Source of the DNA: an archaeon | Lineage (GTDB): Archaea; Nanobdellota; Nanobdellia; Woesearchaeales; SM23-78 | NCBI GenBank assembly: GCA_043801165.1 | Contig: JAZDMG010000007.1 | Coordinates: 6,155-70,154, forward strand | Length of the DNA: 64,000 nucleotides | Direction of reading: 5' to 3' | Shown here: positions 1 to 64,000 of the stretch, piece after piece | How the letters are laid out: every line of letters begins with the position of its first letter | Numbering within the stretch: the first letter of the stretch is position 1 | The notes under the pieces: model-generated | Told to the model about the DNA's origin: nothing | Databases searched by the model: none | The model's input: only the letters and a program-made list of their open reading frames with translations | Made by a program: the position numbers and the translations under genes

Positions 1-4
1 GCTG

Positions 5-262
5 ATGGAAGCCCTGGCGCTGCTCAATGGGATAAAAACAAAAGGGGAGGGAGCGCACCAGGAGCTCATAGACTACACAGCAAAAAAGGAAAAGCTAGAC
101 GAACAGAACAGGCAGCTCATGCAGCAGATGAGGGAATACAGGAACAGGATAAGCTATGAAGGATTCAACATAAACAAGAACTACATACAGCTAAACGAAC
201 AGAAGATGCAGGGAATAATACGGAAATTAAAAAAGACAATAGAAGAAAAAACAAGAAGCTGA
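5..262 (+). CDS. C-terminal fragment of a coiled-coil protein (gene continues upstream of the window)
   Basis: Frame is open from base 2 to the stop at 260-262. K/E/Q-rich heptad-like sequence with no recognisable domain. Confidence 0.3.
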   Translation: MEALALLNGIKTKGEGAHQELIDYTAKKEKLDEQNRQLMQQMREYRNRISYEGFNINKNYIQLNEQKMQGIIRKLKKTIEEKTRS

Positions 263-319
263 TTCTCATCCTCCCTCGGGCAGGAGAGCATGAAGAAAAA
301 GAAACTGAGGAAAGAACTC

Positions 320-344
320 TCATAATCACTCCGCAGTGACAAAA
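320..344 (+). repeat. Direct repeat copy 1 (tcataatcactccgcagtgacaaaa)
   Basis: 25 bp identical to 1643-1667. Four more bases match after a 1-nt indel. Lies just downstream of the stop of the minus-strand ATPase gene. Confidence 0.85.
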
Positions 345-357
345 CAACCTCATCAGA

Positions 358-1569
358 TTATTGCTGTTTAAGAAATTCTATTAATGGCATCATGTTTTCT
401 TTTTTTAGTGATTTTGATATTATCAGCTTAGTGAATCCTTTGTGTTTTCTGCTAAATTCTTCTAGTCCTTTTATTTCTCTCTCATTGATGTTGTCTGTGG
501 CCGTTACGTTTATGGCTGTCTTTCCGATAATGAAGTCTACTTCTGATGCTGATTCTCCCCAATAGCTTATTTCTTGATTACTCAAGGCTAACTTGATCAG
601 CACAGCGTTCTCGAACTTCTGTCCTTCATTGCTTGAATAATTATCATTTACGATGCTTACAAATCCGGAGTCTGAGCAGTACAATTTTGGCAGTTTTGAA
701 ACATCGTGCCTGATTTTTGCTGAGAACGAAAAATAAGTCACTTCAACCAATAGATAAGAATCGATCATGTAATTAATGTATGTTTGAAGGGTGTCTTTTG
801 CCATTCCAAATACCTTTGATAATTTGTTTATGCTTACCTTTGATCCTGATGTTGAGACGAGATATCTTGCCAGGTCTATTAGCTGTTTGGTGTTTCTTAT
901 CGAGTATCTGTTGATGATATCCTTGTTTACTATGTCTTCGAAGTATTGCTGCAGGATTATTGTTTTTTTTTCTTCTGATTTTTCAAGGGTGACTTCCGGG
1001 AATCCCCCGTATCTCATGTATTCTTCCAGGCTTTTATGCTTGGTGAAATAAGTGAATTCTTGGAATGAGAGCGGCATTATGGTGAATGATATGTTCCGTC
1101 CGGTCAATAGGGTTGATAATTCTTTTGATAATAATGATGCTGATGAGCCTGATATGGTGAATTTTATGTTCTCCCCCAGGTCGTATTTTGTCCTAACCCA
1201 TTTCTCCCAGGAGGGTATTTTTTGGGCTTCATCTATGAAAAAATATGTTTTTCCCTTGTTTTTTGAGTATCCTTTGTATGCCTCTAGTATTTCATCGAAT
1301 AGCTCTATTTTAAGGTTGTCTGCGAAGCTGTAATCCTCTAGGTTGACGTATAATATCTGTTTTTTGCTTATACCTGCTTTTATCAGCTCATGGATCAGCT
1401 GTTTTATGATTGTTGATTTGCCGCCTCTTCGTATTCCCTTTAATACTATTATCTCTTTGCGTTCAAGGAACGGGAATATCTTCTTGATGTATGATTCTCT
1501 TATTATCCCTGAGTCTATGTCTTTTTCCCAAGGATTCCATTTAGCTAATATTTTGATTATATCTTCCAT
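358..1569 (-). CDS. AAA+ ATPase of the COG1373 type (AAA_14-like N-domain, DUF4143-like C-domain)
   Basis: 403-aa ORF with Walker A GIRRGGKST and Walker B-like YFFIDEAQ. Domain order is typical of the archaeal/bacterial COG1373 family. Exact TTTATAAA box lies 26 nt upstream of the ATG. Clearly more AT-rich than neighbouring genes. Confidence 0.8.
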   Translation of the reverse strand: MEDIIKILAKWNPWEKDIDSGIIRESYIKKIFPFLERKEIIVLKGIRRGGKSTIIKQLIHELIKAGISKKQILYVNLEDYSFADNLKIELFDEILEAYKGYSKNKGKTYFFIDEAQKIPSWEKWVRTKYDLGENIKFTISGSSASLLSKELSTLLTGRNISFTIMPLSFQEFTYFTKHKSLEEYMRYGGFPEVTLEKSEEKKTIILQQYFEDIVNKDIINRYSIRNTKQLIDLARYLVSTSGSKVSINKLSKVFGMAKDTLQTYINYMIDSYLLVEVTYFSFSAKIRHDVSKLPKLYCSDSGFVSIVNDNYSSNEGQKFENAVLIKLALSNQEISYWGESASEVDFIIGKTAINVTATDNINEREIKGLEEFSRKHKGFTKLIISKSLKKENMMPLIEFLKQQ

Positions 1570-1591
1570 AAATAAGAGGGGTATTTGCTAG

Positions 1592-1599
1592 TTTATAAA
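1592..1599 (-). promoter_or_regulatory. TATA box (TTTATAAA) for the leaderless ATPase transcript
   Basis: Exact TTTATAAA centred ~26 nt upstream of the ATG at 1569 (minus strand). No SD sequence in between. Confidence 0.5.
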
Positions 1600-1642
1600 G
1601 GTTTCCAATACGTTGGAAACATAGGTAGTTTATCATGTATTT

Positions 1643-1667
1643 TCATAATCACTCCGCAGTGACAAAA
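1643..1667 (+). repeat. Direct repeat copy 2 (tcataatcactccgcagtgacaaaa)
   Basis: Identical to 320-344. Lies between the ATPase promoter and the left end of the IS element. Confidence 0.85.
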
Positions 1668-1700
1668 AACCGAAAGATTTATATATCAGCTAATGAACAA

Positions 1701-2667
1701 AAGTGTGTTATCCCAAAAGTATTTCCCTACGGTAGGTTTGTTGAGTGTATGAAATTCACTCAAAAAACATTATTAGAGACTGTCAGATGCAAGAATAATG
1801 GCTGGACGACCTATCAGGCGAGAAAAATAGCTCATGTTGGTGTTAGGCGTGTTAATCAATTAATGACTGTTTATCAAGAAACAGGCAGTCTTCCCGTGCT
1901 CGGGAAGAACATGGGCAGGCCTCATAAGCCCTTGAAAGAACGGGAGATCATAATTGTTAATGAGGCTTACGAGAAATACAGAGTGTCCGCTGACACTCTG
2001 GAAAGGATTATCATGAGGGATTATCAATTGCATATCCCTCATAACAGGATTCACAAAATCCTGTTGATTTTAGGCTTTGCCAAGCCTAAAGGCAAGAAGT
2101 GTATAAGAAAATTGGATTGGATAAGATATGAGCGAAGGCACAGCTTAACAGCTGTTCATATTGACTGGCATCATCGGCCAAATGATGGATTATGGGTTTT
2201 TGCAGTAATAGATGATGCCAGCAGAAAAATATTGGCCCTTATTGAGTGCGATAGCCCGACGACAGAGGCAAGCATTCATGGAATGGAGCTTGCATTGCAA
2301 TATGGCAAGATTAAGCAGTGCATTAGCGATCATGGAAGCCAATTCACAACTAACCTTGACGGTGACAGCCAATTCAAGAATTGGCTGGAAAAGCATGATA
2401 TTCAGCAAATACTTTGCCGAGTTAAGCATCCTCAGAGCAATGGCAAGGTAGAGAAATGGTTTGACACTTATGAGCGCCACAGAGATGCTTTTGACAGCAT
2501 CAATAAATTCCTGGAATGGTATAATGAGGTAAGACCTCACAGAAGCCTCAATTTTGACGAGCTTGAGACGCCACAACAAGCATTCATACGCAAAATGCGA
2601 GCGGAGGCTATATAAACATGAAACGAATCCGAGCATCGAAGGGAAATAGTTTCAGGATAACACAGTT
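1701..2667 (+). mobile_element. IS481-like insertion sequence (~970 bp, single rve/DDE transposase)
   Basis: 31-bp imperfect terminal inverted repeats: 1701-1731 versus the reverse complement of 2637-2667, 26/31 matches, core TGTGTTATCC. They enclose one integrase-core transposase ORF. No target-site duplication visible. Confidence 0.7.
1749..2615 (+). CDS. DDE transposase, integrase-core (rve) family, IS481-like
   Basis: N-terminal HTH followed by rve motifs: HIDWH...VIDDASRK...SDHGSQFT...HPQSNGKVEKW...YNEVRPHRSL. The ORF is open from 1635, but the ATG at 1749 is the first start inside the left IR. Confidence 0.85.
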   Translation: MKFTQKTLLETVRCKNNGWTTYQARKIAHVGVRRVNQLMTVYQETGSLPVLGKNMGRPHKPLKEREIIIVNEAYEKYRVSADTLERIIMRDYQLHIPHNRIHKILLILGFAKPKGKKCIRKLDWIRYERRHSLTAVHIDWHHRPNDGLWVFAVIDDASRKILALIECDSPTTEASIHGMELALQYGKIKQCISDHGSQFTTNLDGDSQFKNWLEKHDIQQILCRVKHPQSNGKVEKWFDTYERHRDAFDSINKFLEWYNEVRPHRSLNFDELETPQQAFIRKMRAEAI

Positions 2668-2685
2668 CGCCTGAAAACCGCAATA

Positions 2686-2693
2686 TTTATAAA
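2686..2693 (+). promoter_or_regulatory. TATA box (TTTATAAA) for the leaderless arsR-like/cysteine desulfurase transcript
   Basis: Exact TTTATAAA centred ~26 nt upstream of the ATG at 2716. Confidence 0.5.
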
Positions 2694-2715
2694 CTAAAGA
2701 TGAACCTGTTTTCAT

Positions 2716-3015
2716 ATGAACTGCATTTCATATGAAGACTTCTTTGGGAACTTCTCGAGCAGGACCAAGCTCAGGATAATCATGAGCCTGAGGAAGAAGG
2801 CGCTAAGCGTATCAGAGCTATCAAAGCTGCTGGGTGAAGAGCAGAGCAAGATATCGCATAGCCTCAAGAAGCTGGCCCGCTGCAACATACTGCTGGTGAA
2901 GCAGGACGGCAAGAAAAGGATCTATTCTCTGAACAAGGAAACGGTGATGCCTATGCTTTCATTGGTCGACAAGCATGTCAGGGACCACTGCGACAGGAGG
3001 TGCAAGGAATGCTAG
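2716..3015 (+). CDS. ArsR/SmtB-family winged-helix transcriptional regulator
   Basis: 99 aa. Contains RLRIIMSL...LSVSELSKLLGEEQSKISHSLKKLARCNILLVKQDGKKRIYSLN, the ArsR HTH signature. C-terminal Cys cluster HCDRRCKEC. Confidence 0.8.
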   Translation: MNCISYEDFFGNFSSRTKLRIIMSLRKKALSVSELSKLLGEEQSKISHSLKKLARCNILLVKQDGKKRIYSLNKETVMPMLSLVDKHVRDHCDRRCKEC

Positions 3016-4172
3016 GAATGAAGAAAAAAGATATATACCTTGATAATGCCGCCACGACACAGATGGATGAGAAAGTCATCAAGGCCATGATGCCATACTT
3101 CGACCAGAGGTACGGCAACGCCTCATCCACGCACAGCAAGGGACGAGAGGCAAAGGAGGCGATGGAGAAGGCGAGGAGAACGATCGCGAAATCAATCGGA
3201 GCCAATGCCGAGGAGATAATTTTCACATCAGGAGGGACTGAGGCGAACAACTTCGCGCTCAAGGGCGTGGCTTTCGCCAACAGGAGCAAAGGCAACCACA
3301 TCATCATCACAAAGATAGAGCACGATTGCGTGCTCAACTCATGCAAATGGCTTGAGAAGCAGGGCTTCAAGGTGACATACCTCGATGTCGACAGCGAAGG
3401 CTTTGTCAGCCCAGAGGCGCTTGAGAAAGCCATCACCCCTCAGACAATCATAGTCTCAATCATCCACGGAAATAATGAGATAGGCACCATACAGGACCTG
3501 AAGACATTGGGCGCAGTCTGCAGGAAGAACAACATATACTTCCACACAGACGCATGCCAGAGCTACACCAAGACAGAGCTGGATGTCAAGAAACAGAACC
3601 TTGACCTTGTGACTCTCAACGCGCACAAGATACACGGACCCAAAGGAGTCGGAGCGCTATATATACGCAAAGGCGTCAACCTGCCCGCGTGGCAGCACGG
3701 AGGCGGCCACGAGAGGAACCTGAGGTCAGGCACAGAGAACATCCCAGGGATTATCGGATTCGCAGAGGCAGTGAACATCGCGATGGACTCAAAGCATGTG
3801 AAGAACATGACCAAGCTCCGCGATAAGCTGATCGATGGGATCAAAAAGAACATTCCGGAATCAAAGCTCAACGGTCCGCACGGCGATAAAAGGCTGTGCA
3901 ACAACATCAACTTCGTATTCAATAGGATAGAGGGCGAGGCCATAGGAGGCTATCTTGACCTCAAGGACATAAGCTCCTCGACAGGATCAGCGTGCTCATC
4001 GCACTCGCTTGAGCCGAGCCATGTGCTCCAGGCGCTTGGGCTGAACAAGGGAGATGCCAACGGAAGCCTGAGGCTGAGCCTCAGCAGATTCACGACAGAG
4101 GAAGAGATAGACATTGTCCTGAAAGAGCTGCCGCCGATAATCAAGAAGCTAAGGATTATATCTCCGCTCTAA
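3009..4172 (+). CDS. nifS: Cysteine desulfurase, class V aminotransferase (NifS/IscS family)
   Basis: Motifs YLDNAATT, PLP-lysine context LNAHKIHGPKGVGALY, and catalytic loop SSTGSACSS. SD AGGAGGTG lies 7 nt upstream of the ATG at 3009. The ORF is open from GTG 3000. Confidence 0.9.
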   Translation: MLGMKKKDIYLDNAATTQMDEKVIKAMMPYFDQRYGNASSTHSKGREAKEAMEKARRTIAKSIGANAEEIIFTSGGTEANNFALKGVAFANRSKGNHIIITKIEHDCVLNSCKWLEKQGFKVTYLDVDSEGFVSPEALEKAITPQTIIVSIIHGNNEIGTIQDLKTLGAVCRKNNIYFHTDACQSYTKTELDVKKQNLDLVTLNAHKIHGPKGVGALYIRKGVNLPAWQHGGGHERNLRSGTENIPGIIGFAEAVNIAMDSKHVKNMTKLRDKLIDGIKKNIPESKLNGPHGDKRLCNNINFVFNRIEGEAIGGYLDLKDISSSTGSACSSHSLEPSHVLQALGLNKGDANGSLRLSLSRFTTEEEIDIVLKELPPIIKKLRIISPL

Positions 4173-4187
4173 CTATCAAGCCAAGAA

Positions 4188-4694
4188 TCATTCGCATCGC
4201 TTTTCGAGCCGATAGTTAGTCACAATCCTTGTGGCTTTCTTTTTGTCAGGGAAGATCAGGTAGCTGGCTGAGAACTGCTCTCCGTTGCTGATGTCATATT
4301 CTGACCTGAACTCCTTGCTTTCTCCAGGGGCTATGTCCTGGGAAAGGTTGAAAGACACCTTGCCTTTTTCTGCAGTCTCAAATAATCTTACGACAGTGAA
4401 CTTCCCAGGCAATAAATCTGCGTTCTGCACTTTCAGCACAGCCACGGCCCATTCATCATTGCCATCTTTGACGATGGTATCCCTGCTGTTCTCCACGATC
4501 TGATATTTTAGGTCAGCATCATAGCTCTCGTTCTTTTCATATGAGACATTGACATCTGTGCAGTTGGCGAAGGGATTCAGCTGCTTTATGCTGAAGCCAG
4601 TCGGGGAGGATGAATCCAAGACAACCCAAACAATACCGAGGGCAAGAAACAAGAAGGCTGGGATTATGATAATTGATTTTTTCATATGGTTCAC
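4188..4694 (-). CDS. Hypothetical N-terminally anchored or secreted protein
   Basis: 168 aa with one N-terminal hydrophobic helix (IIIIPAFLFLALGIVWVVL) and an AGGTGA SD before the ATG. No recognisable domain. Confidence 0.5.
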   Translation of the reverse strand: MNHMKKSIIIIPAFLFLALGIVWVVLDSSSPTGFSIKQLNPFANCTDVNVSYEKNESYDADLKYQIVENSRDTIVKDGNDEWAVAVLKVQNADLLPGKFTVVRLFETAEKGKVSFNLSQDIAPGESKEFRSEYDISNGEQFSASYLIFPDKKKATRIVTNYRLEKRCE

Positions 4695-4780
4695 CTAATA
4701 AAGACCTAGGATTTTTTTCTTATTTAAAAATAATTCCATTATCATTGTAGTCTCTCAAAAGTAGTGAACTCATCGAAAGA

Positions 4781-4788
4781 TTTATAAA
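4781..4788 (+). promoter_or_regulatory. TATA box (TTTATAAA) for the leaderless nucleotidyltransferase transcript
   Basis: Exact TTTATAAA centred ~26 nt upstream of the ATG at 4811. Confidence 0.5.
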
Positions 4789-4810
4789 TGAACATATTTA
4801 CTCAGGATGC

Positions 4811-6187
4811 ATGATGCCAGAAATAACAGGAGTGCAAACATCCGCAGGAAGAGGAACCCGATTCAGGCCGTTGAACCTATATTCACCCACATCCATGATT
4901 CCAAAAGGGATGATGCGAATAATGGGCATCCCGATAGCAGAGCTGCAGATAGAACAGCTCAAGACATGCGGCGTCAAAGACATCTATATAATAACCCAGT
5001 TCCACGAAAACAAAGAGTATATCTCATTAAGGTTCAGCGACGGGAAGAAAAGATTCGGGCTAAACATACATTATTCTGACACCATCGCCGACCGCACCAA
5101 CAACGGGAGCGGTGATGCCATTCTCACTAACATTGAGAAGAAAAAACTCACAGGCAACAGCATAATCCTCCCGAATGACAACCTGTTTGAGTTTGATCTT
5201 GAGCACGTAATAAATGCCCATAATAAATCTGGCGCAGTCATCTCAATGCTCACAACAACAATCAGGCCGAGAGAAACAATAAAGACATACGGCCTGATAA
5301 AAACAGACCTATCGCACAGAGTAACTCAACTCAACGAGAAACCAGAAAATGAGCGAGAGCTGATGAGAGCACTAGGAATCAGCAATCCAACGCAACTCGA
5401 TTCCATAAGAGCAATTATTAACACCGCAGGCTACATAATCGACAATGACCGATTTAGAGAGATTGCTAAAGAGCCATGGGTGGTCGAAGGAAGAAAGAAA
5501 TCGAGCGGGGAGTTCGACATGGCAGGAAAATTCGTCGCAGGAATGATTGAAAGGAAATATCCTGTGTTTTCGATACCAATAAACGCATGGGGTGATTTCG
5601 GATCAACAAATTTCTTCCTGGACACATTCCCCGATGCGCTAAGCGGAAAATTCCCATCAATCCACTGCGTTCTAGAGAATCAGGGGTATTACCATGACAG
5701 CAAAAAAAACATCTGGATTCATCCAGAGAGCTTGAGAATGGAAGATATATCAGGCATGACCCTCAAAGAAAGGATGAATGCCGGAAAAGTAAAAATAGGC
5801 CCTAATGTGTTCATAGGCAGACAGGTCACCATTGAAGAAGGAGCAGAAATCAGCTATTCTGACATAGAAAAGAATTCTTTCATAGGCGAAGGAGCTCAAA
5901 TAGAGCGAGCCTATCTCTCGCCTTTCTGCGAGATATGGCCATTCACAGAGATGAGAGAATGCGCATTAGGACAAAACGTCATAGTTGAATCATCAAGGGA
6001 AAAAAGAACATATGTAGATGGCAGGTCGGTAGTTGGATCCCAGATAATAATTCCTGCAGGATCGCACCTGATTGGGGCTATGGTCTACCCAGGATATGTT
6101 TTTAAAAAAGAAGCTGATGTAACCAACAAAAAACTTATTCCGACACAAAAAGATATAATGACTTTAGTCAAGCAATACCAAAAATAA
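4811..6187 (+). CDS. Sugar-phosphate nucleotidyltransferase with C-terminal left-handed beta-helix-like region
   Basis: N-terminal GxGTRxxPL signature (SAGRGTRFRPLN). C-terminal hexapeptide-like I/V-G repeats (IGPNVFIGRQVTIEEGAEI...IGEGAQIE). Substrate not assignable. Confidence 0.7.
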   Translation: MMPEITGVQTSAGRGTRFRPLNLYSPTSMIPKGMMRIMGIPIAELQIEQLKTCGVKDIYIITQFHENKEYISLRFSDGKKRFGLNIHYSDTIADRTNNGSGDAILTNIEKKKLTGNSIILPNDNLFEFDLEHVINAHNKSGAVISMLTTTIRPRETIKTYGLIKTDLSHRVTQLNEKPENERELMRALGISNPTQLDSIRAIINTAGYIIDNDRFREIAKEPWVVEGRKKSSGEFDMAGKFVAGMIERKYPVFSIPINAWGDFGSTNFFLDTFPDALSGKFPSIHCVLENQGYYHDSKKNIWIHPESLRMEDISGMTLKERMNAGKVKIGPNVFIGRQVTIEEGAEISYSDIEKNSFIGEGAQIERAYLSPFCEIWPFTEMRECALGQNVIVESSREKRTYVDGRSVVGSQIIIPAGSHLIGAMVYPGYVFKKEADVTNKKLIPTQKDIMTLVKQYQK

Positions 6188-6204
6188 GCATAAACTAGAA
6201 TAAG

Positions 6205-6867
6205 TTATCTCATCTTCTCAACGATATCATTGAACACCTTCTCTATCGGCTGCTCGCCGTTAATCCGCAAAAGGACACCTTTGTTCTCATAGAACTTGAT
6301 GACCGGCTCCGTCAAATGATGATAGTCATTGAGCCGCTTCCTGGCAGCCTCTGGCCGGTCATCCTCTCTCATGACAAGCTTTCCTCCGCATTTGTCGCAG
6401 ATGCCTTCTTTCTTAGGCTTGATATATATTGTGTTAAAGCTTGCCTTGCATTGAGAACATATCCTGCGCGAGGTTATCCTGCGGACAGCCTCCTCGTCAC
6501 CGATGTCTACAAGTATGCTCCTGCCTATCTTCTTCTGCTTCTCAAGCAGATCTGCCTGGGCGATGGTCCTAGGATAGCCGTCAAGGACAAATCCATTTAC
6601 AACATCAGGCCTCTTGAAGCGCTCTGCGAGGATATCATTGACTATGCTGTCAGGAACTAATTGCCCTGAGTTCATGAACTCCTTGAGCTTTTTCCCAAGC
6701 GGGGAATCGCTGGTTGCCATCTCCCTGAACATGTCGCCGGTGGATATGTGAGGCACAGCCAACTTTTTAGATAGAAGCTCTGCCTGGGTGCCTTTGCCGC
6801 TTGCCTGGACTCCCAGGATGACAATGTTAAGGTTTTTTGCAGCCAAATCAATCACATCCTCATCCAT
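6205..6867 (-). CDS. adk: Adenylate kinase, long form with zinc-ribbon lid
   Basis: P-loop GVQASGKGTQ, motif HISTGDMFRE, and lid CSQC...CDKCGG...REDDRPE. Confidence 0.9.
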   Translation of the reverse strand: MDEDVIDLAAKNLNIVILGVQASGKGTQAELLSKKLAVPHISTGDMFREMATSDSPLGKKLKEFMNSGQLVPDSIVNDILAERFKRPDVVNGFVLDGYPRTIAQADLLEKQKKIGRSILVDIGDEEAVRRITSRRICSQCKASFNTIYIKPKKEGICDKCGGKLVMREDDRPEAARKRLNDYHHLTEPVIKFYENKGVLLRINGEQPIEKVFNDIVEKMR

Positions 6868-6879
6868 GCACTCATCGAA

Positions 6880-7377
6880 TCATCCAAAGTAGCCGAACTC
6901 CTCTTTTGGCCCGATCTCTTTACCCCAGGCTTCCTTTGTCTTCTGGAGCACCCTGAGGAAGTCTGATTTCATTATCTTCCAATCTTTCCAGAACTTATTT
7001 ATCAGCTGGGCAGCTGTTTCGTCAGAATAGTCAAGATCTCGGATCAGGAACTCTTTGTGGTACACTAAAAATCTCCTGAAAAGGTTATAGATGCCTTTCT
7101 TCTCCTCGTCGGTGAAGGCCTCGGCCTCATGCATGTCGGCTATGTGGCTCTCTGGCTGGATCAAATCGCCCAATATCTTCAGCCCTTGCTCTATACGCTC
7201 CTTCATCTTGTCAAGTATGGTCCTGAGCGGGAAGTTCACCGGCTCCAGCGTACCTATGCAGAACTCCTTGTCAAGCTCGTTCAGCTCTGGAAGGGAGTAT
7301 TTCTGCCTTATGGCCGCGTACTCCTTGATCATATCTCGCTCGGGTTTAGCTCCTGTTTCTTTTTTTTGGTCAATCAT
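6880..7377 (-). CDS. Hypothetical helical protein, co-oriented with adk
   Basis: 165-aa ORF ending 12 nt before the adk start. No recognisable domain. Confidence 0.45.
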   Translation of the reverse strand: MIDQKKETGAKPERDMIKEYAAIRQKYSLPELNELDKEFCIGTLEPVNFPLRTILDKMKERIEQGLKILGDLIQPESHIADMHEAEAFTDEEKKGIYNLFRRFLVYHKEFLIRDLDYSDETAAQLINKFWKDWKIMKSDFLRVLQKTKEAWGKEIGPKEEFGYFG

Positions 7378-7621
7378 TTTGATTTGATGTTTCGTTGCCG
7401 CCTTTTAATGTTTTTCTTTTCAGACCTGCTGCGCCCGCACCTCATCCCATGGTTCGCCTCCAGATATGGCTGAATAGTAAGATTTAAATACTAGTTAATG
7501 TCATACATAGTGAACACTATACAATTACGTATACTGATATCAGCTGTTCAACGGAAGAAGAACACAAGAAAACAACAAGAAAAATACTCTTGCAATACAA
7601 GCGTCATACAGAGGTTTTGAT

Positions 7622-7810
7622 TTGGCCAGGACTGAGGTGCTCAACGTCAGGATACCGGACGAGCTAATTCTAGAATTAGACTCCCTTGTGAAGAAACGCA
7701 TCTTCAAATCACGCTCAGAAGCTATACGAGAATTCGCCAGAGAATACGTGCAGCAACAGATGCACGTGGAAAACGCCAAAGTATCTGAACGGGGAGGGGG
7801 AAGATGGTAG
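7622..7810 (+). CDS. Ribbon-helix-helix (CopG-like) DNA-binding protein
   Basis: 62 aa with a TTG start after an AGAGG SD. VLNVRIPDELILELDSLV...SRSEAIREFAREY is the classic RHH beta-alpha-alpha pattern. Confidence 0.65.
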   Translation: MARTEVLNVRIPDELILELDSLVKKRIFKSRSEAIREFAREYVQQQMHVENAKVSERGGGRW

Positions 7811-8073
7811 ACGCTGTAGTGAGCGTGAGGATGCCATCCTCCCTTGTTCAGAGACTTAAACAGCTTTCAAAGGACAACCATTTCTTAGATGTGAGCGAGG
7901 AGATCAGGAGCCTGGTCAAATCAAAAATACGGACATACAAACTGCAGGCAGGAGAATCTGTCTCCGAAGAGCCACAGGCAAAAAAGAAAGATGATTTCAA
8001 GACAGAGAATGTTGTCAAGGAAGAGCTGGTCAAGCGGCTCAAGCAGATGATAAAGGAACTGGAGCATGACTAA
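7804..8073 (+). CDS. Second RHH-like small protein with acidic tail
   Basis: 89 aa; overlaps the upstream gene by 7 nt. VSVRMPSSLVQRLKQLSK...SEEIRSLVK is RHH-like. Confidence 0.5.
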   Translation: MVDAVVSVRMPSSLVQRLKQLSKDNHFLDVSEEIRSLVKSKIRTYKLQAGESVSEEPQAKKKDDFKTENVVKEELVKRLKQMIKELEHD

Positions 8074-11000
8074 TATGGAAAGATTATTGATTGGGATGAG
8101 AAAAGCGGCCTTGGTCCTAGCGATGCTGCTCTTCACCATGATGATCATGAATATCGCGTCAGCAAGCATAGACCTGGTGAGCCCGGCGAACAGCAGCCAG
8201 CTCAATCAGCGGCCGGTTGTCTTCGACTATTATGCCGGCATGGAGAATGCCAGCAGTTGTACGCTAAAGATAGACTCATCAACTGCAGACGAGAGCACCA
8301 ACATAACCAGCCTAGGATTCAATCAGATGAGCGCTAATCTGAGCCAAGGAGAGCACGAGTGGATGATAAGCTGCACAGACGGCTTGAACGTGGATGACAG
8401 CGAGACAAGAAGGCTCCTATTCGACGGCAGCGCACCGACAGTGGTGCTCTTCTCTCCGCAGGACAACGCCGCAATCAATCTTTCGTCGGTAGAATTCAGC
8501 TTCGTGGCAGTCGACAACATCGCAGAGAACATAGCCTGTGAGCTTATCATCGATGGCAGCATCAACGCCAGCATGAACGTGACCAACAGCGTCCCAACCT
8601 CCAAGATCGTCGGCTCACTGAGCGACGGGCTGCACCAATGGCAGGTCAGATGCAATGATTCTGCATCCAACTCAATGACTAGCGAAAGCATATCATTCAC
8701 GATCAACACCACCCGGCCAGAACCTGTGTTCGGGCTGGTGCTTCCAAGGACAGAATTTTACGCCGGAGAGCAGGGCACAATGATGCTCGTATTCCCAACC
8801 GGAAGCAATGCAAGGGTAGAGACCTGCCCTGACAAGCCCGGATTCGTCGAGTGCAACATAACACTCAACAGCCAGAACCTTTCAGGCTCACCGATGGAGA
8901 AGGCGCTTCCCTACTATCTCACCGAGGGCAGATATATCGTTGAGGCATACTTCAATTATTCTGGCTACAGCGCCACTAAGGTCGAGAGATACAATGTGAC
9001 CAGCAGCATAAGCATAGGAATAAAGGATGTTGACAGGCCCAGGAAGAACGAGGTCATAATCCTTGATGCGGACGCATCAGGCGGAATAGCGCCTCTCATA
9101 TATAGCTGGCGCCTAAGCAACGGATCAGTGATTGAGGATGACAAGGTCAACATAACCTATGCCCTGCCAGGAAATTACACCAACACTGTAACTGTGAAAG
9201 ACGCTTTCAACAACTCAAGGAACAAGAGCATAACATTATTGGTGAGCAACTCATTCAGCGCAAAGGTCTATATAAGAGATGCTGAGACCAACGCAGCCAT
9301 CAGCAAGGCCACCGTTGAGCTCGATGATCTTGTGAAGACAACAGACACCACCGGTCTCGCAGAGTTCGCAGTCAGGGAGGGAAAACGGGATGTGCTGGTG
9401 CTGAGAGAGAACTATTCAGGCTACAATGGCGAGCTGAACATAACCAAGGACGAGAGTTTCACCATAGCTCTGCAGCCGACAAATTTCACAGCGACCAATC
9501 CAAGGGTCTCGCTTATCAGCCCGACCAATAATTCAGGCATTCCAATGACTGAGATAGAAGTGGCGTTCAGTGTCGAGCACAGGGATCGCGTGAACTGCAC
9601 GGTCTACATCAACGAGCAGAATGATGGGTTCTACATAAACCTGGGAAGCATGGATGTGAATGCCAATGATTATTCTGAGCAGAGGTTCATGATATTCGAG
9701 CTGGAGAACAAGAGCTACTGGTGGAAGGTGGAATGCATAGACTCAAAAGGCAGGAGTGGCAAGAGCGAAACAAGGAGGATTCTGGTCGGCTCTGAAGCTA
9801 TAAAGGCTTTCCAGACAGCCGATCAAGGACAGGGCGATGATATCACCCAGCGGTTCACAAAGCGCGTGAAGGAATATGAGCAGATTATCAATGATTTTAA
9901 TTCATTGCCTAACAATGTCAGGGAAGCTGCTATGATGTTCGGCATCAGGACAGGATTGGAGAGCGCCATTAGCAAGATGAAGAACGCCATCAGAGACATA
10001 GATGGCCTGCAGTTCAATTCAGCCTTGACACCAGAACAGCTGGCTGCTGAAAAAAAGAGCCTTTCAGATGATGCAGAGATAGCTTACCAGAAAGCGCCGA
10101 TCTCCATCGAGCTCACCGGCGAAGAGACATTTGTTGATTACATACAAAGTGAAGAGCTCGAAACGCTGATCAATGAATACTTCGCAGCCAAAGGCAACAA
10201 CAATAGCGGTTTCAGCATGAACAAGGTCCTGGAGTTCACGAACGATCTGCAGCAGGAAGTGGTCATATCGAGCAAAGTGAAAGGGTTCAGTGTGACTTTA
10301 AAGGATGGGACTTCACAGGAATTCACAGGAATCATAAGAGAGGTAAAGACCTACAACATAACAAAAGGGGCATTCCTCCTTGAGATAATCCCTAAATCAG
10401 TAGCGACAGATGCCTCGGAGATCATGAGCGAGCAGAGGTTCGAAGTAATCAAGAATGACCCTATAATCAAGGTTCCTCTGAGCGGAGACCTTACATGGGC
10501 GTACTACTTTGCCAAGAAAATCCCTCTTGAGAACCTGAGAGATGCCAAGACCGCTGTGTTCATGGATCCTGATGCCATGCCCGCAGATAGGATAACTGGA
10601 TTTTCCATAACAAAGATCAAGCTTCCGAACCTCAAGTTCGCATTCATTTCAGTGATAATAATACTGCTAGGGGGCTTGATATTTGTAGGAATCAAATATG
10701 ACGGCCTCAACGCAGCCAAGTACGCGCTCTACAGGATGCAGAAGAAGCAGAGCCTCCATTACATAAATGTCATCCTCAGCGACATAGAGGATAATCTGCA
10801 GATGGGATACTTGGAGAAGGCATTCGAGCTCTACGAAGAGGCCAAGAACACATACTCATTCCTGCCGACCATGGCAAAGAACGACATATACCCTCGGGTG
10901 GTTGATATCAGCGGCAAAATGGAACTGTATTACAACAAGACAAATTCAGACATGAAAGATGATGATAGAAGAAAATCCCTGAACGATATCAAGTCAAGGA

Positions 11001-11176
11001 TACTCACAATACAGGGCCTGCTGAACAGCGGGCGCATCATGCCTGCATTAGAGGAGTACAAGATAATCGAGCATGATTATAATTCATTGGATGATCAGAC
11101 AAAGGCATTATTCCATCCAGCCCTAGTTGATCTGGGCAACAAGATCCAGATCGTGATTGACAGCAACAAAGGCTGA
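8066..11176 (+). CDS. Large bitopic surface protein (Ig-like repeats, PKD domain, CarboxypepD_reg-like domain, C-terminal TM plus helical cytoplasmic tail)
   Basis: 1036 aa with a signal peptide ending NIASAS. ~95-aa repeats of the same W-x-V-x-C-x-D type as in the giant gene. PKD-like segment IAPLIYSWRLSNG...YTNTVTVKDAFNN. TM segment FAFISVIIILLGGLIFVGI near nt 10630-10690. Many N-x-S/T sequons. Confidence 0.8.
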   Translation: MTNMERLLIGMRKAALVLAMLLFTMMIMNIASASIDLVSPANSSQLNQRPVVFDYYAGMENASSCTLKIDSSTADESTNITSLGFNQMSANLSQGEHEWMISCTDGLNVDDSETRRLLFDGSAPTVVLFSPQDNAAINLSSVEFSFVAVDNIAENIACELIIDGSINASMNVTNSVPTSKIVGSLSDGLHQWQVRCNDSASNSMTSESISFTINTTRPEPVFGLVLPRTEFYAGEQGTMMLVFPTGSNARVETCPDKPGFVECNITLNSQNLSGSPMEKALPYYLTEGRYIVEAYFNYSGYSATKVERYNVTSSISIGIKDVDRPRKNEVIILDADASGGIAPLIYSWRLSNGSVIEDDKVNITYALPGNYTNTVTVKDAFNNSRNKSITLLVSNSFSAKVYIRDAETNAAISKATVELDDLVKTTDTTGLAEFAVREGKRDVLVLRENYSGYNGELNITKDESFTIALQPTNFTATNPRVSLISPTNNSGIPMTEIEVAFSVEHRDRVNCTVYINEQNDGFYINLGSMDVNANDYSEQRFMIFELENKSYWWKVECIDSKGRSGKSETRRILVGSEAIKAFQTADQGQGDDITQRFTKRVKEYEQIINDFNSLPNNVREAAMMFGIRTGLESAISKMKNAIRDIDGLQFNSALTPEQLAAEKKSLSDDAEIAYQKAPISIELTGEETFVDYIQSEELETLINEYFAAKGNNNSGFSMNKVLEFTNDLQQEVVISSKVKGFSVTLKDGTSQEFTGIIREVKTYNITKGAFLLEIIPKSVATDASEIMSEQRFEVIKNDPIIKVPLSGDLTWAYYFAKKIPLENLRDAKTAVFMDPDAMPADRITGFSITKIKLPNLKFAFISVIIILLGGLIFVGIKYDGLNAAKYALYRMQKKQSLHYINVILSDIEDNLQMGYLEKAFELYEEAKNTYSFLPTMAKNDIYPRVVDISGKMELYYNKTNSDMKDDDRRKSLNDIKSRILTIQGLLNSGRIMPALEEYKIIEHDYNSLDDQTKALFHPALVDLGNKIQIVIDSNKG

Positions 11177-11189
11177 CAAAGGCAAAAGA

Positions 11190-11915
11190 ATGACTGCTGA
11201 AAGCAAAATATCGAATCTTGAAAAGATGGCATGGCTTATCTTAGCAGCCAGCCTGCTCTGCTTGAATGCTGCGATGGTCATGGGAGTGCAGGGAGCAGCC
11301 ATCACACCGGGAGCCAGCAGCAGGGCCAATTTCAACCAGAGCTCGAGCGCCAGCCTTCCTGTGCAGGCAGGTAATGTCACACGCCTGGATATCTCAGGCA
11401 AGGCAATCAGCACCCATTGGGCTGGATTTTTTGGAAACGTATCAGGCAATCTGACATTGGAAGACGCGAGCGGCAACACATTCTACAATTGGGTAGGACT
11501 AGGCATACCTACCGGCGAAGTGTTCGCCTCAAACACAAGCACTGTCAATTGGAGCGGCATCAGCTGCGCAAACAGCACAAGGATAGCCATCATAGAGACC
11601 TCGCTGGGGATAGCATCCACCGATGCTGACAAGATCTCAGCGACATACACCAACAACAATCATCCTCCATTCAATGTCAGCAGTACCTTGCTCACTGGCT
11701 GCAACAGCACCAACGCCTACACCAACACAGGCCAGAGCGCTTCACTGTATTACCAGATACTCCTCATTGACAACCAGAACAGGCCGGTTTACACTACCCT
11801 GATAAATGATACGGCGACGAGTTTCACAGGAACAACCTATGACTTCGAGCTGCTCGTAGGAGAGGCTGACTCCGCAGGGACCACATCAATGTACTTTTAC
11901 ATAGAGATAGATTAG
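11190..11915 (+). CDS. Secreted/anchored protein paralogous to the ectodomain of the downstream HerA-like ATPase
   Basis: Hydrophobic N-terminus MAWLILAASLLCLNAAMVMG. Motif ladder HWAGFFGNVSG, GEVFAS, LGIASTDADKISATYT and FTGTTYDFELLVG is matched in 11921-15877. The ORF is open from TTG 11157. Confidence 0.7.
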   Translation: MTAESKISNLEKMAWLILAASLLCLNAAMVMGVQGAAITPGASSRANFNQSSSASLPVQAGNVTRLDISGKAISTHWAGFFGNVSGNLTLEDASGNTFYNWVGLGIPTGEVFASNTSTVNWSGISCANSTRIAIIETSLGIASTDADKISATYTNNNHPPFNVSSTLLTGCNSTNAYTNTGQSASLYYQILLIDNQNRPVYTTLINDTATSFTGTTYDFELLVGEADSAGTTSMYFYIEID

Positions 11916-11920
11916 TATAG

Positions 11921-14900
11921 ATGATATTTCATATAACGACTGAAGGAAAAAACAAGATGGCAGATGCAAAAAACAGGAGAGAGATGATGTTCAGGGTATT
12001 GATACTGCTGATGATCATCCTCTCATTCAAGGGACTCATCACCGTTGTTGAGTTCCTCGGCTACGCATCACTTGATTCAGAAGGAGGCACAATCTCAGAG
12101 ATAGACCTGACTATAAAATATGATGTGGCGAGCTGGAGCGCGCTCTATGGCACTGCCTGGGGAGTTGGCTGGAGCCAGGACTGGGAATTCAACATGACAG
12201 GCAACACCTCGCTCTCCCAGGCGATGAATGAGAAGCATCTGCTGTTCAACTGCTTTGAAGCAGGAATCGAACATGAGATATACGCCAGCATGGTGCCGTC
12301 GATCGACATTGATTTCGCCAGCCTAACAGCCGCTACCACTGCAGAATATGACGCGTATATGGGTATTGGCTCAAGCTCATTTTATTCTGCCACCAACACT
12401 TTCACATCGATAGATACATACCAGATGGGAGAACAAACAATCAATGCGCCGACCACCTACACGTTTGTGACAGGCAACACGACCCCGACAAGTTTCGCAA
12501 CAGGAATCCTGAGGGATTCATCAGGCAATCTTGTGCTGGTGACCAAGATACTGCAATATCCAGTCACTGGTTTCCAGGGTTCAAGATTCAACTATCAGAT
12601 AATGCTGCCCATACCTCCAGAAACATTCCAGGATTATTTTGTCTGGAGCGACCCGACAGATGTCTGCCCAGAAGGCCAGGGCACTGCGCCATGGGAAGGG
12701 TGGGTCTATGGAAATGTCACCGATACCAACGGCAATCCAGTAAGCGATGCTATCGTAGAGGTGGCAGGAGAGACTGACCTAAGCGACAATATCACAGGAG
12801 CTTATAACATAACTTCAGAAGAAGGTAACAAAACCATCTATGCCATGAAGACAGGGTACCGAGTATACAGAGGGAACGTCACCATATTGAGAGGCAACGG
12901 GACTGTGCACAATATCGTGATGGTGATGGAGCAGCCGCCTAACCCTCCGTTGACAGGAATAGGCCCAGGAATCGACGCACCAGGCACCCAGACCCAGACA
13001 GGAGTTGACTCAGAGGGGATAAAGACAAAGGATGCATCCTATGACTTGCCTCCGGTGATGCAGCGCCCAAAAAAGATAGAAGGGACTGATTATATAGTAT
13101 CCATCTCTGAGATAAATAGGAAGATCAGGCTAGGAAATTTCCTCCAGGAGAAAGTGACCCTTTACAGCTTCAAGGAGAAGCAGGCCAACATAAACTTCGC
13201 ACTTGAAGGGAATGTATCACATCTCATAAAATTGGACAAGGAGAGCATGATGCTCTCGCCTCGCTCATCTGACTTCCTGACAGTGACCATCTTTGGAGTG
13301 GGAGAGCCAGGATTATATAACGGTAGCTTGGTGATGTCTGGTGATTTCAATGCCACAATCTCTATCACAATAGAGGTACTGGACAAGGAGAAGCTGCCTG
13401 TCGAGGCGCTGCTGATAGACCTTGAGATGAACAAGAAGACTGTGTTCCCGGGAGACACCATCCAATTCAAGACAGATCTCAGGAACCTGCTCACAGACCA
13501 ACAATATCCCGTGGCCTTGTTCTATAGCGTCCAGAGCCTTGACGGAAAAGACACCCTATGGACCTATGAGACCAATGCCTTCATCAGGACATCGTTCTCC
13601 ATGCTTAAGAGCGCGATGCTGCCAAAGAATGCGAAGACAGGAGACTATGTGCTGAGAGTGACTGCCAGCTATCTCGGTCTCACATCAGGGACCAGCACCA
13701 TGTTCAGCATCACCACGCCATGGTACCTTGTGATATTGTTCGGATCATTGAGAGTCTGGCACGGATTACTTATCCTATTAGTCATAGTGCTCATGGGATT
13801 GGCCTATTGGCAGATCAAGAAGAAGATAGAATCAAAGAAGAAATTCCACCTGAAGGTCGAGATGGCTGAGCTGCCAAAGCCAGGGGCGAGGAGCATCTGG
13901 GTCGGAAAGATCGCAGAGACAGACCACAAGACCTATTTCAACATGGAGAGCTTCATGACTCACTGCATCGACGCAGGAAGCACAGGCAGCGGCAAGTCAG
14001 TATCAGCCCAGGTCATAGTTGAGGAGATGCTACAGAAAGGAGTGGCTGTGATCGTGTTCGACCCGACAGCACAATGGACAGGAATGCTCAGGAAATGCGA
14101 TGACAAGACAATGCTTGCGCTCTATCCATATTTTGGGATGAAGCCGAAAGATGCCAGGCCATTCAACGGCAACATCAGGCAGGTCACCAACCCGCGAGAG
14201 ATCATCGACATAAAGAAATATGTCAAGCCAGGCGAGATCCAGGTATTCGCCTGCCACAAGCTTGAGCCGAGAGAGATGGACATCTTTGTGACCAATAGCA
14301 TCAGGCAGATCTTCAGGGCTAACTTCGGAGAGAGCAGAACCCTTAAAGTCCTGTTTGTCTATGATGAAGTCCACAGGTTGCTGCCGAAGTTCGGTGGTAG
14401 CGGCGAAGGTTTCCTGCAGATAGAAAGAGGCTGCAGAGAGTTCAGAAAATGGGGTCTGGGCATGCTTCTCATCTCACAGGTCCTGACAGACTTTGTCGGT
14501 ACCATCAAGGCCAACATCAACACAGAGATCCAGATGAGAACAAGGGACGAGGGCGACCTTGAGAGGATCAAAGTGAAGTATGGTGATGATGTCCTCAAAT
14601 CACTGGTCAAGGCAACCATAGGAAGCGGGATGATAGAGAACCCGCAATACAACCGAGGTAAGCCATATTTCACAGCATTCAGGCCGCTCATGCACAGTGT
14701 GCAGAGGCTGACTGACGAAGAGATCGAGAAATATAACGAGTACAATGACAAGATTGACCAGATGCAGTTCGAGCTTGAGCAGCTTGAGAAACTGGGCATC
14801 GATATATTCGACCTGAAACTAGAGCTGAAACTTGCGACTGATAAGGTAAAGACAGGAAGCTTCAACATGGCCCAGATCTACCTGGAAGGCCTCGCGCCAA

Positions 14901-15877
14901 GAGTGAAGAAGCACTGGGAAAAGCTTGGGAAGGTTCCAAAGAAGCTTGAGAAGAAGCTCATCTCAGATGAGGACCTGCAGGCAGATATTGCCAAGGCAAG
15001 GAAAGCAAGAGAGGATTATGAAGCAGAGACTAAGAAGAACAAGCCGGCAGAGGCAGCAAGCACAGAGAAGAAAGATGTGGATTTCTTCAGGAAGGATGTT
15101 GATCCTGACAAGATACTCAAGCTGGTCAATGGCATGCTGGTGATTAACATGGCCAGCCTCTACGATGAGATCGCTGCCATGAGGGATGATGATTATGATA
15201 AGCATGTGACTGCAGAAAAGAATGATTTCGCGAGATGGATTGAATTTGCAGTAGGTGACAAAGAGCTGGCCGACCATGTGCAGCTGGCATCTGGCAAGAA
15301 AGGGATACTCGATCTGCTTGACTTGAGAAAGACAAAGAAGCCATTGCCGAAGCTTGATCCTGAGCAGATCAAAAAGACCAAGGCAGCAGAGGCAGTGGCG
15401 AACCTCTCAAAGCCGCCTGAGGCGATAAAGCCAGCAGAAGCACCTGCTCAGGCAGCACCGACCATGCCTACTCAAACAGATGAAGCATCTACTCCAGCAG
15501 TGGCATCGATCGCTCAGGAGACATCAGCAACACCAATGGAATCCGCAAGTCATGAGTCAGTCCATGAATTCCAGTCAACAATAGAATCCACGACCGATGA
15601 GGAGGATTACTTCGTCAAGATGGTGGAACCAGAGAAGGTGCTCAGCCTGGACAATGGCATGCTTGTCATGAGCATCGAGAACCTTTACGATGATGTGAAT
15701 GCCATGAGCCAGGATGAATTCAATCATTATGTGAATGCGAGCAGCAATACGTTCGCAGATTGGATCAAGGACGCCGTAGGCGACAAGACACTAGCTGAGA
15801 GAGCTACCAAGGCGATGGAGAAAGAGAAGTTCATGAAGCTGCTTGAGATGAGGAAGAACAAGCAGAAAATCGATTGA
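11921..15877 (+). CDS. Membrane-tethered HerA/FtsK-like (COG0433/DUF87-type) P-loop ATPase with a ~600-aa glycosylated ectodomain and two C-terminal NDFxxWI modules
   Basis: 1318 aa. N-terminal anchor, ectodomain including a CarboxypepD_reg-like segment (GWVYGNVTDTNGNPVSDAIVEV), and a TM helix at nt ~13721-13810. Walker A GSTGSGKS at ~13975-13998 and Walker B VLFVYDEVHRLLP at ~14351. REFRKWGLGMLLISQ...NTEIQMR is typical of HerA-like ATPases. Coiled coil, then two ~70-aa repeats at 15095-15330 and 15623-15855. Confidence 0.8.
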   Translation: MIFHITTEGKNKMADAKNRREMMFRVLILLMIILSFKGLITVVEFLGYASLDSEGGTISEIDLTIKYDVASWSALYGTAWGVGWSQDWEFNMTGNTSLSQAMNEKHLLFNCFEAGIEHEIYASMVPSIDIDFASLTAATTAEYDAYMGIGSSSFYSATNTFTSIDTYQMGEQTINAPTTYTFVTGNTTPTSFATGILRDSSGNLVLVTKILQYPVTGFQGSRFNYQIMLPIPPETFQDYFVWSDPTDVCPEGQGTAPWEGWVYGNVTDTNGNPVSDAIVEVAGETDLSDNITGAYNITSEEGNKTIYAMKTGYRVYRGNVTILRGNGTVHNIVMVMEQPPNPPLTGIGPGIDAPGTQTQTGVDSEGIKTKDASYDLPPVMQRPKKIEGTDYIVSISEINRKIRLGNFLQEKVTLYSFKEKQANINFALEGNVSHLIKLDKESMMLSPRSSDFLTVTIFGVGEPGLYNGSLVMSGDFNATISITIEVLDKEKLPVEALLIDLEMNKKTVFPGDTIQFKTDLRNLLTDQQYPVALFYSVQSLDGKDTLWTYETNAFIRTSFSMLKSAMLPKNAKTGDYVLRVTASYLGLTSGTSTMFSITTPWYLVILFGSLRVWHGLLILLVIVLMGLAYWQIKKKIESKKKFHLKVEMAELPKPGARSIWVGKIAETDHKTYFNMESFMTHCIDAGSTGSGKSVSAQVIVEEMLQKGVAVIVFDPTAQWTGMLRKCDDKTMLALYPYFGMKPKDARPFNGNIRQVTNPREIIDIKKYVKPGEIQVFACHKLEPREMDIFVTNSIRQIFRANFGESRTLKVLFVYDEVHRLLPKFGGSGEGFLQIERGCREFRKWGLGMLLISQVLTDFVGTIKANINTEIQMRTRDEGDLERIKVKYGDDVLKSLVKATIGSGMIENPQYNRGKPYFTAFRPLMHSVQRLTDEEIEKYNEYNDKIDQMQFELEQLEKLGIDIFDLKLELKLATDKVKTGSFNMAQIYLEGLAPRVKKHWEKLGKVPKKLEKKLISDEDLQADIAKARKAREDYEAETKKNKPAEAASTEKKDVDFFRKDVDPDKILKLVNGMLVINMASLYDEIAAMRDDDYDKHVTAEKNDFARWIEFAVGDKELADHVQLASGKKGILDLLDLRKTKKPLPKLDPEQIKKTKAAEAVANLSKPPEAIKPAEAPAQAAPTMPTQTDEASTPAVASIAQETSATPMESASHESVHEFQSTIESTTDEEDYFVKMVEPEKVLSLDNGMLVMSIENLYDDVNAMSQDEFNHYVNASSNTFADWIKDAVGDKTLAERATKAMEKEKFMKLLEMRKNKQKID

Positions 15878-15900
15878 ATAATTGAAAAACTGATGCGATC

Positions 15901-16386
15901 ATGGAAGAACAGCAAAGTGACGAAAAGGAGCAGGCAGAAGATGCTGAGCTGAGGAAGATAGTCAACACGATCGCAGAGACCAATCGCAAGATCGACGATG
16001 AATACGATGAGAAGATCAAACGCCTTGACGAGAAGAGAAGGCTCAACGCTGAAGACAAGGAGAAAGAGGAGCGCGATGAAAGGTTGTCTGTGGTCAAGGA
16101 GAAGCTCGCAGACCTCAAAGCGATGGTGGGAGATGCCAGGAGATCAGGCAAGGATCCTTTCATCGCAGACCTGATGCTGAGAAATATCAATGCAAAGATT
16201 AAGATGGCTTCTGTCACCGACAACAAGCATGATTTCGATGTGATAGAATCAATCATGAAGGACGCTGAGAATGAGCTGAAAGAAGCGATGGCTGAAGAGC
16301 CATTGGATGTCAAGAAAGAGATCCAGAAAAGGCTCAGGGAGACTGTGCAGAAGGAGACCGGAAAGGTCAACGAGGAGGAGAACTGA
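15901..16386 (+). CDS. Acidic coiled-coil protein, unknown function
   Basis: 161-aa E/K/D-rich helical ORF in the same operon. No domain recognised. Confidence 0.55.
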   Translation: MEEQQSDEKEQAEDAELRKIVNTIAETNRKIDDEYDEKIKRLDEKRRLNAEDKEKEERDERLSVVKEKLADLKAMVGDARRSGKDPFIADLMLRNINAKIKMASVTDNKHDFDVIESIMKDAENELKEAMAEEPLDVKKEIQKRLRETVQKETGKVNEEEN

Positions 16387-16484
16387 GCGACGTCGCCAGG
16401 CAATCATGCAAATCAAAAGATATAAAAGCATATGAAGGAGCAGGAGAAGAATATCATTGATAATACCATAATAACAGCAAATCG

Positions 16485-16650
16485 CCACTCGAGCCTATCC
16501 TCGGACTAAAGTCCGAGGTTTTACGGCTCTCGCATGTATTGGCGGTTTGCTGGAACAAGCAAGCTTTAGCTTGCTGGTCAAGCAACAACAGTTGCTTGAA
16601 TGAGTGGACTCGCACTAAAGTGCGGGGTTTTAAACCCTACGAGTCCACCC
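16485..16650 (+). ncRNA. Candidate structured RNA or multi-hairpin element in an intergenic gap
   Basis: Four perfect GC-rich stems in ~160 nt of non-coding DNA. (1) 16499-16518: 8 bp, loop TAAA, nested in 16491-16495/16525-16529. (2) 16558-16575: 7 bp, loop TTTA. (3) 16579-16598: 8 bp, loop AACA. (4) 16604-16612/16640-16648: 9 bp, enclosing two small hairpins. Strand and function unknown. Confidence 0.25.
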
Positions 16651-16695
16651 ATAACATTATCAATTTCGATTTGATTTCAAAAAAGAGGTGAGCAG

Positions 16696-17823
16696 TTGGG
16701 CTTATTCAGCAAGGGAAAGTCAAGGGATGACATAATAGCTGAAGGAATAGCCAACGCCACAGCAGAGGTAGATGCAGCCACAGCAGCGGCTGAGAAGAAA
16801 GATGAATCATTCAACTCAGGCAACCCAAAGCTAGACATGCAGATAACCATGATCAGGGCTCAGCTCGAGTCATTCAATGAGGTTAGGAAGGCTAATTCTG
16901 AAAGATTCTCAAGGCTGAGCGAGCAGATGGGCGAGCTCCGCGGCATGATAATGGACACCAACAAGACCATGTCAAAGATTGAGGTGAGCGCCACCAAAGC
17001 CATAGACCTCGTCGAGAGCGTCCAACCAGAAAAGCTCATGATTGAGATGAGAAAGCAGGAGGGAAAGATGGAATCCCTCAAGGCCAACATCGAGAGCAAC
17101 GAGGTCATGATGCATGATATCATGGATGAGCTCAAGAAGATGCGGACCCAGATGAATTTCTACAAAGGCATCGAACAGGTCACCAAGCTGAATGATGAAG
17201 TCAAGAACGAGATTCTTGAAATAAAGAAGGTAGAAGCGACCATCGAGAGGCATGCTGACAAGGGTGAGACCATATTCCTTGACCTTGAGAAGAAGATGGC
17301 TAATTTCGACCAGTTCGAGAAGAAGATTAGTGAAGTGGAGGACACATTCCACGGTGTCCAGCAGGATTTTGACAAGATGAAGCTCCAAGTGGTCAACAAG
17401 GCCGAGAAGAAAGAATTCCTTGGCCTGATGGATAAGTTCAGCGAGTTCGAGAAGCACACAGGAGATGTCCTCAGGCTGCTTGATGAGCGTTCCAAGGGCG
17501 CAAAGGTCGAGATCAGGGATACGCTTGACAGGATCAAGGAGCAGATGAGAAAGAAGCATGGCATAGTGATAAGCGATGTCACCCAAAGCAGCTCACGGCT
17601 GCCATCTGACTTTACTGATGGCGGCAAGGGCCAGGCAGCCGCTGGTGCTGAAGGAGACAAATCAACCAGTGAGGGACAGAAAGCTGCTGGTACAGAGCCG
17701 GCAAAGAATCCCTTCAGCTTCAGGCATATAATAAGCAAGACCATCAGCGGAGAGGAGAGAAAGGACGAAGGAATCAAAGAAGCGACCGAGCCGAGCGCAG
17801 AGCCTGACGAGCCGAAACCATAG
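16696..17823 (+). CDS. Long coiled-coil protein with disordered acidic C-terminus
   Basis: 375 aa with a TTG start 7 nt after the strong SD AAGAGGTGA. Heptad-rich throughout; the tail is rich in G/A/E/P. Confidence 0.65.
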   Translation: MGLFSKGKSRDDIIAEGIANATAEVDAATAAAEKKDESFNSGNPKLDMQITMIRAQLESFNEVRKANSERFSRLSEQMGELRGMIMDTNKTMSKIEVSATKAIDLVESVQPEKLMIEMRKQEGKMESLKANIESNEVMMHDIMDELKKMRTQMNFYKGIEQVTKLNDEVKNEILEIKKVEATIERHADKGETIFLDLEKKMANFDQFEKKISEVEDTFHGVQQDFDKMKLQVVNKAEKKEFLGLMDKFSEFEKHTGDVLRLLDERSKGAKVEIRDTLDRIKEQMRKKHGIVISDVTQSSSRLPSDFTDGGKGQAAAGAEGDKSTSEGQKAAGTEPAKNPFSFRHIISKTISGEERKDEGIKEATEPSAEPDEPKP

Positions 17824-18158
17824 GAGTAGGTCTCATTTTCTTAATCTTGACAGAAAGGCTTAAATACTGACACGAATACTTCTTTTTCAGGGGGATTTTA
17901 GGGGGTAGATAATTTGTCATTTCCAACATTGTTTTATCCATTGTGTTCTATCAAGATATCCTGATTTTTCTTAGGCCAGAATTTGATTATATTCTACAAG
18001 ATATAATTATATATCTGCAAACATCCAACAGGCTTAAAAATAGAAATATTTATAAATAATATCGACTAACAACACAGATATCATTATATTATTTAAAGTA
18101 TAACATCGAAAAAGCGCAATATGATGATGCGAAGACCAGGGGAAGGGGTTTTGCAAGG

Positions 18159-18752
18159 GTGATCGGCAACCCTCTTGAACAGGACATAATAGAGCTGTAC
18201 TCAGACAACATTAGTTCTATATATAGCATCAACCAGATAGCAGGCAAGCTGGGCAAGAAGTACCCCTACATCAACAAGAAAGTAAGTCTTCTGATAAAGA
18301 ACAGGATCTTCAAGAAGATTGTCGTCGGCAGGTCCTACCTGTGCTCCCTCAACCTGAGGAACGACGAGACAATATACCTCCTAATCCTTAACGAGATAAA
18401 GAGGAAGAAAGCAGAGCTTGAAGCCCATCCCAAACTCCAGGGGACAATGGATTACCTGGACAAGGTAAAAAAAACAATCCCAATCCAGCTTGTAATCAAA
18501 AGCAAGGAGAACCTTTTCTTTGTGTTCGAGGGATCAGATGACAAGGAGCGGTTCGAGAAAGGCACTTTCAAGCAGCTATTCTCCCATTACCAGATGGAGG
18601 CGCTGACAAAGGAGAGCTTCCTTGCCATGCTCGTGGAGGACAAGGATATCCAGGAGAATCACATAATACTCCACGGATTCGAGAAATACTACGCCTATCT
18701 GAAGGAGATTGAGACAGAGCTTAACCTGAAGTATTCTAAATTGATGCCGTAA
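18159..18752 (+). CDS. Winged-helix-like regulator, paralogue of 54475-54990
   Basis: 197 aa with a GTG start. IYSINQIAGKLGKKYPYINKKVSLLIKNRIFKKIVVGRSYLCSLNLRNDETIYLL aligns with LTINQLSKSIKKSYAFTNQHAHALMKSNILNRKAVGSAILCLLNLKNEETIAHL in the paralogue. The stop lies 1 nt before the giant gene's ATG. Confidence 0.6.
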   Translation: MIGNPLEQDIIELYSDNISSIYSINQIAGKLGKKYPYINKKVSLLIKNRIFKKIVVGRSYLCSLNLRNDETIYLLILNEIKRKKAELEAHPKLQGTMDYLDKVKKTIPIQLVIKSKENLFFVFEGSDDKERFEKGTFKQLFSHYQMEALTKESFLAMLVEDKDIQENHIILHGFEKYYAYLKEIETELNLKYSKLMP

Positions 18753-18753
18753 A

Positions 18754-21700
18754 ATGAAGAGAGCAAAAGCCAGTAGGAAAGCGAAAAACAAGATGAGAGC
18801 ATGGCCAGAGAGGCGAGCCACGGTAGCGACAGCCAGGCCCATGCTATTCACAGCCATATGCATCATGCTGTTCCTGCTCAGCAGCGCTCCTCTCCTAGGA
18901 GAGAATCCGCCTACTGAAAAAAGGCTCTACCTATCTGTGGAGAAGCCAAGCTTCAGCATAGGCGAGTCCATCATGCTGATAATAACAGGTGATTCATTAA
19001 GTGATTATGAGATGGTACTGAGCTCTGCCAGCACCAATTACAAGTATAATGGAGAGCTGAAGAACAACATCGCATTCTATCCGCGAGAGGCAGGTGTGCA
19101 TCGCGCAGAGCTCATAAGCAAGCTGACAAAGCAGCCGATCGATTCATTGGAGTTCATGGTAGGATCATCTGCTGCTTCAGAATCACAAGCCAACACATCC
19201 GACCAGGACCAAACATCAAATCCTAGTGGCACGGCTTCAGAATCAGGTGAATCAGAGCCTTCAGGCTCGCCAGTGATTGTCCTGAACAAGCAGAGATATT
19301 TATTGGGAGAGCAGGTGAATGTCAGCATACGCATAGCCCTTGAAGAGCAGCAGGATTATAGGCTCTACTACGAATACGAAGGCCTTAGCCAGAGATACAT
19401 GGGTGACTTCTCAGCCATAAGCTTTGCTCCCCTTGGGATCGGAACCCATCATCTGGTGCTGAAGAGCAGCGATAATGCTATAATCGCACAGTCGAGTTTC
19501 GAAGTGTCAGAGGCGATCGCATCTATCAAGAATGATATCAAAGATGAAAAAGACAATGCTAGTGCTAAAATCCAAGGAGATGAAGCATTCTTGAAGAGGG
19601 TGCTGAATGTCCGCGACAGCTCAGGAACAAAGGAAACCTTCTATGTCAGTATGATTAGAAAAGCACCTGCAGAATCACCAATCGAACCAACAACGAAAAA
19701 AACAGGGCTGAGCGGAAATGGAACTGACCTGACTAACAGCACAAGAAACAACAGCATCGACCAGAACACGACCGCGGCCTATGACCTGTATGACCTGGAG
19801 CTGACCATCACAGGAAAAGCGGTCAGCAGGATAACACTCAACAACCTAAGGCTGAGCAATGATTCCAACATATCGATGGGCATCGATGATGTTCCTTTGG
19901 AAAAGGCAAGCTCAGCCAAGATGAGAGCAGTCAAGGCATTCGCCATAGACCCATCACATCTTGATTTCACAGACGGCTCAGCCACATTGATAGCCACAGG
20001 TAGAGAGCTGTGGAAATGCAAGGATTGGTCTTTCGATAGCCAGAGCTGTGCAGGCAGCTGGAGTAAAGTGATGGAACTGACTCCAGGCCAGGAATATAGC
20101 ATAGCATTGAGCCCTGAGGACCCTGGCTACGCAGAGACTGGAGTGGCCAGCATCAACACAAGGAAGTCAACATATCATCCTGGCGAGAGCGCCGAGATAA
20201 TAATAGTGGTGCTTGATAACCAAGGCCGTCTGACCTCTGATGCTAGCGTCGAGCTGGCGATAACATTGCCGGACAACCAAAGCAATCTTTTTTCCACATC
20301 AGCAGGCACCTTGTCTTCAGAGCAGAAAGGAATCTTCACAGCAACATTCGACCAGACAGGCAAGGAAGGCGATTACATAATGGTTGTCAATGCTCTTGGA
20401 GCGAATGTGAACAGCACAATGATATCATCATTCACAGTGAGCTCCTACTATGAGTTCGACATCATCAGGGATGCTCCTGTGGTGATCGACCCGTGGCAAG
20501 GGCCATTCACATCAAGGATAAGATTAATATCATTTGTTGCCAACTCATCAAACCAGAGCTTTGACCTCGTGGAAGTGATGCCTGCCAGTTTCAACATAAC
20601 AGACTCTGGCGGAGGGACAGAGAGCATCGCCAACAACACAAAACAGCTGAGATGGTACGGTCTCACGAATGATTCTGAGGTAAGCTACTCTGTGCAGGCG
20701 CCGCTGGTGACGCCAGAGCTCTACAATTTAGGGCAGAGCATGGTGATATACGATGCGATCGGATCAAATGGGACGAACGGGTCAAGCGCGACTTTCACAG
20801 AGGCCAGGCCCTGGTACCTGGCAGCAGACCCTGCATTCGTAGGATCATTCTTCATGCTCTGGGATAATACTTCAAATGCCCCTTCAGGATGGACCTGCGT
20901 CTCATGCGTCGCAGGAGATCCTTTCTACAGCAGGCTCATAAGGGGAGACCCTAGCTATGGAAGCACAGGAGGCCAAACAGGCCACAGCCACACAATCGCC
21001 TACCAAAGTGAGACTCTTGGAGATCCTATAATCTACGCTAGCTCAGGAGGAACTTCAGGAGGGGCAAGGGCTTCAGGAGGCCACACTCATGAGGGGATAG
21101 ACGCAACCACAACAGGGACTGCTTCCAACTTCCCTAGCTTCAGGCAGCTGAAGGTGATAGCTTACACGAACGGTCTTCCCTCAGCGATACCCACAGGAGC
21201 AATAGGAATATTCAACACAACAAGCCTGCCGGCTGATTGGACCAGATATTCTGCTGAAGATGGCTATTTCATCCTTGGAAATGGGACATCAAATGTGACC
21301 GGCGGTTCAAACAACCACAGCCATTCCATCAGCATAACCACATCAACATCATCAGGCACCAGCACCGCTAGAACCGGAGGGACACAATTACCTGTCGGAG
21401 CCAGTGGTCACACCCATACAGCGACAGGAAACACCAACACGACTGAGAACATACCTTTATATGTTGACGTCATACTTGCAAAGGCAACAACAAACACAGC
21501 GATACCCTATGGCCAGGGATTCATAGGAATGTTCAACAGCAGCGTAGGAGATGGCTGGGTCAACATGTCCCAGAGCGGCCAGCCATTCTACCATATGATG
21601 ATAAGAGCCAATAATGTCTCTGGAGCAACTGGCGGCAATAACCAGAGCACACATGCCAACACAACGGTGACAACCGGAGCGCCAGGCACTGGCAATACAA

Positions 21701-24700
21701 GATCAGGCAGCGGCAGGAACTTCTCAGATCCGAGTCACACGCACGAAATAGGGATATCATTCAACACAACCAGCCACCTGCCGTCGTATATCAATGTGGT
21801 ATTCGGCTATGCGAACAGCACGCCGCCCTCAGTTCCGACGATAAACACAACCCAATGCTATAGCCCAGGATTCGGCTGGATAAATTGCACCACCTTGGCT
21901 TTCAACAGCAACTTCACCAGCGTAAGGACAAGATGCACATCTAACAATGGCGTGCTGATAAATAATGTTTCATTCATATTCATCAATCAGGAAGACAACA
22001 AGACATTCTTCAACGTGACAACGACAGACAACAGCACAGGCTACTGGACCTATGACATAGACGACATACTGATCCAAGACTCTGGAAGCATGAATCTCTC
22101 AGTCATATGCCGGGATAGCATGGAATCGAACCAGACCATCTCATGGTCAATCCCCTGGGGAACATTATCATCCTCATTGATAAACCCGACAAGCAACAGG
22201 AATGTATCACAGAACAAGTTCTTCAACTTCACAGCAAGGATCGCCTGCAGCGGAGGAGAATGCGGCTACATCAAGGCAACATTAGACCCTGAGACCATGT
22301 GGTGGAACAGGAGCTGGAAGAACAGGAAACAGGTCTACATCAACACCACCAACCTGCTGCCAGCAAGATATACCGTCGAGACCAACATGAGCACCACAGG
22401 CAACGGGTTCCTGAGCAACAACAATGATGTAAGGGTCGTGTACTGGAACGGCACAGCGAACATAGAGATTGACAGGCACATACTGAACAACAACACAGCG
22501 AACGCAACCATATTCTTCGCGATACAGAGCAACATATCAGCAGGCACGACAAACAACACCGCCTATTATATCTACTACAATAATTCTGCCGCATCGACGC
22601 CTCCAAAGAACCTAAGCAGGATATTAGTCTATGCAGCAGACTTCGAGAGCGGCACCGAATCATGGACCGTGGCAGGCCAATCATACACCTGGGAGCGGGC
22701 CAGCGACCTTCTTGGAGCAAGCGTCACTGGGTGCAGAGGAAGTGATTGTGACGAACCAGCAAGAGCCATCTCAGGCGATTACGCCTGGGGGACCAACATC
22801 GGAGGGATATATCCAAACGACGCAAGCACTTGGGGATATGTGCAATCGACAGCGATGGACCTGTCAGCATACGCCGCAGAGAATCTCACTCTTTCATACT
22901 TCAAGGCATGGCAGCTTGAGGGAGCAAGCTATGATTACGCGAGGATAAGGATATCGAATAGCTCAGCATTCACGACAGCGACCACCATAGAGACATTCAA
23001 CCCAGCAACAGGCTGCGACGCAACATGCCCATACTATGATTGGTCAACCACCAAAGCCAACGTAAGCGCATACGACACAAACCTGTACATAAGATTTGAA
23101 ATGCAGACAGATACTGGCTGGCAATGGACAGGATTATACTTTGATTTCATAACAGTGAGGATAAACACCTCCAGCGCCCCAGCGGTAGGAATTGGCGCTG
23201 CCCAGAGCGAAATCAAAGGAGCTGTACCTGTGGGTTCAGGGACGCCATTCTACACGACAAATGCAAACCCGATGTATGCTGTGGACAATGACTGCCTCGG
23301 CAACATGATGCCTGGAAGCAGTTGCAACACGACCTGGATGGTGAACGCAACAGGCAACATAAATTCCACCTGGACCTTCTTCGCGACCTATGAGTCAGAG
23401 AACTACTCATCCTACGTCAGCCAATCAGCCACTTCGTCAATCAACATAACTATCCTTGATATGGTGCCCCCATCGATCAGCAACATCCAGTGCTATAAAA
23501 TAGGGACTGGATGGACTGCCTGCTCGAATATCCTCTTCAACAGCAACCTGACGGATATAAGGGCGCAGTGCAGTTCTGGAGAAGGAGCGAACATAACCAA
23601 TGTGACATTCACCCTCTCGAACAAGGATGACAACAAGACAATATTTGATGTGGTGACAACTGACAACAGCACAGGCTACTGGTACTATAACCTGACCGAT
23701 ACGATAATACAGGATTCCGGAGACATGAACCTTTCGGTGACCTGCACAGACGCAGATGGCGGTGTTGGTGTGAGCAAAGTGGATTGGTCGATACCTTGGG
23801 GAACCCTCTCGGCCTTTTTGATCAATCCGACAACAAACATCAATGTCACCAGGAATAGGTTCTTCAACTTCACAGCAAAGATCAACTGCTCAGACGGAGA
23901 GTGCGGTTCGATAAATGCCAGCGCCTTGCGGAATACCAGCATCTTCGGCTCTGGCAAGGACGGAGCATTGACCGTGAGCGCGGCCAACAGCATCATAAAC
24001 AACTACACCTATCTCACAGCGAACGCATCAAACGGCACCACAGTGATAAGTGTCAACTCTGCCGCAGAGCTATCTGTCGGAGATGAGATATTGATAATCC
24101 AGATGCAGAATTTCAGCGGCGGGACTGCTGGAGTATATGAATTCGCCACCATCATATCAATAAGCAGCAACAACCTGACTCTGAACTCAAGCATACAGAA
24201 CACCTATCGTATTGGAACGCTCAATACGACCAACGCGACCGCGACCCAGGTGGTAAGAGTGCCGCAGTACTCCAACCTCACCATCAATACAGGAGCTTCA
24301 GTGACTGCGCCGGCATGGAACGGCTATCGTGGAGGTATCGTGGCCTTCAAAGCGACAGGAATCGTGAATGTCAGCGGAATCATCAACACTTCTAACCTCG
24401 GCTACAAGGGTGGGCTCGGGATAGCAGCATCAGGAGGGCCTCAGTATGCATACCAAGGTGAATCATTCAACGGGCTCGGATCTGCTGCCAATGCAGCAAA
24501 CCTTGGAGGCGGAGGAGGAGGATACAACGATCTTGGAGGAGGAGGTCTTTCTGGCGCGTCCGGAGGAGGAGGAGGCTATGCCAGCGTAGGAGACGCAGGA
24601 GACACATCTCCGGAAGGGCAAAGCGGAGGCTCTGGAGGGATTACCTATGGGAATTCCCAGCTATCACAGCTGCATCTTGGTTCTGGAGGAGCAGGAGGAG

Positions 24701-27700
24701 GATCTGACAACAATGGCGCAATTGACGGCACTGACGGAACCAGGGGTGGAGGAATCATATTCATAAAAGCCAACAGCCTCATCGTATCAGGAGCCATAGA
24801 ATCAGACGGCCAGGAGAGCACAGGAGCCTCCAACCAGTGGGCTGGTTCTGGAGGAGCAGGGTCAGGAGGGTCGGTCTATCTCTCGTCGAACAGCATGAGC
24901 ATAGGATCCTCACTGGTCTCATCTACAGGTGGCATCGGTGGATGCGGAGATACTGGGCGGTGCGGAGGAGATGGAGGTAATGGGAGGATACGCCTAGATT
25001 TCATCGGCATCTCAGGATCTCCTGCATCATCAGCAGCCTACAATGGGACATTGAATGAGACAATATTCCTGCTCATAAGCACAGCCTCGGGCGATACACC
25101 TCTGTTCACCAATGCCGCTAATCCTATGTATGCTACCAACAACAGCTGCCTCGGCAACATGATAGCAGGAAGAAGCTGCAACACGACCTGGTCAATAAAC
25201 GCGACCGGAGAGACATATTCTTCATGGATGATATTCGCATCCTACAGCTCGCTCAACCTATCATGGCTCAAGGTGAACACCAGCAGGGTGAACATCACCA
25301 TAATCCCTAATCTGGCGCCAAGTGTCACATCAGTGGTGATAGTCCCTGACAGGCCAAGGTTTGATCAGGACCTTAACTGCACATTCACAGTATCAGACCC
25401 TAACCTCGAGGATTCACTATCAGCGAACGTAAGCTGGTTCAGGGATGGGGCGCTGGTGTCATCAGCTCTTGTCAGTGTGACCCAGAATGTGTCAAAGGTC
25501 GAGACATTGGGCTATGGAAATCTCACAGCTGGTGAGGTGTGGTGGTGTGGGATCACGCCATCCGATGGCCTTCTATCCGGAAACCAGGTCAATTCCTCCA
25601 ATGTGACCATTCTCGCATCAATGCCTCCAGATGTAAGCAACATCGAATGCCAGAGGAACAGGGCGATCTGGGTGAGCTGCCCCAGCATGGCCTTCAACCA
25701 AAACATCACTGCCGTGAGGGCGATATGCTCAGACACAGATGGATACGTAGTCAATGCAACATTCAGCCTTTCCAACATAGAGGATTCCAAGACATTCTTT
25801 ACAGACACAACAACCGACAACAGCAGCGGCTATTTCACGCTTGACAATCCAGACATCACCATAACCGATTCAGGGATCTTCAACCTAAGCGTCAGCTGCA
25901 TGGATAATAATGACACCGAGGGTTATGGAAACTCAACCTGGCTGGTGCCCTGGGGAACCCTGATCGCGTCCCTTGTGGATCCGTCGGCTGATGCCAATGT
26001 GACAAGGAACCGGTTCTTCAACTTCACCGCCATGATCAACTGCTCCGGAGGAGAATGCGGGTACATAAACGCGACGCTAGACCCGACCAACTGGTGGAAC
26101 TCATCATGGGGCTATAGAATCACAATAGCACTTTCTGAGATGGCCAATCGGAATCTCAGCCTCTACCAATTCAAAGTAAACATCAGCACCCAGGCTCTCA
26201 TAGGCGCCGGAAAGATGAATGCTGACTGCAGCGACATAAGATTCATCAGCAACACATCAAAGCAGTTAGACTACTGGATAGAATCAGGATGCAACACGAC
26301 AGGCACAATAATTTGGGTCGTGAATAACCTGAGCGCGAAAGCGAATACGACCATGAACATGTATTATGGGAATCCCGATGCCGGCGCCCAAAGCAACGCG
26401 ACCAAAACCATGTTCCTATATGAGGACATGAGCAGTGCACCTGGCGGATCGCTCACTGGAAACGCCACCTATATCGACGCGACATGGGGCGTCAGGCTGA
26501 CCGTTGCAGCCAATGACCTGTTGGGATACCTATATTACATAAAGAATCCAGGCGTAGGATTCTACGGATACTATGAGACCTGGGCTGGCGGAGGCTCAGG
26601 AGCAGACGCCACCTGGATCGGGGTGCATGACAACTCAGCAAGCTCAGCAAGAGAGGACGTAGTTGATGGAGGCTATCACTTCACCGTAGATGAGTATGGG
26701 ACCAATGGAAATAACGGCAGAATCGCCTTCACCAAGAGCACAGTTGACAACGGAGCGCCAATCGCCTCCTGGACTAACAACAATCTTGACGACTCAGCCT
26801 GGCATACGCTAGAGGTTTATTTCTACAACAATGGCACAACCGCCAATGCAGAGCTCTATTATGACGGGGTCCTGAGAGTTAATGGAACCGACAGCTCTCC
26901 TCAGAGCACGAGCGGTAATTACATGAGCTTCGCAGGAAGGACAGGAGGAGAGACAAACCAGCACTACATCAGGAAGATAATAATAAGGAAATACGTTGAC
27001 CCGGAACCGACTGTGACACTTGGCGATGAAGTGCAGCAGACTAAGGGAATAATCCCCATGGGCAACGGCACACCGTTCTACACCATAACAGCCAACCCCA
27101 TGTATGCTGCCAACAACAGCTGCCTAGGCAACATGAACATGGCATCAGAAAACAGCTGCAACACAACATGGGAAGTAAATGCGACAGGCAACACAGGCAT
27201 CCCCTGGGAGTTCTTTGTGACCTACAGCTCGCTGAACTATTCAAGCTACGTAACCATAAACATCACCCGAAGAATAAATATAACTATTGTAAACAACACC
27301 GCACCCCGAGTGTCTGCCATCCTGTTGACTCCTGAATATCCCCTCCCGACAGAGGACCTCAACTGCACCTTCACAGTGTCTGATTCAAACCTCGGCGATT
27401 CTCTCAGCGCAAACATCACATGGTACCTGAACAACACAGCATACAGCTCTGTGAACTTGAGCGTAGGTAATGGAGTGTCTCAGTCAGTGATACTAGGCTT
27501 CGGCAACATCTCGTTGGGCCAAATCTGGCATTGCGGGGCCACTCCATCAGACGGAGAGGTCTTCGGAGCCCAGGTCAACTCATCGAACGTCACCGTAGTG
27601 CTCAGCAAGCCGCCAGTCATCAATCAGGTCCAATGCTACATCAACGGCTCGACATGGACCAACTGCTCAAAGCTAAGCTTCAAGTCAAACCTCTCTGGCG

Positions 27701-30700
27701 TGAGAGTCAACTGCACCACAAGCTACATGCCCATATGGAACGTCACAATCAACTTCACCAACACGCCAGATTCGACGCTCTTCTTCACCAACACCACCAA
27801 CATCAGCTCTGGCGGGTGGTGGACGGTATACAGGAATGTCACCATCAATGACTCAGGCGAGTTCGTCGTCGGAGTGACTTGCACCAACAATGAATCTGCG
27901 AAGGACACAGAGGCTGTGAACTGGACTGTGCCCTGGGGAAAGATAACCCTAACATTGATTAATCCTAATAGCGACGGCTATGTGGAATATGAGCGGTTCT
28001 TCAACTTCACAGCCCAGGTGAACTGCATCCTGGGCGAGTGCGGAGACATCAATGCCATGCTTGACCCTGAGACTGAAGAGACCAAGCAGCACATAGCATC
28101 TTTCCTGCCGACCAAGTACGAGATTAGAAAATCGGTCGCTGCTTTCCCAGAGCAATCGCCAGGCACAGAAACACCAAGCATGGAAACGAAAACAATGGCT
28201 TCTGCTGCCTATGCGGCCTATGCTACCTATGATGCTTCTGCTGGTGCAAAGACCGGCAATGGAGGGAACAGGGCGTATCCTGACGGTATGGTTACCATCA
28301 ACTCCATGAGGCCGAGCTATGACATCGGAGAGGCTGCTGAGCTGGTCGGGACAGTGCTTGACAGCAGGGGCAATTTTGTGCCGAGCGCTGACCTCCGCAT
28401 GATAATAACAAGCCCGAGCTCCCAGAGAAGCATCTTCACCTCATCTGACCTGAAGGAGCTGGCGCCGGGCCTCTACGAATTAACATATGACCTGTCCCGC
28501 GAATCAGGCATCGAGCCAGGCATCTATTCTGTCGAGTTCATCTCTGCAGGAGAGATTAAGGACAGCATGGGCACTGCCTTTGAGGTGAAGAACATCAAGG
28601 ATTGTTCAGGATTCGAGATAACTAGGGATGCTCCTTTCGCAGTCAATCCCTGGGCTGGAGCCGATGGTCCTTTCGACATCTCAATCACAGCGGCAAGGCG
28701 CGACAGTGCATTGCCTGAGAGGTTCACATTAACAGAGACAGTGCCGCTCGCGCTTGATATCATCGATTCAGGAGGAGCAGACCATTGGATCTCGGAGCAG
28801 GAGCAAAAGCAGTATCTGATATGGTCAGGCCTGGGCGACAACTCAAGGGTGAGCTATCGCGTGTCTGCTCCAAAGATATCCCCTGAACGTTATGGACTCA
28901 GGGCAGCCATCTCTGCAGGAGGAAAAACATTCAAGGAGCCAAGGAGCTGGTTCATCGCAGTTGATCCTGCCAGCTATTATTCTGCAAGCAATGACACTGT
29001 AGAATATTATATCTCAGCAGGGACCTATACCGGAGCTGATGGGGGAAGCTATGCGAACACCGCGGCAAAGGATTGTTCTGGCGGAACCTGCACACAATCA
29101 AACGCATGGGTGACTGGCTTCATCAACATGAACACGATAGATGTGACCTGCCGCCTTAATACATCTCTCATGTTCAACATCAGCAACATAAAATCTGAAT
29201 ACATAAATAACATCACCGTCAGCTGGGGCGGATGCTGGCACGGCGACCAGGTGCTGACCAACGACAGGTGTGACAACCTGACAAGGCCTGAGTTCAGCTC
29301 AGGGACAGGAGGCGGGACATTCGACATGTGGATGCAGCATAACACAACATTCGAGAGCATGAGCTGCATCGACACCGCAGGAGGTGAGTGCGGATCAGCT
29401 GATGAGATAAGCCTGGGGACAGCCACCACATCGCCTGCATGGGGGAACGCCCATGGATACAACACATTCACCTTCAGGAAGGCAGACCTTGACAGCAGCT
29501 ATGTGAACAATAGCATCATCACATTGCTCTGGAGGACCTGGGGAGCAGGAGTATGCGCCAATGCAGCCAATGATGAGGTGCTCTTCGCGCTTGATTACGC
29601 AAACCTGACGGTCAACTGGAACTACCTGATAAAGAACGGGTCGATGGTCTCCATAGTGGAAGGGTCTGATCCATTCTACACGGTCGATGCCAACCCGATG
29701 AACAAGACCAACAACAGCTGCCTCTCGGCGATGAGAGTAGGCGGTGGCGGCTGCAATGTCACATGGCGTGTGAACGCTACCGGAGGAATAAACACCACCC
29801 ACATATTCTATGTCATAGCGAACACCTCGGTGTATCCGACAACTGTGATGCCGAATGAGAGCATCCATATAATGCTTACCATAAGGGACACCTCAAAGCT
29901 TCCACCGACAGTCACCCTCAATTCGCCTGAGAATAATTTCGCCACCACCAACACGACAGTCATCTTCAACTGCTCGGCCACGGATAACAGCGGCCTGACC
30001 AACATGACCCTCTACATAAACGTAAGCGGAAGCTTTGAAGAGAACGGGACCAACGACATCGGAGGGGTGAGCAACAGCACGCTCTTCAACAGGACCTATT
30101 TCGAAGGAAGGTTCCTGTGGAACTGCAAGGCCATGGACATCGACAGCAATGAGCGGTTCGCCACCACCAACAGGACTCTCATAATAGACCATACCAGCCC
30201 CTACATAGTGCTGTCTTCTCCCCAGGATTCGGATAATTTCAGCAGCTCGAACGTAACATTCAGGTTCACTGTCTTCGACAATGTGGCCATGACCCTCAAC
30301 TGCAACATAACGATAGATGACTCTGTGCGCGACCTGAACTTCACAGTATATGCCGAAAGCCCGAACGCTCGGAACATATTCAACATATCGCAGGGAGATC
30401 ACTTCTGGAACGTCTCGTGCGCTGACAATGCCGGCAACTGGAACATCAGCGAGACAAGGAACTTCACCTTGCTCAACACCCCCCCGACAGTCGTCCTCCA
30501 GACAATGGATGGCTACACCACAAACTCAGGAGATGTGGAGCTGTTCTATCTTCCAAGCGACAACTCAAATATTGTGCTGGCAGACCTCTACATCAACGGG
30601 AGCTGGTACAGGAATGAGACCGTAGTGGATAATGGGATCACCAACTCATTCAGCCTATTCGGATTCAGCGAAGGAAGATACAATTGGACTGTGAATGTGA

Positions 30701-33700
30701 CCGATGACGGAGGATTCACCGCCCAGGCTCCTGCGAAATGGTTCATCATCGACAAGACTGGGCCTTCCATCAACCTGGCCTATCCTGATGACAATTACTC
30801 GACAAATTCAAGTTCGGCAGTGATAAACTTCACGGTCATCGATAACTATGACCAGACGCTCATCTGCATTATAATCGTGAACGGGACCAATGCCACCTCC
30901 TATTTCAGCGCCGGCAATAACACTCCCATATCAAAGACTGTCTACGGCCTGAAGGACGGGCTGAATTACTGGAATGTCAGCTGCACAGATGATGCTACCA
31001 ACACCAATGTAAGCGAGACCAGGCGCATCAATGTCAGCGCTCCCCCGACGGTGGTGCTTAACACTCCGGCAGACAACTACTCACAGGCCAGCGGCAACAT
31101 AAGCCTGAACTACACCCCGGCAGACAACGTGGGCCTGCTCAACTGCACCCTCATCCTGAACGGGCAGAGGAATCAGACCAACAGCACCATCAACAACACC
31201 GTGCAGAACCGCTTCTTCCTGACAAGCTTGCCATCAAGCGACTACAACTGGAGCATAAATTGCACTGACACTGCAGGGCTGGTTGGATACTCGACAACCA
31301 GGATATTCAGGATAGACTCAACAGCGCCCACCATCACCCTCAACCGGCCACAGAACAACGATACCGTATACGGAGGGTTCGCAATATTCAACTGGACAGC
31401 CTATGACAACCTAGACCCGGTGCTCATGTGTAATCTCACTCTCGACGGCGCATTGAATAAGACCAACATCCCGTCACCAAACGGGCAGTCGGTGAATGTC
31501 ACTGTCCTGATACCGAATGAGACCTCGCACCTATGGAACGTCACATGTGCAGATGACTCTGGCAACAGGAACACCAGCGAGATGTGGAACTTCAGCAGCG
31601 TAAATGCTCCTACGGTCACGCTCATATTCCCGAAAGCCAACGAGATACTCAACTTCTCACAGAACATAAATTTCACATACATACCTGGAAGCAGCAACTC
31701 GCTCTCGATAGCAAGACTTTTCCTGAACGGTAATCTAAACCAAACAACACCCAACCCAAACAGAAGCGTTGAGAACTATTTCTTCCTAAATCTCTCTGAC
31801 GGAATATACAATTGGAGCGTCAGCATAACAGACAACATGAGCCTCAACGGCTCAAGCGAGACAAGGTTCTTCAGGGTGGACTCTACTCCTCCGATCGTCA
31901 CCGTGATAACCCCATACCAAGGGCAGACCGTGAATGACAACGATGTCACATTCTCATTCAACGTGACAGACAACCTGGGAGGCTATGTCAACTGCACCAT
32001 ATATTTCGGAGGGGAGCCTGAGTGGAGCAACATCAGCACCTCGAGTGGCAGCACAATCACAAGGTACAAGACATTATTCGACGGAAGCTACAATTGGAGT
32101 GTCAACTGCACAGACGTGGCGAACAACACAAACGCATACCAGCTGATAAATTTCACCGTCGATGCGCCGCCCAACGTCACCATCAACTTCCCGCCGCCCA
32201 ACTACAGGACCAGGGACACCAACATATCATTCAACTACACCCCGCTGGACCCCATAGGATTCAACAACTGCTCGCTCTACATAAACGGCTCATGGATCCA
32301 GAACTCCAGCAACGTGGCAAGAAACGTCCCCAACTTCCTGAACACCACAGGACTGAACGAAGGAGCCTATATCTGGAACATAGAATGCTTTGACCAAGAG
32401 CCAGACTTTAACAACTACACGACCCCTCCACGCAACTTCACCATTGACCTGACAGGACCTAACATGTCGTTGCTGTATCCTGGGGCAGGAGACTACCTCA
32501 ACAGCAACACAGTGCAGTTCAACTGGACAGCGACTGATTATGCAGGAGTCAGCCTGAACTGCTCGCTGTTCATAAATGAAACATTCAACAGGTCATTGGC
32601 GCAGCAGTCAGGCAGCTATTTCACACCGACGGTCAACAACATGTCTGACGGGTCATATGATTGGTATGTGAACTGCAGCGATGACCTAAACAACTCAGCA
32701 TTGAGCGAGACAAGGGTTTTCACCATCAACAAAGCAGACCTTTACATAAATGACAGCAGGATAACATTCAACAACACCAACCCAGATGTCAACCAGACAA
32801 TAAACATAACCGCCAACGTGAGCAACATAGGAGGAATGCCAGCCTATAACGTCGTAGTCAGCTTCTGGGATGGCGATCCTGGCAGCGGAGGGACATGGAT
32901 AGGGAACAGCACTGCCACTGTCAACTACGCCAGCTCAGCAAGGTTCTCTGTGCTGTGGAACATCAGCGGAGCCATGCATACCATCTATGCCATAGCAGAT
33001 CCGGGAAGCCTCATTGCAGAGCTTGATGAGAGCAACAACAACGCAACAACAACGATATCTCCTCTGTACTCAACAATAACATATCCTGCTCAGAACATGA
33101 CATTCAATAGCAACAACGTGACTGTGAATTTCACGGTCTATGACTACAACGGCAGCACCCTCAGCTACACCCTATTCGCCAACGGGACAACCGTCGGGAG
33201 CGGATCAACGACAGATGGAGAACCACAATCTGTGCCTGTGACCATCAACGACGGGACCTGGATAATAAAAGTCGGAGTGACTGATGCGCTCGGAAGGAAG
33301 AAGAACAGCACAGGAGTCACGATATATGTAGACGGCACACCCCCATCCATAAGCTATTTCACGCCACCGACACCAATCAATAACTGGGTGCAGAGCAACA
33401 CAACGGTCACAATCAATGTCTCACACTATGATGTGCATCCTAATCAGATAATATTATACTGGCAGGGAGCAGCCAATGAAACCAGGACATATACAGGCAG
33501 CTTCTCAAACTTCACATTGTCAGGACTGACTGACGGGATATACAACTACTATGTCTGGCTCAACGATACCTACGGGCTATCAAACCAGACAGCAACACAG
33601 ATCGTCAGGATAGACCTATCAAATCCGGTGATAAATCTTGAGGCCCCAGCACCAGGAGCCACTGTCAACTCATCAGTGGTTGAGTTCGACTTCAATGTGA

Positions 33701-36700
33701 CCGACTCAAGCCAGTACGTCAACTGCTCGCTTTACATAAACGGAACTTTGAACAAGAGCAGGAGCAACCTCCTCACCAACACCCAGCAGTTCATAGTGCA
33801 GCAATTCAATGAGGGCACATATACATGGTCCATCAACTGCACAGACCAGCTTGGCAGGAGCAACATCTCTGACACCATATCTTTCACAGTGCCGACATTC
33901 AACCCTAACTGGACCAATAGGTGGTATGAGCAGTACAACACCAATGTCCTTAACACCACTGCGATGATCAACCTCATGCCTAGCAGGGACGGCGGAGAGA
34001 ACAGGGTCAACATATCTATACCAGCAGACTCATTGTACACCATGGCCATCGCATACTCTCCATACATCGCAGGCTATGGAGCGACTGTCCCTAACGGGAC
34101 CAATGTCAGCTTCAGCGGCCTCTTCAGCGTAGTGGATGTGAACGATATCATCGCAGGCTATGTTACCTGGAAGGTCTATCTCAGCAATGAATCAGGAGAT
34201 TTCCTGATAGCGCAGGTGGGAAATGATGACAACACAAACACAGGAGGGAACAAGCTTGATGCCAAGGACACAAGGATACTCCTCGGGGTAAGCATGATAA
34301 CCAACAGGAGCTGGTTATTCACTCCGACTGACCGTGTGAAGCTGGTGGTGAACATGTACAGCGACGACCGTGTAGTTGAGAGATATATCCACTACTGGGA
34401 TAATAGGGTAGAATCATGGGTCGACTTCAGCAATTTCTCAGTGATCGGAGCCATGAGCCTCAACATGACTGAACCGTCAACAGACATCACAGTGGCTCCT
34501 GACGAGACATTCAACCAGACATGCCTGGTCAACTGCACCTACGGGACATGCATCAACGTCTATGTATACGCGCAGAACAATGCGACCCTGCCGAATGAGA
34601 CTGGATGGAGCAACATGACCAACTCATCAGGGAACATCAGGCTGGCCGCAGGGCAGAGCAATGGCGTGTTCCTGAGCAATATCACAGGGCTCTCATACGT
34701 CAATTTCACCCTTAACGGCAGCGTAGCCTCGATAGATAATGTGAGGTGTTATGCAAAGAGCGACTACAACGATGCATATAGCATGTCCAGGCAGGTGAGC
34801 GTGGCAGACCTGATCCCTCCGAACGTGACTCTCACCAGCCCAAGGAACAGCACCTACTGGAACGCGGTCAACATGACATTCTATTTCAACACCACTGAGA
34901 ATGTTCAGCTCAGGAACTGCACCCTGCTGATAGATGGGAACGAGGTGACTACCAAGAACACCAGCGGCCTGGTGAGGATTGGAAGCAACAATCTCACAGC
35001 GATCGGCCTGGCTGAAGGATTATATAACTGGAGCGTCATATGCTCCGACATCAGCGGCAGCCAGGGCAACTCATCTGTGTGGTGGATAGGGATCGATAGG
35101 ACTGCGCCAGAGATAACGCTCAACTATCCTGCACCAGGGGACAACTTCCCAAACACGACAGTGATACTCAACTTCACGGCGACAGACAGCCTTGACCAAT
35201 CGCTGACCTGCAACCTGACATTGGATGGGAGCATCAACAGGAGCAACTTCGAAGCGCAGAACGGCACATGGACCAATGTGACAGTCTCTGGCTTGACTGA
35301 AGGGGCACACAGCTGGAATGTGACCTGCTGGGACAACGCAAGCAACACCAACACCAGCGAGACAAGGAGCTTCAGCACATTCATCTCTCCGAGATTGACC
35401 CTTGTCAGCCCATTGAACAACAGCATCAGCAACAACGCGACGCAGATGTTCCTCTTCAACGTCAGCGATGACACAGGGCTCACCAACTGCTCATTGCTGC
35501 TCAATGGCGTGGCCAACACAACCAAGACGACAGCTGATCTCACCAACAACGCCACCAACAACTTCACAGCGACAGGCATGAACGGGACCTATCTCTGGGC
35601 AGTCACATGCTTCGACAATACAACCCTGACGATGTCAAACACGACAGCACCATGGAACCTGACCATAGACCTTGAGCCGCCGATGCCAATAATAACAACA
35701 CCAAGCCTGAGCTGGTTCAACACAAGCTCTCCGACGATACAGTTCAACATAACAGACAATGTCGCCTACTCGATAAACTACACATTCTTTGTCAACGGTA
35801 CAGTGAACACCAATGGCTCGATGAACAACAACACCCCATCATCGGCGATATTGACAGGGCTGGTCCCTGATGGAGAATATGCCATCATGCTCCAGGCAGT
35901 TGACAGGGCCGGCAACATAGCCAACAGCACGACGATAACCATATACGTGGACACGGCCAAGCCAGGCATCAACCTGTCCTCTCCTGAAAACGGGCTGGAG
36001 ATCGACAGCACCAGCGTGAGATTCAATTTCACAGCCACAGACAACATGGCGAGCTACATGATGTGCAACCTGACTGTCAGTAACGGCATCAGGGAGGATA
36101 ACATCAATGCCAGCAGCGGAGCCCTGCAGAGCATATTCAAGAGCGGGTTCCTCTCAGGGACATACTTCTGGAATGTCAGCTGCATAGACCTAGCCAGGAA
36201 CAGGAACACAAGCGTGACCTGGAACTTCACCATCAACTCGCCAGACCTTATCATAAATTCAGGGAATATCTCGTTCAATGAGAGCACGACCGAGGAAGGA
36301 AAGAACATAACCATCTTCGCCAACGTGTATAACCAGGGAGGAACGCCTGCCTATAACGTGACTGTGCAGTTCTGGAGAGGGGATCCTGACGCGGGAGGGA
36401 CGCAGATCAACGGCAACAGGAGCGTCTCAATAATAAACGCGAATGATAATATCACCTTGAACATCACCTACCTGACGATCATAGGCAACAACAACATCTT
36501 TGTCGTGGTGGACCCGCCGACAGCCACCAACGGGTCGATTGTCGAGGAGGATGAGAGCAACAACAAGGCGAACAACTCATTGAGGGTTTCACTTTACCAT
36601 GTGTTCGCTGGCAACACGACAGGGATGATAAGGATCGAGAAGCAGAGCATAAACAACAGCCTGTACATCTGGAATGTCAGCAATTATACCGGGAGCAACA

Positions 36701-37149
36701 TATACGTGACAGACCTCGAGGCCAGCCCTAACTTCCTGAGGCTCCAGGCCATGGGAACCAACACAAGCAACACCTCAACCACAGGAGATTTCGCTGACAT
36801 CGACACAAAGCTCGGCACCACCAATTTCACTGACTCGATAAATATCACATACACAAGTAACGGAGCACCAAGGGCGACCAAAGCATTCACTGTGTTCAGC
36901 AAGACAATAAGCGATGTGCCGATAATAAACAGCACCAACAGCAGCACTTTCCAGACAGGGATCCTCTGGGACACCAACGATGGTGGAGTAGAATACAATG
37001 GGACCCAGGACATCATATTCATAACAGAGACAAACCAACAGCAGGAAGGGCTAAACGGAGTATATGACTTCGAGATAAAAGTGCCTGCCTTGCTCAGGAA
37101 CTACAACGCAGGAGGATCAAGCGTAGCATTTTACGCTGAGCTCAAATGA
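18754..37149 (+). CDS. Giant (6131 aa) mosaic extracellular protein / adhesin
   Basis: Uninterrupted 18,396-nt ORF; all antisense ORFs are short. N-terminal hydrophobic segment MLFTAICIMLFLLSSAPLLG. Internally repeated domains, detailed in the findings: MG/Ig-like modules, triple HxH repeat, four Cys-rich super-repeats, two DUF2341-like domains, a LamG-like and a MAM-like jelly roll, a Gly-rich beta-helix-like region, at least 18 tandem ~95-aa Ig-like repeats, and two CARDB-like domains. Extreme N-x-S/T density. Confidence 0.9.
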   Translation: MKRAKASRKAKNKMRAWPERRATVATARPMLFTAICIMLFLLSSAPLLGENPPTEKRLYLSVEKPSFSIGESIMLIITGDSLSDYEMVLSSASTNYKYNGELKNNIAFYPREAGVHRAELISKLTKQPIDSLEFMVGSSAASESQANTSDQDQTSNPSGTASESGESEPSGSPVIVLNKQRYLLGEQVNVSIRIALEEQQDYRLYYEYEGLSQRYMGDFSAISFAPLGIGTHHLVLKSSDNAIIAQSSFEVSEAIASIKNDIKDEKDNASAKIQGDEAFLKRVLNVRDSSGTKETFYVSMIRKAPAESPIEPTTKKTGLSGNGTDLTNSTRNNSIDQNTTAAYDLYDLELTITGKAVSRITLNNLRLSNDSNISMGIDDVPLEKASSAKMRAVKAFAIDPSHLDFTDGSATLIATGRELWKCKDWSFDSQSCAGSWSKVMELTPGQEYSIALSPEDPGYAETGVASINTRKSTYHPGESAEIIIVVLDNQGRLTSDASVELAITLPDNQSNLFSTSAGTLSSEQKGIFTATFDQTGKEGDYIMVVNALGANVNSTMISSFTVSSYYEFDIIRDAPVVIDPWQGPFTSRIRLISFVANSSNQSFDLVEVMPASFNITDSGGGTESIANNTKQLRWYGLTNDSEVSYSVQAPLVTPELYNLGQSMVIYDAIGSNGTNGSSATFTEARPWYLAADPAFVGSFFMLWDNTSNAPSGWTCVSCVAGDPFYSRLIRGDPSYGSTGGQTGHSHTIAYQSETLGDPIIYASSGGTSGGARASGGHTHEGIDATTTGTASNFPSFRQLKVIAYTNGLPSAIPTGAIGIFNTTSLPADWTRYSAEDGYFILGNGTSNVTGGSNNHSHSISITTSTSSGTSTARTGGTQLPVGASGHTHTATGNTNTTENIPLYVDVILAKATTNTAIPYGQGFIGMFNSSVGDGWVNMSQSGQPFYHMMIRANNVSGATGGNNQSTHANTTVTTGAPGTGNTRSGSGRNFSDPSHTHEIGISFNTTSHLPSYINVVFGYANSTPPSVPTINTTQCYSPGFGWINCTTLAFNSNFTSVRTRCTSNNGVLINNVSFIFINQEDNKTFFNVTTTDNSTGYWTYDIDDILIQDSGSMNLSVICRDSMESNQTISWSIPWGTLSSSLINPTSNRNVSQNKFFNFTARIACSGGECGYIKATLDPETMWWNRSWKNRKQVYINTTNLLPARYTVETNMSTTGNGFLSNNNDVRVVYWNGTANIEIDRHILNNNTANATIFFAIQSNISAGTTNNTAYYIYYNNSAASTPPKNLSRILVYAADFESGTESWTVAGQSYTWERASDLLGASVTGCRGSDCDEPARAISGDYAWGTNIGGIYPNDASTWGYVQSTAMDLSAYAAENLTLSYFKAWQLEGASYDYARIRISNSSAFTTATTIETFNPATGCDATCPYYDWSTTKANVSAYDTNLYIRFEMQTDTGWQWTGLYFDFITVRINTSSAPAVGIGAAQSEIKGAVPVGSGTPFYTTNANPMYAVDNDCLGNMMPGSSCNTTWMVNATGNINSTWTFFATYESENYSSYVSQSATSSINITILDMVPPSISNIQCYKIGTGWTACSNILFNSNLTDIRAQCSSGEGANITNVTFTLSNKDDNKTIFDVVTTDNSTGYWYYNLTDTIIQDSGDMNLSVTCTDADGGVGVSKVDWSIPWGTLSAFLINPTTNINVTRNRFFNFTAKINCSDGECGSINASALRNTSIFGSGKDGALTVSAANSIINNYTYLTANASNGTTVISVNSAAELSVGDEILIIQMQNFSGGTAGVYEFATIISISSNNLTLNSSIQNTYRIGTLNTTNATATQVVRVPQYSNLTINTGASVTAPAWNGYRGGIVAFKATGIVNVSGIINTSNLGYKGGLGIAASGGPQYAYQGESFNGLGSAANAANLGGGGGGYNDLGGGGLSGASGGGGGYASVGDAGDTSPEGQSGGSGGITYGNSQLSQLHLGSGGAGGGSDNNGAIDGTDGTRGGGIIFIKANSLIVSGAIESDGQESTGASNQWAGSGGAGSGGSVYLSSNSMSIGSSLVSSTGGIGGCGDTGRCGGDGGNGRIRLDFIGISGSPASSAAYNGTLNETIFLLISTASGDTPLFTNAANPMYATNNSCLGNMIAGRSCNTTWSINATGETYSSWMIFASYSSLNLSWLKVNTSRVNITIIPNLAPSVTSVVIVPDRPRFDQDLNCTFTVSDPNLEDSLSANVSWFRDGALVSSALVSVTQNVSKVETLGYGNLTAGEVWWCGITPSDGLLSGNQVNSSNVTILASMPPDVSNIECQRNRAIWVSCPSMAFNQNITAVRAICSDTDGYVVNATFSLSNIEDSKTFFTDTTTDNSSGYFTLDNPDITITDSGIFNLSVSCMDNNDTEGYGNSTWLVPWGTLIASLVDPSADANVTRNRFFNFTAMINCSGGECGYINATLDPTNWWNSSWGYRITIALSEMANRNLSLYQFKVNISTQALIGAGKMNADCSDIRFISNTSKQLDYWIESGCNTTGTIIWVVNNLSAKANTTMNMYYGNPDAGAQSNATKTMFLYEDMSSAPGGSLTGNATYIDATWGVRLTVAANDLLGYLYYIKNPGVGFYGYYETWAGGGSGADATWIGVHDNSASSAREDVVDGGYHFTVDEYGTNGNNGRIAFTKSTVDNGAPIASWTNNNLDDSAWHTLEVYFYNNGTTANAELYYDGVLRVNGTDSSPQSTSGNYMSFAGRTGGETNQHYIRKIIIRKYVDPEPTVTLGDEVQQTKGIIPMGNGTPFYTITANPMYAANNSCLGNMNMASENSCNTTWEVNATGNTGIPWEFFVTYSSLNYSSYVTINITRRINITIVNNTAPRVSAILLTPEYPLPTEDLNCTFTVSDSNLGDSLSANITWYLNNTAYSSVNLSVGNGVSQSVILGFGNISLGQIWHCGATPSDGEVFGAQVNSSNVTVVLSKPPVINQVQCYINGSTWTNCSKLSFKSNLSGVRVNCTTSYMPIWNVTINFTNTPDSTLFFTNTTNISSGGWWTVYRNVTINDSGEFVVGVTCTNNESAKDTEAVNWTVPWGKITLTLINPNSDGYVEYERFFNFTAQVNCILGECGDINAMLDPETEETKQHIASFLPTKYEIRKSVAAFPEQSPGTETPSMETKTMASAAYAAYATYDASAGAKTGNGGNRAYPDGMVTINSMRPSYDIGEAAELVGTVLDSRGNFVPSADLRMIITSPSSQRSIFTSSDLKELAPGLYELTYDLSRESGIEPGIYSVEFISAGEIKDSMGTAFEVKNIKDCSGFEITRDAPFAVNPWAGADGPFDISITAARRDSALPERFTLTETVPLALDIIDSGGADHWISEQEQKQYLIWSGLGDNSRVSYRVSAPKISPERYGLRAAISAGGKTFKEPRSWFIAVDPASYYSASNDTVEYYISAGTYTGADGGSYANTAAKDCSGGTCTQSNAWVTGFINMNTIDVTCRLNTSLMFNISNIKSEYINNITVSWGGCWHGDQVLTNDRCDNLTRPEFSSGTGGGTFDMWMQHNTTFESMSCIDTAGGECGSADEISLGTATTSPAWGNAHGYNTFTFRKADLDSSYVNNSIITLLWRTWGAGVCANAANDEVLFALDYANLTVNWNYLIKNGSMVSIVEGSDPFYTVDANPMNKTNNSCLSAMRVGGGGCNVTWRVNATGGINTTHIFYVIANTSVYPTTVMPNESIHIMLTIRDTSKLPPTVTLNSPENNFATTNTTVIFNCSATDNSGLTNMTLYINVSGSFEENGTNDIGGVSNSTLFNRTYFEGRFLWNCKAMDIDSNERFATTNRTLIIDHTSPYIVLSSPQDSDNFSSSNVTFRFTVFDNVAMTLNCNITIDDSVRDLNFTVYAESPNARNIFNISQGDHFWNVSCADNAGNWNISETRNFTLLNTPPTVVLQTMDGYTTNSGDVELFYLPSDNSNIVLADLYINGSWYRNETVVDNGITNSFSLFGFSEGRYNWTVNVTDDGGFTAQAPAKWFIIDKTGPSINLAYPDDNYSTNSSSAVINFTVIDNYDQTLICIIIVNGTNATSYFSAGNNTPISKTVYGLKDGLNYWNVSCTDDATNTNVSETRRINVSAPPTVVLNTPADNYSQASGNISLNYTPADNVGLLNCTLILNGQRNQTNSTINNTVQNRFFLTSLPSSDYNWSINCTDTAGLVGYSTTRIFRIDSTAPTITLNRPQNNDTVYGGFAIFNWTAYDNLDPVLMCNLTLDGALNKTNIPSPNGQSVNVTVLIPNETSHLWNVTCADDSGNRNTSEMWNFSSVNAPTVTLIFPKANEILNFSQNINFTYIPGSSNSLSIARLFLNGNLNQTTPNPNRSVENYFFLNLSDGIYNWSVSITDNMSLNGSSETRFFRVDSTPPIVTVITPYQGQTVNDNDVTFSFNVTDNLGGYVNCTIYFGGEPEWSNISTSSGSTITRYKTLFDGSYNWSVNCTDVANNTNAYQLINFTVDAPPNVTINFPPPNYRTRDTNISFNYTPLDPIGFNNCSLYINGSWIQNSSNVARNVPNFLNTTGLNEGAYIWNIECFDQEPDFNNYTTPPRNFTIDLTGPNMSLLYPGAGDYLNSNTVQFNWTATDYAGVSLNCSLFINETFNRSLAQQSGSYFTPTVNNMSDGSYDWYVNCSDDLNNSALSETRVFTINKADLYINDSRITFNNTNPDVNQTINITANVSNIGGMPAYNVVVSFWDGDPGSGGTWIGNSTATVNYASSARFSVLWNISGAMHTIYAIADPGSLIAELDESNNNATTTISPLYSTITYPAQNMTFNSNNVTVNFTVYDYNGSTLSYTLFANGTTVGSGSTTDGEPQSVPVTINDGTWIIKVGVTDALGRKKNSTGVTIYVDGTPPSISYFTPPTPINNWVQSNTTVTINVSHYDVHPNQIILYWQGAANETRTYTGSFSNFTLSGLTDGIYNYYVWLNDTYGLSNQTATQIVRIDLSNPVINLEAPAPGATVNSSVVEFDFNVTDSSQYVNCSLYINGTLNKSRSNLLTNTQQFIVQQFNEGTYTWSINCTDQLGRSNISDTISFTVPTFNPNWTNRWYEQYNTNVLNTTAMINLMPSRDGGENRVNISIPADSLYTMAIAYSPYIAGYGATVPNGTNVSFSGLFSVVDVNDIIAGYVTWKVYLSNESGDFLIAQVGNDDNTNTGGNKLDAKDTRILLGVSMITNRSWLFTPTDRVKLVVNMYSDDRVVERYIHYWDNRVESWVDFSNFSVIGAMSLNMTEPSTDITVAPDETFNQTCLVNCTYGTCINVYVYAQNNATLPNETGWSNMTNSSGNIRLAAGQSNGVFLSNITGLSYVNFTLNGSVASIDNVRCYAKSDYNDAYSMSRQVSVADLIPPNVTLTSPRNSTYWNAVNMTFYFNTTENVQLRNCTLLIDGNEVTTKNTSGLVRIGSNNLTAIGLAEGLYNWSVICSDISGSQGNSSVWWIGIDRTAPEITLNYPAPGDNFPNTTVILNFTATDSLDQSLTCNLTLDGSINRSNFEAQNGTWTNVTVSGLTEGAHSWNVTCWDNASNTNTSETRSFSTFISPRLTLVSPLNNSISNNATQMFLFNVSDDTGLTNCSLLLNGVANTTKTTADLTNNATNNFTATGMNGTYLWAVTCFDNTTLTMSNTTAPWNLTIDLEPPMPIITTPSLSWFNTSSPTIQFNITDNVAYSINYTFFVNGTVNTNGSMNNNTPSSAILTGLVPDGEYAIMLQAVDRAGNIANSTTITIYVDTAKPGINLSSPENGLEIDSTSVRFNFTATDNMASYMMCNLTVSNGIREDNINASSGALQSIFKSGFLSGTYFWNVSCIDLARNRNTSVTWNFTINSPDLIINSGNISFNESTTEEGKNITIFANVYNQGGTPAYNVTVQFWRGDPDAGGTQINGNRSVSIINANDNITLNITYLTIIGNNNIFVVVDPPTATNGSIVEEDESNNKANNSLRVSLYHVFAGNTTGMIRIEKQSINNSLYIWNVSNYTGSNIYVTDLEASPNFLRLQAMGTNTSNTSTTGDFADIDTKLGTTNFTDSINITYTSNGAPRATKAFTVFSKTISDVPIINSTNSSTFQTGILWDTNDGGVEYNGTQDIIFITETNQQQEGLNGVYDFEIKVPALLRNYNAGGSSVAFYAELK

Positions 37150-37197
37150 TCAGATGAATGACAGATAAGAAGATAAAAGAGGATAAAAGAAAATAAT

Positions 37198-40100
37198 ATG
37201 AACAAAAAAAAGAGGTGTTGTCTGAGAATCATAATGTTGATAGCCTTAGCTCTCAGCATGCTCCTCATCAGCGCCAACAAAGCAAAAGCAGAGGCTGGCG
37301 GATGCGACACAGAGAACTACTTCTGCGCCTGCGGAGACAGATGCCACGGGCCATATGAATCAAGCACAGGGTTCAACATACTGAACACCACTGTATGCCA
37401 AGACGGACCAGACCAGTCAGAGTACGAGTATGTCCAGGAGATCACTGCCACAGACCTCAACGGAACCAATTTCAAGGGAGGGGATGTTATCAGAGTGTAC
37501 GCACAGTTCTATTGCTATGCAGGGGATTACATCTCCATAGCCTACTCAAACACATCAATAGTCTCAGGCAGCAGCTGGAGAAATATCTACTCATCAACAT
37601 GCCCTGGCTACAACTTCATAGACGTCTACTATAACCTGACCCTTGACAGGAAAGAAGGATACCATGCATTGAGGGCGATAATCGCCTATCCTGGAGAGCC
37701 AAGCATGACCTGCGGCTATCCATCGCACACATCATCAGACACAGATGACCTATATTTCAAGGTGAACGCAAGGCCTGACATAGATGCTCCTGCCATAACA
37801 GGCATCTATCCATCGGCAGGGGCCAACTTCGAATACACCGAAGGGCTATCAATCCCGCTCGTGGTCAATGCCACTGATGAAACTGGGATAGACAACATAT
37901 CAATAAACATGACCTGGGCTAGCGGCAGCATGTCATTCACGCTCACGAACTCTTCAGCGACAAGGTTCAACACGACACTATACAACCTGACCAATGCTAG
38001 CAGGTACAACGTGACAATAATAAGCAGGGACGACCTTAACAACACAGGCACAAACACAACATACTTCTTCATCACCAACAACGCGTTCCTGAACATAACA
38101 TCACCAGCTTTCGGGCTCACATATAGCTACCACGAGGTACCGCTGAGGTTCAAGATAAACGACAATAACACCCCTTACCAAGAGGTGTACTACAACCTCA
38201 ACTCAGCAGGCAACAGCTACCTCAACGAGACCACCAGGATATCGAACGATGAGTCTGTAGGAGAGGCAGAGACCAACATGCTGGCCAATATCTCACAGCT
38301 GTTCGTGCCGCAAGAGGACATGACAGTCAACAACATAAGCATCAGGATCGGGAGAGAAAGCTCCAACTCATTCCTGAACTATATCCAAATCAGAAATGGC
38401 ACCAACCAGAGCGACGGAACAGTGCTGCTAGAATACCTGCTGAACTCCTCGACAGTCCCTGACTCAGGCGCCGACTGGATCAGCATCAACTTCAGCAGCA
38501 GCGCGATACTGCTCAACGGCACAAAGTACTTCATATTATTGACAGGCTCAGCAGATGCGAATGACTATTACTCATGGGAGTTCAACTGGGACGCATATCC
38601 TCATGGAAACTTCACAGGCAACAGCACAGAGGACCTTCTTTTCATGGTGCATGACAGGTTCAAGTACAATACCACCATGACCGCGGCTGAAGGGACAAAT
38701 TCCCTGAGCGTCTGCGAGAAGAACAAGATCAATCTCACCGACTGCACAATGACTGTCTTCGAGACAGACACAATCCCTCCTAGCTACACCCAGCCTGAGG
38801 AGACAGCAGACCCGTTCGAATTCGGCGACTCAAGCTATCAGTTCATCTACATAAACGTCAGCGATGAGACCAGCACCATCAGCAGGGCCGTCATAAACAT
38901 CAGCGGAAACCTGACCCAGATGAACTATTCAGGAGTCGGGGGGCGCTACCAGTACCGATGGTATATCAACAGCAGCAACCTCAGCATGATAAGGAGCTTC
39001 AACTACAGCATATTCGTCAACGACAGCGTAGGCAACTACAACATCACTCCAGGATATTCATTCTCTGTCGTCGATTCGCTGCCGCCAAATGTCTCAGCGA
39101 CTAACTACAGCCCAAATTATGAGAGCCTTCTCGACCCGAACGTGACTATCATGATCAATGCGACGGTGACAGACTACACAAGAGTGCAGAACGTCACCCT
39201 GTTATACGGGTTCATCAATACCACTTCGGGGATTATAGAATGGAGCAGCGCCGTGATGCTTAACAACACAGGGGTCAGCTCAAGGTACGTGGCCAACTTC
39301 ACCCCGACCATAGAAGGGAACTGGTCGTTCATGATATCATCTAGGGACATCTACAACAACAGCATGAACACGACCCAGACCAACATAAGCATAGCATACG
39401 ACACGAGCTGGTTCGCGGACCCTGATGAGTTCGAAGAGAAATTCTCGACGGCAGCAAACCATGTCGAGATTGGGAACATAACCATCAACAACACAGGGGA
39501 CTACGAGCTGAGCTTCTTCCTATCAAAGCTCTCTGGGCTGCTGACCATCTTCATCAATGAGACCAACATATCGGTGCCTGGAGGGCAGGCCAAGATAGTG
39601 AACGTCTCAGCCTTGGCGCCTGCAGACCAGAACCAATACCCGTTCACGCTCCTGGTGAGCTGTGTCAACATATCATCAACACCCAACGACACTGTCGATG
39701 GCATAGTGACCGTAGGCCAGGGCGGGCCATACATCACCCTCACAGAGATATTATACCCGACGACAGCTGTGCAGGGCCAGAGGAAGCTGACACTCAACAC
39801 CACTGTGAAGAACATAGGGAATGACACTGCATATAACATAACAGTGAACTGGACCCTGCCCCCTGGCTGGACAACAACATACAACCTAAGCAAGTCAATA
39901 GCCAGCCTCCTACCTTACCAGAGCTCAAGCGCGCTGGAGAGCCACGGGATACAGACATCTGTGGGGCTGAACGCCACCATAGGGATGCAGAACTTCACGC
40001 TAACAGTTGACTTTGTCATGGAGCCGAACAGGACAAGGCCTGCTCCGATAATCAAGACTGTCGAGGTGACTGAGCTTGAGACAGGGACGACCAACGAGAC

Positions 40101-41478
40101 AGTCATAATAACTCCTCCCTCAAGTGGAGGCGGGGGCGGAGGAGGAGGCAGGACCAGCGGCTCAGGCGGAGGAATGATACCTCGGACGCTCAACTACAAC
40201 CTAACCATCTGGCACCTTCCAAGGACAGGAATCATGAGAGGACAACACGACACTGTGCAGATAAACATCACCAACAATAACGACGTGACATTCTATAACA
40301 TCAAGATGAGCATAGACGGGTTCCCTTCCTCACGCTATAAAATAATTCCCGACAGGATATCTGAGCTTGGACGCAACCAGACAGCACAGCTCAATGTCAC
40401 ATTTGAGATACCATTGTACATGGGATATTCTGTGAACAGCCTGATGTTAATCTTCGACGGAGAATCAAGGGCAAAACCAAACTCATCAGCCAATGCATAT
40501 CACCAAGAAAGCGCTTTCACGCTGATAATATCTGAGACAGACCAATCAGGCTCATTGGCCTGCCTGACTGAGTCTGAGAGCCTCATCGCCGAGATGGAGC
40601 GCATGAACTTCACCGTGACAAAGGTGCGAGAGCTGCTGGCAAAGGCAAGGGATGCATTCGACAGCATAGACTACACCCAAGTGAAGATTCTCTGCGACGA
40701 GATCAAGAGCAGCAAAGAAGCTGCCTTCTCACTTGACAAGAAGATAAAAGAGCTTGAGAAAGAGATCAAGGATGCGGCTTCTCAGGGATACGACATGAAA
40801 GGGACAGCCAGGCTCCTCGGCCTTGCCAAGGAAGTGTTCCAGAATGGAGAGTATGATCAGGTGAGCCCAAGGCTCGACAAGGCCCAGGAATCACTGGCGC
40901 TCCAGGTGCAGACAGAGGATGCCAAGCTAGGCAAGCGGCTCTTCAAGCTGGTGAAGAACTACTGGTGGGCTCTGCTCATGGCCGCCATCGCAGGCACCAT
41001 CATCGCAGGAGCGGCCTACAGGAAAGCCTCCATAATCAAGATAAAGAACACAATCGATAGGCTCGAAAAAGAAGATGTCGCCATCACAGAGCTGATCAAG
41101 CAGCTCCAGCAGGAGCACTTCGTCGACAAGAAGACAAGCACTCACATGTATAACAACAGGCTTGAGGACTACCAGCGACGTCTGGCTGAAATCGCGAAAG
41201 AGAAGATAGACCTAAAGCACATCCAGGTGAGATTCTTCAAGGTATCGATGAGCAGAGAAGGGCTTGAGGTGCAGAAGGAAGAGATGGCATCGCTGATAAA
41301 GGCATTGCAGCAGGATTATTTCGTGAACAGCACCATAGACAAGAACAACTATGACAAGACCTTCGCGATCTACAAGAAGCAACTGGCAGAGATTAACAAA
41401 AGGCTCATACTCCAGGAGCATGAAGAGAAAGAGAAGAACAAGGAGAGACTGAAGAATATAGAAAGGATGAATAAATGA
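37198..41478 (+). CDS. Bitopic surface protein (1426 aa), paralogue of 59696-63586
   Basis: Signal/anchor helix, Cys-rich N-domain, and CARDB/NEW3-like domain (TVKNIGNDTAYNITVNWTLPPGW). Poly-Gly linker at nt ~40126-40150, helical stalk, and TM helix at ~40960-41020. Cytoplasmic coiled coil carries two LQxxYF motifs (~41091-41130 and ~41293-41330). Confidence 0.85.
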   Translation: MNKKKRCCLRIIMLIALALSMLLISANKAKAEAGGCDTENYFCACGDRCHGPYESSTGFNILNTTVCQDGPDQSEYEYVQEITATDLNGTNFKGGDVIRVYAQFYCYAGDYISIAYSNTSIVSGSSWRNIYSSTCPGYNFIDVYYNLTLDRKEGYHALRAIIAYPGEPSMTCGYPSHTSSDTDDLYFKVNARPDIDAPAITGIYPSAGANFEYTEGLSIPLVVNATDETGIDNISINMTWASGSMSFTLTNSSATRFNTTLYNLTNASRYNVTIISRDDLNNTGTNTTYFFITNNAFLNITSPAFGLTYSYHEVPLRFKINDNNTPYQEVYYNLNSAGNSYLNETTRISNDESVGEAETNMLANISQLFVPQEDMTVNNISIRIGRESSNSFLNYIQIRNGTNQSDGTVLLEYLLNSSTVPDSGADWISINFSSSAILLNGTKYFILLTGSADANDYYSWEFNWDAYPHGNFTGNSTEDLLFMVHDRFKYNTTMTAAEGTNSLSVCEKNKINLTDCTMTVFETDTIPPSYTQPEETADPFEFGDSSYQFIYINVSDETSTISRAVINISGNLTQMNYSGVGGRYQYRWYINSSNLSMIRSFNYSIFVNDSVGNYNITPGYSFSVVDSLPPNVSATNYSPNYESLLDPNVTIMINATVTDYTRVQNVTLLYGFINTTSGIIEWSSAVMLNNTGVSSRYVANFTPTIEGNWSFMISSRDIYNNSMNTTQTNISIAYDTSWFADPDEFEEKFSTAANHVEIGNITINNTGDYELSFFLSKLSGLLTIFINETNISVPGGQAKIVNVSALAPADQNQYPFTLLVSCVNISSTPNDTVDGIVTVGQGGPYITLTEILYPTTAVQGQRKLTLNTTVKNIGNDTAYNITVNWTLPPGWTTTYNLSKSIASLLPYQSSSALESHGIQTSVGLNATIGMQNFTLTVDFVMEPNRTRPAPIIKTVEVTELETGTTNETVIITPPSSGGGGGGGGRTSGSGGGMIPRTLNYNLTIWHLPRTGIMRGQHDTVQINITNNNDVTFYNIKMSIDGFPSSRYKIIPDRISELGRNQTAQLNVTFEIPLYMGYSVNSLMLIFDGESRAKPNSSANAYHQESAFTLIISETDQSGSLACLTESESLIAEMERMNFTVTKVRELLAKARDAFDSIDYTQVKILCDEIKSSKEAAFSLDKKIKELEKEIKDAASQGYDMKGTARLLGLAKEVFQNGEYDQVSPRLDKAQESLALQVQTEDAKLGKRLFKLVKNYWWALLMAAIAGTIIAGAAYRKASIIKIKNTIDRLEKEDVAITELIKQLQQEHFVDKKTSTHMYNNRLEDYQRRLAEIAKEKIDLKHIQVRFFKVSMSREGLEVQKEEMASLIKALQQDYFVNSTIDKNNYDKTFAIYKKQLAEINKRLILQEHEEKEKNKERLKNIERMNK

Positions 41479-41546
41479 TAATAGAAGCCTTACAGGCAGC
41501 AGTAAAGGGCAACAGACAGAGACTGTGATCAAAGTCAGCAGTTAGT

Positions 41547-41554
41547 TTTATAAA
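41547..41554 (+). promoter_or_regulatory. TATA box (TTTATAAA) upstream of the che operon
   Basis: Exact TTTATAAA ~40 nt upstream of the cheB TTG start, with a GGTGA SD in between. Confidence 0.4.
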
Positions 41555-41589
41555 TTTAGAGTGTTTAAGGGATGGACAAGGGTGAATGA

Positions 41590-42609
41590 TTGATAAATGT
41601 ACTGGTTGTGGATGATTCTGCACTGATGAGAAAGATAATCTCAGATATGCTCAGCTCTGACAGCGAGATAAAGGTGATAGGCACTGCCGGAGATGGAAGG
41701 ATTGCCCTGGAAAAGATAAAATCCTTGACACCTGACGTCATAGTGATGGATGTCGAGATGCCGGAGATGGACGGCATCACTGCCCTGAAGAAGATAATGG
41801 AGGTCAAGCCGATCCCGGTGATAATCCTCAGCGCCCTGACAAAGGAAGGCTCTGACAAGACCATCGAAGCCCTAGAGGCCGGCGCGATAGACTTCATAAC
41901 CAAGCCATCAGGGATCATATCAATGGACCTCATCAGCGTGAAACAGGCGTTGATAGAGAAGGTAAAAGTCGCTTCAAAGGCTAGTGTCAAGAGAGTCGTA
42001 CGCACAGAGACCAAAAAATATCGCTTCAATCCTACAAGAAAGAAGATCATAGTCATAGCAAGCTCAACAGGAGGCCCCCAGACGCTGGAGTACCTGCTGA
42101 AAGAGATACCACGCAACATCCCTGCGCCGATATTGGTGGTGCAGCATATGCCCCCAGGCTTCACCAAGAGCTTCGCAGAAAGGCTCAGCAGGATTTGCGA
42201 GATAACCGTAAGAGAGGCTGTGGACGGCGACAGACTAGAGGACGGAGTGGCCCTTATAGCGCCAGGAGGGCTGCACATGATAGTTGAGGAGAAAGGCAAC
42301 GACGTCATGGTGCGAGTAATCAAAGAGCCTCCTGAGCTGGGAGTGGCTCCATGCGCCAACAAGCTCTTCCGATCAATAGCCCCAATATTCAGAGAGAACA
42401 CCATCGCAGTGGTGCTCACAGGCATGGGAAGCGATGGCACTGACGGCGCAAGGATGATAAAGAACGTCAGCGGCACAGTGATCGCAGAGGCTGAGGAATC
42501 ATGCATAGTCTTTGGGATGCCAAAAGAGGTAATAAACGCAGGGCTGGCAGATGAAATAGTCACACTAGATAAGATGGCTGTCGCACTGATACAGATCGTT
42601 GATATTTGA
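41590..42609 (+). CDS. cheB: Chemotaxis response regulator protein-glutamate methylesterase
   Basis: Receiver domain (VLVVDDS...VIVMDVEMPEMDG) plus methylesterase motifs (GGPQTL, VVQHMPPGFTKSFAERL, GMGSDGTDG, IVFGMPKE). TTG start. Confidence 0.9.
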   Translation: MINVLVVDDSALMRKIISDMLSSDSEIKVIGTAGDGRIALEKIKSLTPDVIVMDVEMPEMDGITALKKIMEVKPIPVIILSALTKEGSDKTIEALEAGAIDFITKPSGIISMDLISVKQALIEKVKVASKASVKRVVRTETKKYRFNPTRKKIIVIASSTGGPQTLEYLLKEIPRNIPAPILVVQHMPPGFTKSFAERLSRICEITVREAVDGDRLEDGVALIAPGGLHMIVEEKGNDVMVRVIKEPPELGVAPCANKLFRSIAPIFRENTIAVVLTGMGSDGTDGARMIKNVSGTVIAEAEESCIVFGMPKEVINAGLADEIVTLDKMAVALIQIVDI

Positions 42610-42681
42610 CAATTTGATCCAGCCAAACATTCAATAATCAAATTATCCAATCCATACCAGAAAAAAAGAGGTTGTACTTTC

Positions 42682-44640
42682 ATGGATATGTCTGAATACA
42701 AGCAGGCCTTCCTATTCGAGGCAAAAGAACACATAGACTCGCTTAATGAGAGCCTCATGTTGCTGGAGAAAGCACCTGATGACACCGAGACAATAAACAA
42801 GGCATTCAGGTCATTCCACACCCTCAAAGGCAATGCAGGAGCCATGGGCTATGTCAAGTACTCTGAACTCGCACATGCGCTTGAGGATCTGCTCTCAAGG
42901 ATCAGGGACCATAAGCTAAGCATCAGCAAGAATATAATGGACCTGCTGTTCGAAGGCTGCGACCTACTTGAGGAAGGGCTTGAGGAGATAAAGCACGATA
43001 ATCCGGAGAACATAAACGCCGAGAATGCGATCCAAGAACTTGAAAGGATATTAAAAAAAGATGAAGCCGTGACAACGGCGCCAGTCGGGCAGGAGCTGGC
43101 GCTCAGCGAACCAGATAAGGCGAGGATAGAAGAGCTGAGAAAGAGCAATGCGAACATATTCCGGGCGATAATTGTCTTTGAGCCAGGAAATCAATTAAGA
43201 GGAGCAAAATCAACCTTGCTCCTGAAGAATCTTAGGGAGAGCTCCACAATAATAAAGACTACCCCTGAAGAAGATCACATCCGCACAGGAAAATTCGAGA
43301 CAGACATAGAAGTGGTGCTCGCGACCAACAGGAACAAAGAAGAGATGAAAAACATAGTAAACCATATATCCGGGCTGAAGCACGTGTTCATGCTCGAGCT
43401 GGAAGAGGCCTATGAGAAGCCTGCGGAAACAAAGCACGAGGAGAAAGAGCTGGCGAAGAAAGCTATCACAGACCAGCACCAGAACGAGCTAATAAAGCAG
43501 ATCCAGAGCGTCAGAGTAGACATGCAAAAACTAGACCGGCTAGTAAACCTGGTCGGAGAGCTGCTGATAGGAAACATAAGGCTGCAGGACATCAACAAGA
43601 AACAGGACTATACAAATCTCAAGACAACCCTCTCAGGCCTTGACCGGCTGATACTAGAGCTGCAGGGAGAGGTAATGGAGATAAGGATGGTGCCCATAGG
43701 AGACATCTTCACAAAGTTCCTGAGGATGGTAAGAGACCTGGCAGGCAAAGAGAACAAGAAGATCAGCATGGCGATAGAAGGAGCGGAGATAAAATTTGAC
43801 AGGACAGTGCTTGATGAGCTTGGAGACCCGCTGGTGCATCTATTGAGGAACTGCGTCGATCACGGCATAGAACTTCCAGAGGAAAGGATCCGGCTCGGAA
43901 AACCAGAGGAAGGCACCATCAACCTAATCGCCAGAAGAGAGAAGAACAACGCAGTGATACAGATAATCGATGATGGCGCAGGCATAGACCCGCAAATCAT
44001 AAAGCAGCTGGCAATCAGCAAGGGAAAAGTCTCTGAGATGGAAGCAGCCAAGATGAGCGATCACGAACTCCAGATGCTGATATTCAAGGCGGACATGAGC
44101 ACCAACAAGATAGTCACAGAGGTATCAGGCCGCGGAGTAGGGATGGATGTGGTGATGACAAAGACAAGAGAGCTTGGAGGCTCAGTGGCACTAGAATCAG
44201 AACCAGGCAAAGGGACCACTGTGACCATGCAGCTTCCGCTGACGATCGCGATAATAAGCGTGCTGCTGGTCAAGGCAAAGGATGATATCTATGCCATCCC
44301 GCTAAACCTGATAGACCAGACAGTCGATATCCACAGGTCAGACATCAAAACGATAAGAGGGCATGAGCTCTTCCTTCTGAGAGGGCAGGAGATCCCGCTT
44401 TTCTGGCTCAGGGAACTGGTCGGGACAGGAGAGTTCGTGAAGCCAGACAAGATTACGGTGGTGGTGGTCAGCAAAGACTCCCAAAGGATCGGGATAGCCA
44501 TTGACACAATCGTATCCCAGCAGCAGATACTCATAAAGAGCCTTCAGGAGATAGTCAAAGGAGTCAGAGGCTGCTCAGGAGCGACAATATTAGGGGATGG
44601 AAGGGTAGCACTGATACTCGACATAGCAACATTGATATGA
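42682..44640 (+). CDS. cheA: Chemotaxis histidine kinase
   Basis: Hpt motif FRSFHTLKGNAGAMG, dimerisation segment, HATPase motifs (HLLRNCVDHGIE, DDGAGID, GRGVGMDVV), and a C-terminal CheW-like domain. Confidence 0.95.
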   Translation: MDMSEYKQAFLFEAKEHIDSLNESLMLLEKAPDDTETINKAFRSFHTLKGNAGAMGYVKYSELAHALEDLLSRIRDHKLSISKNIMDLLFEGCDLLEEGLEEIKHDNPENINAENAIQELERILKKDEAVTTAPVGQELALSEPDKARIEELRKSNANIFRAIIVFEPGNQLRGAKSTLLLKNLRESSTIIKTTPEEDHIRTGKFETDIEVVLATNRNKEEMKNIVNHISGLKHVFMLELEEAYEKPAETKHEEKELAKKAITDQHQNELIKQIQSVRVDMQKLDRLVNLVGELLIGNIRLQDINKKQDYTNLKTTLSGLDRLILELQGEVMEIRMVPIGDIFTKFLRMVRDLAGKENKKISMAIEGAEIKFDRTVLDELGDPLVHLLRNCVDHGIELPEERIRLGKPEEGTINLIARREKNNAVIQIIDDGAGIDPQIIKQLAISKGKVSEMEAAKMSDHELQMLIFKADMSTNKIVTEVSGRGVGMDVVMTKTRELGGSVALESEPGKGTTVTMQLPLTIAIISVLLVKAKDDIYAIPLNLIDQTVDIHRSDIKTIRGHELFLLRGQEIPLFWLRELVGTGEFVKPDKITVVVVSKDSQRIGIAIDTIVSQQQILIKSLQEIVKGVRGCSGATILGDGRVALILDIATLI

Positions 44641-44768
44641 ACAGGAGATGGAAAACATATCGATAGTTTTAAAAAACCAAGAACCAAACAATGCTTTGGT
44701 TGGCCACAGGCCTAACCATAAACTGATAGCAGAGGAAAAGACAGAGAAAACAGGAAAGGAGGAATGAA

Positions 44769-45131
44769 ATGATGAAAAAAATAATGATAGTCGAGGATTC
44801 CAACCTGATGACCGCAGTCATTACCAATTTTGTGAAGAAAGAGGGCGACTATGATATAATCACGGCTAAAAATGGCGAAGAAAGCGTGACAAAATACAAA
44901 GAGCAAAAACCAGACCTGGTGTTCATGGACATAAAGATGCCTGGAATGGACGGCCTGGCTGCGCTCGAGATCATAAGGAAGATGGACCAATCAGCAAAGG
45001 TAGTCATGTGCACAGCCCTAAAAGAGGCTGAACAAGAGGATAGGGCAAAGAAACTCGGCGCAAAAGGATACATAAAGAAGCCTTTCAGCAGGGAAGACAT
45101 AGTCAAGGCACTGAAGGATAACCTGAGATGA
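44769..45131 (+). CDS. cheY: Chemotaxis response regulator CheY (copy 1)
   Basis: 120-aa single receiver domain with an intact acidic pocket (VEDS, FMDIKMPGMDG), T/S position and KKPF lysine. Confidence 0.9.
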   Translation: MMKKIMIVEDSNLMTAVITNFVKKEGDYDIITAKNGEESVTKYKEQKPDLVFMDIKMPGMDGLAALEIIRKMDQSAKVVMCTALKEAEQEDRAKKLGAKGYIKKPFSREDIVKALKDNLR

Positions 45132-45206
45132 GATGGAAATGCCATTTGCCACTAGCCATCAACTATAATCAATAATAGACTTTCATGAAAAACAGGAGGT
45201 GAAACA

Positions 45207-45566
45207 ATGAAGATATTGATCGTCGATGATTCTGCGTTCATGCGAAACATGATCAGGAACATACTGAAAGAGGGGAACCATGAGATAAGCGAAGCTGCTA
45301 ACTATGACGAGGCGATTAAAGCATATCAAGAGAAAAAACCCAACCTGGTGTTCCTTGATATTGTGATGCCCGGGAAGAGCGGCGTCGACGCCCTCCGCGA
45401 CATAAAACAGATGGACAAAGACTCATTCATAGTGATGTGCACATCAATAGGCGGCCAGCAGAAAGTGATCGATGACTCGGTGGCTGCAGGAGCGAACGAC
45501 TTCGTAATAAAACCATTCAAGCCAGAGGACATACTGCGAATCGTGGCTTCCGCAGATAAGAAATGA
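45207..45566 (+). CDS. cheY: Chemotaxis response regulator CheY (copy 2)
   Basis: 119-aa receiver domain with VDDS, FLDIVMPGKSG, MCTS and IKPF. SD AGGAGGTGA. Confidence 0.9.
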   Translation: MKILIVDDSAFMRNMIRNILKEGNHEISEAANYDEAIKAYQEKKPNLVFLDIVMPGKSGVDALRDIKQMDKDSFIVMCTSIGGQQKVIDDSVAAGANDFVIKPFKPEDILRIVASADKK

Positions 45567-45700
45567 TCCTGGACCTAGGATCAGACCGAATCAAATCTGG
45601 CATCCAAAGATGGGAACCACACAGAAAAATTCTCCAAGAGATGATATGGCCGTAATAAATAGGTTCATGATTGCAAAAGACATTACCAAGGTGATCCAAC

Positions 45701-46330
45701 ATGACCAACACACAGCTGACCTCTAGCGAAATAGACGCTCTAAGCGAGATGGGCAACATAGGCACAGGAAACGCTGCCACCGCCCTGTCCAAGTTCATAA
45801 ACAAGAATGTAGACATGAACATACCGGAGACTAAATTCGTGCCTCTGAAAGATTTCTCAAAGCTGGTCGGCGGCCCTGAAAAGATAATCGTCGGGGTATA
45901 TCTTCAGATATCAGGGGATATAGAGGGCGAATCATTGTTCATATTCCCGCGCGAAGGAGCGCTTGAGATGATAGATATCCTGATGGGCAAGCCACCAGGA
46001 ACCACCAAGATAGTGAACGAGATGGATGAATCTGCCTTCAAGGAGATGACCAACGTGATAACAGGAGCATTCCTGAACTCAATGGCAAACATGTTCGATG
46101 TGAAGCTCGTGCCTTCGGTGCCGCACATAGCGACAGACATGGCCCAGACAGTGCTAGACTTCATACTCATAAAGGTGAGCCGGTCAGCTGACAGCATGCT
46201 CTGCGTCAAGACCACGATCAATGTAGAAGGCCATCGCATAGATGGAGAATTCCTGGTGCTGTTCGATGAGAAATCATTGAAGAAGATACTCAAGACATTG
46301 CATCAGAAGTATGGAGAGGCGATAAGATAG
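45701..46330 (+). CDS. cheC: CheY-P phosphatase CheC (copy 1)
   Basis: Duplicated CheC motifs: EIDALSEMGNIGTGNAATALS and DESAFKEMTNVITGAFLNSMA. Confidence 0.85.
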   Translation: MTNTQLTSSEIDALSEMGNIGTGNAATALSKFINKNVDMNIPETKFVPLKDFSKLVGGPEKIIVGVYLQISGDIEGESLFIFPREGALEMIDILMGKPPGTTKIVNEMDESAFKEMTNVITGAFLNSMANMFDVKLVPSVPHIATDMAQTVLDFILIKVSRSADSMLCVKTTINVEGHRIDGEFLVLFDEKSLKKILKTLHQKYGEAIR

Positions 46331-46343
46331 AACGAGTGACAAG

Positions 46344-47183
46344 ATGAGCGAGATAATAGTTGAGATGGGAGGCATAGAGATAGGCCGAGAGAATGACACG
46401 CTGCTCTCGCTGGGGCTCGGCTCATGCGTAGGAGTGATAATATATGACCCCCTAAGAAGAATAGCTGGCCTGGCCCATGTGATGCTCCCTAGCAGCCTAG
46501 AACACGATTTTCCTGTTATTGAGAAAAAAGCGCTGATAGCTGATCGGGACATCATCACACGGAGGCTGATAAAAGATATAATCACATCTGATTTCGCGGT
46601 CATCCTGGAATCCCAGGAAAAAGATGAGACCATCAGCATCTATCGAAAGCTCAAGCCTCAACTGTCATTCATAAGCGCGTTCCTCCCTCCGACAAATGGC
46701 CTTGATGCAATCCACACCTTGCTGAGCATAGACCAAGACATCAACGCAATAGTCATCAGCCCAAGCATAGAATCAGGCACACTTTCACATTATCTAAGCA
46801 ACGGAGCAAGAGAGGTCATACTTGCCCCCTTCACCGAGCTCAAGATAAAGAGCTGCGTTGATTATGTAATCCATAAGGACCTTCTGAAATTCGCGGATAG
46901 GGCTGTGCCAACCCTTATCGGCAAGATGATGAACAGCGGAGCTGAGAAGAGCAACCTGGTGGCTAAGATAGTTGGCGGGGCGCATATGTTCCCGACCCTG
47001 ATGGATGAGGAAGTAATGAACATAGGAAAGCATAATATCGAGGCAGTGAAGAGAATCCTGCATGAGTTCGGCATCAGAGTAACCTCTGAAGAGACTGGCG
47101 CTAGCATAGGCAGGACTGTCATCTTCGAGGTGAACACAGGCATCATGAAAATAAGAACAAAAGACGGCACGAGAAGTGTCTAA
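46344..47183 (+). CDS. cheD: Chemoreceptor glutamine deamidase CheD interrupted by a ~130-aa receiver-like insertion
   Basis: The N-part GLGSCVGVIIYDP...GLAHVMLPSS and the C-part KFADRAVPTLI...KIVGGAHMF...NIGKHNIEAVKRIL...GRTVIFEVNTGIMKIRT match canonical ~160-aa CheD. Residues 52-181 (nt 46497-46886) are extra. Confidence 0.8.
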   Translation: MSEIIVEMGGIEIGRENDTLLSLGLGSCVGVIIYDPLRRIAGLAHVMLPSSLEHDFPVIEKKALIADRDIITRRLIKDIITSDFAVILESQEKDETISIYRKLKPQLSFISAFLPPTNGLDAIHTLLSIDQDINAIVISPSIESGTLSHYLSNGAREVILAPFTELKIKSCVDYVIHKDLLKFADRAVPTLIGKMMNSGAEKSNLVAKIVGGAHMFPTLMDEEVMNIGKHNIEAVKRILHEFGIRVTSEETGASIGRTVIFEVNTGIMKIRTKDGTRSV

Positions 47184-47211
47184 TCAGGAGCAAAATTAGA
47201 GAGGCTAAACA

Positions 47212-48036
47212 ATGGATGTCAAGGTGACCGACAAGGAGAACTGGACTGCTCTGAAAATGAAGATAAAAGAGCTCAAGATATTCAACCCTGAGAATTACGC
47301 AGAGACTTTCCTAAGCAGGAGGATAGAATGCAGGCTCAGGGCCACATGCCTGAACTCATATTCAGAATATGCTCAGAAGCTCACTAGCTCTGAGAAAGAG
47401 AGGGAAGCCCTCTGCAAGGACCTGACGATAAACGTCACCTCATTCTTCAGGGATACGAACACATACCAGGCCATCAAGGAAGAGGTCATGCCTTTCATAG
47501 TGAAGACAAAAGAGGAAACAGGGCAGAACACCATAAACGTATGGTCTGCAGGAGCAGCATCAGGAGAAGAGGCCTATTCACTAGCAATCCTTTTCAAAGA
47601 GGTGCTCGGCACAAGGCTGGCCAGGTTCAAACTAAGCATCATCGGAACAGACATAGACCGTGAGGCCATTGCAGAAGCAAAGCAGGGGGTCTATAATGAG
47701 CAGCAGCTGAGGGAGACCGACCCGGCCTACATTAAGAGATATTTCGAGAAAACAGGGAACTCATATAGGATAACCGATGATATCAAGAAGATGGTGAGAT
47801 TCGAGCAAGGGGACATACTCGGTGCCTCAAAACCAAGAGATATAGACCTCCTCCTGTGCAGGAACACTGTTATTTATTTCAACGCAGAGACAAAAGCAAA
47901 GCTGTATGCTGATTTCTACAACATAATGAAAAGGAACGGCTTCCTGATACTGGGCAAGACTGAGATCCTGCTGGGAAACGCCAGAGAGCTCTTCCAGATA
48001 TTCAACAGCAGCGAAAGGGTATACTGCAAAGAATAG
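47212..48036 (+). CDS. cheR: Chemotaxis protein methyltransferase
   Basis: Motifs TSFFRD, VWSAGAASGEEAYSLAILF and LLCRNTVIYF. Confidence 0.9.
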   Translation: MDVKVTDKENWTALKMKIKELKIFNPENYAETFLSRRIECRLRATCLNSYSEYAQKLTSSEKEREALCKDLTINVTSFFRDTNTYQAIKEEVMPFIVKTKEETGQNTINVWSAGAASGEEAYSLAILFKEVLGTRLARFKLSIIGTDIDREAIAEAKQGVYNEQQLRETDPAYIKRYFEKTGNSYRITDDIKKMVRFEQGDILGASKPRDIDLLLCRNTVIYFNAETKAKLYADFYNIMKRNGFLILGKTEILLGNARELFQIFNSSERVYCKE

Positions 48037-48085
48037 GGCGCTCTGTCTGATGTTCTAGTTCCAGGACTAAGAAAATAGCAAAATC

Positions 48086-48093
48086 TTTATAAA
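48086..48093 (+). promoter_or_regulatory. TATA box (TTTATAAA) in the cheR-mcp gap: possible internal promoter
   Basis: Exact TTTATAAA within the 222-bp intergenic gap, ~90 nt upstream of a strong SD and micro-ORF. Confidence 0.35.
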
Positions 48094-48258
48094 CCGCACA
48101 GCACATGATAGGATATAACATATCAAGCAGTTTGATATCAAACGAGAAAAATCAGACCATTTAAAAAAAGAGGTGGGTGATGGTCAAGAGAGATGGTTAT
48201 TTGCCTAGATATAATCTCTTAGACATACTTCTCGGAAAAATCAGCTCCAAAAAGGAAA

Positions 48259-48621
48259 ATGATAGATAACTACCTAGCGAAATGTGAGTGCGGATTCAAG
48301 GCAGAGGTAAGCTATGGACGCGAAGGAGAAGAGAAGATACACGAGGTGTACTCCTGCCCTAAATGCAAGAACCTTTTCACATTGCGGTTCAAGGAGAAGC
48401 TAAAATGCCCAAAATGCAAAGGAGAAAAACTCTGCCAATACAGCCCTAACAAGAAAGACAACATCGCCTATTACAGGAGGATGCTCAAGATCGGAGCGCT
48501 GCATAAGAGAGGAATGGAAGAGCTTGTGACGTTCTGGAAAAAGATTTATGATACTGAATGCCCGAAGTGCGGCAAGAAGAAGATGCATTGGACAATCAAA
48601 GAGAAAAAAAAGATAACCTAA
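48259..48621 (+). CDS. Small zinc-ribbon protein (four Cys pairs) inside the che operon
   Basis: 120 aa with Cys pairs CECG, CPKCKN, CPKCKG and CPKCGK. No named family recognised. Confidence 0.6.
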
Positions 48622-48632
48622 GAGGTGGACTC

Positions 48633-49775
48633 ATGAAAATGAAGAAGATAAGCATCAAATGGCAGCTGATGATGATATGTTTATTAATAGTGTCTTTGCC
48701 AGTAATCATCTTCGGGATTATTAATTACGATTCTGCGAAGAGCCTGACCCTAATCATAGCGTCAGCATCTATCATCCTAGGACTATTGGTCGCATACATC
48801 TTCGCACATAATCTCACAAGTCGCTTCAAGAGCCTAGTGGATAAGATCAACGCCGTCTCCATGGGAGACCTGACGCTGAAGCTCTCAGAATCCGGTGAGT
48901 TCCAGGCCAGCAGGAACGAGATGGACCAGCTGGTTAATGCCCTTGGCATGATGGTCGACAACCTGAGAGGATTGGTGTCAAAGATAGCGAAGAGCACAGA
49001 GAGCACTGCAGCATCAGCAGAAGAGCTCTCGGCATCGTCAGAGGAAATCAATGCAGCCATGCAACAGATATCAACAACCATCAATGAGATAGCCAACGGG
49101 GCCCAGATACTAAGCAAGAACTCAAGCGAGGTCTCAAACAAGAGCAGGCTGGCGCAGGAGAGCTCAAGGACCGGCTCAAAGGCAGGGTTGACTGTCAGGG
49201 AGAAGATGACCCAAATCGACACGACCACCAAGCTGACCGCTGAAAAAGTCAGATCACTAAGCGACACATCTGAGAAGATAGGAGACATAATCGAGACGAT
49301 TAACAACATATCAGAGCAGACCAACCTGCTTGCACTGAACGCAGCCATCGAGGCAGCAAGGGCAGGAGATGCAGGAAGAGGGTTCGCAGTTGTCGCTGAT
49401 GAGGTCAGGAAGCTGGCAGAGCAGAGCCAGAAGAGCACAGGAACCATCAGAGGGCTGATAAATGGCATCCAGCAGGGGATAGGCCAGGCAGTCCTGAGCA
49501 TGCAGGAAAACACCAAGCAGGTGCAAGAAGGCTCAGGCTCAGTGAACGAAGCCCTTGCCTCGTTCGAGGAGATCCCTGTCATCGTGGAACAGCTAAACAA
49601 GGCCATCAGCGAGATAAGCGCCATCTCAGAAGAGAACGCAGCAGGAAGCGAAGAGGTATCATCCTCTGTAGAACAGGTCACATCATCGATGGCTCAGGTC
49701 TCGACTGCTGCCCAGAAGCTCAGCAAAGAGGCTGATGAGCTCAAGCAGGTAACCAAGCAATTCAAATTCAGCTAG
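48633..49775 (+). CDS. Methyl-accepting chemotaxis protein with a TM hairpin and no extracellular sensor domain
   Basis: SD AGAGGTGG before the ATG at 48633 (ORF open from 48558). Two TM helices separated by ~5 residues, a HAMP-like segment, and the conserved hairpin tip [38 protein letters not shown]. Confidence 0.9.
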
Positions 49776-49833
49776 GCGGCGGATAGCAGCCAACAAACAG
49801 AAACTTGGCAACTAGGGATATTGAGGTGAGCTA

Positions 49834-50331
49834 ATGCCCATTGGAGAATTAAAAAGAGGAGCTGAGAAAGAGCAGCAGATGGTAATCTTTACAATTGGAA
49901 AGGAAGAGTTCGGAGTCGATATAAGCGAGGTGAGGGAGATCATCCGCATGGAGCCGATAACCAAGATTCCTCACACGCCCGAATACATCAAAGGAGTCAT
50001 CAACCTGCGGGGGGGAATAATCGTCGTCATAGACCTGGCGATGAAGCTCAGCATCCCGCACAGGAATGAGGACAACAACACAAGGATCATAGTCATCGAG
50101 GTAAACAACATGACCATAGGAATGGTCGTGGACTCTGCGACAGAGGTTCTCAGGATAAAAGAGAGCCAGATACAGCCAGCACCTGCCATAATAACCGAGA
50201 AAGTCGAGGCAGGTTACATCCAAGGGGTAGGAGTCCTTGGCGAGCGACTTCTGATCCTGCTTGACCTGACCAAGGTGCTTGAGTCAAGAGAAATCGAAGA
50301 GCTTAAAAAGACACAGGCAAATAGAAAATAA
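49834..50331 (+). CDS. cheW: Chemotaxis coupling protein
   Basis: 165 aa containing FGVDISEVREIIRMEPITKIPHTPEYIKGVINLRGGIIVVIDL. Confidence 0.9.
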   Translation: MPIGELKRGAEKEQQMVIFTIGKEEFGVDISEVREIIRMEPITKIPHTPEYIKGVINLRGGIIVVIDLAMKLSIPHRNEDNNTRIIVIEVNNMTIGMVVDSATEVLRIKESQIQPAPAIITEKVEAGYIQGVGVLGERLLILLDLTKVLESREIEELKKTQANRK

Positions 50332-50341
50332 ATATTGCAAA

Positions 50342-50968
50342 ATGGATAATCTCACCGATCTGAGCGACTTCGAGCTGGATGCACTCAAAGAAACCGCAAA
50401 CATAGGCACAGGGCACGCTTCAATAGCGCTCTCTGCGCTGATGAACAGGAAAGTGAACATCAACATCCCCCAGACCAACGTGGTCTCTGTGCACGAAGTA
50501 TACGCCCGGATAGCCAGCGCGAATGAGACATTAGTCGGCATCTACAGCAAGGTCAAGGAAGGGATGAGCGGGAACGTCGTGATGCTGCTGCCCATAGACT
50601 GCGCATTCAAGCTGATAAACCACCTCAACCCAGCAGAAGGCGGCCTGCAGAAAGATTCTCTCAAGGACAAGGACATCATAATATTGAAAAAACTCGGCTC
50701 AGTGCTGTACTCAGCATACCTGAGCGCACTGGCGAACTTCTTCGAGCAGAACATAATATTCCAGACCCCAAGCGTGGTATCCACTCTAGGGGATTCAATA
50801 ATAGATTTCATACTGGTGCAGATAGGAGAGAAGGAGAAGGTGTTGCTGATAACGATAAACTTTGATGTGGAAGGGACAGACATCGACGGCAATTTCGTAC
50901 TGCTTTTCACGCTGAACTCGCTCTCCCCGCTGCTGCAGAGGCTCAAGACCAAGATGGGGATGGCCTGA
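50342..50968 (+). CDS. cheC: CheC-family phosphatase (copy 2)
   Basis: ELDALKETANIGTGHASIALS plus a second, degenerate motif KKLGSVLYSAYLSALA. The ATG at 50342 follows the cheW stop (ORF open from 50279). Confidence 0.8.
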   Translation: MDNLTDLSDFELDALKETANIGTGHASIALSALMNRKVNINIPQTNVVSVHEVYARIASANETLVGIYSKVKEGMSGNVVMLLPIDCAFKLINHLNPAEGGLQKDSLKDKDIIILKKLGSVLYSAYLSALANFFEQNIIFQTPSVVSTLGDSIIDFILVQIGEKEKVLLITINFDVEGTDIDGNFVLLFTLNSLSPLLQRLKTKMGMA

Positions 50969-51510
50969 TGAACGTCGACATCAACGAAGAGTTCAAGACC
51001 AACAAGACCATTCTCATCGTCATACCGATAAAGGAGTATTCTGAGACCATGATGAACCTGAATGGCCAGCTCAACAGCTCATTCAACAGGATAACCTACG
51101 TAAGCCTGAACAAGCTGATAACCCCGCTGAGGAGAAGCTTCGAGGAAAACCACCTTGATCTCAGCAAGTTCTATTTCGTCGACGCCATAACCAAGACAGC
51201 CATCCCAAATCCTCCTGAGATCATCAACTGCGCATACGTGCCGGCGCCGAACGACCTCACCAAGCTGAGCATCCAGATAACCAAGTCGCTCCAGACATTC
51301 GACCCCGACTGCATAATCTTCGACAGCCTGTCGACGCTGCTGATCTACGAGGACAACACCATAACGAGCCAGTTCGTCCATGCCCTGGTGAACAAGGCAA
51401 ACGCCTTTGGCGTCAGGATAATCTTCACCTGTCTCAAGGGCGACAAGGAGAAGCAGCTGGCGAGGGAGATGAGCCTGATACTCGATAAGGTTATTGGGAT
51501 AGACGAGTGA
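50968..51510 (+). CDS. Degenerate KaiC/RecA-like protein lacking a P-loop; last gene of the che operon
   Basis: 180 aa; its start overlaps the cheC2 stop. It aligns by eye with the KaiC-like domains of 55037-57004 and 58563-59657: NKTILIV vs NSTILVS, PDCIIFDSLSTL vs PDRIVVDSLSAI, GVRIIFTC vs GATSFLIS. The GxxGxGKT site is replaced by IPIKEYSE. Confidence 0.6.
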   Translation: MNVDINEEFKTNKTILIVIPIKEYSETMMNLNGQLNSSFNRITYVSLNKLITPLRRSFEENHLDLSKFYFVDAITKTAIPNPPEIINCAYVPAPNDLTKLSIQITKSLQTFDPDCIIFDSLSTLLIYEDNTITSQFVHALVNKANAFGVRIIFTCLKGDKEKQLAREMSLILDKVIGIDE

Positions 51511-51674
51511 GATCCGAGCCTGAAGAAAGCAATTCTCAACACCGACAAACCGCGCAGTGCGCGGGACGAAGACGAAGATTTTCGTATGTAACTTCTTAGG
51601 TTCAATAAATTTGAGAGACTAAAAAGTAGAAGGGAAACAATTCTAAAATAAAAAGGGAGTTCTTTATTTCAAAC

Positions 51675-53390
51675 TTATCTAATAAATTCCTTAACTAAAC
51701 TAAAAGTTATTTTCTCTCCGTCAAATAGTTCTCTAAGTTGATTTTTATTTAATTTCTCAGGACATTTTTCAATCAAACAGAAAATTACATGTTCTGAACA
51801 AAAACTCACATTAATTGTTTTTTTATCTTTCACTCCCTCATAAACAATTGGCAAGGTTTTTTTCAAAAAAGACGGGCTTATTTTTTCCGAATTTTTTATG
51901 ATGTGCGAAAAATGAGCTATAGACAATGCTTTCTCATATTTTAATCCTGGCGTGATATAATCAACTAATTTTTGTGTTTTATCTTTAACCACCATGCTTA
52001 AATATTCTATAAATGAACCTAATTCTATTAAGAAATCGGAATTGTTCTGTTTAATTAAATAAATTTTTTTTACATCGATTATTATTTTTGAATATAATTC
52101 CGGGAATTCTTGGATATATGAAAATAAATCCTCGAATATCGACTGATATTTTCCGGCAGATAATTTTAATTCTAACAATGAATCTTCCGCGTATTTTTCG
52201 TAGTGCTCCTTTAATGGCGGGTCAGGTAAAATCAAGTTAAAATAAATATGTTCTAAGTCGTAAGATACTTGCGAAATTAAAGTTTCATATACTTTTGAAT
52301 AATCATCTTCGTTCTCAGATATTTTTAATTTTCTAAGAATTTTATTGTATTCATCTGAATTAAATCCATGCGCTGACGAACTATTTCGAAACTTATTTAA
52401 TAATTTAAGAAATGCTGTGCTTTCATTAATAGTGTTTTCATAATGATTAAAATATTTTCTATTAGGAAAATCTTCATTAAAGGTTTTATATCTATAATAT
52501 GAATCAAAATTCTTAATAATATTTTGATTCAACTTATTTTTTCGCCTATTTAAATTTGCAAATGTTTTAATTTTTCTTTCTATTACAACATCATGATGAA
52601 TTCTCATAAACAATAGGAATTTTCTCAGAAGTTCAAGTGATTTTAAAGGAGTGATTGTCCCATCAACATATTTTTTAAGTTCTTCCGGAGTCTCTTTTTT
52701 TAAAAAAGTATCACGACATTCTTTTAAACCAACACTAACATAACCTAAATTTAAATCTTCGTCAACTTGATTAAAAATTTGGTTAATTAATTTTACATTT
52801 ATCGATTCGATTAACAGGATATTAAGAAAAATTATTCTGCTTTGAAATTCATCAATAGTTGTTTTATTATCAATTACTTTTTTTATATGATCCAATACAT
52901 TTTCAGTGTTATCAAATACAAATATGTTTTTATTAGGAGCTGTAATCTCTGGGAAAAACTTTTTAAGATAATTTCTAATTCTTTCATTAGATTGATTCAT
53001 AAAATAAATCATTCGTTTTATTTCACTTCTAAAATCAAAATATCTGTTTGCAACCGCTATTGATTTAGGATCAATATTATGCTGTTTCCAATGTTTTAAC
53101 TCTTTATTTGGAAATCCTTCTCCTAAGTCTCCAAGGTTTACTGCAATAAATCCTTTAGCAACTCTATAAACACCTCTAAATAACCCCCATTCATATCCAA
53201 ATAGAACGGTTCCATCATCACCTATTTTGAAATCTTTATTTGATTCATATTTTTTAAGAACTTCTTCTTTAAAATAAACTGTTTCAAGAAATCCTTCAAT
53301 TTTATGACTTGCAGCTTTTTTTGCAGATTTTAGTCCATCTTTTGTAATAAATTCTATTTCAGTCATTATAATATTAAATAACATCATCAC
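51675..53390 (-). CDS. Hypothetical protein of the AT-rich island with an R-x5-H (HEPN-like) motif
   Basis: 571-aa ORF in very AT-rich DNA. The FRNSSSAHGF motif is encoded at 52368-52388. No other recognisable domain. Confidence 0.55.
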   Translation of the reverse strand: MMMLFNIIMTEIEFITKDGLKSAKKAASHKIEGFLETVYFKEEVLKKYESNKDFKIGDDGTVLFGYEWGLFRGVYRVAKGFIAVNLGDLGEGFPNKELKHWKQHNIDPKSIAVANRYFDFRSEIKRMIYFMNQSNERIRNYLKKFFPEITAPNKNIFVFDNTENVLDHIKKVIDNKTTIDEFQSRIIFLNILLIESINVKLINQIFNQVDEDLNLGYVSVGLKECRDTFLKKETPEELKKYVDGTITPLKSLELLRKFLLFMRIHHDVVIERKIKTFANLNRRKNKLNQNIIKNFDSYYRYKTFNEDFPNRKYFNHYENTINESTAFLKLLNKFRNSSSAHGFNSDEYNKILRKLKISENEDDYSKVYETLISQVSYDLEHIYFNLILPDPPLKEHYEKYAEDSLLELKLSAGKYQSIFEDLFSYIQEFPELYSKIIIDVKKIYLIKQNNSDFLIELGSFIEYLSMVVKDKTQKLVDYITPGLKYEKALSIAHFSHIIKNSEKISPSFLKKTLPIVYEGVKDKKTINVSFCSEHVIFCLIEKCPEKLNKNQLRELFDGEKITFSLVKEFIR

Positions 53391-53666
53391 TCTATAAAAT
53401 TTTCTATTTATAAGAATTCTCTGAAGCGTTAACTAAGATTGGCTTCGTCTTCAAGGCATTAAAATCGTTTCCTCAATTCTTATTCTTGATTGCTTACTTT
53501 GTTCGCTCGAATGAACGTCTCTTAAAATTACTCTTCGGATTCTGCTGAATCATCGCACCTCGTTCACTCCAGCTCTCAGAACACTTTCGTTCTTGAGGTC
53601 GCTCATGAGACTCAGAGAGCCTAAGAAGTCTTAGGTGAAATATTACTCAGAAGAAATCACCTTGAA

Positions 53667-54188
53667 CTACAACATTACGTTCGTAAATTTATGTTTTCCA
53701 CATTCATACTCATCATCTGCAAAGAATAAATAAATTCCATTTCTTTTAGGTTTAGGACAATTCTTAGCTAAATACTTTGTACACATTCCATTCAATTTAT
53801 CTTTATCAAGATTAGAAGATGTAAAAGTTATCAAAATTCTAATATCGGCTTTAATCTTGGCTCTTATCAGATTATCTAGTGATTTATATAAAGCATACTT
53901 ACCATTGTTTTTACGAAGGGGTCTATTTTCGTGCTCTATTTCAATTAACTTTTTGTTTCCATTTTTAGAGTACAAAGTCATATCAGAATAGCCGCCTCTC
54001 CCGGTTGGATTCTCTGGGCGCACAGTCATCTTATCTCGTTTGGCGATATTATAAATCGCAACATCAAATAATAGGGTATAGGTGCCATTTTCCAACCTAT
54101 CAACATCTTCCAAACCTATAAATACTCCTTCTTCTAAGAGCAAATCAATTTCTTTTGTAAATTCATTAAAAAAGGTGTTTATATTCAC
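53667..54188 (-). CDS. Hypothetical protein of the AT-rich island
   Basis: 173-aa AT-rich ORF. Weak nuclease-like D...EIEHE pattern only. Confidence 0.5.
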   Translation of the reverse strand: MNINTFFNEFTKEIDLLLEEGVFIGLEDVDRLENGTYTLLFDVAIYNIAKRDKMTVRPENPTGRGGYSDMTLYSKNGNKKLIEIEHENRPLRKNNGKYALYKSLDNLIRAKIKADIRILITFTSSNLDKDKLNGMCTKYLAKNCPKPKRNGIYLFFADDEYECGKHKFTNVML

Positions 54189-54356
54189 AACAGAAGATGG
54201 CTTGCATCATCTATAAATACTTTATGGGGGTTTCGTCTGCGTCATACTCTACGCATTCCTACGGGAATGCTTACCTCACCAAATCTCAAACTCGCATCTC
54301 TAAACTCATCCCACTCCTTGCGGAACAGTCAGCCATCATCTCCTGCCACCACAATC

Positions 54357-54460
54357 TTTAAATAGTCGTTATCACAATAACGATAACTAACAAACAAAAA
54401 ACGATAAGTTTATCGAAAATAACATACAAGTTATCGTTTTTGCGATATGTATCACGACTG
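54357..54460 (+). promoter_or_regulatory. TATA-like box plus a cluster of CGATAA/TTATCG hexamers upstream of the wHTH gene
   Basis: TTTAAATA at 54357-54364. CGATAA at 54381 and 54402; TTATCG at 54410 and 54431. Palindrome CGTTAT-caca-ATAACG at 54367-54382. Confidence 0.35.
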
Positions 54461-54474
54461 AACACGAACTAAGA

Positions 54475-54990
54475 ATGGCTTCAGAGCAGAGCAGCATAAT
54501 AGGCGTACTTTCTAAGGGCTTCAATAGGGAGCTGACTATCAACCAGCTGTCCAAATCGATAAAGAAATCTTATGCCTTCACCAACCAGCACGCTCACGCG
54601 CTAATGAAAAGCAATATCCTCAACAGGAAGGCTGTCGGCAGCGCGATCCTCTGCCTTCTCAACCTCAAGAACGAGGAGACCATAGCTCATCTCGTGTTCA
54701 ATTCCATGGGCGAGAAAAAGCGATTCTTGGATTCCCTGCCAGAGCAGAAGAGAACAGCCATCAATGATCTCCTATCAAAGCTTGAAGACAGGTGCATCTT
54801 CCTTGAAAAGAACAAGCTGACAATAATCTCTGAGAGCAAGGAGCCCCTGGCAGCAAAGCTACCAGGCTTCAGCATCAGCACGATCACAAAGCCAGAATTC
54901 GAGCGAAAGGCAAAGAGCATCGATTTCGAAGCATTGGTCATACTCGCGAATCACGAGCAGTTTTGGAAGACAATAGGCAAAGCTGCATAA
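54475..54990 (+). CDS. Winged-helix-like regulator, paralogue of 18159-18752
   Basis: 171 aa. See the alignment given for 18159-18752. First gene of the second surface/ATPase cluster. Confidence 0.6.
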   Translation: MASEQSSIIGVLSKGFNRELTINQLSKSIKKSYAFTNQHAHALMKSNILNRKAVGSAILCLLNLKNEETIAHLVFNSMGEKKRFLDSLPEQKRTAINDLLSKLEDRCIFLEKNKLTIISESKEPLAAKLPGFSISTITKPEFERKAKSIDFEALVILANHEQFWKTIGKAA

Positions 54991-55036
54991 TCCATAATCA
55001 TCAGCTATCCAGTAAAAAAAAGAGGTGTAAATTAGT

Positions 55037-57004
55037 TTGGATAACAGGACGAAGTCAAAGTATCTTGGAGTGCTCCTACAGACGGTGCTCAAGGTAGATG
55101 ACGCCATGTTCGGCCAGAGAGTGAGCCCTGAGAAGCATGACTACGCAGACTGGATAGCAAAGAACATCAAAGACGAAGAGCTGGCTAGCCAGCTGAGGCC
55201 ATTCATCCAGAAAGATGCCATCGTCAAGTTCCTGCAGGAAAAGATCGCAGAGCTGAGCCAGGATGCGGCAGCAGCACAACCAACACTCCGACCGGCGCCT
55301 GAAAATCCGACAGCAACAGTACAGATCAAGCAGATGGATGGTAAGATTAAGGCGAAATACCTCGGAGTGCTGGTGCAGACGATTCTGAAGATGGACGAGG
55401 CTACATTCAGGATAAGGGTCAGCCCTGAGAAGCATGACTACGCAGACTGGATAGCAAAGAACATCAAAGACGAAGAGCTGGCAGAGGAGCTGCGCTCAAT
55501 CAGGCATAGGCAGAGCGTGCTTGAGTTCCTGGCTGACAAGATCGCAGAGCTGGGCGGGGAAGCGCCCAACATACCGATGCCATCGACGCCAGCAATAGCA
55601 CTGAAAACAGCACAGGCAATGCAGCCGCCAGAGAGAACAGATGAACCAATACACGACCTGATGCCTACTACGATGCAGTCTCATGAAGAGACAAAGCCAA
55701 AGCAAGAACAAGAGATAGATTATCTCAGAGACATAAACGAAGATCTCCATTTCGTGCTTCCAAACGGAAAGACCATCGGAAGCCTGCCGGAGCTGGCCGA
55801 GCTGATGCCTGCAATGGATGATGCGCATTTCAGCGCGCACGTGACCCCTCACAAGAATGATTTCGCAGCCTGGATCTACCACTCGATAAAAGACGAGGAG
55901 CTGGCGAACAGCATCGGGAATGTCAAGGACAAGCAGCAGATTATGGAACTGATCAAGGCAAGGATCACTGAATTGGCAGGCAAGAGCATAGTCACCGATA
56001 GCCTTGAAGCAATGAAAAAGCAGGGAGCTCAGGCACCGGCACCACAGAAGAAGGATGAAAAGAAAGAAGAAAGAGAAAAGGAAGAAAAGAATCATACAAA
56101 ACCAGCAGAAAAACCAGCTGTCGAGAGACCATACCTTGCTGCCAAACCAAAAGAGGAAAAAATAGACCTGATGAATCTCTCAGCCATCGAGATACTAAAG
56201 AAACTAGGCTTGATCAGGGACAACACCCAGTTCCTGGCTTTGGAAGAGGAGATAAGCGAGATCAGGAAACAGAGAAAGACTATCGCAACAGGAGTGCCTG
56301 GCTTTGATGACATGATCGGAGGAGGGATCCCGGTAAATTCCACAATACTAGTATCCGGAGGGCCTGGAAGCGGAAAGACAACTTTCTGCATACAGATGCT
56401 TGGCTGGGCCGCAGAGCAGGGAGAGAAGTGCCTATTCCTGACATTTGAAGAGACCGAAGAGCAGCTCATAGAGCATATGGAGGCATATGGCCTGAATCCC
56501 AAAAAATATCTGGAAAAAGGCACACTGATGATCCAGAGACAAGATCCTTTCAAGATATCAAGGATGGTCGAGGCATTGCTCGCCCATGCAAGAGGAGAAC
56601 TGCTGATAAACATAGATGAGATAATCGACATACTGCCAAGGGGATACAAGCCTGACCGGATCGTGGTTGATTCGCTTTCTGCGATATCAGCAGCATTCTC
56701 TGAATCCAACACAGCATACAGGGTGTATGTCACCAAGCTGATGAGCCTGCTCCAGAAGACAGGCGCCACCTCGTTCCTGATAAGCGAGGTGCAGGGCATA
56801 GAGAACATAGGCCACGGCCTTGTGGAAGAGTTCCTGGCTGATGGAGTGATAGTGTTCTATAACCTGCAGAAAGGGAACATAAAGCAGAGCGCCCTGGAGG
56901 TCCTGAAGATGAGAGCAGTGGACCATGAGAAGAGGATAGTGCCGTTCGAATTCGTGAAAGGAAGAGGGCTCGTGGTCTACCCGCTTGAGAGGACATTCAT
57001 GTGA
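55037..57004 (+). CDS. KaiC-like (RecA-superfamily, COG0467-type) ATPase with three N-terminal NDFxxWI modules
   Basis: 655 aa with a TTG start after the SD AAGAGGTG. C-terminal domain: GVPGFDDMIGGGIP...LVSGGPGSGKTTFCIQ (Walker A), IVVDSLSAI (Walker B), LKMRAVDHEKRIVPFEF. Three modules at ~55052-55255, 55349-55552 and 55745-55975. Confidence 0.85.
   Translation: MDNRTKSKYLGVLLQTVLKVDDAMFGQRVSPEKHDYADWIAKNIKDEELASQLRPFIQKDAIVKFLQEKIAELSQDAAAAQPTLRPAPENPTATVQIKQMDGKIKAKYLGVLVQTILKMDEATFRIRVSPEKHDYADWIAKNIKDEELAEELRSIRHRQSVLEFLADKIAELGGEAPNIPMPSTPAIALKTAQAMQPPERTDEPIHDLMPTTMQSHEETKPKQEQEIDYLRDINEDLHFVLPNGKTIGSLPELAELMPAMDDAHFSAHVTPHKNDFAAWIYHSIKDEELANSIGNVKDKQQIMELIKARITELAGKSIVTDSLEAMKKQGAQAPAPQKKDEKKEEREKEEKNHTKPAEKPAVERPYLAAKPKEEKIDLMNLSAIEILKKLGLIRDNTQFLALEEEISEIRKQRKTIATGVPGFDDMIGGGIPVNSTILVSGGPGSGKTTFCIQMLGWAAEQGEKCLFLTFEETEEQLIEHMEAYGLNPKKYLEKGTLMIQRQDPFKISRMVEALLAHARGELLINIDEIIDILPRGYKPDRIVVDSLSAISAAFSESNTAYRVYVTKLMSLLQKTGATSFLISEVQGIENIGHGLVEEFLADGVIVFYNLQKGNIKQSALEVLKMRAVDHEKRIVPFEFVKGRGLVVYPLERTFM
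55124..55185 (+). repeat. 62-bp perfect intragenic direct repeat, copy 1
   Basis: agccctgagaagcatgactacgcagactggatagcaaagaacatcaaagacgaagagctggc is identical to 55421-55482, 297 bp downstream. Confidence 0.9.
55421..55482 (+). repeat. 62-bp perfect intragenic direct repeat, copy 2
   Basis: Identical to 55124-55185 and in frame (99 codons apart). Confidence 0.9.
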
Positions 57005-58494
57005 ACAAAGGAAAGCCAAGATACGGAGAGAGAACAGCTGGAGCAATAGCTCTCTTCATGCTTCTCATGATAATGATGCTAGCGATGCTGGCAGGCATAG
57101 ACCTGGCCGCAGCAAAAGAGGCAGAATCAAACACCACGCAGACTGACGCGAGCCTGCTGATAACAAAGCTCGAGAGGAACATCACATCCCTGAAAGAGAG
57201 AGGATTCAACACCCCGCGCCTTGACGACGCACTTATGGATGCGAAAGCAAGCTATGCTGACAGGAAATTCGACCAGGTGCTAAGGCTGTACAGCGAGAGC
57301 ATTCTCACAATCTCAAAGATGATGTACGTATCAAGCGAGATCAACATGACATCAATGCTGCTGGATGAGGCAAAGAAGAGAGAGCTCAACATCTCTGAAT
57401 CCATGGGCCATTACACTCTCAGCCTCAGCGATTTCAGGAATAACAACCTTGATGCCGCCCAGAAAGAGATAGCGCAAAGCAAGGAGCTGGTGACAGACCA
57501 GCTGATGACAGAATCCACAATGATAATAGCTGACCTGAAAGAGCTTGCTGCGGCTCTGGCCAGCACAGGGATAAACGCGAATGCTGTCAACAGGACCACG
57601 GCTGATATCCTGGCCGCAGAGAGATCAAAAGATTTCATAAGACTCTTCATCCTGGCCAGCAGGATCTCTGAGATGAACACCTCGATAGCTGGGCTGCTGA
57701 CGATCAAGGAAAAGATGAACCGGCTTGAGGCAGATGGTTATAGCATCAATAGGATAAATGATACCATTGCTGAGCTGGAGAGCCTTCTTGATGCAGGAGA
57801 GTACACCCAGCTGAGCAAACGCTACAACGAGACCATATCACTGATAGGAAAGATATATTCTGTCGATAAAGGCATCAAGAAGACTGAAGCAGGGATTGGC
57901 TCTCCTGAGCTGGCAGGGATAGACCTGACCGAGGCATCAGAGCTGCTCAACACAAGCAAGAGCGAGTTCGATCTTGAGAACTATGAGAAGTCAGAGGACT
58001 ACCTTGCTAGAGCAAAGGCTTCGCTCGCAGAGGCAGAGCAGGCAAACATATTCGCCACCATACTAAACAAGGCAAAGATGAGATTTGACCCGATATCATT
58101 CCTCAAGAAGAACTGGTTGTCGCTCATATTGGCAATACTAATCGGAGGGATTGTGATAAAGGTCGGAGGCTTGTTCCTAGTCTTAAAAAAGAGCGAGCAG
58201 AAGCTTGCTAAGCTCAAGAAAGAGGAAGAAGCAATCACAGAGCTGATGATAAAGCTCCAGGAGGAATATTTCAAGGAGAAAATAATCGATAAGGATACCT
58301 ACGCAGCTGAGAACAATAGCTTCGAGAAGAGATTGACACAGATCAGCGAAGAGATCCCGCTGCTGATTATCAGGATAAAAGAGAAACGTGAAAAGCTTGC
58401 CAAGATGAGAATGTCAAAACACAAGACTGCAGATGACCACAAGGCAACAGATCACAGCAAGGCAGAGACTGACAGCACATCAACGAACAAATAA
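57001..58494 (+). CDS. Stalk-TM-tail membrane protein (helical ectodomain, TM, cytoplasmic LQxxYF motif)
   Basis: 497 aa. The GTG start overlaps the KaiC-like stop (GTGA). N-terminal anchor AIALFMLLMIMMLAMLAG, all-helical ectodomain, and second TM WLSLILAILIGGIVIKVGGLFLVL. Tail ITELMIKLQEEYFKEKIIDKDTY at nt ~58243-58280. Confidence 0.7.
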   Translation: MNKGKPRYGERTAGAIALFMLLMIMMLAMLAGIDLAAAKEAESNTTQTDASLLITKLERNITSLKERGFNTPRLDDALMDAKASYADRKFDQVLRLYSESILTISKMMYVSSEINMTSMLLDEAKKRELNISESMGHYTLSLSDFRNNNLDAAQKEIAQSKELVTDQLMTESTMIIADLKELAAALASTGINANAVNRTTADILAAERSKDFIRLFILASRISEMNTSIAGLLTIKEKMNRLEADGYSINRINDTIAELESLLDAGEYTQLSKRYNETISLIGKIYSVDKGIKKTEAGIGSPELAGIDLTEASELLNTSKSEFDLENYEKSEDYLARAKASLAEAEQANIFATILNKAKMRFDPISFLKKNWLSLILAILIGGIVIKVGGLFLVLKKSEQKLAKLKKEEEAITELMIKLQEEYFKEKIIDKDTYAAENNSFEKRLTQISEEIPLLIIRIKEKREKLAKMRMSKHKTADDHKATDHSKAETDSTSTNK

Positions 58495-58562
58495 GAACAT
58501 TTTTATACATCACGACCAAGAGAAGGTAACGGGACAATTGGGTTGAAGGAAAGAGGAAGAGT

Positions 58563-59657
58563 GTGAACAATAATACAGATAATGTGGAAAGTCAGAATGC
58601 AAATCCGCCATTTTTCTTAAAGAGCGGAAAAAAGATAAGCGAGCTCAATGAGCTGAAGGATTATCTCTTAACAATCCAGCCAGGCGAGTTTCACCACCAT
58701 GTCACTTCTGAAAAGAATGACTTCGAGAGCTGGATAAGGCACGGCCTCAAAGAAGAAGAATTAGCCAATAAGGTAATAAACGTCAAAATCCCGGAAGAGC
58801 TAATCGCCATAATCAAACAATTCCTGAACGCCGGCTTAGAACAGGCCAAAGAGCAGGTAAAACCAGATGAAACAGCCAGCGACAGCAAAACAATCAGCGT
58901 AATCAGCGAGTTCATACCAGAACAGACCTATATCAAGACAGACGTCCCTGGATTCGATGAGCTGATAACCAACGGCATTCCAAAAGAGAGCGCAGTGCTT
59001 GTATGCGGAGGACCAGGAACTGGGAAAACCACCTTCTGCCTCAATCTCATATGCAATGCAGCGAAAAAGGGAAGCAAATGCCTCTACCTAACATTTGAAG
59101 AAGACATAATAAACCTCAAGAGGCACATGAAGAACTTCGGATGGGACGGAGCTTCAAAGGGAGCGGCAGAGAACATGATAGTGAAGAAGATGCAGCCGTT
59201 CGACATAAGCCGGTCAGTCGAAGCACTCCTGGCAAAAGCCAGCGGCGAGCTCACCATAGAATTGGATGAAGTAGAAGGAGTCATACCTTCTGGCTTCCAC
59301 CCAGACATAATCATACTTGACTCGCTCTCGGCAGTAGCTGCCGCATTCTCAGGAAAAGAAGAAGGATATAGGATCTACATAGAGCAGCTTTTCTCCCTTT
59401 TCAAGAAGATTGGCGCAACCTCGTTCCTGATAACAGAGATAGAGCAGGACACCACCAAGTACAGCAAGAGCGGGATAGAAGAATTCCTGGCAGATGCGGT
59501 GATCGTCTTCTACAACATAAGAAGCAAGAACATACGCATAAACGCCCTTGAGATACTCAAGGCCAGAGGAACTCCCCACCAGAAGAAGATCGTCCCATTC
59601 AAGATAGTCACAAACAAAGGAATCGTGGTCTACCCGACAGAAGAAGTCTTTACCTAG
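58563..59657 (+). CDS. KaiC-like ATPase with one N-terminal NDFxxWI module
   Basis: 364 aa with a GTG start after the SD AAGAGGAAG. Module HHHVTSEKNDFESWIRHGLKEEELANKV. KaiC-like domain with GGPGTGKTTFCLN, IIILDSLSAV and LKARGTPHQKKIVPFKI. Confidence 0.85.
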   Translation: MNNNTDNVESQNANPPFFLKSGKKISELNELKDYLLTIQPGEFHHHVTSEKNDFESWIRHGLKEEELANKVINVKIPEELIAIIKQFLNAGLEQAKEQVKPDETASDSKTISVISEFIPEQTYIKTDVPGFDELITNGIPKESAVLVCGGPGTGKTTFCLNLICNAAKKGSKCLYLTFEEDIINLKRHMKNFGWDGASKGAAENMIVKKMQPFDISRSVEALLAKASGELTIELDEVEGVIPSGFHPDIIILDSLSAVAAAFSGKEEGYRIYIEQLFSLFKKIGATSFLITEIEQDTTKYSKSGIEEFLADAVIVFYNIRSKNIRINALEILKARGTPHQKKIVPFKIVTNKGIVVYPTEEVFT

Positions 59658-59695
59658 GATCATCCATCACATATCCTGAGACGAGAATAACCAGT

Positions 59696-62600
59696 GTGCC
59701 GATGTTCATATCATTTCAGAAGCATAGGACCAAGAGAATCGTATGCATAATAGCCACGCTGATATTCTTAGCCATAGCATCGCTTCCTGAATTTCCAGAA
59801 TCGGCATTAGCATACACAGGAAATTTCTCCACAGGATCACCGTTCAGCTGCGGCCCAAACTGTCTCGGGCCATATGAGCTGTTCGGGCATGACACCGAAT
59901 ACTGCAAGCTGAATATCGAGGAATGCTTCAACACCATCGACGGATGCAAGGACGGACCGCAGGCCACCTATGAATTCGTTGACAACATAACCATCACCAA
60001 CCTTAATGGTTCAACATTCACAACAGAGAATGTCATCAATATCGATGTGGCTGTTGACTGCGACAGCGACGGAGATATTGTGTCTATAGCATATCACAAT
60101 GGAAGCTCGTTCAGGAACATATACAACGTGAATTGCACAGTAGAAGGGAAGACCAACATATACTACAATACGACGCTAGACAACGTGCGCGGCAACCATA
60201 CTGTGAGAGCAATAATAGGCTTTCCCGGGCTGTCAGGAGTGACCTGCGGAGAGCAGACATCAAACCCTGCCTGGACTGACACAGATGACGTGACTTTCGC
60301 TGTCGCCACAAATGATATCATCCCTCCATCTGTCAGCAATCCTACGCCTGAGCCAAGCTCAATCTTCGAAGCGCAAGAGAACCTTGAAGTCCTCATCTGC
60401 GTAGAGGCGACCGACAACTATGGGATTGAAAGCGTGTGGATGGACGTATGGTGGGATGAAGGCGAGGAGATAACCCAGATATTCGATGCCGGAGAAAACC
60501 AATTCTGCGATGGCTTCGCCTCCACCACAGACCTCGGCGACTACCTGGTGCAATTCATAGTGAATGACACATCAGGAAACCTGAACGACGCAGTGACCAC
60601 CAACTTCACCATAGCGCACATAACCAACATCACAATCAGCAGCCCGACCATAGGGCTGATCCAGCCAGTGGGAACAACGTATCTCAATTTTACATTGCCT
60701 GACAACTATGATGCCAACGCAATCTACTACTCGCTCGACAACGGGCAGAATATCAGCATCAATGACGGGAGAGTGAGAGCATCATGCGCAGCTTCTGACG
60801 CCAACGGAACACGCGGAGAGAAGGACAATGTCTTTGCCAACCTGTCCATGTCTTTCATCCCTCGAGAGAACATCAGGTCAAACAGCATAGGCCTAAGCCT
60901 AATGAGAAACGGGTCAGGAACATCTGATGCGCAGCTGGAGATAAGGTCTGACAGCTCAGGCAGCCCATCCGAGACTTTGATAGCCAACGGGACAATCATC
61001 AACAGCAGCGTCAGCTCCGAAGGATACTCATTCGTCAACATCACCCTCAACACGACAGTCAATCTCACAAAAGACACTATGTACTGGCTCTTCCTGGAGC
61101 CGGATGGATCAGGAACTGACTTCTACACTTGGGAATCAAGTGATGATGGTGCCTGCAGCGACGGAAACTACAGCAACAACAGGTCGCTTGACCTGCTGTT
61201 CAGTGTATACGACAAATACCGATTCAGGACAACCATAGAAGGCCTGTCACAGGATGACCATAACGTGACAGTCTATGCCAACAGCACTTATTTGGGCCCG
61301 ATAATATCCCCGACAATCAGCTTTGAGATCGACCACACCAATCCCCGCATCAACCGCATAGCATACAGCCCCAACACAAGCGTGCAGCTTGATCCTGGCA
61401 GGCAGATAAACTTCACCATCAACGTGACCGATGATGCAGAAGTAAGCGGAGTGGTGCTCCAGTACAGGCAGAGCAATGAGAGTGAATTCACCAATCGCAC
61501 AGCTAGCCACAGCGGAGCCATCTATGCAGCTAACTTCACTCCGCAGGACGAGAACAACTGGACTGCACGGATTGTAGCGATCGACAGCTCAAACAACACA
61601 AACACCAGCGGAGAGATAACACTTGCGGTGTTCAATGAGCATGGATGGGTAAGCAGCCCATTATCATTCAACACAACATCAGCGCTGATTAGCCAGAACA
61701 GCACCATAGGGAACATAACCATAGTCAACAACGGAGACATCCTGCTGGATTTCAACATCTCAAGAACAGAGTCAACCATCCCATCGGTATACTTCAACAG
61801 CTCCCTGGCATCAACTATCCTGTCAGTGGCTGCATCCCGCAACGTCTCATTGCCGGTCATAGTGACCGGCCAAAGCATAGAATCTGAGCAGGAGGCATCG
61901 ATAACAATCGATGCCCTCAACGGGAGCGCAGAACCCGGTCTCACCTCGATCAATTTCACATTCATAACATTTGTATCAGGCCCTCATCTCAACATCCAGA
62001 TAACAGAATATGACCCGTCAGTGGTCCAGGGCCAGACCAGAGTCACTGTCACCGCAAGGATAACCAATGTCGGGAATGATACCGCCCATAACGTATCATC
62101 ATATTGGCAGGCGCCTCCAGGTTGGGCTGCCAAGACCAACTTCACAGCATCCTACAGCTCACTGGGCATCGGCCAGCAGGTATTCTTCACAAGGGATATC
62201 AACATAGAATCCAATGCGACAGTGGGCAACCAGACATTGTATGTATACGTGAACTGCTCTGAAGATAAGAACGACTCAGACCAGAGGACTGTGGCTGTCA
62301 GCAGCAGCCAATCAGAAGAGCAGGAGACAGTGGTAATCAGCAGAGGAGGAGGGGGAGGGAGCGGAGCGATAAAGGCCACAAAGACCTCGTCCTTGGATAT
62401 GCAGCTGCCAGATGAGGTTGAACTTGAGCGTGGGACCAACATCACCCTGGCAGGAATCATAAAGAACACAGGCGAGACTGCATTCAGCAACATAAACCTT
62501 ACGCTGAGCGGGTTCTCACTGCTCCACCAGAAGATCAGCCCTGAAAAGATCGGCCAGCTCCTAGTGAATGAGTCAAAAGAGTTCAGATTATTCATAAGCG

Positions 62601-63586
62601 CCCCTGACTACTCTGGAAGCGAGAAATACGAAGCCATCCTTGCCGCAGAAGCCATGGCCGATGGCAAGAAAGAAAAATTCACGCATAACATCGTGATAAT
62701 AATATTCACCGAAGACAAAAAGCTCGCCTCAGAGTGCTTTGACAAGGCAAGGTCAGGAATCACAGGCCTGGAGAGCAAGAACATAGCCACTGGCCTGATT
62801 GTCGAAAGGATGGATGAATCTGCCAAGAGATACGACAGCAATGAATACTTCGATGCCCTGGTGCTATGCAACAGCATACTCACGGATATAGGCAAGGCCA
62901 ACAAGCTAAAAGACGAGCTTGAGCTCCTGAACAGCATGTACTCTGAACTCGGGGCTGAAAACCAGCAGATAACATCGCTGATCACACTATCCCAGGAGGC
63001 ATTCGGAAGGGAAGAATACGCCTTGGCCGAGAGAAGGGCTGAAGAGGCTAAGATGCTCATAGGGCTCAAGAAAAAAGATATTGAGCAGACGATACCCGGC
63101 AGGATCAGCCAGCTGAAATCACACGCCAAAGAGGCTATCCTGATGATAGTCATACTCTCAATCATATCAGTCTTTGCTCTCTCATCAAGAAGCCTGACCC
63201 TGGTAAAAAAGAGGATTGATGACCTTGAGAGCCGCAAAAATATGATCAAGAAGAAGATAAGCGAAGTCCAAGAACAGTATTTTGTCAGGAAGATAATTCC
63301 TGCAAGAGCCTATAACCAGGAGATGGAGCAGCACAGGAATGACCTGGCTGACCTCGAAAAGAGGAGAAGCGAGCTGAATCTCAAGAGGCTCAGGATAACA
63401 AGCGGAAACTCGCGCAATGACCTGAACAAGATAAGGCTTGAGACTGAGGAAGCCAAGAAGGCCCTCCAGAGGAGATACTATGTGGAGAAGGCGATGGACA
63501 GCGAGAGCTTCAAGAAGATGAGCTCAGGGCTGGAGAGCATACTCCAGGAAATAGGCACAAAGCTCTCGATGGCAAAGAAGAAGTAA
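59696..63586 (+). CDS. Bitopic surface protein (1296 aa), paralogue of 37198-41478
   Basis: Same order of parts as the paralogue. Cys-rich N-domain (CGPNCLGPYE...DGCKDGPQATYEF vs CACGDRCHGPYE...CQDGPDQSEYEY). NEW3/CARDB-like ITNVGNDTAHNVSSYWQAPPGW. Poly-Gly at ~62344-62365, helical stalk, and TM at ~63133-63190. Two tail motifs at ~63263 and ~63461. Start is GTG 59696 or ATG 59702. Confidence 0.85.
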   Translation: MPMFISFQKHRTKRIVCIIATLIFLAIASLPEFPESALAYTGNFSTGSPFSCGPNCLGPYELFGHDTEYCKLNIEECFNTIDGCKDGPQATYEFVDNITITNLNGSTFTTENVINIDVAVDCDSDGDIVSIAYHNGSSFRNIYNVNCTVEGKTNIYYNTTLDNVRGNHTVRAIIGFPGLSGVTCGEQTSNPAWTDTDDVTFAVATNDIIPPSVSNPTPEPSSIFEAQENLEVLICVEATDNYGIESVWMDVWWDEGEEITQIFDAGENQFCDGFASTTDLGDYLVQFIVNDTSGNLNDAVTTNFTIAHITNITISSPTIGLIQPVGTTYLNFTLPDNYDANAIYYSLDNGQNISINDGRVRASCAASDANGTRGEKDNVFANLSMSFIPRENIRSNSIGLSLMRNGSGTSDAQLEIRSDSSGSPSETLIANGTIINSSVSSEGYSFVNITLNTTVNLTKDTMYWLFLEPDGSGTDFYTWESSDDGACSDGNYSNNRSLDLLFSVYDKYRFRTTIEGLSQDDHNVTVYANSTYLGPIISPTISFEIDHTNPRINRIAYSPNTSVQLDPGRQINFTINVTDDAEVSGVVLQYRQSNESEFTNRTASHSGAIYAANFTPQDENNWTARIVAIDSSNNTNTSGEITLAVFNEHGWVSSPLSFNTTSALISQNSTIGNITIVNNGDILLDFNISRTESTIPSVYFNSSLASTILSVAASRNVSLPVIVTGQSIESEQEASITIDALNGSAEPGLTSINFTFITFVSGPHLNIQITEYDPSVVQGQTRVTVTARITNVGNDTAHNVSSYWQAPPGWAAKTNFTASYSSLGIGQQVFFTRDINIESNATVGNQTLYVYVNCSEDKNDSDQRTVAVSSSQSEEQETVVISRGGGGGSGAIKATKTSSLDMQLPDEVELERGTNITLAGIIKNTGETAFSNINLTLSGFSLLHQKISPEKIGQLLVNESKEFRLFISAPDYSGSEKYEAILAAEAMADGKKEKFTHNIVIIIFTEDKKLASECFDKARSGITGLESKNIATGLIVERMDESAKRYDSNEYFDALVLCNSILTDIGKANKLKDELELLNSMYSELGAENQQITSLITLSQEAFGREEYALAERRAEEAKMLIGLKKKDIEQTIPGRISQLKSHAKEAILMIVILSIISVFALSSRSLTLVKKRIDDLESRKNMIKKKISEVQEQYFVRKIIPARAYNQEMEQHRNDLADLEKRRSELNLKRLRITSGNSRNDLNKIRLETEEAKKALQRRYYVEKAMDSESFKKMSSGLESILQEIGTKLSMAKKK

Positions 63587-63609
63587 CCCGAAAAAAAAAG
63601 AGGCGACAT

Positions 63610-64000
63610 ATGACGGATGCAAGAAAAGCAATCAGCGAAGCATCAGCAGCCATAATCCTCCCTGTCATGGTTCTAATCCTTATCCTGATGCTAGCAGCTC
63701 CTGCCGCGGCAGCAGCGTCCGATGATTATCGCCAGGCGCTGAAGACAGGGCTGTTGGAGCTGGCTTCGGTAAAAGATGATATGAACCGCAGCGGAGCAGG
63801 AACATTGAGGGTGAGCGACCTCATCACAGAAGGATTCTTTTACCTGGACAGGAATGACCTTGAGAATGTTGAGAAGCGGATATCTGAGGTGCATGAGCTG
63901 AGAAACCTCTCGGAAACCGCAAAGGCAGGGCTCATCGCCTGCGAAAGGCTGCTGAAGGACATCAATGACAGCAACAGCCTGACCCAAAACCAGGATGAGA
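63610..64000 (+). CDS. N-terminal part of another stalk-type membrane protein (runs off the window)
   Basis: The ATG at 63610 follows the SD AAAGAGG, and the frame is open to the window end (my own translation; not in the supplied ORF track). TM AIILPVMVLILILMLAAPAAAAA is followed by helical sequence resembling the start of 57001-58494. Confidence 0.6.
   Translation, partial: MTDARKAISEASAAIILPVMVLILILMLAAPAAAAASDDYRQALKTGLLELASVKDDMNRSGAGTLRVSDLITEGFFYLDRNDLENVEKRISEVHELRNLSETAKAGLIACERLLKDINDSNSLTQNQDE

Follow-up and report, generated by a model that had tools for sequence, protein, structure and literature searches.

Does the chemotaxis pathway of a DPANN archaeon have to steer an archaellum, or may it control another cell-surface apparatus? 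A published survey describes DPANN archaea as being without chemotaxis (PMC9680633). The window analysed here, a 64-kb stretch of a 236,897-bp contig from a Woesearchaeota-like DPANN MAG, carries a complete che operon between two groups of genes for very large surface proteins and P-loop ATPases. From 7.6 kb to the end of the window, all genes are on the + strand, bar one 2.5-kb low-GC insertion. The + strand run of recurring parts that a first-pass annotation had described was borne out by the ORF, domain and topology analyses, which gave the following features.

7622..8073, + strand: two RHH genes (CopG-type), 62 and 89 aa (Pfam RHH_1, E 1e-9 for the first and 7e-4 for the second)
8066..11176, + strand: S1036, bitopic surface protein of 1036 aa (signal, PKD/Big_13 ectodomain, TM at aa 851-869)
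11157..11915, + strand: h252, secreted protein of 252 aa (Sec-type signal, 4 sequons per 100 aa)
11921..15877, + strand: HerA1318, membrane-anchored HerA/FtsK-type ATPase (Pfam DUF87/HerA_C, DUF5752)
15901..17823, + strand: h161 and h375, cytoplasmic coiled-coil proteins (SMC/Rad50-like coiled-coil noise only)
18159..18752, + strand: h197, paralogue of h171 (BLASTP, 33% identity, E 2e-15)
18754..37149, + strand: G6131, giant glycoprotein of 6131 aa with 351 sequons (DUF2341, Big_13, Big_7, CARDB)
37198..41478, + strand: S1426, large bitopic surface protein of 1426 aa with two LQxxYF tail motifs
41590..50331, + strand: che operon (CheB, CheA, CheY1, CheY2, CheC1, REC-CheD, CheR, Zn-ribbon, MCP and CheW, by Pfam)
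50279..50968, + strand: CheC2, divergent CheC/FliY-like protein (Pfam CheC; NCBIfam CheC and FliY below cut-off)
50968..51510, + strand: K180, inactive KaiC-like protein (Pfam DUF7504, 32.5 bits, cut-off 27; KaiC, E 3e-4)
51675..54188, - strand: low-GC insertion (27.7%) between K180 and h171; its two ORFs, of 571 and 173 aa, are orphans
54475..54990, + strand: h171, paralogue of h197, always directly 5′ of the DUF5752-KaiC gene
55037..57004, + strand: KaiC655, three DUF5752 modules and one active single-domain KaiC-like ATPase (Pfam KaiC, E 1e-48)
57001..58494, + strand: h497, small protein of the stalk-TM-tail type, with a single LQxxYF motif in the tail (aa 407-452)
58563..59657, + strand: KaiC364, one DUF5752 module and an active KaiC-like ATPase (Pfam/NCBIfam KaiC)
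59696..63586, + strand: S1296, large bitopic surface protein of 1296 aa (tail motifs at aa 1181-1223 and 1249-1289)
63610..64000, + strand: small stalk-TM-tail partner, N-terminus only, the gene being cut by the window end

The clusters flanking the che operon proved to be paralogous, as the first-pass annotation had claimed: S1426 matched S1296 with an E-value of 1e-61, and KaiC655 matched KaiC364 with 4e-96. It had also named two paralogous wHTH regulators as the opening genes of the clusters. The paralogy of h171 and h197 held (E 2e-15), but cluster 1 opens with the two RHH/CopG genes at 7622-8073, ahead of S1036, and h197 precedes the giant gene. The coiled-coil proteins h161 and h375 matched no Pfam family; in locus L083, their genes adjoin KaiC-h497 and precede the h197-giant pair. 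The insertion at 51675..54188 is outside the system: L001, L004 and L083 have K180 and h171 side by side, and other insertions fill this spot in L002, L081 and L084. The window also contains an IS-type integrase.

All four large surface proteins (1036, 6131, 1426 and 1296 aa) have N-terminal signal or anchor segments. They contain 2.6-5.7 sequons (N-x-S/T) per 100 aa, as compared with 0-1.2 in cytoplasmic proteins, and their Pfam domains are PKD, Big_13, Big_7, CARDB, DUF2341 and NPCBM_assoc. The four sequon-rich ORFs were thus as annotated before, except that topology analysis gave G6131 no C-terminal TM; this protein is secreted or N-terminally anchored. Its orthologues, of 5101-6074 aa, occur in L083, L084, L086 and L089. 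S1036 shares Ig-like repeats with G6131 and ends in a helical cytoplasmic tail of ~165 aa without the LQxxYF motif. Four h252 paralogues lie in tandem beside the che operon of L088, and both the HerA ectodomain and a 2359-aa protein of L003 contain the h252 domain as well. In the cytoplasmic tail of S1426, the LQxxYF motifs occupy aa 1291-1335 and 1359-1402; in L084 and L086, an orthologue of 1425-1495 aa separates the giant gene from the che operon. S1296 has a 46% identical orthologue at the equivalent position in L014. The small protein h497 begins with a signal, followed by a helical ectodomain, a TM (aa 368-386) and the tail; the C-terminal part of S1426 is its homologue, with an E-value of 1e-15. 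The protein starting at 63610 had no BLASTP match to h497; tblastn identified it as a homologue of the small stalk-TM-tail proteins in related loci. Both proteins had been predicted to be of the stalk-TM-tail type, in agreement with the topology of h497 and with the homology of the second. From the synteny with L081 and L014, genes for an inactive KaiC, a REC protein and a histidine kinase are expected beyond this point.

The three P-loop ATPases had been reported to share one adaptor module with the motif NDFxxWI. We identified this module as Pfam DUF5752 and found six copies in the window, two in the HerA-like protein, three in KaiC655 and one in KaiC364, and none outside these ATPases. HerA1318 has a TM at aa 26-44, an ectodomain of ~560 aa, a second TM at aa 610-628 and the P-loop domain, followed at the C-terminal end by its two DUF5752 modules, at aa 1057-1139 and 1232-1314. 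Its matches to the NCBIfam models of HerA, TraD and CedD were weak, every one below the cut-off; orthologues are present in L015, L016 and L020. The KaiC-like ATPases retain Walker A (GGPGSGKT in KaiC655). The modules of KaiC655, a protein 100% identical to NCBI MFH0869550.1, are at aa 1-73, 91-172 and 230-313. KaiC364, the first gene of the canonical cassette (see below), matched the KaiC CI domain in the PDB with an E-value of 1e-43. Assignment of the cassette KaiCs to ArlH was rejected, as their scores with the ArlH model, 43.6 bits (KaiC364) and 60 bits, fell short of the cut-off of 215. In other loci, DUF5752 is fused to adhesin tails (L015, L020 and L049) and, once, to CheW (L088, E 4e-21). 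A full-text literature search retrieved no paper on DUF5752. The sole structural match to a DUF5752 model was OrfY of Thermoproteus tenax (PDB 4CSO; Foldseek probability 1.0, TM 0.66 over the query, E-value 0.047, identity 19%). To our knowledge, OrfY has no known function, and the match therefore gives no mechanism.

The Pfam matches confirmed a complete che operon that ends in a degenerate KaiC-like gene. CheC1 has two phosphatase sites, and the MCP has HAMP and signalling domains without a ligand-binding domain. The relatives of CheA are from Woesearchaeota/Nanobdellota (45-88% identity), followed by Methanoperedens and Methanolobus (43-44%), the nearest ones outside DPANN. CheC2 has the first active-site motif only, and a motif census showed that the second phosphatase site is lost across its orthologues; from its sequence, CheC2 is a candidate CheY-P-binding adaptor. 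K180 lacks Walker A and keeps a Walker-B-like IIFDSLS. Against the PDB, the K180 family profile matched KaiC (6e-5) and then FlaH/ArlH (4YDS; 9e-4).

The linkage of che to these clusters in relatives, which the first-pass annotation had set as a test, is conserved in at least six other DPANN genomes. These have the order che…CheC2-K180-h171-KaiC/DUF5752-h497 together with giant adhesins (as in L001, L002 and L004), at CheA identities of 50–88%. L081 and L086, both of GCA_016930415.1, keep the entire sandwich with a 61% identical CheA; the CheA of L084/L085 is 88% identical. L089 has the run CheY-CheY-CheC2-K180-x-KaiC within its che operon, and L083 has both window clusters fused into one array.

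We then counted the parts in 80 DPANN loci (L001-L080) or 89 DPANN loci (L001-L089). Across both sets the core cassette consists of KaiC, a large protein with two tail motifs, a small protein with one, and an inactive KaiC, followed by REC, often with a sensor histidine kinase. An HMM of the tail motif found 75 ORFs in 47 of the 80 loci, typically a large protein with two motifs and a small protein with one, both next to the KaiC gene; the large and small proteins were directly adjacent 19 times in the 89-locus ORF census. K180 is a separate gene in 49/80 loci by tblastn and in 57/89 by the ORF census. In cassettes without a che operon, the inactive-KaiC gene has a stand-alone REC gene as its neighbour 14-18 times, and K180 adjoins CheC-like genes 9 times over the loci. 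The REC proteins beside inactive KaiC did not group clearly with CheY1 or CheY2. The 150 closest neighbours without a label were also surveyed with Pfam, and HATPase_c, HAMP, HisKA, PAS and Cache ranked at the top (11-12 kinases). Sensor histidine kinases were the sole recurrent extra neighbour of the cassette, and the 25 most frequent neighbour families included no pilus or archaellum family. Two CheA-centred loci of the clade, L088 and L090, had no K180 within 10 kb. The direct observations on the module are its domain content and topology, the paralogy and domain fusions of its parts, and a conserved gene order.

Could the arrangement be an accidental neighbourhood of surface islands and a che operon in one MAG, or an assembly chimera? 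The contig does come from a MAG, and the window holds a low-GC insertion and an IS-type integrase. Against this, the same gene order recurs in independent assemblies (NCBI, ENA, JGI and Logan) while CheA identity falls from 88% to 50%, and none of 80 non-DPANN che loci (~1 Mb), used as controls, has homologues of K180, the cassette KaiC, h497, S1296 or h171. The conserved synteny already contradicts an accidental juxtaposition, which we regard as highly improbable. Another explanation is a purely regulatory circuit without a membrane machine, in which a phosphorelay would set the state of KaiC, and this the DNA binding of h171/h197 and the transcription of the adhesin and cassette genes. The gene positions fit: h171 always lies just 5′ of the DUF5752-KaiC gene and h197 immediately 5′ of the giant gene (the h197-giant pair is found in L004, L014 and L083), and a triple AACGATAAC repeat at 54379-54438 lies just 5′ of h171. 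Archaeal KaiC-like proteins have been proposed as signalling hubs (Makarova 2017, as cited in PMC5847659), and motility genes are regulated by CirA (PMC10983859). The N-terminal ~70 aa of h171/h197 align in register with the HTH_5 domain, though not significantly; we sought a wHTH fold and did not demonstrate it. h197 is a possible but unproven DNA-binding regulator. Moreover, h171/h197 homologues occur in only 8 of the 89 loci, as against ~50 for the KaiC/tail-protein/inactive-KaiC cassette, and such a circuit leaves the tail motifs and the DUF5752 fusions to adhesin tails and CheW unexplained. We consider it unlikely.

The alternative with the most in its favour is that Che steers an ordinary archaellum encoded elsewhere. 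CheC2, K180 and the KaiC-like ATPases would then be an accessory signal-processing hub, for instance a DPANN substitute for CheF/ArlCDE or an adaptation/phosphatase module, and the adhesin genes would share with it no more than their location, or else a common regulation for switching between swimming and attachment. Domain and profile searches agreed with the first-pass annotation, which had seen no arlB/arlI/arlJ, cheF or class-III-signal pilin gene: within the 64-kb window there is no archaellin, ArlI/J-type ATPase, platform protein, CheF, ArlCDE or small pilin with a class-III signal. CheF, which is usual in archaeal che regions (PMC6718144), has no homologue in the window or in the che-bearing DPANN loci retrieved (L001-L002, L004 and L081-L091), and in these loci no arl gene lies within 10 kb of che, except in L091. 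There, four archaellins immediately precede a related che operon, which has DUF7504 inactive-KaiC genes and a KaiC-REC-inactive-KaiC run as well; therefore, the KaiC hub need not point at adhesins. Archaellum genes (flaB/H/I/J/K) have been reported from most Woesearchaeota MAGs, with archaellin among the top transcripts, and CheABCD are expressed in one such MAG (PMC11606122, PMC8407392). FlaH/ArlH is the second-best PDB match of the K180 family profile, and with two CheY paralogues conserved, two outputs would be possible. On the other side, K180 homologues lie a few genes from the KaiC/tail-protein cassette in ~50 DPANN loci, mostly without che genes, and no pilus- or archaellum-type ATPase was detected in these. 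The cassette KaiCs fail the ArlH model, and DUF5752 fusions link CheW, the ATPases and the adhesin tails. A Che output other than the archaellum is unproven for this genome; we hold the archaellum explanation to be possible rather than probable.

Compared with the archaeal chemotaxis-archaellum pathway, the window has the same set of Che proteins and a KaiC/RecA-family protein that would stand, like ArlH in that pathway, where signalling meets an ATPase-driven surface structure. It differs in lacking CheF, ArlCDE, archaellin, ArlI and ArlJ, and in that giant bitopic glycoproteins, instead of a filament, are the membrane proteins linked to it. In bacteria, Pil-Chp (type IV pili), Frz/Dif of Myxococcus and Wsp (c-di-GMP) are chemosensory pathways whose output is not the flagellum. 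As in the window, these genetically couple a complete Che-type pathway to non-rotary surface, adhesion or motility machinery and have extra CheY-like and adaptor proteins. Their outputs are pili ATPases, the MglA/gliding complex and a diguanylate cyclase, whereas the candidates here are KaiC/inactive KaiC and tail-anchored adhesins. We know of no archaeal Che pathway with a non-archaellum output of this kind. Archaeal KaiC-like ATPases, including inactivated KaiC, were described as signalling hubs by Makarova, Galperin and Koonin in 2017 (as cited in PMC5847659); as in the window, these are single-domain KaiCs and Walker-A-less paralogues linked to REC and histidine kinases. CirA of Haloferax is a comparable KaiC-like system (PMC10983859). 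Our literature search found no description of a KaiC cassette with large and small LQxxYF proteins, the DUF5752 adaptor or a che link. HerA1318 resembles VirD4/TraD and the crenarchaeal DNA importers CedB/CedD in having a DUF87/HerA P-loop after TM segments. It differs in that its matches are far below cut-offs, in its glycosylated ectodomain and two DUF5752 modules, and in a locus without pore, pilus or relaxase partners. RecA is reported to bind CheW/CheA in Salmonella and Acinetobacter and to affect motility (PMC7154110, PMC7161683). It is a precedent for contact between a RecA-fold KaiC and Che; it concerns the bacterial SOS RecA without an adhesin cassette, whereas here the KaiC-like paralogues are dedicated. 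Among the wider kinds of system, chemosensory pathways with an alternative output and the signalling hubs built on KaiC in archaea are the closest to this locus.

We put the probability that the region is a DPANN-specific, signal-controlled cell-surface module at about 0.5. The first-pass annotation had proposed that Che acts through KaiC-like ATPases on adhesin tails. This proposal is partly supported. The synteny, the REC and kinase neighbours and the DUF5752 fusions favour a feeding of His-Asp signalling into KaiC-like ATPases tied to adhesin tails; therefore, a route from Che to an adhesin-tied KaiC hub is well supported by genomic context. From this context alone, we infer all protein–protein contacts, the way in which the signal runs and its output in the cell in the following scheme. 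The core cassette would comprise an active single-domain KaiC, a large bitopic glycoprotein with two LQxxYF motifs, its small one-helix partner and an inactive KaiC of the K180 family. In most DPANN loci, one or two REC genes standing alone would supply the His-Asp phosphorelay input, and a membrane sensor kinase is often encoded close by; this genome and the ones most closely related to it would instead have one cassette copy placed on a complete Che pathway. CheY1 and/or CheY2 would be phosphorylated via MCP/CheW/CheA, and the single-site CheC2 and/or K180 would read CheY-P. K180 may join or cap a KaiC-like ATPase ring and alter its nucleotide or oligomeric state. The ATPases, tethered at the tails by their DUF5752 modules together with the membrane HerA-type ATPase, would act on the cytoplasmic tails of the large/small surface pair. 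Adhesin display, clustering or conformation would then shift, with the secreted 6131-aa giant as the putative distal adhesin, and the cell would in this way regulate how it attaches to a surface or to a host cell. The Che "steering" pathway of a tiny, symbiotic-type DPANN archaeon thus probably talks to a cell-surface adhesion apparatus.

From position 7622 to the end of the window, all genes in the ORF listing lie on the + strand, with a 2.5-kb island as the sole exception. The arrangement is as follows.

Genes of the window, in order along the forward strand
1-7.4 kb: unrelated genes encoding an AAA_14 ATPase, an rve integrase, an aminotransferase, a nucleotidyl transferase and an adenylate kinase (Pfam/NCBIfam)
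Cluster 1, +: two RHH proteins; S1036, a surface protein with PKD/Big_13 domains, a TM segment and a helical tail; the secreted protein h252 (11157-11915); the membrane HerA-like ATPase HerA1318 (11921-15877); two coiled-coil proteins; h197; a 6131-aa giant; the large bitopic surface protein S1426
che operon, +: CheB, CheA, CheY1, CheY2, CheC1, REC-CheD (46344-47183), CheR, a 120-aa Zn-ribbon protein (48259-48621), MCP (48558-49775), CheW, the divergent CheC-like protein CheC2, and K180, a KaiC-like protein
51675-54188, -: island of 27.7% GC between K180 and h171, with two orphan ORFs of 571 and 173 aa
Downstream of the island (cluster 2), +: h171, a paralogue of h197; the KaiC-like ATPase KaiC655; the small stalk-TM-tail protein h497; a second KaiC-like ATPase, KaiC364; the large bitopic surface protein S1296; the start of a further h497-like protein

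The surface proteins contain 2.6-5.7 sequons per 100 aa, as compared with 0-1.2 in the cytoplasmic proteins. Clusters 1 and 2 had been described as paralogous in the first-pass annotation, and protein comparison bore this out. No tRNA or Rfam family was found in the window. The AAA_14/DUF4143 ATPase near the window start (358-2615) is a PADLOC hit to PDC-S01, a candidate defence family (E 3e-97). It is adjoined by the rve-type integrase in a stretch of 38% GC, probably an islet of mobile or defence genes.

KaiC655 and CheA are 100% identical to the NCBI MAG proteins MFH0869550.1 and MFH0869536.1, respectively. The close relatives of these proteins all come from Woesearchaeota, Nanobdellota or Nanoarchaeota MAGs, and the next CheA relatives beyond DPANN are those of Methanoperedens and Methanolobus (43-44% identity), which indicates that the genome is that of a DPANN archaeon and that its Che system is of archaeal type. 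CheA, CheW, MCP, CheY, CheB, CheR, CheC and CheD, the archaeal (F1-type) set, all score above their Pfam cut-offs, and CheA has the Hpt, P2, dimerisation, HATPase and CheW domains (Pfam). MAGs of the same three groups contain dozens of annotated CheA proteins with 45-88% identity to that of the window, contrary to a survey of 352 genomes in which chemotaxis was absent from DPANN (PMC9680633). CheABCD transcripts were reported from one Woesearchaeota MAG in 2024 (PMC11606122). These results show that che operons are common in Woesearchaeota/Nanobdellota.

We then compared every window protein with 80 loci, nearly all from DPANN, retrieved by scanning a genome collection with a DUF5752-KaiC alignment (L001-L080), and with further loci from gene-context look-ups around KaiC655 and CheA relatives (L081-L091). 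The order che…CheC2-K180-h171-KaiC/DUF5752-h497 recurs in several genomes, close to a giant and to a tail-anchored protein of 1400-1500 aa, so that the synteny, which the first-pass annotation had wanted checked, proved to be conserved. This order is found in L001, L002 and L004, and also in L084/L085, where CheA is 88% identical. On a single 395-kb contig (L081 and L086; CheA 61% identical), the entire sandwich is reproduced and is followed, past the equivalent of the window end, by a small tail protein, a 194-aa protein, a second inactive KaiC, a REC protein and a histidine kinase. L089 has CheY-CheY-CheC2-K180-x-KaiC inside its che operon, while L083 merges both window clusters in a single array that no che operon adjoins. 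Among six CheA-centred look-ups within the clade, the K180/KaiC/giant arrangement is present in three (L084, L086 and L089); L088 instead has a CheW-DUF5752 protein and four h252-family genes, and L090 has neither. Control che loci were obtained by a metagenome scan with a CheA alignment, the patterns of which were general; the matches listed were non-DPANN, with CheA 30-46% identical. Homologues of K180, the cassette KaiC, h497, S1296 and h171 were found in none of 80 such loci (~1 Mb, other organisms). In the relatives, as in the window, the che operons are joined with a conserved cassette whose parts are KaiC, inactive KaiC and tail-anchored adhesins.

Both KaiC-like ATPases have a single RecA-fold domain that matches PF06745 (KaiC655, 165.7 bits; KaiC364, 161.4 bits; cut-off 26.6) with an intact Walker A motif (GGPGSGKT and GGPGTGKT). 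A cyanobacterial circadian KaiC was rejected, as each protein has one KaiC domain and the score on the NCBIfam KaiC equivalog is 129.6 bits (cut-off 408); KaiA and KaiB had no Pfam match among the window proteins. Orthology of KaiC364 to ArlH was likewise rejected (NCBIfam, 43.6 bits against 215); the best PDB matches are KaiC CI and PH0186. HerA1318 passes only the DUF87 P-loop domain (40 bits; cut-off 23.2) and is no HerA, TraD, CedD or VirB4 equivalog (NCBIfam, best 32.7 bits against cut-offs of 366-970).

The adaptor module that the three ATPases had been said to share corresponds to Pfam DUF5752 (PF19027), of which the window has six copies, all on these ATPases. KaiC655 (44.2 bits) and HerA1318 (27.7 bits) exceed the cut-off of 23 bits and KaiC364 (21.3 bits) falls just under it, with an E value of 2e-28 for a locus-derived HMM. 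DUF5752 occurs in about 13 of the 89 loci L001-L089. Its carriers are KaiC and HerA ATPases, small stand-alone proteins, large surface proteins that bear it at the C-terminal end of the cytoplasmic tail (L015, L020 and L049), and a 276-aa CheW with a C-terminal copy (L088 3542-4372, -; E 4e-21). This is the distribution expected of a module that would tether the ATPases, the adhesin tails and the chemosensory array to each other. The AF2 model of DUF5752 (pLDDT 85.5) consists of a small beta-hairpin and a helical bundle. OrfY of T. tenax is the one PDB entry that it matches, so that the fold does not give the function. We found no mention of DUF5752 or OrfY in the published literature.

The LQxxYF tail motif that the first-pass annotation had pointed out is real: it occurs twice each in S1426 and S1296 and once in h497, always directly after the C-terminal TM segment. 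A resemblance of these tails to SHOCT domains was dismissed, there being no Pfam SHOCT match even at E<=10. An HMM of the motif identified 75 proteins in 47 of the 80 loci L001-L080, typically a large one (1100-3000 aa, two motifs) and a small one (270-500 aa, one motif) beside a KaiC gene; the large and small proteins are directly adjacent 19 times in the 89-locus census. K180-type inactive KaiC genes lie within three genes of 50 of the 109 KaiC genes (L001-L089), and in L001-L080 their direct neighbour is a stand-alone REC gene, single or paired, in 14-18 cases and a CheC-like gene in 9. Of the families in the 150 nearest neighbours without an assignment (L001-L089), those that recur are all domains of sensor histidine kinases (HATPase_c, 12; HAMP, 12; HisKA, 11; plus PAS and Cache). 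These adjacencies and counts describe a general unit in which a kinase, where present, would signal to REC and REC to inactive KaiC/KaiC, with large and small tail-anchored proteins alongside; outside the window-type operons the KaiC/adhesin cassette would thus be driven by ordinary two-component systems. The window contains one canonical copy of the cassette (from 58563, cut by the window end) and a second copy, the input of which would be the whole Che pathway.

A separate observation concerns the h252 family, ~245-aa proteins with a Sec signal, abundant sequons and conserved Cys pairs. L088 has four tandem paralogues (15241-21013) with HTH_5 regulators in between and the che operon alongside, and a related domain is found in the HerA1318 ectodomain (aa 49-229) and, in L003, at the end of a protein of 2359 aa. 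Members of the family may be subunits of a fibre or of an S-layer-like structure.

At the junction of the che operon and the cassette, the last che gene had been called degenerate KaiC-like, and K180 indeed lacks GxxxxGK[ST] and matches DUF7504 (32.5 bits; cut-off 27); its family profile finds KaiC (6e-5) and FlaH (9e-4) in the PDB. CheC1 orthologues retain both CheC phosphatase motifs and CheC2 orthologues one or none, a loss that fits a role of CheC2 as a CheY-P-binding adaptor. REC proteins adjacent to inactive KaiC did not sort clearly with either the CheY1 or the CheY2 lineage. The REC-CheD fusion is conserved in clade che operons (L084, L086 and, weakly, L088), as is the Zn-ribbon protein (L084, L086 and L090), the ORF of which extends 64 nt past the annotated start of the MCP. 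The sole MCP of the window lacks a ligand-binding domain, with ~10 residues between its two TM segments, and its counterparts in L084, L088, L089 and L090 have Cache domains.

Other che operons of the collection showed additional components. Proteins of 353-357 aa, conserved and with a weak CheC/FliY-like domain in the middle, lie in or beside the che operons of L090 (5707-6780) and L091 (14404-15465); judged from this domain they are possible CheY-binding adaptors, perhaps a CheF analogue, and they have no window homologue. A glucokinase-family gene occurs within the operon in three genomes, directly before CheY-CheY-CheB in L090 (6887-7993) and L091 (7129-8235) and before CheY-CheB in L086 (17230-18339). 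Directly upstream of the L090 operon lies a gene for a DUF835 membrane protein (3808-5526). The DUF835 domain has been described as an inactivated KaiC; the match of this protein to the K180 family was not significant (hhalign, E 0.47), and we did not retain it as a further inactive KaiC.

On the reading to which we assign a probability of about 0.5, a phosphorelay would act on a KaiC/inactive-KaiC ATPase complex held at the cytoplasmic tails of adhesin pairs, thereby regulating attachment, and the HerA-type membrane ATPase would share the same scaffold. Kinases, MCPs and REC-only proteins are as a rule upstream elements, and the signal would therefore run from the sensor inward and on to the adhesin. 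More tentatively, the parts may make up a hitherto unrecognised ATP-driven surface machine of DPANN, its KaiC- and HerA-like ATPases docked through DUF5752 to the cytoplasmic tails of giant adhesin complexes and steered directly by Che via a CheC-like/inactive-KaiC switch.

The KaiC hub might alternatively serve an archaellum encoded elsewhere in the genome. As the first-pass annotation had stated, archaellin, ArlI/J, CheF and pilin genes are missing from the 64 kb: we found no ArlI (T2SSE) ATPase, ArlJ (T2SSF) platform, class III-signal archaellin or small ORF with a class III signal there, and no Pfam match to type IV pilus/Tad families (pilins, PilB/TadA, PilC/TadC, prepilin peptidase). A T2SSE-like motif was absent from the 80 related loci, and pilus/Tad families from the 25 most frequent families of the neighbour census. 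CheF (PF04283) matched no window protein and no protein of the annotated loci L081-L091. P. horikoshii CheF (PMC6718144), a single distant and insensitive query, found nothing in the window or in L001-L089 by phmmer and tblastn; against a large protein collection it retrieved Thermococcales CheF only, being too insensitive for DPANN. On the other side, archaellum genes are reported, with high expression, in most Woesearchaeota MAGs (PMC11606122, PMC8407392), and L091 (CheA 55% identical) has four bona fide tandem archaellin genes (1-2113) directly upstream of che, along with two DUF7504 inactive-KaiC genes and a trio of KaiC (234 aa), REC and inactive KaiC (14404-19027), the KaiC of which is not ArlH. 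We consider service to an archaellum possible but doubtful. From the six CheA-centred loci including L091, the connection of CheY/REC to inactive KaiC/KaiC seems to be general; the effector may vary from one genome to another or be dual, for which two conserved CheY paralogues would leave room.

A purely transcriptional circuit acting through h171/h197 appears improbable. The motif AACGATAAC/GTTATCGTT has three copies (two direct, one inverted) at 54379-54438, 40-95 bp upstream of the h171 start, and on this arrangement is a candidate operator; no copy lies upstream of h197. The two proteins, labelled wHTH in the first pass, have no Pfam match, a family profile without PDB hits, a weak hhalign match to HTH_5 proteins (E 0.16) and an AF2 model, built from two sequences only, of pLDDT 40. 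The island that precedes h171 has no counterpart in L001, L004 and L083, where K180 and h171 are contiguous; the same spot is occupied by RVT_1 and HAD genes in L084, by genes for a kinase and a protein of 927 aa in L081, and by a 3-kb insertion in L002. Its ORFs have no Pfam or PADLOC match and no homologue across the fetched loci, and with terminal repeats not found either, we discarded it as a defence or mobile element. Finally, a coincidental neighbourhood of the parts is contradicted by the conserved synteny and is very improbable.

Alternative chemosensory outputs are known in bacteria and KaiC signalling hubs in archaea, and the components come from known superfamilies. We found no published description of the cassette with LQxxYF tail-anchored giant proteins, of the DUF5752 network, or of the joining of the cassette to a che operon in DPANN. 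To our knowledge, archaeal chemotaxis has so far been known to act on the archaellum only, through CheF, and how DPANN archaea find and hold their hosts is largely unknown. If true, a Che-steered surface machine would for the first time give an archaeal Che system an output other than the archaellum, and these tiny cells a way to find, grip or travel along a host. The parts list (CheY, CheC2, K180, KaiC, DUF5752 and the LQxxYF tails) bears on the read-out of a KaiC-type 'signalling hub' and on whether sensory control governs adhesion in episymbiotic archaea.

Follow-up and report, generated by a model that had tools for sequence, protein, structure and literature searches.

A mobile DUF5752 repeat unit shared by HerA-like and KaiC-like ATPases of a gene cluster conserved across Woesearchaeota

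Six segments encoded in the window, the 64,000-nucleotide stretch of a Woesearchaeota-like DPANN genome analyzed here, represent a single domain that is autonomous, non-catalytic and cytoplasmic and about 70 residues long. This module is the repeat unit of the Pfam family DUF5752 (PF19027), the OrfY family (PDB 4CSO). Its three carriers, a membrane-bound HerA-like ATPase and two KaiC-like ATPases, are all parts of one gene cluster conserved across Woesearchaeota. The module is best explained as a tethered protein-interaction adaptor rather than an enzyme, a reading to which we give a probability of about 0.4. All six segments are in frame by translation and lie within three ORFs on the + strand. 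The carriers, their modules and neighboring genes are given below, each module with the E-value from an outside profile built from 228 instances in other proteins.

11921-15877, + strand: carrier 1, a 1318-aa membrane HerA-like ATPase; its first transmembrane helix (TM1, aa 26-44) is followed by an ectodomain with CarboxypepD_reg/Ig-like matches
13748-13804, within carrier 1: second transmembrane helix (TM2, aa 610-628)
13976-13999, within carrier 1: Walker A motif GSTGSGKS of the cytoplasmic HerA/FtsK-type P-loop ATPase domain (about aa 650-935)
15095-15328, + strand: HerA-like module copy 1 (aa 1059-1136), containing HVTAEKNDFARWIEFAVGDKELA; outside profile 3.5e-21
15329-15622, + strand: 98-aa linker between the HerA-like copies, P/A/E/T-rich in sequence composition
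15623-15853, + strand: HerA-like module copy 2, C-terminal (aa 1235-1311); outside profile 8.2e-21
15901-16386, + strand: 161-aa protein directly 3' of the HerA-like gene, with no significant module
55037-57004, + strand: carrier 2, the 655-aa KaiC-like protein K655, with three modules, a K/E/P-rich linker of about 100 aa and one KaiC/RecA-type ATPase domain
55037-55255, + strand: K655 module copy 1 (about aa 1-73), without the hairpin; outside profile 1e-17
55349-55552, + strand: K655 module copy 2 (aa 105-172); outside profile 3.2e-18
55745-55975, + strand: K655 module copy 3 (aa 237-313), complete; outside profile 3.6e-26
56285-56989, + strand: KaiC domain of K655 (aa 417-651), Pfam KaiC 165.7 bits
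57001-58494, + strand: 497-aa two-TM protein after carrier 2, cytoplasmic tail with LQEEYF
58563-59657, + strand: carrier 3, the 364-aa KaiC-like protein K364, paralogous to carrier 2, with a single module ahead of a KaiC-type ATPase domain
58611-58829, + strand: single N-terminal module of K364 (aa 17-89); outside profile 2e-23
58932-59642, + strand: KaiC domain of K364 (aa 124-360), Pfam KaiC 161.4 bits
59696-63586, + strand: 1296-aa NEW3-domain surface protein after carrier 3, with a TM at the C-terminus and VQEQYF in its cytoplasmic tail

The initial annotation had described six copies of one module at these positions, and profile tests bear it out. Profiles built without the tested protein and then searched against it recover the HerA-like copies at E-values of 2.2e-11 and 2.2e-8, the K655 copies at 4.6e-7, 1.8e-7 and 4.9e-19, and the K364 copy at 2.6e-15. 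The six segments thus align significantly under profile methods (leave-out E-values down to 5e-19), the point on which the annotation had staked their homology. A six-copy profile searched against the six-frame translation of the window matches exactly the same six segments and no seventh copy, its next match having E > 1, and the outside profile likewise finds these six alone, with E-values from 1e-17 to 4e-26. The 161-aa protein contains a possible degenerate copy (NKHDFDVIESI), which falls short of significance (E-values of 0.15 for one profile and 15 for a broader one). Pairwise identity of copies between proteins is 22-45%, and K655 copies 1 and 2 are 68% identical. The signature H-V-x(3-4)-K-N-D-F-x-x-W-[IV] ... 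L-A is present in all six copies with variants, of which the W, L and A are invariant. K655 copies 1 and 2 read H-D-Y, and HerA-like copy 2 reads N-T-F (N-T-F-A-D-W-I) in place of the N-D-F named at first. The N-terminal hairpin, F-x-L-x-N-G, is absent from K655 copies 1 and 2, which are predicted to begin with a long helix in its place.

The module had at first been assigned to no named family, an assignment that Pfam now supplies. The DUF5752 model has 208 positions and spans two repeats. Against a gathering cut-off of 23 bits, K655 reaches 44.2 bits and the HerA-like protein reaches 27.7 bits, whereas K364, at 21.3 bits, lies slightly under it and is joined to the others by its leave-out profile. 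In HerA-like copy 1 the Pfam stretch covers aa 1098-1136, and K655 copies 1-2 match profile positions 58-205. Only one relative has a solved structure, the OrfY protein of Thermoproteus tenax (PDB 4CSO), and it contains two repeats. The six-copy profile matches 4CSO at E 2e-4, and both OrfY repeats align on N-D-F-x-R-W. Structure prediction, which had been proposed as a check, gives a folded domain: the AlphaFold2 (AF2) model of K655 copy 3 has a mean pLDDT of 87 and consists of a beta-hairpin and five helices. A Foldseek search with this model returns 4cso_A (TMq 0.77, probability 1.0) and no other confident match; the modest E-value of 0.064 reflects the shortness of the query. No viral structural match was found. 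The family consensus is F-x-L-x-N-G-x(3)-K-[NS]-L-x-E-L ... F-x-H-H-V-N-x-x-K-N-D-F-A-x-W-[IV] ... D-x-x-L-A ... K, of which the best-conserved stretch, H-H-V-N-x-x-K-N-D-F, forms a polar loop and the start of a helix. Conservation in this loop is 84% for H, 56% for N, 87% for K/R, 92% for N and 83% for D.

The window copies share with DUF5752/OrfY the signature H-V-x(3-4)-K-N-D-F-x-x-W, D-x-x-L-A and a matching predicted fold. However, the catalogued form is a stand-alone protein of about 200 aa with two closely spaced repeats, whereas the repeats in the window are single, spread on disordered linkers of 30-100 aa and fused to ATPases, and K655 copies 1 and 2 carry a helix in place of the hairpin. 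No window protein contains two closely spaced repeats as one unit of about 200 aa. In the AF2 model of K655 copies 1-2, pLDDT exceeds 90 in each copy and drops below 50 in the linker, with a pTM of 0.48, so that the copies resemble beads on a string; Foldseek does not recover 4CSO with this model, in which both copies lack the hairpin and are separated by a 31-aa linker. Because K364 has a single copy, the HerA-like copies are 98 aa apart and those of K655 behave as independent beads, the carriers contain the family repeat without being canonical two-repeat members. The domain is already catalogued, with a Pfam entry and a crystal structure; a literature search returned no function for the family, no paper naming DUF5752 and none connecting OrfY or 4CSO with T. 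tenax.

Carrier 1 consists, in order, of a TM helix, an ectodomain, a second TM helix, the ATPase and two tethered modules. Positive-inside residues follow TM2, and the ATPase and both modules are therefore cytoplasmic. Like HerA, carrier 1 contains the central P-loop domain DUF87/HerA, which scores 40 bits (cut-off 23.2 bits), and HerA 4D2I is its best solved match (E 7e-8). Unlike HerA, it fails the NCBIfam equivalogs NF040937, NF040819 and NF042943/4 with a best score of 32.7 bits, the cut-offs being 600-970 bits for HerA/FtsK-superfamily equivalogs and 800-970 bits for those of HerA. It also differs from the HerA/FtsK-superfamily ATPases compared (HerA, VirB4/TraD-type coupling proteins and CedD) in its ectodomain of about 565 aa between the TM helices and in its C-terminal modules. 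A search for PADLOC defence systems gave no full-length component match; the matches to HerA and mad8 models were partial, limited to generic P-loop similarity, and scored 48 bits or less.

The module was initially said to join three otherwise unrelated ATPases. HerA/FtsK-type and KaiC-type ATPases do share it, but K364 and K655 are paralogous, with 39% identity by BLASTP (E 4e-96) over copy 3 and the KaiC domain, and there are therefore two independent carrier families, not three. Like ArlH, carriers 2 and 3 have one RecA-type domain and match Pfam KaiC strongly. However, they score only 50.7 and 43.6 bits against the ArlH model (NF052589; cut-off 215), and no archaellum genes are found among the window ORFs scanned, ArlH being by definition encoded with arlI/arlJ. 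They fall below the cut-off of KaiC_arch_3 (118 and 112 bits against 249), which together with ArlH and the GvpD P-loop makes up the comparison group of archaeal single-domain KaiC-like proteins. They also differ from circadian KaiC (TIGR02655), which has a double RecA-type domain, in having a single domain, and score 98 and 89 bits against its cut-off of 546. K364 is 100% identical to an NCBI MAG protein. A K655 homologue (P0001) is 81% identical and has the same architecture, and an N-terminal module is present in 25 of the 118 closest KaiC relatives.

The fusions are conserved. A genome scan with an alignment of the HerA-like protein gathered 80 orthologue loci with 10-kb flanks, and in all 80 the orthologue carries 1-3 modules. 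Further products of the cluster are PKD/Big/NEW3 surface proteins, one giant protein of 5-6k aa and coiled-coil proteins, and the modules hang on disordered, P/A/E/K-rich tethers of 30-100 residues. Within the cluster the module is shuffled: in related genomes it is present on non-ATPase members, and 21 of 38 homologues of the gene next to the HerA-like gene carry it, at either end. Module totals of 1, 2, 3 and 4 per HerA sub-cluster occur in 10, 15, 23 and 4 loci, respectively, and these totals show no rule of even copy numbers. The order of genes around the KaiC-like carriers is also maintained. In locus L084 the module-KaiC gene has the same neighbors as in the window, including a homologue of the 497-aa protein gene in the same position; in L086 and L087 it lies directly 3' of a giant surface-protein gene; and the pairing of a KaiC gene with a following NEW3 gene is conserved. 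No solved relative was found for a 375-aa coiled-coil neighbor, and no plasmid homologues were found.

Outside this cluster the family is widespread. The module profile matches 4,451 representative clusters at E <= 1e-3 and 1,581 at E <= 1e-10, and word-indexed protein searches with module profiles found 27 and 7 small proteins. The tabulation of architectures that had been suggested as a check, made from the non-module regions of the best 150 of the 4,451 matches, gives the module alone, in tandem, tail-anchored, on coiled-coil proteins and on ATPases. These 150 matches fall into many unrelated groups: about 40 are stand-alone modules, about 35 consist of the module and a C-terminal TM anchor, 24 form a family with tandem C-terminal pairs, 9 are fused to a FlaC_arch coiled coil, and HerA-like and KaiC-like proteins are also included. 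No catalytic partner domain besides the HerA-like and KaiC-like ATPases was seen among them, and about half of the top matches have a tandem arrangement. In three contexts, single-module proteins are encoded by adjacent gene pairs inside glycogen operons. One operon (L061) encodes glycogen synthase, two module proteins, GH57 and GT4/5; another (L088/L089) encodes GDE, glycogen synthase, GT, GH57 and two module proteins; and the third (L090/L091) encodes phosphorylase, MarR, a module protein, an MscS-like channel, a second module protein and two GH57 proteins. The proteins of these operons (L061, L088, L090) contain the same module with the same conserved residues as the window copies, and some come from Woesearchaeota (L061, and L088, whose module protein is so named by NCBI). 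However, unlike the window copies, they are about 100-120 aa long, unfused and encoded in pairs, and they adjoin genes for GH57, glycogen synthase, phosphorylase and an MscS-like channel instead of envelope ATPases.

A docking or adaptor role is consistent with a folded domain held on flexible tethers, and a common docking partner of the motor ATPases, as the initial annotation had proposed, is plausible. We infer that the module binds protein: it would bind either another copy of itself or a common cytoplasmic partner, and such binding would keep the envelope apparatus, its ATPases as well as its accessory proteins, together beneath the membrane. A protein that is nothing but a module and a membrane anchor is readily understood as a receptor or tether at the membrane, but not as an enzyme. 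The layout of the carriers is similar, by analogy, to that of FtsK with its gamma domain, of type II/IV secretion ATPases with MshEN and of EssC with its FHA domains, in which a flexible linker connects a small non-catalytic domain to a P-loop motor of the hexameric type, in a position to recruit or regulate. No similarity of the module to these domains was found in sequence or fold. The two repeats of the Pfam model and of OrfY, the tandem top matches and the paired stand-alone genes speak for a two-module unit. Against the adaptor, K655 copies 1 and 2 are not packed in the manner of OrfY in the AF2 model, and the copy totals of the HerA sub-clusters follow no even-number rule.

The main rival to the adaptor, which we regard as rather unlikely, is a metabolite sensor. 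The module, probably paired, would in that case bind a small cytoplasmic ligand connected with the metabolism of alpha-glucans or compatible solutes, for example a sugar phosphate, trehalose, maltodextrin or a nucleotide sugar. Fused to the ATPases, it would serve as a regulatory input domain, by analogy with MshEN and PilZ on secretion and pilus ATPases; MshEN binds c-di-GMP. The stand-alone gene pairs in the three glycogen contexts favor such a sensor, as does the position of the conserved polar residues in a loop, and OrfY presumably adjoins treT in T. tenax. The conserved residues are identical in bacterial and archaeal glycogen-operon copies and in ATPase-fused copies. A loop kept unchanged among unrelated organisms is explained by a universal small ligand no less well than by a protein interface, and is better explained by one such ligand than by system-specific partners. 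However, many members are only a module, or a module and a TM anchor, with no output domain; the N-D at the helix start and the F/W positions may serve structure alone (N-cap and core); and two of the five independent stand-alone contexts examined (L081 and L083) have no sugar genes and no informative neighbors. Small all-helical domains of 70 aa, moreover, bind proteins more often than ligands.

The conservation of the same module surface also bears on docking to partners encoded in the window itself, namely CheY, the 180-aa KaiC-like protein (DUF7504) of the che operon or the surface proteins with their [LV]QxxYF cytoplasmic tails. Behind each module-KaiC gene lies one for a membrane protein with an LQEEYF or VQEQYF cytoplasmic tail, a third such tail occurs in a 1426-aa protein, the KaiC-NEW3 order recurs, and che genes adjoin the cluster in the window and in L084, with some within 10 kb of it in L018, L049, L069 and L079. 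On the other hand, that surface is kept in organisms and operons that lack these partners, and no che homologue lies within 10 kb in 75 of the 80 HerA-cluster loci; the residues kept in glycogen-operon copies and these 75 loci make the in-window candidates less likely, and we consider them improbable. The motif [LVIM]QxxYF occurs at chance level in the 80 loci (4 observed against 3 shuffled), in flanks that often stop short of the genes concerned. A DNA-binding or transcription-factor domain that would guide DNA-handling motors, in analogy to the FtsK gamma domain on its linker, is suggested by the PDB molecule name of 4CSO ('ORFY PROTEIN, TRANSCRIPTION FACTOR'), a label that counts against the adaptor as well, and by the DNA translocases and recombinases in the carrier superfamilies. 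The FtsK gamma domain, however, binds DNA as a basic winged helix, whereas the module is acidic to neutral, which counts against DNA binding: net charge is -7 to 0, pI is 4.5-6.8 in the window copies, and the family median is 5.85, with 73% below pI 7. Foldseek gives no HTH or winged-helix match (HapR/TetR at TM of about 0.3, probability <=0.11), glycogen operons with the module encode separate HTH/MarR regulators, and many copies are tail-anchored in the membrane, so that we hold this role to be very improbable. The chance of a mere coiled-coil or low-complexity resemblance with no real shared domain is negligible. Only the K/E-rich flanking linkers would suggest it, and it is refuted by the leave-out E-values, the Pfam match, the solved homologue, thousands of homologues and the confident globular AF2 model, which answers a doubt raised at the outset.

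A speculative extension, which we consider unlikely, is that the module physically couples the parts of an envelope machine not described so far and present across Woesearchaeota. Beneath giant surface proteins, it would link three kinds of component: the membrane-spanning HerA/FtsK-type ATPase, the KaiC-type ATPases and small coiled-coil or tail-anchored proteins. The apparatus adjoins a chemotaxis operon in some lineages, including this one, and may be controlled by it. If this were true, the other role of the family, in glycogen operons, would mean that one adaptor or sensor domain connects carbon-storage status with the surface apparatus of a symbiont. The true unit of DUF5752 is a repeat of about 70 aa that behaves as a mobile cytoplasmic module and occurs in two contrasting contexts, glycogen operons and the ATPases of a conserved DPANN envelope cluster. 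Its binding target, once identified, would annotate thousands of proteins and would also open a first handle on the large conserved cluster of surface proteins and ATPases in Woesearchaeota.

The HerA-like ATPase and the two KaiC-like ATPases, K655 and K364 (655 and 364 aa), carry six copies of a module of about 70 residues. All six segments are in frame, and their translations match the peptides quoted in the initial annotation.

Carriers of the module, with E-values at which their copies are recovered by a profile from which that protein was omitted
11921-15877, + strand, HerA-like ATPase, 1318 aa, two copies (15095-15330, 15623-15855): E 2.2e-11, 2.2e-8
55037-57004, + strand, K655, 655 aa, three copies (~55052-55255, 55349-55552, 55745-55975): E 4.6e-7, 1.8e-7, 4.9e-19
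58563-59657, + strand, K364, 364 aa, one copy (~58611-58830): E 2.6e-15

A profile of the six copies matches exactly these copies in the six-frame translation of the window, and nothing else, such as a seventh copy, is found with E < 1. Because such a search is circular, three profiles were rebuilt with one protein omitted each time. An outside profile of 228 instances from other proteins likewise detects the six copies at E 1e-17 to 4e-26 and no seventh copy in the window. AlphaFold2 predicts K655 copy 3 (mean pLDDT 87) as a globular beta-hairpin followed by five helices. The leave-out E-values and this fold rule out non-aligning, coiled-coil or low-complexity segments, the outcomes that the initial annotation named as refuting, and its view of the six segments as one module holds. 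An artefactual resemblance is extremely unlikely. The module is securely a real, autonomous, cytoplasmic and non-catalytic domain.

The module, previously left without a named family, is matched by Pfam DUF5752 (PF19027) with bit scores of 44.2 in K655, 27.7 in the HerA-like protein and 21.3 in K364 against a cut-off of 23. These matches span profile positions ~16-92 or ~58-205 of 208, indicating that the DUF5752 model holds two repeats of the module. The six-copy profile aligns with both repeats, TNDFARWVGEELNDDDLA and RNDFSRWLVEEFG, of OrfY of Thermoproteus tenax (PDB 4CSO; E 2e-4), the sole solved relative. Consistently, 4CSO is the only confident Foldseek match to a 77-residue query (TMq 0.77, probability 1.00, E 0.064), and no viral predicted structure matches. 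Score, signature and fold, three of four membership tests, agree with DUF5752; the compact canonical two-repeat architecture, the fourth, is absent from the window module. Its identity as a DUF5752/OrfY repeat is secure. Across the 228 instances the consensus reads F-x-L-x-N-G-x(3)-K-[NS]-L-x-E-L-x(3)-L-x(2)-M-D-D-x-x-F-x-H-H-V-N-x-x-K-N-D-F-A-x-W-[IV]-x(5)-D-x-x-L-A-x-K-[LI]-x(5)-K, in which key residues are highly conserved (W 98%, L 93-94%, N 92%, K/R about 90%, H 84%, D 83%). A literature search found no paper on DUF5752 or on OrfY of T. tenax, and the depositors' label "transcription factor" for 4CSO is the only functional statement found for OrfY.

The three carriers had been described as unrelated ATPases. 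This stands for the HerA-like ATPase domain, which shows no sequence relation to the KaiC-like proteins, but not for K364 and K655, which are paralogues aligned by BLASTP from copy 3 through the entire ATPase domain (39% identity, E 4e-96). The module therefore resides on two ATPase families rather than three. The HerA-like protein begins with a TM helix (aa 26-44), a ~565-aa ectodomain, a second TM helix (aa 610-628) and a lysine-rich stretch. Behind these lies a P-loop domain of the DUF87/HerA type, with Walker A at aa 686, and then the pair of modules, between which runs a P/A/E/T-rich linker of 98 aa. This topology places the modules in the cytoplasm. The carriers belong to the HerA/FtsK and KaiC superfamilies at the domain level only; their NCBIfam scores for HerA, ArlH, KaiC_arch_3 and circadian KaiC are all well short of the cut-offs, and no defence system is matched. 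An NCBI protein annotated "MAG: archaeon" has the same sequence as K364 (100% identity). The FtsK gamma domain, MshEN and the EssC FHA domains are likewise accessory domains tethered to motor ATPases, an analogy of layout only, without fold similarity to the module.

Scanning a single genome for each species revealed at least 555 loci with HerA-like relatives, of which 80 were kept, mainly from MAGs labelled Woesearchaeota, Nanoarchaeota or "uncultured Methanosarcinales" (best segments 65-69% identical). In each of the 80, the HerA-like orthologue bears between one and three modules, with no even-number rule for copy totals per sub-cluster. Conserved neighbours are a 1036-aa PKD/Big protein (68 loci), a 375-aa coiled-coil protein (65), a giant protein (42) and a 161-aa protein (37). 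Homologues of the 161-aa protein have the module in 21 of 38 cases, at either end, and 25 of the 118 closest KaiC relatives have it at the N-terminus. Related loci from other genomes preserve the KaiC side as well: L084 (85% identical) keeps the window order of MCP-CheW-CheC-DUF7504, a 171-aa protein, three-module KaiC, a 485-aa protein, one-module KaiC and NEW3, followed, past the equivalent of the window end, by a protein of 472 aa, a DUF7504-like one of 175 aa and a Ser/Thr kinase; L086 and L087 (57-58% identical) have, in this order, a giant 5.2-5.7k-aa protein, module-KaiC, ~1320-aa NEW3, ~460-aa and 175-aa proteins and a ~830-aa Ser/Thr kinase. Both ATPase families are thus components of one conserved cluster, for which no description was found in the literature. 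It is secure that flexible linkers join the module to both families within this woesearchaeal envelope cluster, and the module moves among several cluster components in different lineages.

Blocks of the envelope cluster in the window
8066-41478, HerA-like ATPase and giant-ORF side
54475-63586, module-KaiC side

The order in the window is 1036-aa PKD/Big, 252-aa, membrane HerA-like ATPase, 161-aa, 375-aa coiled-coil, 197-aa, giant 6131-aa ORF (18754-37149), 1426-aa NEW3, module-KaiC and 1296-aa NEW3; in relatives three more genes come next, for a protein of ~460 aa, a DUF7504-like protein of 175 aa and a Ser/Thr kinase of ~820 aa. The acidic 161-aa protein (15901-16386), 3' of the HerA-like gene, has lost the module or never had it; a remnant-like but non-significant stretch, NKHDFDVIESI, lies at aa ~108-118. 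The 197-aa (18159-18752) and 171-aa (54475-54990) proteins look like paralogues because they match the same ORF of locus L007 (16081-16737). Their genes lie 5' of the giant ORF and of the three-module KaiC gene, respectively, and neither protein has a Pfam match. Two genes at the window start, one for an AAA_14/DUF4143 ATPase (358-1569, minus strand) and one for an integrase of the rve family (1635-2615), have no counterpart in any of the 80 loci, suggesting a mobile-element insertion at 358-2615.

Three surface proteins share the motif [LV]QxxYF-x(2-3)-[KT]-I-I/D...Y in cytoplasmic tails just past the C-terminal TM helix. It appears SHOCT-like by eye, and Pfam reports nothing for it; two of the three genes lie directly 3' of module-KaiC genes.

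Tail motifs
41305-41322, 1426-aa protein, aa 1370
58255-58272, 497-aa protein, aa 419
63266-63283, 1296-aa protein, aa 1191

A complete chemotaxis operon of this DPANN/Woesearchaeota-like genome occupies 41590-51510 and encodes CheB, CheA, two CheY, CheC/CheX, REC-CheD, CheR, a zinc-ribbon protein, MCP, CheW, CheC and a DUF7504/KaiC-like protein of 180 aa; scanning of window ORFs finds no archaellum gene among those covered. The 405-aa MCP ORF (48558-49775) overlaps the preceding 120-aa zinc-ribbon ORF (48259-48621) by 64 nt, and translation of the MCP probably begins downstream of the listed start. Its L084 equivalent has 688 aa and a Cache domain; the receptor thus varies among close relatives. 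A che operon also adjoins the KaiC cluster in L084, and in L018, L049, L069 and L079 the 10 kb around the HerA cluster include some che genes.

Searched exhaustively, 1.84 billion representative proteins yielded 4,451 matches at E <= 1e-3, of which 1,581 reach E <= 1e-10. The best 150 were grouped by clustering what remained after masking the modules, and were also scanned with Pfam. They include a family of 24 proteins of ~420 aa whose two C-terminal copies are spaced by 7-17 aa, 13 HerA-like relatives or fragments (full-length ones 44-53% identical, likewise with two C-terminal copies), 9 proteins with a FlaC_arch coiled-coil motif and two copies, 6 KaiC fusions, about 35 proteins that consist solely of a single module joined by a linker to a C-terminal TM helix, and about 40 stand-alone proteins of 80-150 aa. 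No catalytic partner domain occurs among these 150 beyond the two ATPase families. Stand-alone single-module proteins are encoded by adjacent gene pairs within glycogen operons, with the same conserved residues as the ATPase-fused copies; two further stand-alone contexts have no informative neighbours.

Glycogen operons with module genes
L061 (Woesearchaeota), 17560-22788: glycogen synthase, module, module, GH57, GT4/5
L088/L089, L088 340-8300: GDE, glycogen synthase, HTH, GT, GH57, module, module
L090/L091, L090 1305-10507: phosphorylase, MarR, module, MscS-like channel (between the two module genes), module, 638-aa protein, two GH57; adjoined by SurA-type rotamase and homoserine dehydrogenase genes

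On the preferred reading, the module acts as a tethered protein-protein adaptor that would bind another module or a common cytoplasmic partner (probability about 0.4-0.45), because many carriers are a module with a membrane anchor or coiled coil alone, the module is shuffled among subunits of one system, the tethers are long and the fold is small and helical. Module-module association is the natural first candidate since the family tends to work in twos, as seen in the two repeats of OrfY and the Pfam model, frequent tandems and adjacent gene pairs. A single AlphaFold2 test, confined to K655 copies 1 and 2, in which a helix replaces the hairpin, gave no support for such packing. In this model of aa 1-175, both copies have pLDDT > 90, the linker (aa 81-98) falls below 50, pTM is 0.48 and Foldseek does not recover 4CSO; the two copies are therefore predicted to be separate beads, not packed together in the manner of OrfY.

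The main competing explanation, a metabolite-sensing input domain, draws on the glycogen-operon context and on a polar loop, H-H-V-N-x-x-K-N-D, unchanged across unrelated contexts; it is possible, if rather doubtful. Binding to the LQxxYF tails, CheY or the 180-aa KaiC-like protein, as the initial annotation proposed, is improbable, because the module surface is conserved where such partners are absent and most HerA-cluster loci show no che genes within 10 kb. DNA binding is more unlikely still, since net charges of -7 to 0 make these copies acidic to neutral and the median pI of the family is 5.85.

DUF5752 is already catalogued but functionally uncharacterised, and database annotation already labels some KaiC fusions PF19027. 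What is new is the view of DUF5752 in repeat units, the systematic use of this repeat throughout an envelope cluster conserved in Woesearchaeota, and how that use contrasts with the module pairs of glycogen operons.

Follow-up and report, generated by a model that had tools for sequence, protein, structure and literature searches.

The 18.4-kb open reading frame in the 64-kb window (the whole stretch of 64,000 nt of DNA analysed here) is a genuine, intact gene, and the composition and topology of its product, here called the giant, are those of an extracellular glycoprotein. The giant probably forms a very long glycosylated surface fibre, the most likely function of which is to bind or tether a host cell or a surface over a long range. 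Sequence comparisons place it in a large, apparently unnamed family of DPANN giants, the layout of which comprises a signal peptide, a conserved head, a variable stalk (Ig-like, CARDB and DUF2341 domains) and a terminal C-terminal domain (CTD). The features of the gene and its surroundings are listed in Table 1. The database name of the protein, "DUF2341 domain-containing protein [archaeon]", is nearly uninformative because the DUF2341 domain, its sole basis, covers only 72 of the 6,131 residues.

Table 1. Features of the giant gene and of its neighbourhood in the window.
Feature	Position	Strand	Remark
PKD1036, PKD/Big_13 glycoprotein with signal peptide and C-terminal TM anchor	8066..11176	+	
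p252, small secreted sequon-rich protein, stand-alone CTD copy	11157..11915	+	hmmsearch E = 2.6e-6
HerA1318, membrane DUF87/HerA_C (FtsK/HerA/VirB4-type) ATPase	11921..15877	+	
p161 and p375, charged cytoplasmic proteins with coiled coils; their place between the ATPase and p197 is conserved	15901..17823	+	
p197, small cytoplasmic protein, stop codon 1 nt before the ATG of the giant	18159..18752	+	
Giant ORF	18754..37149	+	6,131 aa, ATG start; NCBI MFH0869533.1
Basic N-region and ~20-aa hydrophobic segment (aa 24-42, then LLG/ENPP)	18754..18900	+	predicted Sec-type signal peptide or signal anchor
Head (aa 26-713): two ~100-aa repeats, Cys-loop domain, macroglobulin (MG2)-like beta-sandwiches	18829..20892	+	
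Most conserved head motif, ELWKCKDW.F..Q.C.G.W.K...L.PGQ.Y......PEDPGYAE (aa ~415-470)	19996..20163	+	from alignments
Three ~110-aa tandem repeats (aa ~700-1045)	20851..21888	+	
Large composite module, four copies (Ig-like, ~80-aa element, ~150-aa block), with unique stretches between (aa ~1027-3125)	21832..28128	+	
DUF2341 domain (PF10102), aa 2491-2562	26224..26439	+	Pfam E = 2e-18
Second MG-like block (aa 3120-3425; matches head aa 420-710)	28111..29028	+	
First Ig-like array (aa 3724-5056), 13 Big_13/Big_7-type ~94-aa repeats	29923..33921	+	
Second Ig-like array (aa 5362-5837), 5 repeats	34837..36264	+	
CARDB domain (aa 5829-5940), in the conserved C-terminal module	36238..36573	+	Pfam E = 9e-8
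CTD (aa 5937-6131), ~195 aa, ending ...YDFEIKVPALLRNY....VAFYAELK-COOH	36562..37146	+	no Pfam/PDB match
NEW3_1426, 1,426-aa sequon-rich protein with signal peptide, NPCBM-associated (NEW3) domain and C-terminal TM anchor	37198..41478	+	
Chemotaxis operon: CheB, CheA, two CheY, CheC/X, REC-CheD, CheR, MCP, CheW, CheC	41590..50968	+	directly downstream; context
Second, paralogous module: p171, KaiC655 (DUF5752 modules), p497 (membrane coiled-coil), KaiC364, NEW3_1296 (TM-anchored glycoprotein)	54475..63586	+	

The preliminary description of this DNA reported an uninterrupted 18.4-kb frame that takes up about 29% of the window and faces only short ORFs in the other frames, and both statements are borne out. 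ORF analysis reveals a single stop codon, at the end of the frame, which covers 18,396 of the 64,000 nt (28.7%), and the longest competing ORF inside it in any other frame encodes 169 aa. The sequence derives from a short-read MAG, and the giant is a singleton in its 90% identity cluster, which would be compatible with an assembly chimera, a collapsed-repeat artefact or a decaying pseudogene; however, this explanation is effectively refuted. Chance cannot yield an open frame of this length, and the GC and GC3 of the gene match those of the adjacent genes. No tandem DNA repeats were found within the gene, the best internal DNA repeat being 67 nt long and 81% identical, and collapse or expansion of repeats during assembly is unlikely because the internal repeats are diverged to this extent (at most 81% DNA identity). 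Additionally, an independent 242-kb contig from a different sample carries a collinear orthologue of 6,061 aa with 72-82% identity (P0138, locus L040), flanked by the same neighbours, which indicates that the giant is neither an artefact nor a pseudogene. The orthologue confirms both length and architecture, and the concern about the assembly raised at the outset is thereby answered.

The sole strong hydrophobic segment of the giant is located at aa 24-42, and a comparable N-terminal segment is present in homologues with a captured N-terminus, which account for the large majority of the 39 loci described below. No C-terminal anchor was found, the Kyte-Doolittle mean of the last 120 aa never exceeding 0.58, and searches of the giant for a TM segment beyond aa 42, a P-loop domain match or a coiled coil were negative. 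The protein contains 351 N-x-S/T sequons, compared with 135.6 ± 10 in residue shuffles (z = 21.5), and such extreme enrichment is typical of archaeal N-glycoproteins. Within the window, a similar excess is observed only in the other predicted extracellular proteins and is absent from CheA, the MCP and the KaiC-like proteins; in HerA1318, it is confined to the ectodomain and does not extend to the cytoplasmic part. Many of the 88 cysteines are paired, at a distance of approximately 39 aa in the Ig-like repeats or approximately 10 aa in the larger repeated modules. The single N-terminal hydrophobic segment with no C-terminal anchor, the very high sequon density and the regular Cys pairs noted in the preliminary description all hold when quantified.

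Two known routes to the cell surface were considered and rejected. Sorting by a sortase or archaeosortase does not fit because there is no LPXTG motif, the only PGF occurs at aa 1038 and a C-terminal hydrophobic segment is lacking. An RTX/T1SS adhesin is likewise not indicated, since a single GGxGxD, at aa 2613, occurs by chance and no RTX Pfam match is found; archaea, moreover, have no outer membrane. Because no recognised anchor (TM, PGF-CTERM or LPXTG) is present, the retention of the giant on the cell is an assumption.

The protein is built largely from repeats. An Ig-like repeat of approximately 94 aa is present in 22 copies, 18 in the C-terminal half and four in a large module that in turn occurs four times, and the count varies from 22 to 27 depending on the seed. 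The initial estimate of at least ten domain types is plausible, whereas the maximum of 18 copies given with it is slightly low. The other repeats comprise a ~150-aa block in four copies, a ~80-aa element in five, a ~110-aa repeat in three and a ~290-aa macroglobulin-like block in two, which are accompanied by two CARDB domains, one DUF2341 domain and several unique stretches. The copies of the large composite module share 65-81% DNA identity, and a weak InhA-like MAM match (aa 1365-1473) lies within this region. In the first Ig-like array, many repeats carry the Cys pair with the ~39-aa spacing, and a CARDB domain occupies aa 4661-4765; the CARDB domain at aa 5829-5940 is well folded in the AF2 model. 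Judging from their sequences, the repeats are old. The Pfam families present in the giant (Big_13, Big_7, CARDB, DUF2341 and MG2) are all beta-sandwich families of the adhesion type, and no enzymatic domain is found among the matches. Pfam searches at E ≤ 1 over eight unassigned stretches returned DUF2341 alone, and when the two halves of the protein were searched against PDB sequences, the only match was a CARDB-like NMR structure.

The lectin-like or carbohydrate-associated DUF2341 and CARDB domains and the weak MAM match, together with the NPCBM-associated domains of the neighbours, could also belong to a structural envelope or S-layer-associated protein, or to a polysaccharide-binding protein for substrate capture, and archaeal S-layer proteins are typically heavily glycosylated with Ig folds (bioRxiv 10.1101/2023.10.27.564410). 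However, both proposals are very improbable: a length of 6,131 aa is several-fold above that of archaeal S-layer proteins (the same preprint and general knowledge), for which the TM-anchored neighbours of 1,000-1,400 aa are better candidates, and the stalk is highly variable among relatives, unlike lattice-forming proteins. With regard to polysaccharides, the domain searches of the giant revealed neither a glycoside hydrolase nor a lyase domain.

The N-terminal regions of giant ORFs from 39 DPANN loci share 30-50% identity with the head. These loci were retrieved with the head motif as a pattern; a 101-aa alignment of the motif was used for the locus scan. The AF2 model of the head is all-beta (pLDDT 79.6), and its best Foldseek matches are the MG domains of complement C3/C5 and bacterial alpha-2-macroglobulin, with E values of approximately 1e-7 and TM-scores of approximately 0.25; the Pfam MG2 match is weak. 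The modelled likeness to the macroglobulin proteins would consist of consecutive MG-like beta-sandwiches, whereas the thioester motif, bait region and TED/CUB domains of these proteins are absent from the giant. An assignment as an alpha-2-macroglobulin or thioester protein was rejected because the giant contains no C[GL]EQ thioester motif, and the resemblance is at the level of the common beta-sandwich fold.

At the opposite end, the C-terminal 340 residues (aa 5792-6131, covering the final part of the last Ig-like repeat, CARDB and the CTD) were the query of an exhaustive HMMER search, in which 1,794 representatives passed E < 1e-3 and 467 of the cluster representatives passed E < 1e-30. When the profile is limited to the CTD, a single copy is detected in each protein and, for 144 of 146 representatives, its end lies no more than 3 aa from the C-terminus; the CTD of the giant matches this family profile with E = 6.7e-80. 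The profile has no match in Pfam or the PDB, and the AF2 model of the C-terminal 300 aa of the giant has a pLDDT of approximately 30 over the CTD. The secreted protein p252 aligns with the CTD in hhalign (probability 94%, the alignment reaching the very C-terminus), and p252 and its homologues share the C-terminal end motif of the CTD; these homologues were detected in 4 of 41 loci and adjoin giants in L030, L034 and L039.

A small secreted protein homologous to the terminal domain of a large adhesin-like protein, with N-glycosylation, is reminiscent of the archaeal donor-strand filaments (the Sulfolobus "threads" and the Pyrobaculum bundling pili) and of chaperone-usher tip adhesins. By analogy, the giant might be the tip adhesin of a thin filament of p252-like subunits, with the CTD as a "pilin-like" joining domain, and the occurrence of the CTD as a single, always terminal copy in each giant, with stand-alone copies encoded beside giants, would suit such an arrangement. 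However, polymerisation and donor strands, which mark those filaments, would be hypothetical here, the CTD lacks a usable structural model, and p252 homologues are found in so few loci; this alternative is considered improbable.

The proteins of the family reach 7,246 aa, and 48 of the 68 long CTD-bearing representatives also contain the head, with the head motif located somewhere in the first ~150-1,400 residues. Among relatives, both head and CTD are conserved, and the middle varies strongly. The domain combination had initially been called unusual, which does not hold: there are hundreds of 50%-identity clusters with a fixed head and CTD, and only the stalk is individual. Shorter head queries in a word-indexed protein search yielded only 6-7 partial homologues, which indicates that the giants are poorly represented in that collection. 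The homologues derive almost exclusively from DPANN MAGs, and the nearest relatives of the source MAG are Woesearchaeota/Nanoarchaeota; Rfam and tRNA scans of the 64-kb window were empty, so that they yielded no taxonomic marker gene. No description of the giant family or its gene cluster was found in the open-access literature.

The gene of the giant and those of p197 and NEW3_1426 have the same orientation or are translationally coupled. The protein p197 is encoded directly upstream of the giant in ten other loci and L040 and has a paralogue in the window (p171, 54475-54990); attempts to annotate its family gave no assignment, and from its sequence it is possibly a candidate winged-helix protein. 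NEW3_1426, which starts 48 nt past the giant, is conserved in L040 (83% identity), and PKD1036 is the most widely co-occurring neighbour of the giants (14 loci). The collinear cluster PKD1036-HerA1318-p161-p375-p197-giant recurs in about ten DPANN genomes, and HerA1318 in particular is collinear and upstream of the giant in 9-10 loci. This ATPase consists of a TM segment (26-44), an ectodomain (~45-610; CarboxypepD_reg-like, 12 sequons), a second TM segment (610-628), the cytoplasmic ATPase and two C-terminal DUF5752-like modules. It has more than 750 homologues, with identities above 50% across Woese-, Nano- and Pacearchaeota, and no paper joining DUF87 and DPANN was found in the open-access literature. 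In both types of context, with and without an ATPase, the neighbours of the giants are overwhelmingly membrane or secreted glycoproteins. A defence-system reading of the ATPases was rejected because the matches in PADLOC were confined to generic similarity to HerA/P-loop proteins. The secretion system of Makarova 2015 (arCOG01314), which combines a DUF4350 membrane protein, a MoxR/GvpN AAA+ ATPase and a vWA protein (PMC5898192), was also rejected as a context, since these Pfam families are absent among the window ORFs.

Giant surface proteins as a class are already known in outline from DPANN archaea in the form of the SPEARE proteins, giant membrane-anchored proteins of Nanohaloarchaeota (Hamm et al. 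2019, PMC6642349; re-analysis in PMC10266531). Likened by architecture alone, SPEARE and the giants share the DPANN origin, a length of 5,000-9,400 aa, an N-terminal Sec signal, long Ig-like arrays, a presumed role in host contact and a link with VirB4/TraG/HerA-class P-loop ATPases and coiled-coil regions. However, SPEARE carries the TM segment, ATPase and coiled coil at the C-terminus of the giant chain, whereas the giant studied here has neither TM segment nor ATPase; the ATPase and coiled-coil proteins are encoded by separate genes 0.9-6.8 kb upstream, which do not accompany the closest orthologue. The head, the CTD and the p252 paralogue of the giant are not described for SPEARE.

The nanohaloarchaeal giants, which unite signal peptide, Ig arrays, TM segment, VirB4/TraG-like ATPase and coiled coil, have been proposed to be secretion devices (PMC10266531). 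The giant could, by analogy, be the outer arm of an ATP-driven apparatus for cell-cell contact or transfer, a "split SPEARE", the base of which, in the cytoplasm and membrane, would consist of HerA1318 with its ectodomain, p161, p375 and docking modules of the DUF5752 type, and in which the giant would dock the host for the movement of DNA, proteins or metabolites. The recurrent collinear cluster points in this direction, as do the weak P-loop similarity of HerA1318 to CedD, TraD and TraC/VirB4 and the TrwB-type coupling-protein domains of its homologues. Additionally, the p171-KaiC-type module adjoins a giant homologue in L004, L014 and L022 and takes the slot of the HerA cluster in L004, and the DUF5752-like module is common to the ATPases and membrane proteins of these loci. 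Against this proposal, the ATPase block is absent beside the L040 orthologue, which indicates that the ATPase is not obligatorily linked to the giant, and seven "type 2" loci contain no ATPase at all. The ATPase family is, moreover, far wider than its adjacency to giants and may serve another core function, and no channel-forming component was identified. On balance, such a contact and transfer apparatus is unlikely.

The position of the giant next to a che operon had been described as unusual. The adjacency is real, and the che genes follow the orthologue in L040 in the same order, but the informative neighbours are mainly those of the upstream cluster. A minus-strand ORF (41565-42845) was rejected as a gene, being an antisense shadow of CheB. 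A full che operon would suit a free-swimming cell as well. In a more far-reaching and distinctly doubtful proposal, the giant, p252, HerA1318, the coiled-coil proteins and the DUF5752-type modules would together constitute an undescribed, DPANN-wide, ATP-powered host-contact organelle, functionally a "split" SPEARE, with a fibre assembled or anchored by CTD-CTD (possibly donor-strand-like) contacts; in this lineage, a chemotaxis-type signalling operon would be coupled to it and would govern its deployment instead of, or in addition to, swimming.

The reading of the giant as an adhesin or tether follows from the signal-type N-terminus, the sequon excess and the all-beta, MG-like head, and from the presence of only beta-sandwich, adhesion-type families with no enzymatic domain in an intact, independently reproduced gene. 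It also draws on the conservation of head and CTD but not of the middle, on p252 as a stand-alone CTD, on the coupling or co-orientation with p197 and NEW3_1426 among mostly membrane or secreted glycoproteins, and on the near-confinement of homologues to DPANN MAGs, as cultivated DPANN members are episymbionts (PMC10266531, PMC11329633). The preliminary view of a giant adhesin-like protein of an episymbiotic archaeon is therefore partly supported: the signal peptide, the all-beta string of beads, the sequons and the DPANN distribution fit, whereas the episymbiotic lifestyle of the source organism is something we infer from its relatives only. The bacterial giant repeat adhesins (the wall-anchored Gram-positive proteins Ebh/SasG; the RTX proteins LapA, SiiE and MpIBP; Apilactobacillus Giant1-5, PMC12863079) resemble the giant in a beaded Ig-like stalk between conserved terminal modules, an N-terminal export signal, a stalk length that varies among relatives and clustering with surface-protein genes. 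The giant differs from them in that it is archaeal, lacks LPXTG/RTX/T1SS signals, is enriched in N-glycosylation-type sequons and has other terminal domains.

As an adhesin, the giant would leave the cell by the Sec route, guided by its N-terminal signal sequence, would become heavily N-glycosylated and would fold into roughly sixty beta-sandwich beads forming the head, a lineage-specific stalk and the terminal CARDB and CTD. At approximately 4 nm per bead, the reach of the fibre would be a couple of hundred nm, roughly the dimensions of a DPANN cell. The CTD, the last part to leave the translocon, may fix the fibre to the envelope partners p252, PKD1036 and NEW3_1426, and the stalk may set reach and antigenic variety. 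The reverse orientation, with the head proximal and the CTD distal, could also hold because both termini are conserved. The adhesion function, the anchored end and the role of the ATPase are what we infer.

DPANN lineages account for a large part of the diversity of the Archaea. To our knowledge, all cultivated members need physical contact with a host, and the contact molecules are known for a few lineages only. The name "DUF2341 domain-containing protein" conceals a coherent family with usable markers, namely the head motif, the CTD, the free-standing paralogue and the recurrent neighbour genes, which allow equivalent genes to be found in any DPANN genome and provide experimentalists with concrete targets. 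Additionally, the conserved adjacency of the che genes in a Woesearchaeota-like genome suggests a testable host-seeking behaviour.

Apart from its terminal codon, the giant gene, which encodes the 6,131-aa surface protein, contains no stop, and the largest overlapping ORF in the other five frames is 169 aa, in agreement with the preliminary description of a single uninterrupted 18.4-kb ORF with short competitors. The expected single N-terminal hydrophobic segment and the absence of a C-terminal anchor are likewise borne out: the one strong hydrophobic segment lies at aa 24-42, and the last 120 aa are hydrophilic. The protein is rich in Thr, Ser and Asn (each about 10.7-10.9%), is acidic (D+E 8.5% versus K+R 4.9%) and contains 88 Cys, and the high density of N-x-S/T sequons claimed earlier is confirmed (351 observed versus 135.6 +/- 10 in residue shuffles, z = 21.5). 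Comparable excesses in the window are limited to other predicted exported proteins, including NEW3_1426 (z = 12), NEW3_1296 (z = 8.5) and PKD1036 (z = 4.9), and to the ectodomain of the membrane ATPase HerA1318 (12 sequons versus 2 in its cytoplasmic part); by the same count, no excess is found in CheA, the MCP, the KaiC-like proteins or the metabolic enzymes of the window.

An assembly artefact or a pseudogene was considered and dismissed. The GC and GC3 of the gene agree with those of adjacent genes, Tandem Repeats Finder returned nothing relevant for it, and its top internal DNA repeat spans 67 nt at 81% identity. The internal repeats are ancient, and because they have diverged to this extent, collapse or expansion by short-read assembly is unlikely. 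The protein is deposited identically as MFH0869533.1 ("MAG: DUF2341 domain-containing protein [archaeon]") on a 236,897-bp contig. In addition, an exhaustive HMMER search retrieved its closest orthologue, P0138 (6,061 aa), from a separate sample (242-kb contig, ENA ERZ27248074; locus L040), which is collinear with the giant end to end at 72-82% identity and whose immediate gene neighbours match, with a p197 homologue upstream and a NEW3 homologue followed by chemotaxis (che) genes downstream.

Features of the giant ORF and of its gene neighbourhood (nucleotide coordinates are window positions; L-numbers are loci of other genomes)
Feature	Position	Strand	Description
Giant ORF	18754-37149	+	6,131 codons, ATG start, sole stop terminal
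Basic N-region and hydrophobic segment	aa 1-49		
Head	aa 26-713		two ~100-aa repeats, conserved-motif domain, MG2-like block
Head motif	aa ~415-470		ELWKCKDW.F..Q.C.G.W.K...L.PGQ.Y......PEDPGYAE, strongly conserved
Three ~110-aa repeats	aa 700-1045		
Composite module x4	aa ~1027-3125		unique stretches between; also weak MAM-like match
DUF2341 domain	aa 2491-2562		sole copy in giant, within composite-module region
MG-like block, copy 2	aa 3120-3425		
Ig-like arrays (two)	aa 3724-5056, 5362-5837		~94-aa Big_13/Big_7-type repeats
CARDB domains	aa 4661-4765, 5829-5940		
CTD	aa 5937-6131		
PKD1036	upstream of giant	+	PKD/Big_13, signal peptide, C-terminal TM
p252	upstream of giant	+	small, predicted secreted, sequon-rich
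HerA1318	upstream of giant	+	TM, ~560-aa ectodomain, TM, cytoplasmic DUF87/HerA_C P-loop ATPase, two DUF5752-like modules
p161, p375	upstream of giant	+	charged coiled-coil proteins
AT-rich spacer, 335 nt	17824-18158		upstream of p197; TATA-like runs (TTTATAAATAATAT)
NEW3_1426	start 48 nt past giant stop	+	signal peptide, NPCBM-associated domain, C-terminal TM
Complete chemotaxis operon	41590-50968	+	CheB, CheA, two CheY, CheC/X, REC-CheD fusion, CheR, MCP, CheW, CheC; downstream of NEW3_1426
KaiC module (second surface-protein module)	54475-63586 (54.4-63.6 kb)		p171, KaiC655, p497, KaiC364, NEW3_1296
DUF5752-like modules	13808-15877, 55037-57004, 58563-59657; L008, L030, L039		

The domain layout in the table, obtained by self-comparison, iterative HMM searches and Pfam, matches the proposed mosaic of repeated domain types: Ig-like repeats, many with a Cys pair ~39 aa apart, occur in 18 copies in the two arrays and in 4 within the composite modules, beside the composite module itself, the ~110-aa repeats and CARDB. 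Inspection of the sequence and Pfam turned up no enzymatic domain, thioester, LPXTG, PGF-CTERM, RTX repeat or credible P-loop. Modelled with AlphaFold2 from a 12-sequence alignment, aa 330-713 come out as all beta with a mean pLDDT of 79.6, and the top PDB matches of the model are macroglobulin domains of complement C3/C5 and bacterial alpha-2-macroglobulin (E ~1e-7, TM ~0.25); on this model, the likeness of the head, the conserved N-terminal part, is one of fold only. The CTD, the ~195-aa C-terminal domain, has no Pfam model and no sequence relative in the PDB, and AlphaFold2 gave no usable fold for it (pLDDT ~30).

A pattern scan for the head motif in one genome per GTDB species retrieved 39 loci, nearly all labelled as MAGs of Woesearchaeota, Nanoarchaeota/Nanoarchaeia, Pacearchaeota, Aenigmatarchaeota or Micrarchaeota, with a few automatically binned MAGs labelled "uncultured Methanosarcinales". 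The motif lies within a very long ORF in 39 of 39 loci (680 to >4,800 aa, many leaving the contig), usually 280-490 residues from an N-terminus that opens with a signal-like hydrophobic segment. Complete homologues are alignable to the giant in the N-terminal head and differ in the middle, and in L006, L021, L022, L030 and L039 the final ~400 residues can also be aligned over their full length (36-42% identity). An HMMER query with the C-terminal 340 aa, which cover the final part of the last Ig-like repeat, CARDB and the CTD, gave 1,794 matches at E<1e-3 among 1.84 billion cluster representatives; 467 of them reach E<1e-30, and lengths go up to 7,246 aa. Exactly one CTD is present in 146 of the best 150 matches, ending at most 3 residues from the C-terminus in 144 of these 146; the head is also present in 48 of the 68 matches that have at least 2,000 aa and a Met start. 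Because both ends are kept, the middle differs and the CTD is single and terminal, the alignments place the giant in a large family whose ends are fixed and whose stalk, the variable middle, evolves freely. Some homologues bear odd labels (Nitrosarchaeum sp., "bacterium", Candidatus Paceibacterota, uncultured Methanosarcinales; P0010, P0021, P0074, P0132, L001, L005, L010, L011, L019, L031), mostly on short contigs or in automated bins; these labels probably reflect mis-binning, and transfer between episymbionts is possible.

Every gene between 8.0 and 51.5 kb of the window lies on the plus strand, and the giant is preceded, in order, by PKD1036, p252, HerA1318, p161, p375, the spacer and p197, which ends with a stop codon 1 nt ahead of the giant ATG. 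The spacer is likely the promoter of a p197-giant-NEW3 transcription unit. Comparison of all ORFs of the 39 loci by tblastn and clustering revealed a collinear PKD1036-HerA1318-p161-p375-p197-giant block in L001, L005, L012, L015, L017, L018, L020 and L026, a partial block in L004 and L007, and, in seven loci, a second context of exclusively secreted or membrane glycoproteins, a PKD1036 homologue among them. The HerA1318 ATPase domain has >750 homologues with >50% identity across Woese-, Nano- and Pacearchaeota, in forms of ~780 aa and ~1,190 aa, and the ATPase block does not adjoin the giant orthologue in L040. Among described systems, the nanohaloarchaeal SPEARE giants come closest; in these, one chain unites a signal peptide, Ig arrays, a TM segment, a VirB4/TraG-like ATPase and a coiled coil (PMC10266531), whereas the same ingredients are spread here across separate genes. 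A "split SPEARE", a contact and transfer apparatus built from separate genes, is an attractive rival reading in that these ingredients are encoded but is unproven because the ATPase linkage is facultative. Giant Ig-rich DPANN surface proteins are already known in outline; no description of the head/CTD family, the p252 paralogy or the HerA-type cluster was found in the open-access literature.

Searches with the family CTD profile pick up p252 as well as the p252 homologues encoded beside giants in L030, L034 and L039 (E = 2.6e-6 to 2e-10), and hhalign aligns the CTD with p252 at 94% probability up to p252's own C-terminus, which has the CTD's ending, ...YDFE...FY.E[IL]x. Given the profile match and the alignment up to this common ending, p252 is a free-standing CTD. 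The paralogy, taken by itself, may also suggest a filament with p252 as the polymer and the giant as the tip adhesin. In some genomes (L030, L034, L039), two or three giant genes with head and CTD stand in tandem (for example >2,898 aa and 2,817 aa in L030), and stand-alone CTD genes resembling p252 come after them.

The position beside a che operon, pointed out previously, recurs: the order giant-NEW3-CheB-CheA-CheY-CheY-CheC-CheD is kept in L040, and CheY-like genes stand beside the KaiC module adjoining the giants in L021 and L022. The adjacency is thus reproducible as a matter of gene position, any functional link being hypothetical. The operon sits in a genome with Woesearchaeota-like surface-protein genes, and no mention of chemotaxis was found in the Woesearchaeota genomics literature examined. 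A 426-aa minus-strand ORF (41565-42845) was rejected as an antisense shadow of CheB; its 81% "identity" in L040 arises because the underlying DNA is conserved. The KaiC module, which adjoins the giant homologue in L004, L014 and L022, comprises a p197 paralogue (p171), two KaiC-like ATPases (KaiC655, KaiC364), a membrane coiled-coil protein (p497) and a 1,296-aa TM-anchored NEW3 glycoprotein (NEW3_1296). A DUF5752-like module of ~80-100 aa is common to the C-terminus of HerA1318 (two copies), both KaiC-like ATPases and several membrane proteins encoded by giant genes' neighbours in other genomes, and has the look of a common cytoplasmic docking domain. The che operon and the KaiC module are separated by an AT-rich island (51675-54188, minus strand; GC 0.28 versus ~0.48 elsewhere) that is possibly inserted foreign DNA; its opposite-strand ORFs of 571 aa and 173 aa have no Pfam or PADLOC match. 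At 358-2615, an AAA_14/DUF4143 ATPase scores against PDC-S01, a candidate defence family in PADLOC (E = 2e-97); it adjoins an rve-type integrase that resembles an IS element.

The findings are consistent with a fibre that is exported by Sec, carries heavy N-glycosylation, consists of about sixty beta-sandwich beads and would be displayed on the surface of the DPANN cell. With an Ig-like domain being ~4 nm long, the fibre, if extended, would measure an estimated couple of hundred nanometres. The favoured orientation puts the CTD next to the cell, as the attachment module, and the MG-like head at the far end, because the C-terminus exits the translocon last, a stand-alone CTD paralogue exists and the neighbours include TM-anchored glycoproteins; the reverse, with the head proximal and the CTD distal, is possible. 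If giant repeat adhesins are a guide, the function of the fibre would reside in its conserved ends, and the stalk would provide reach and variability.
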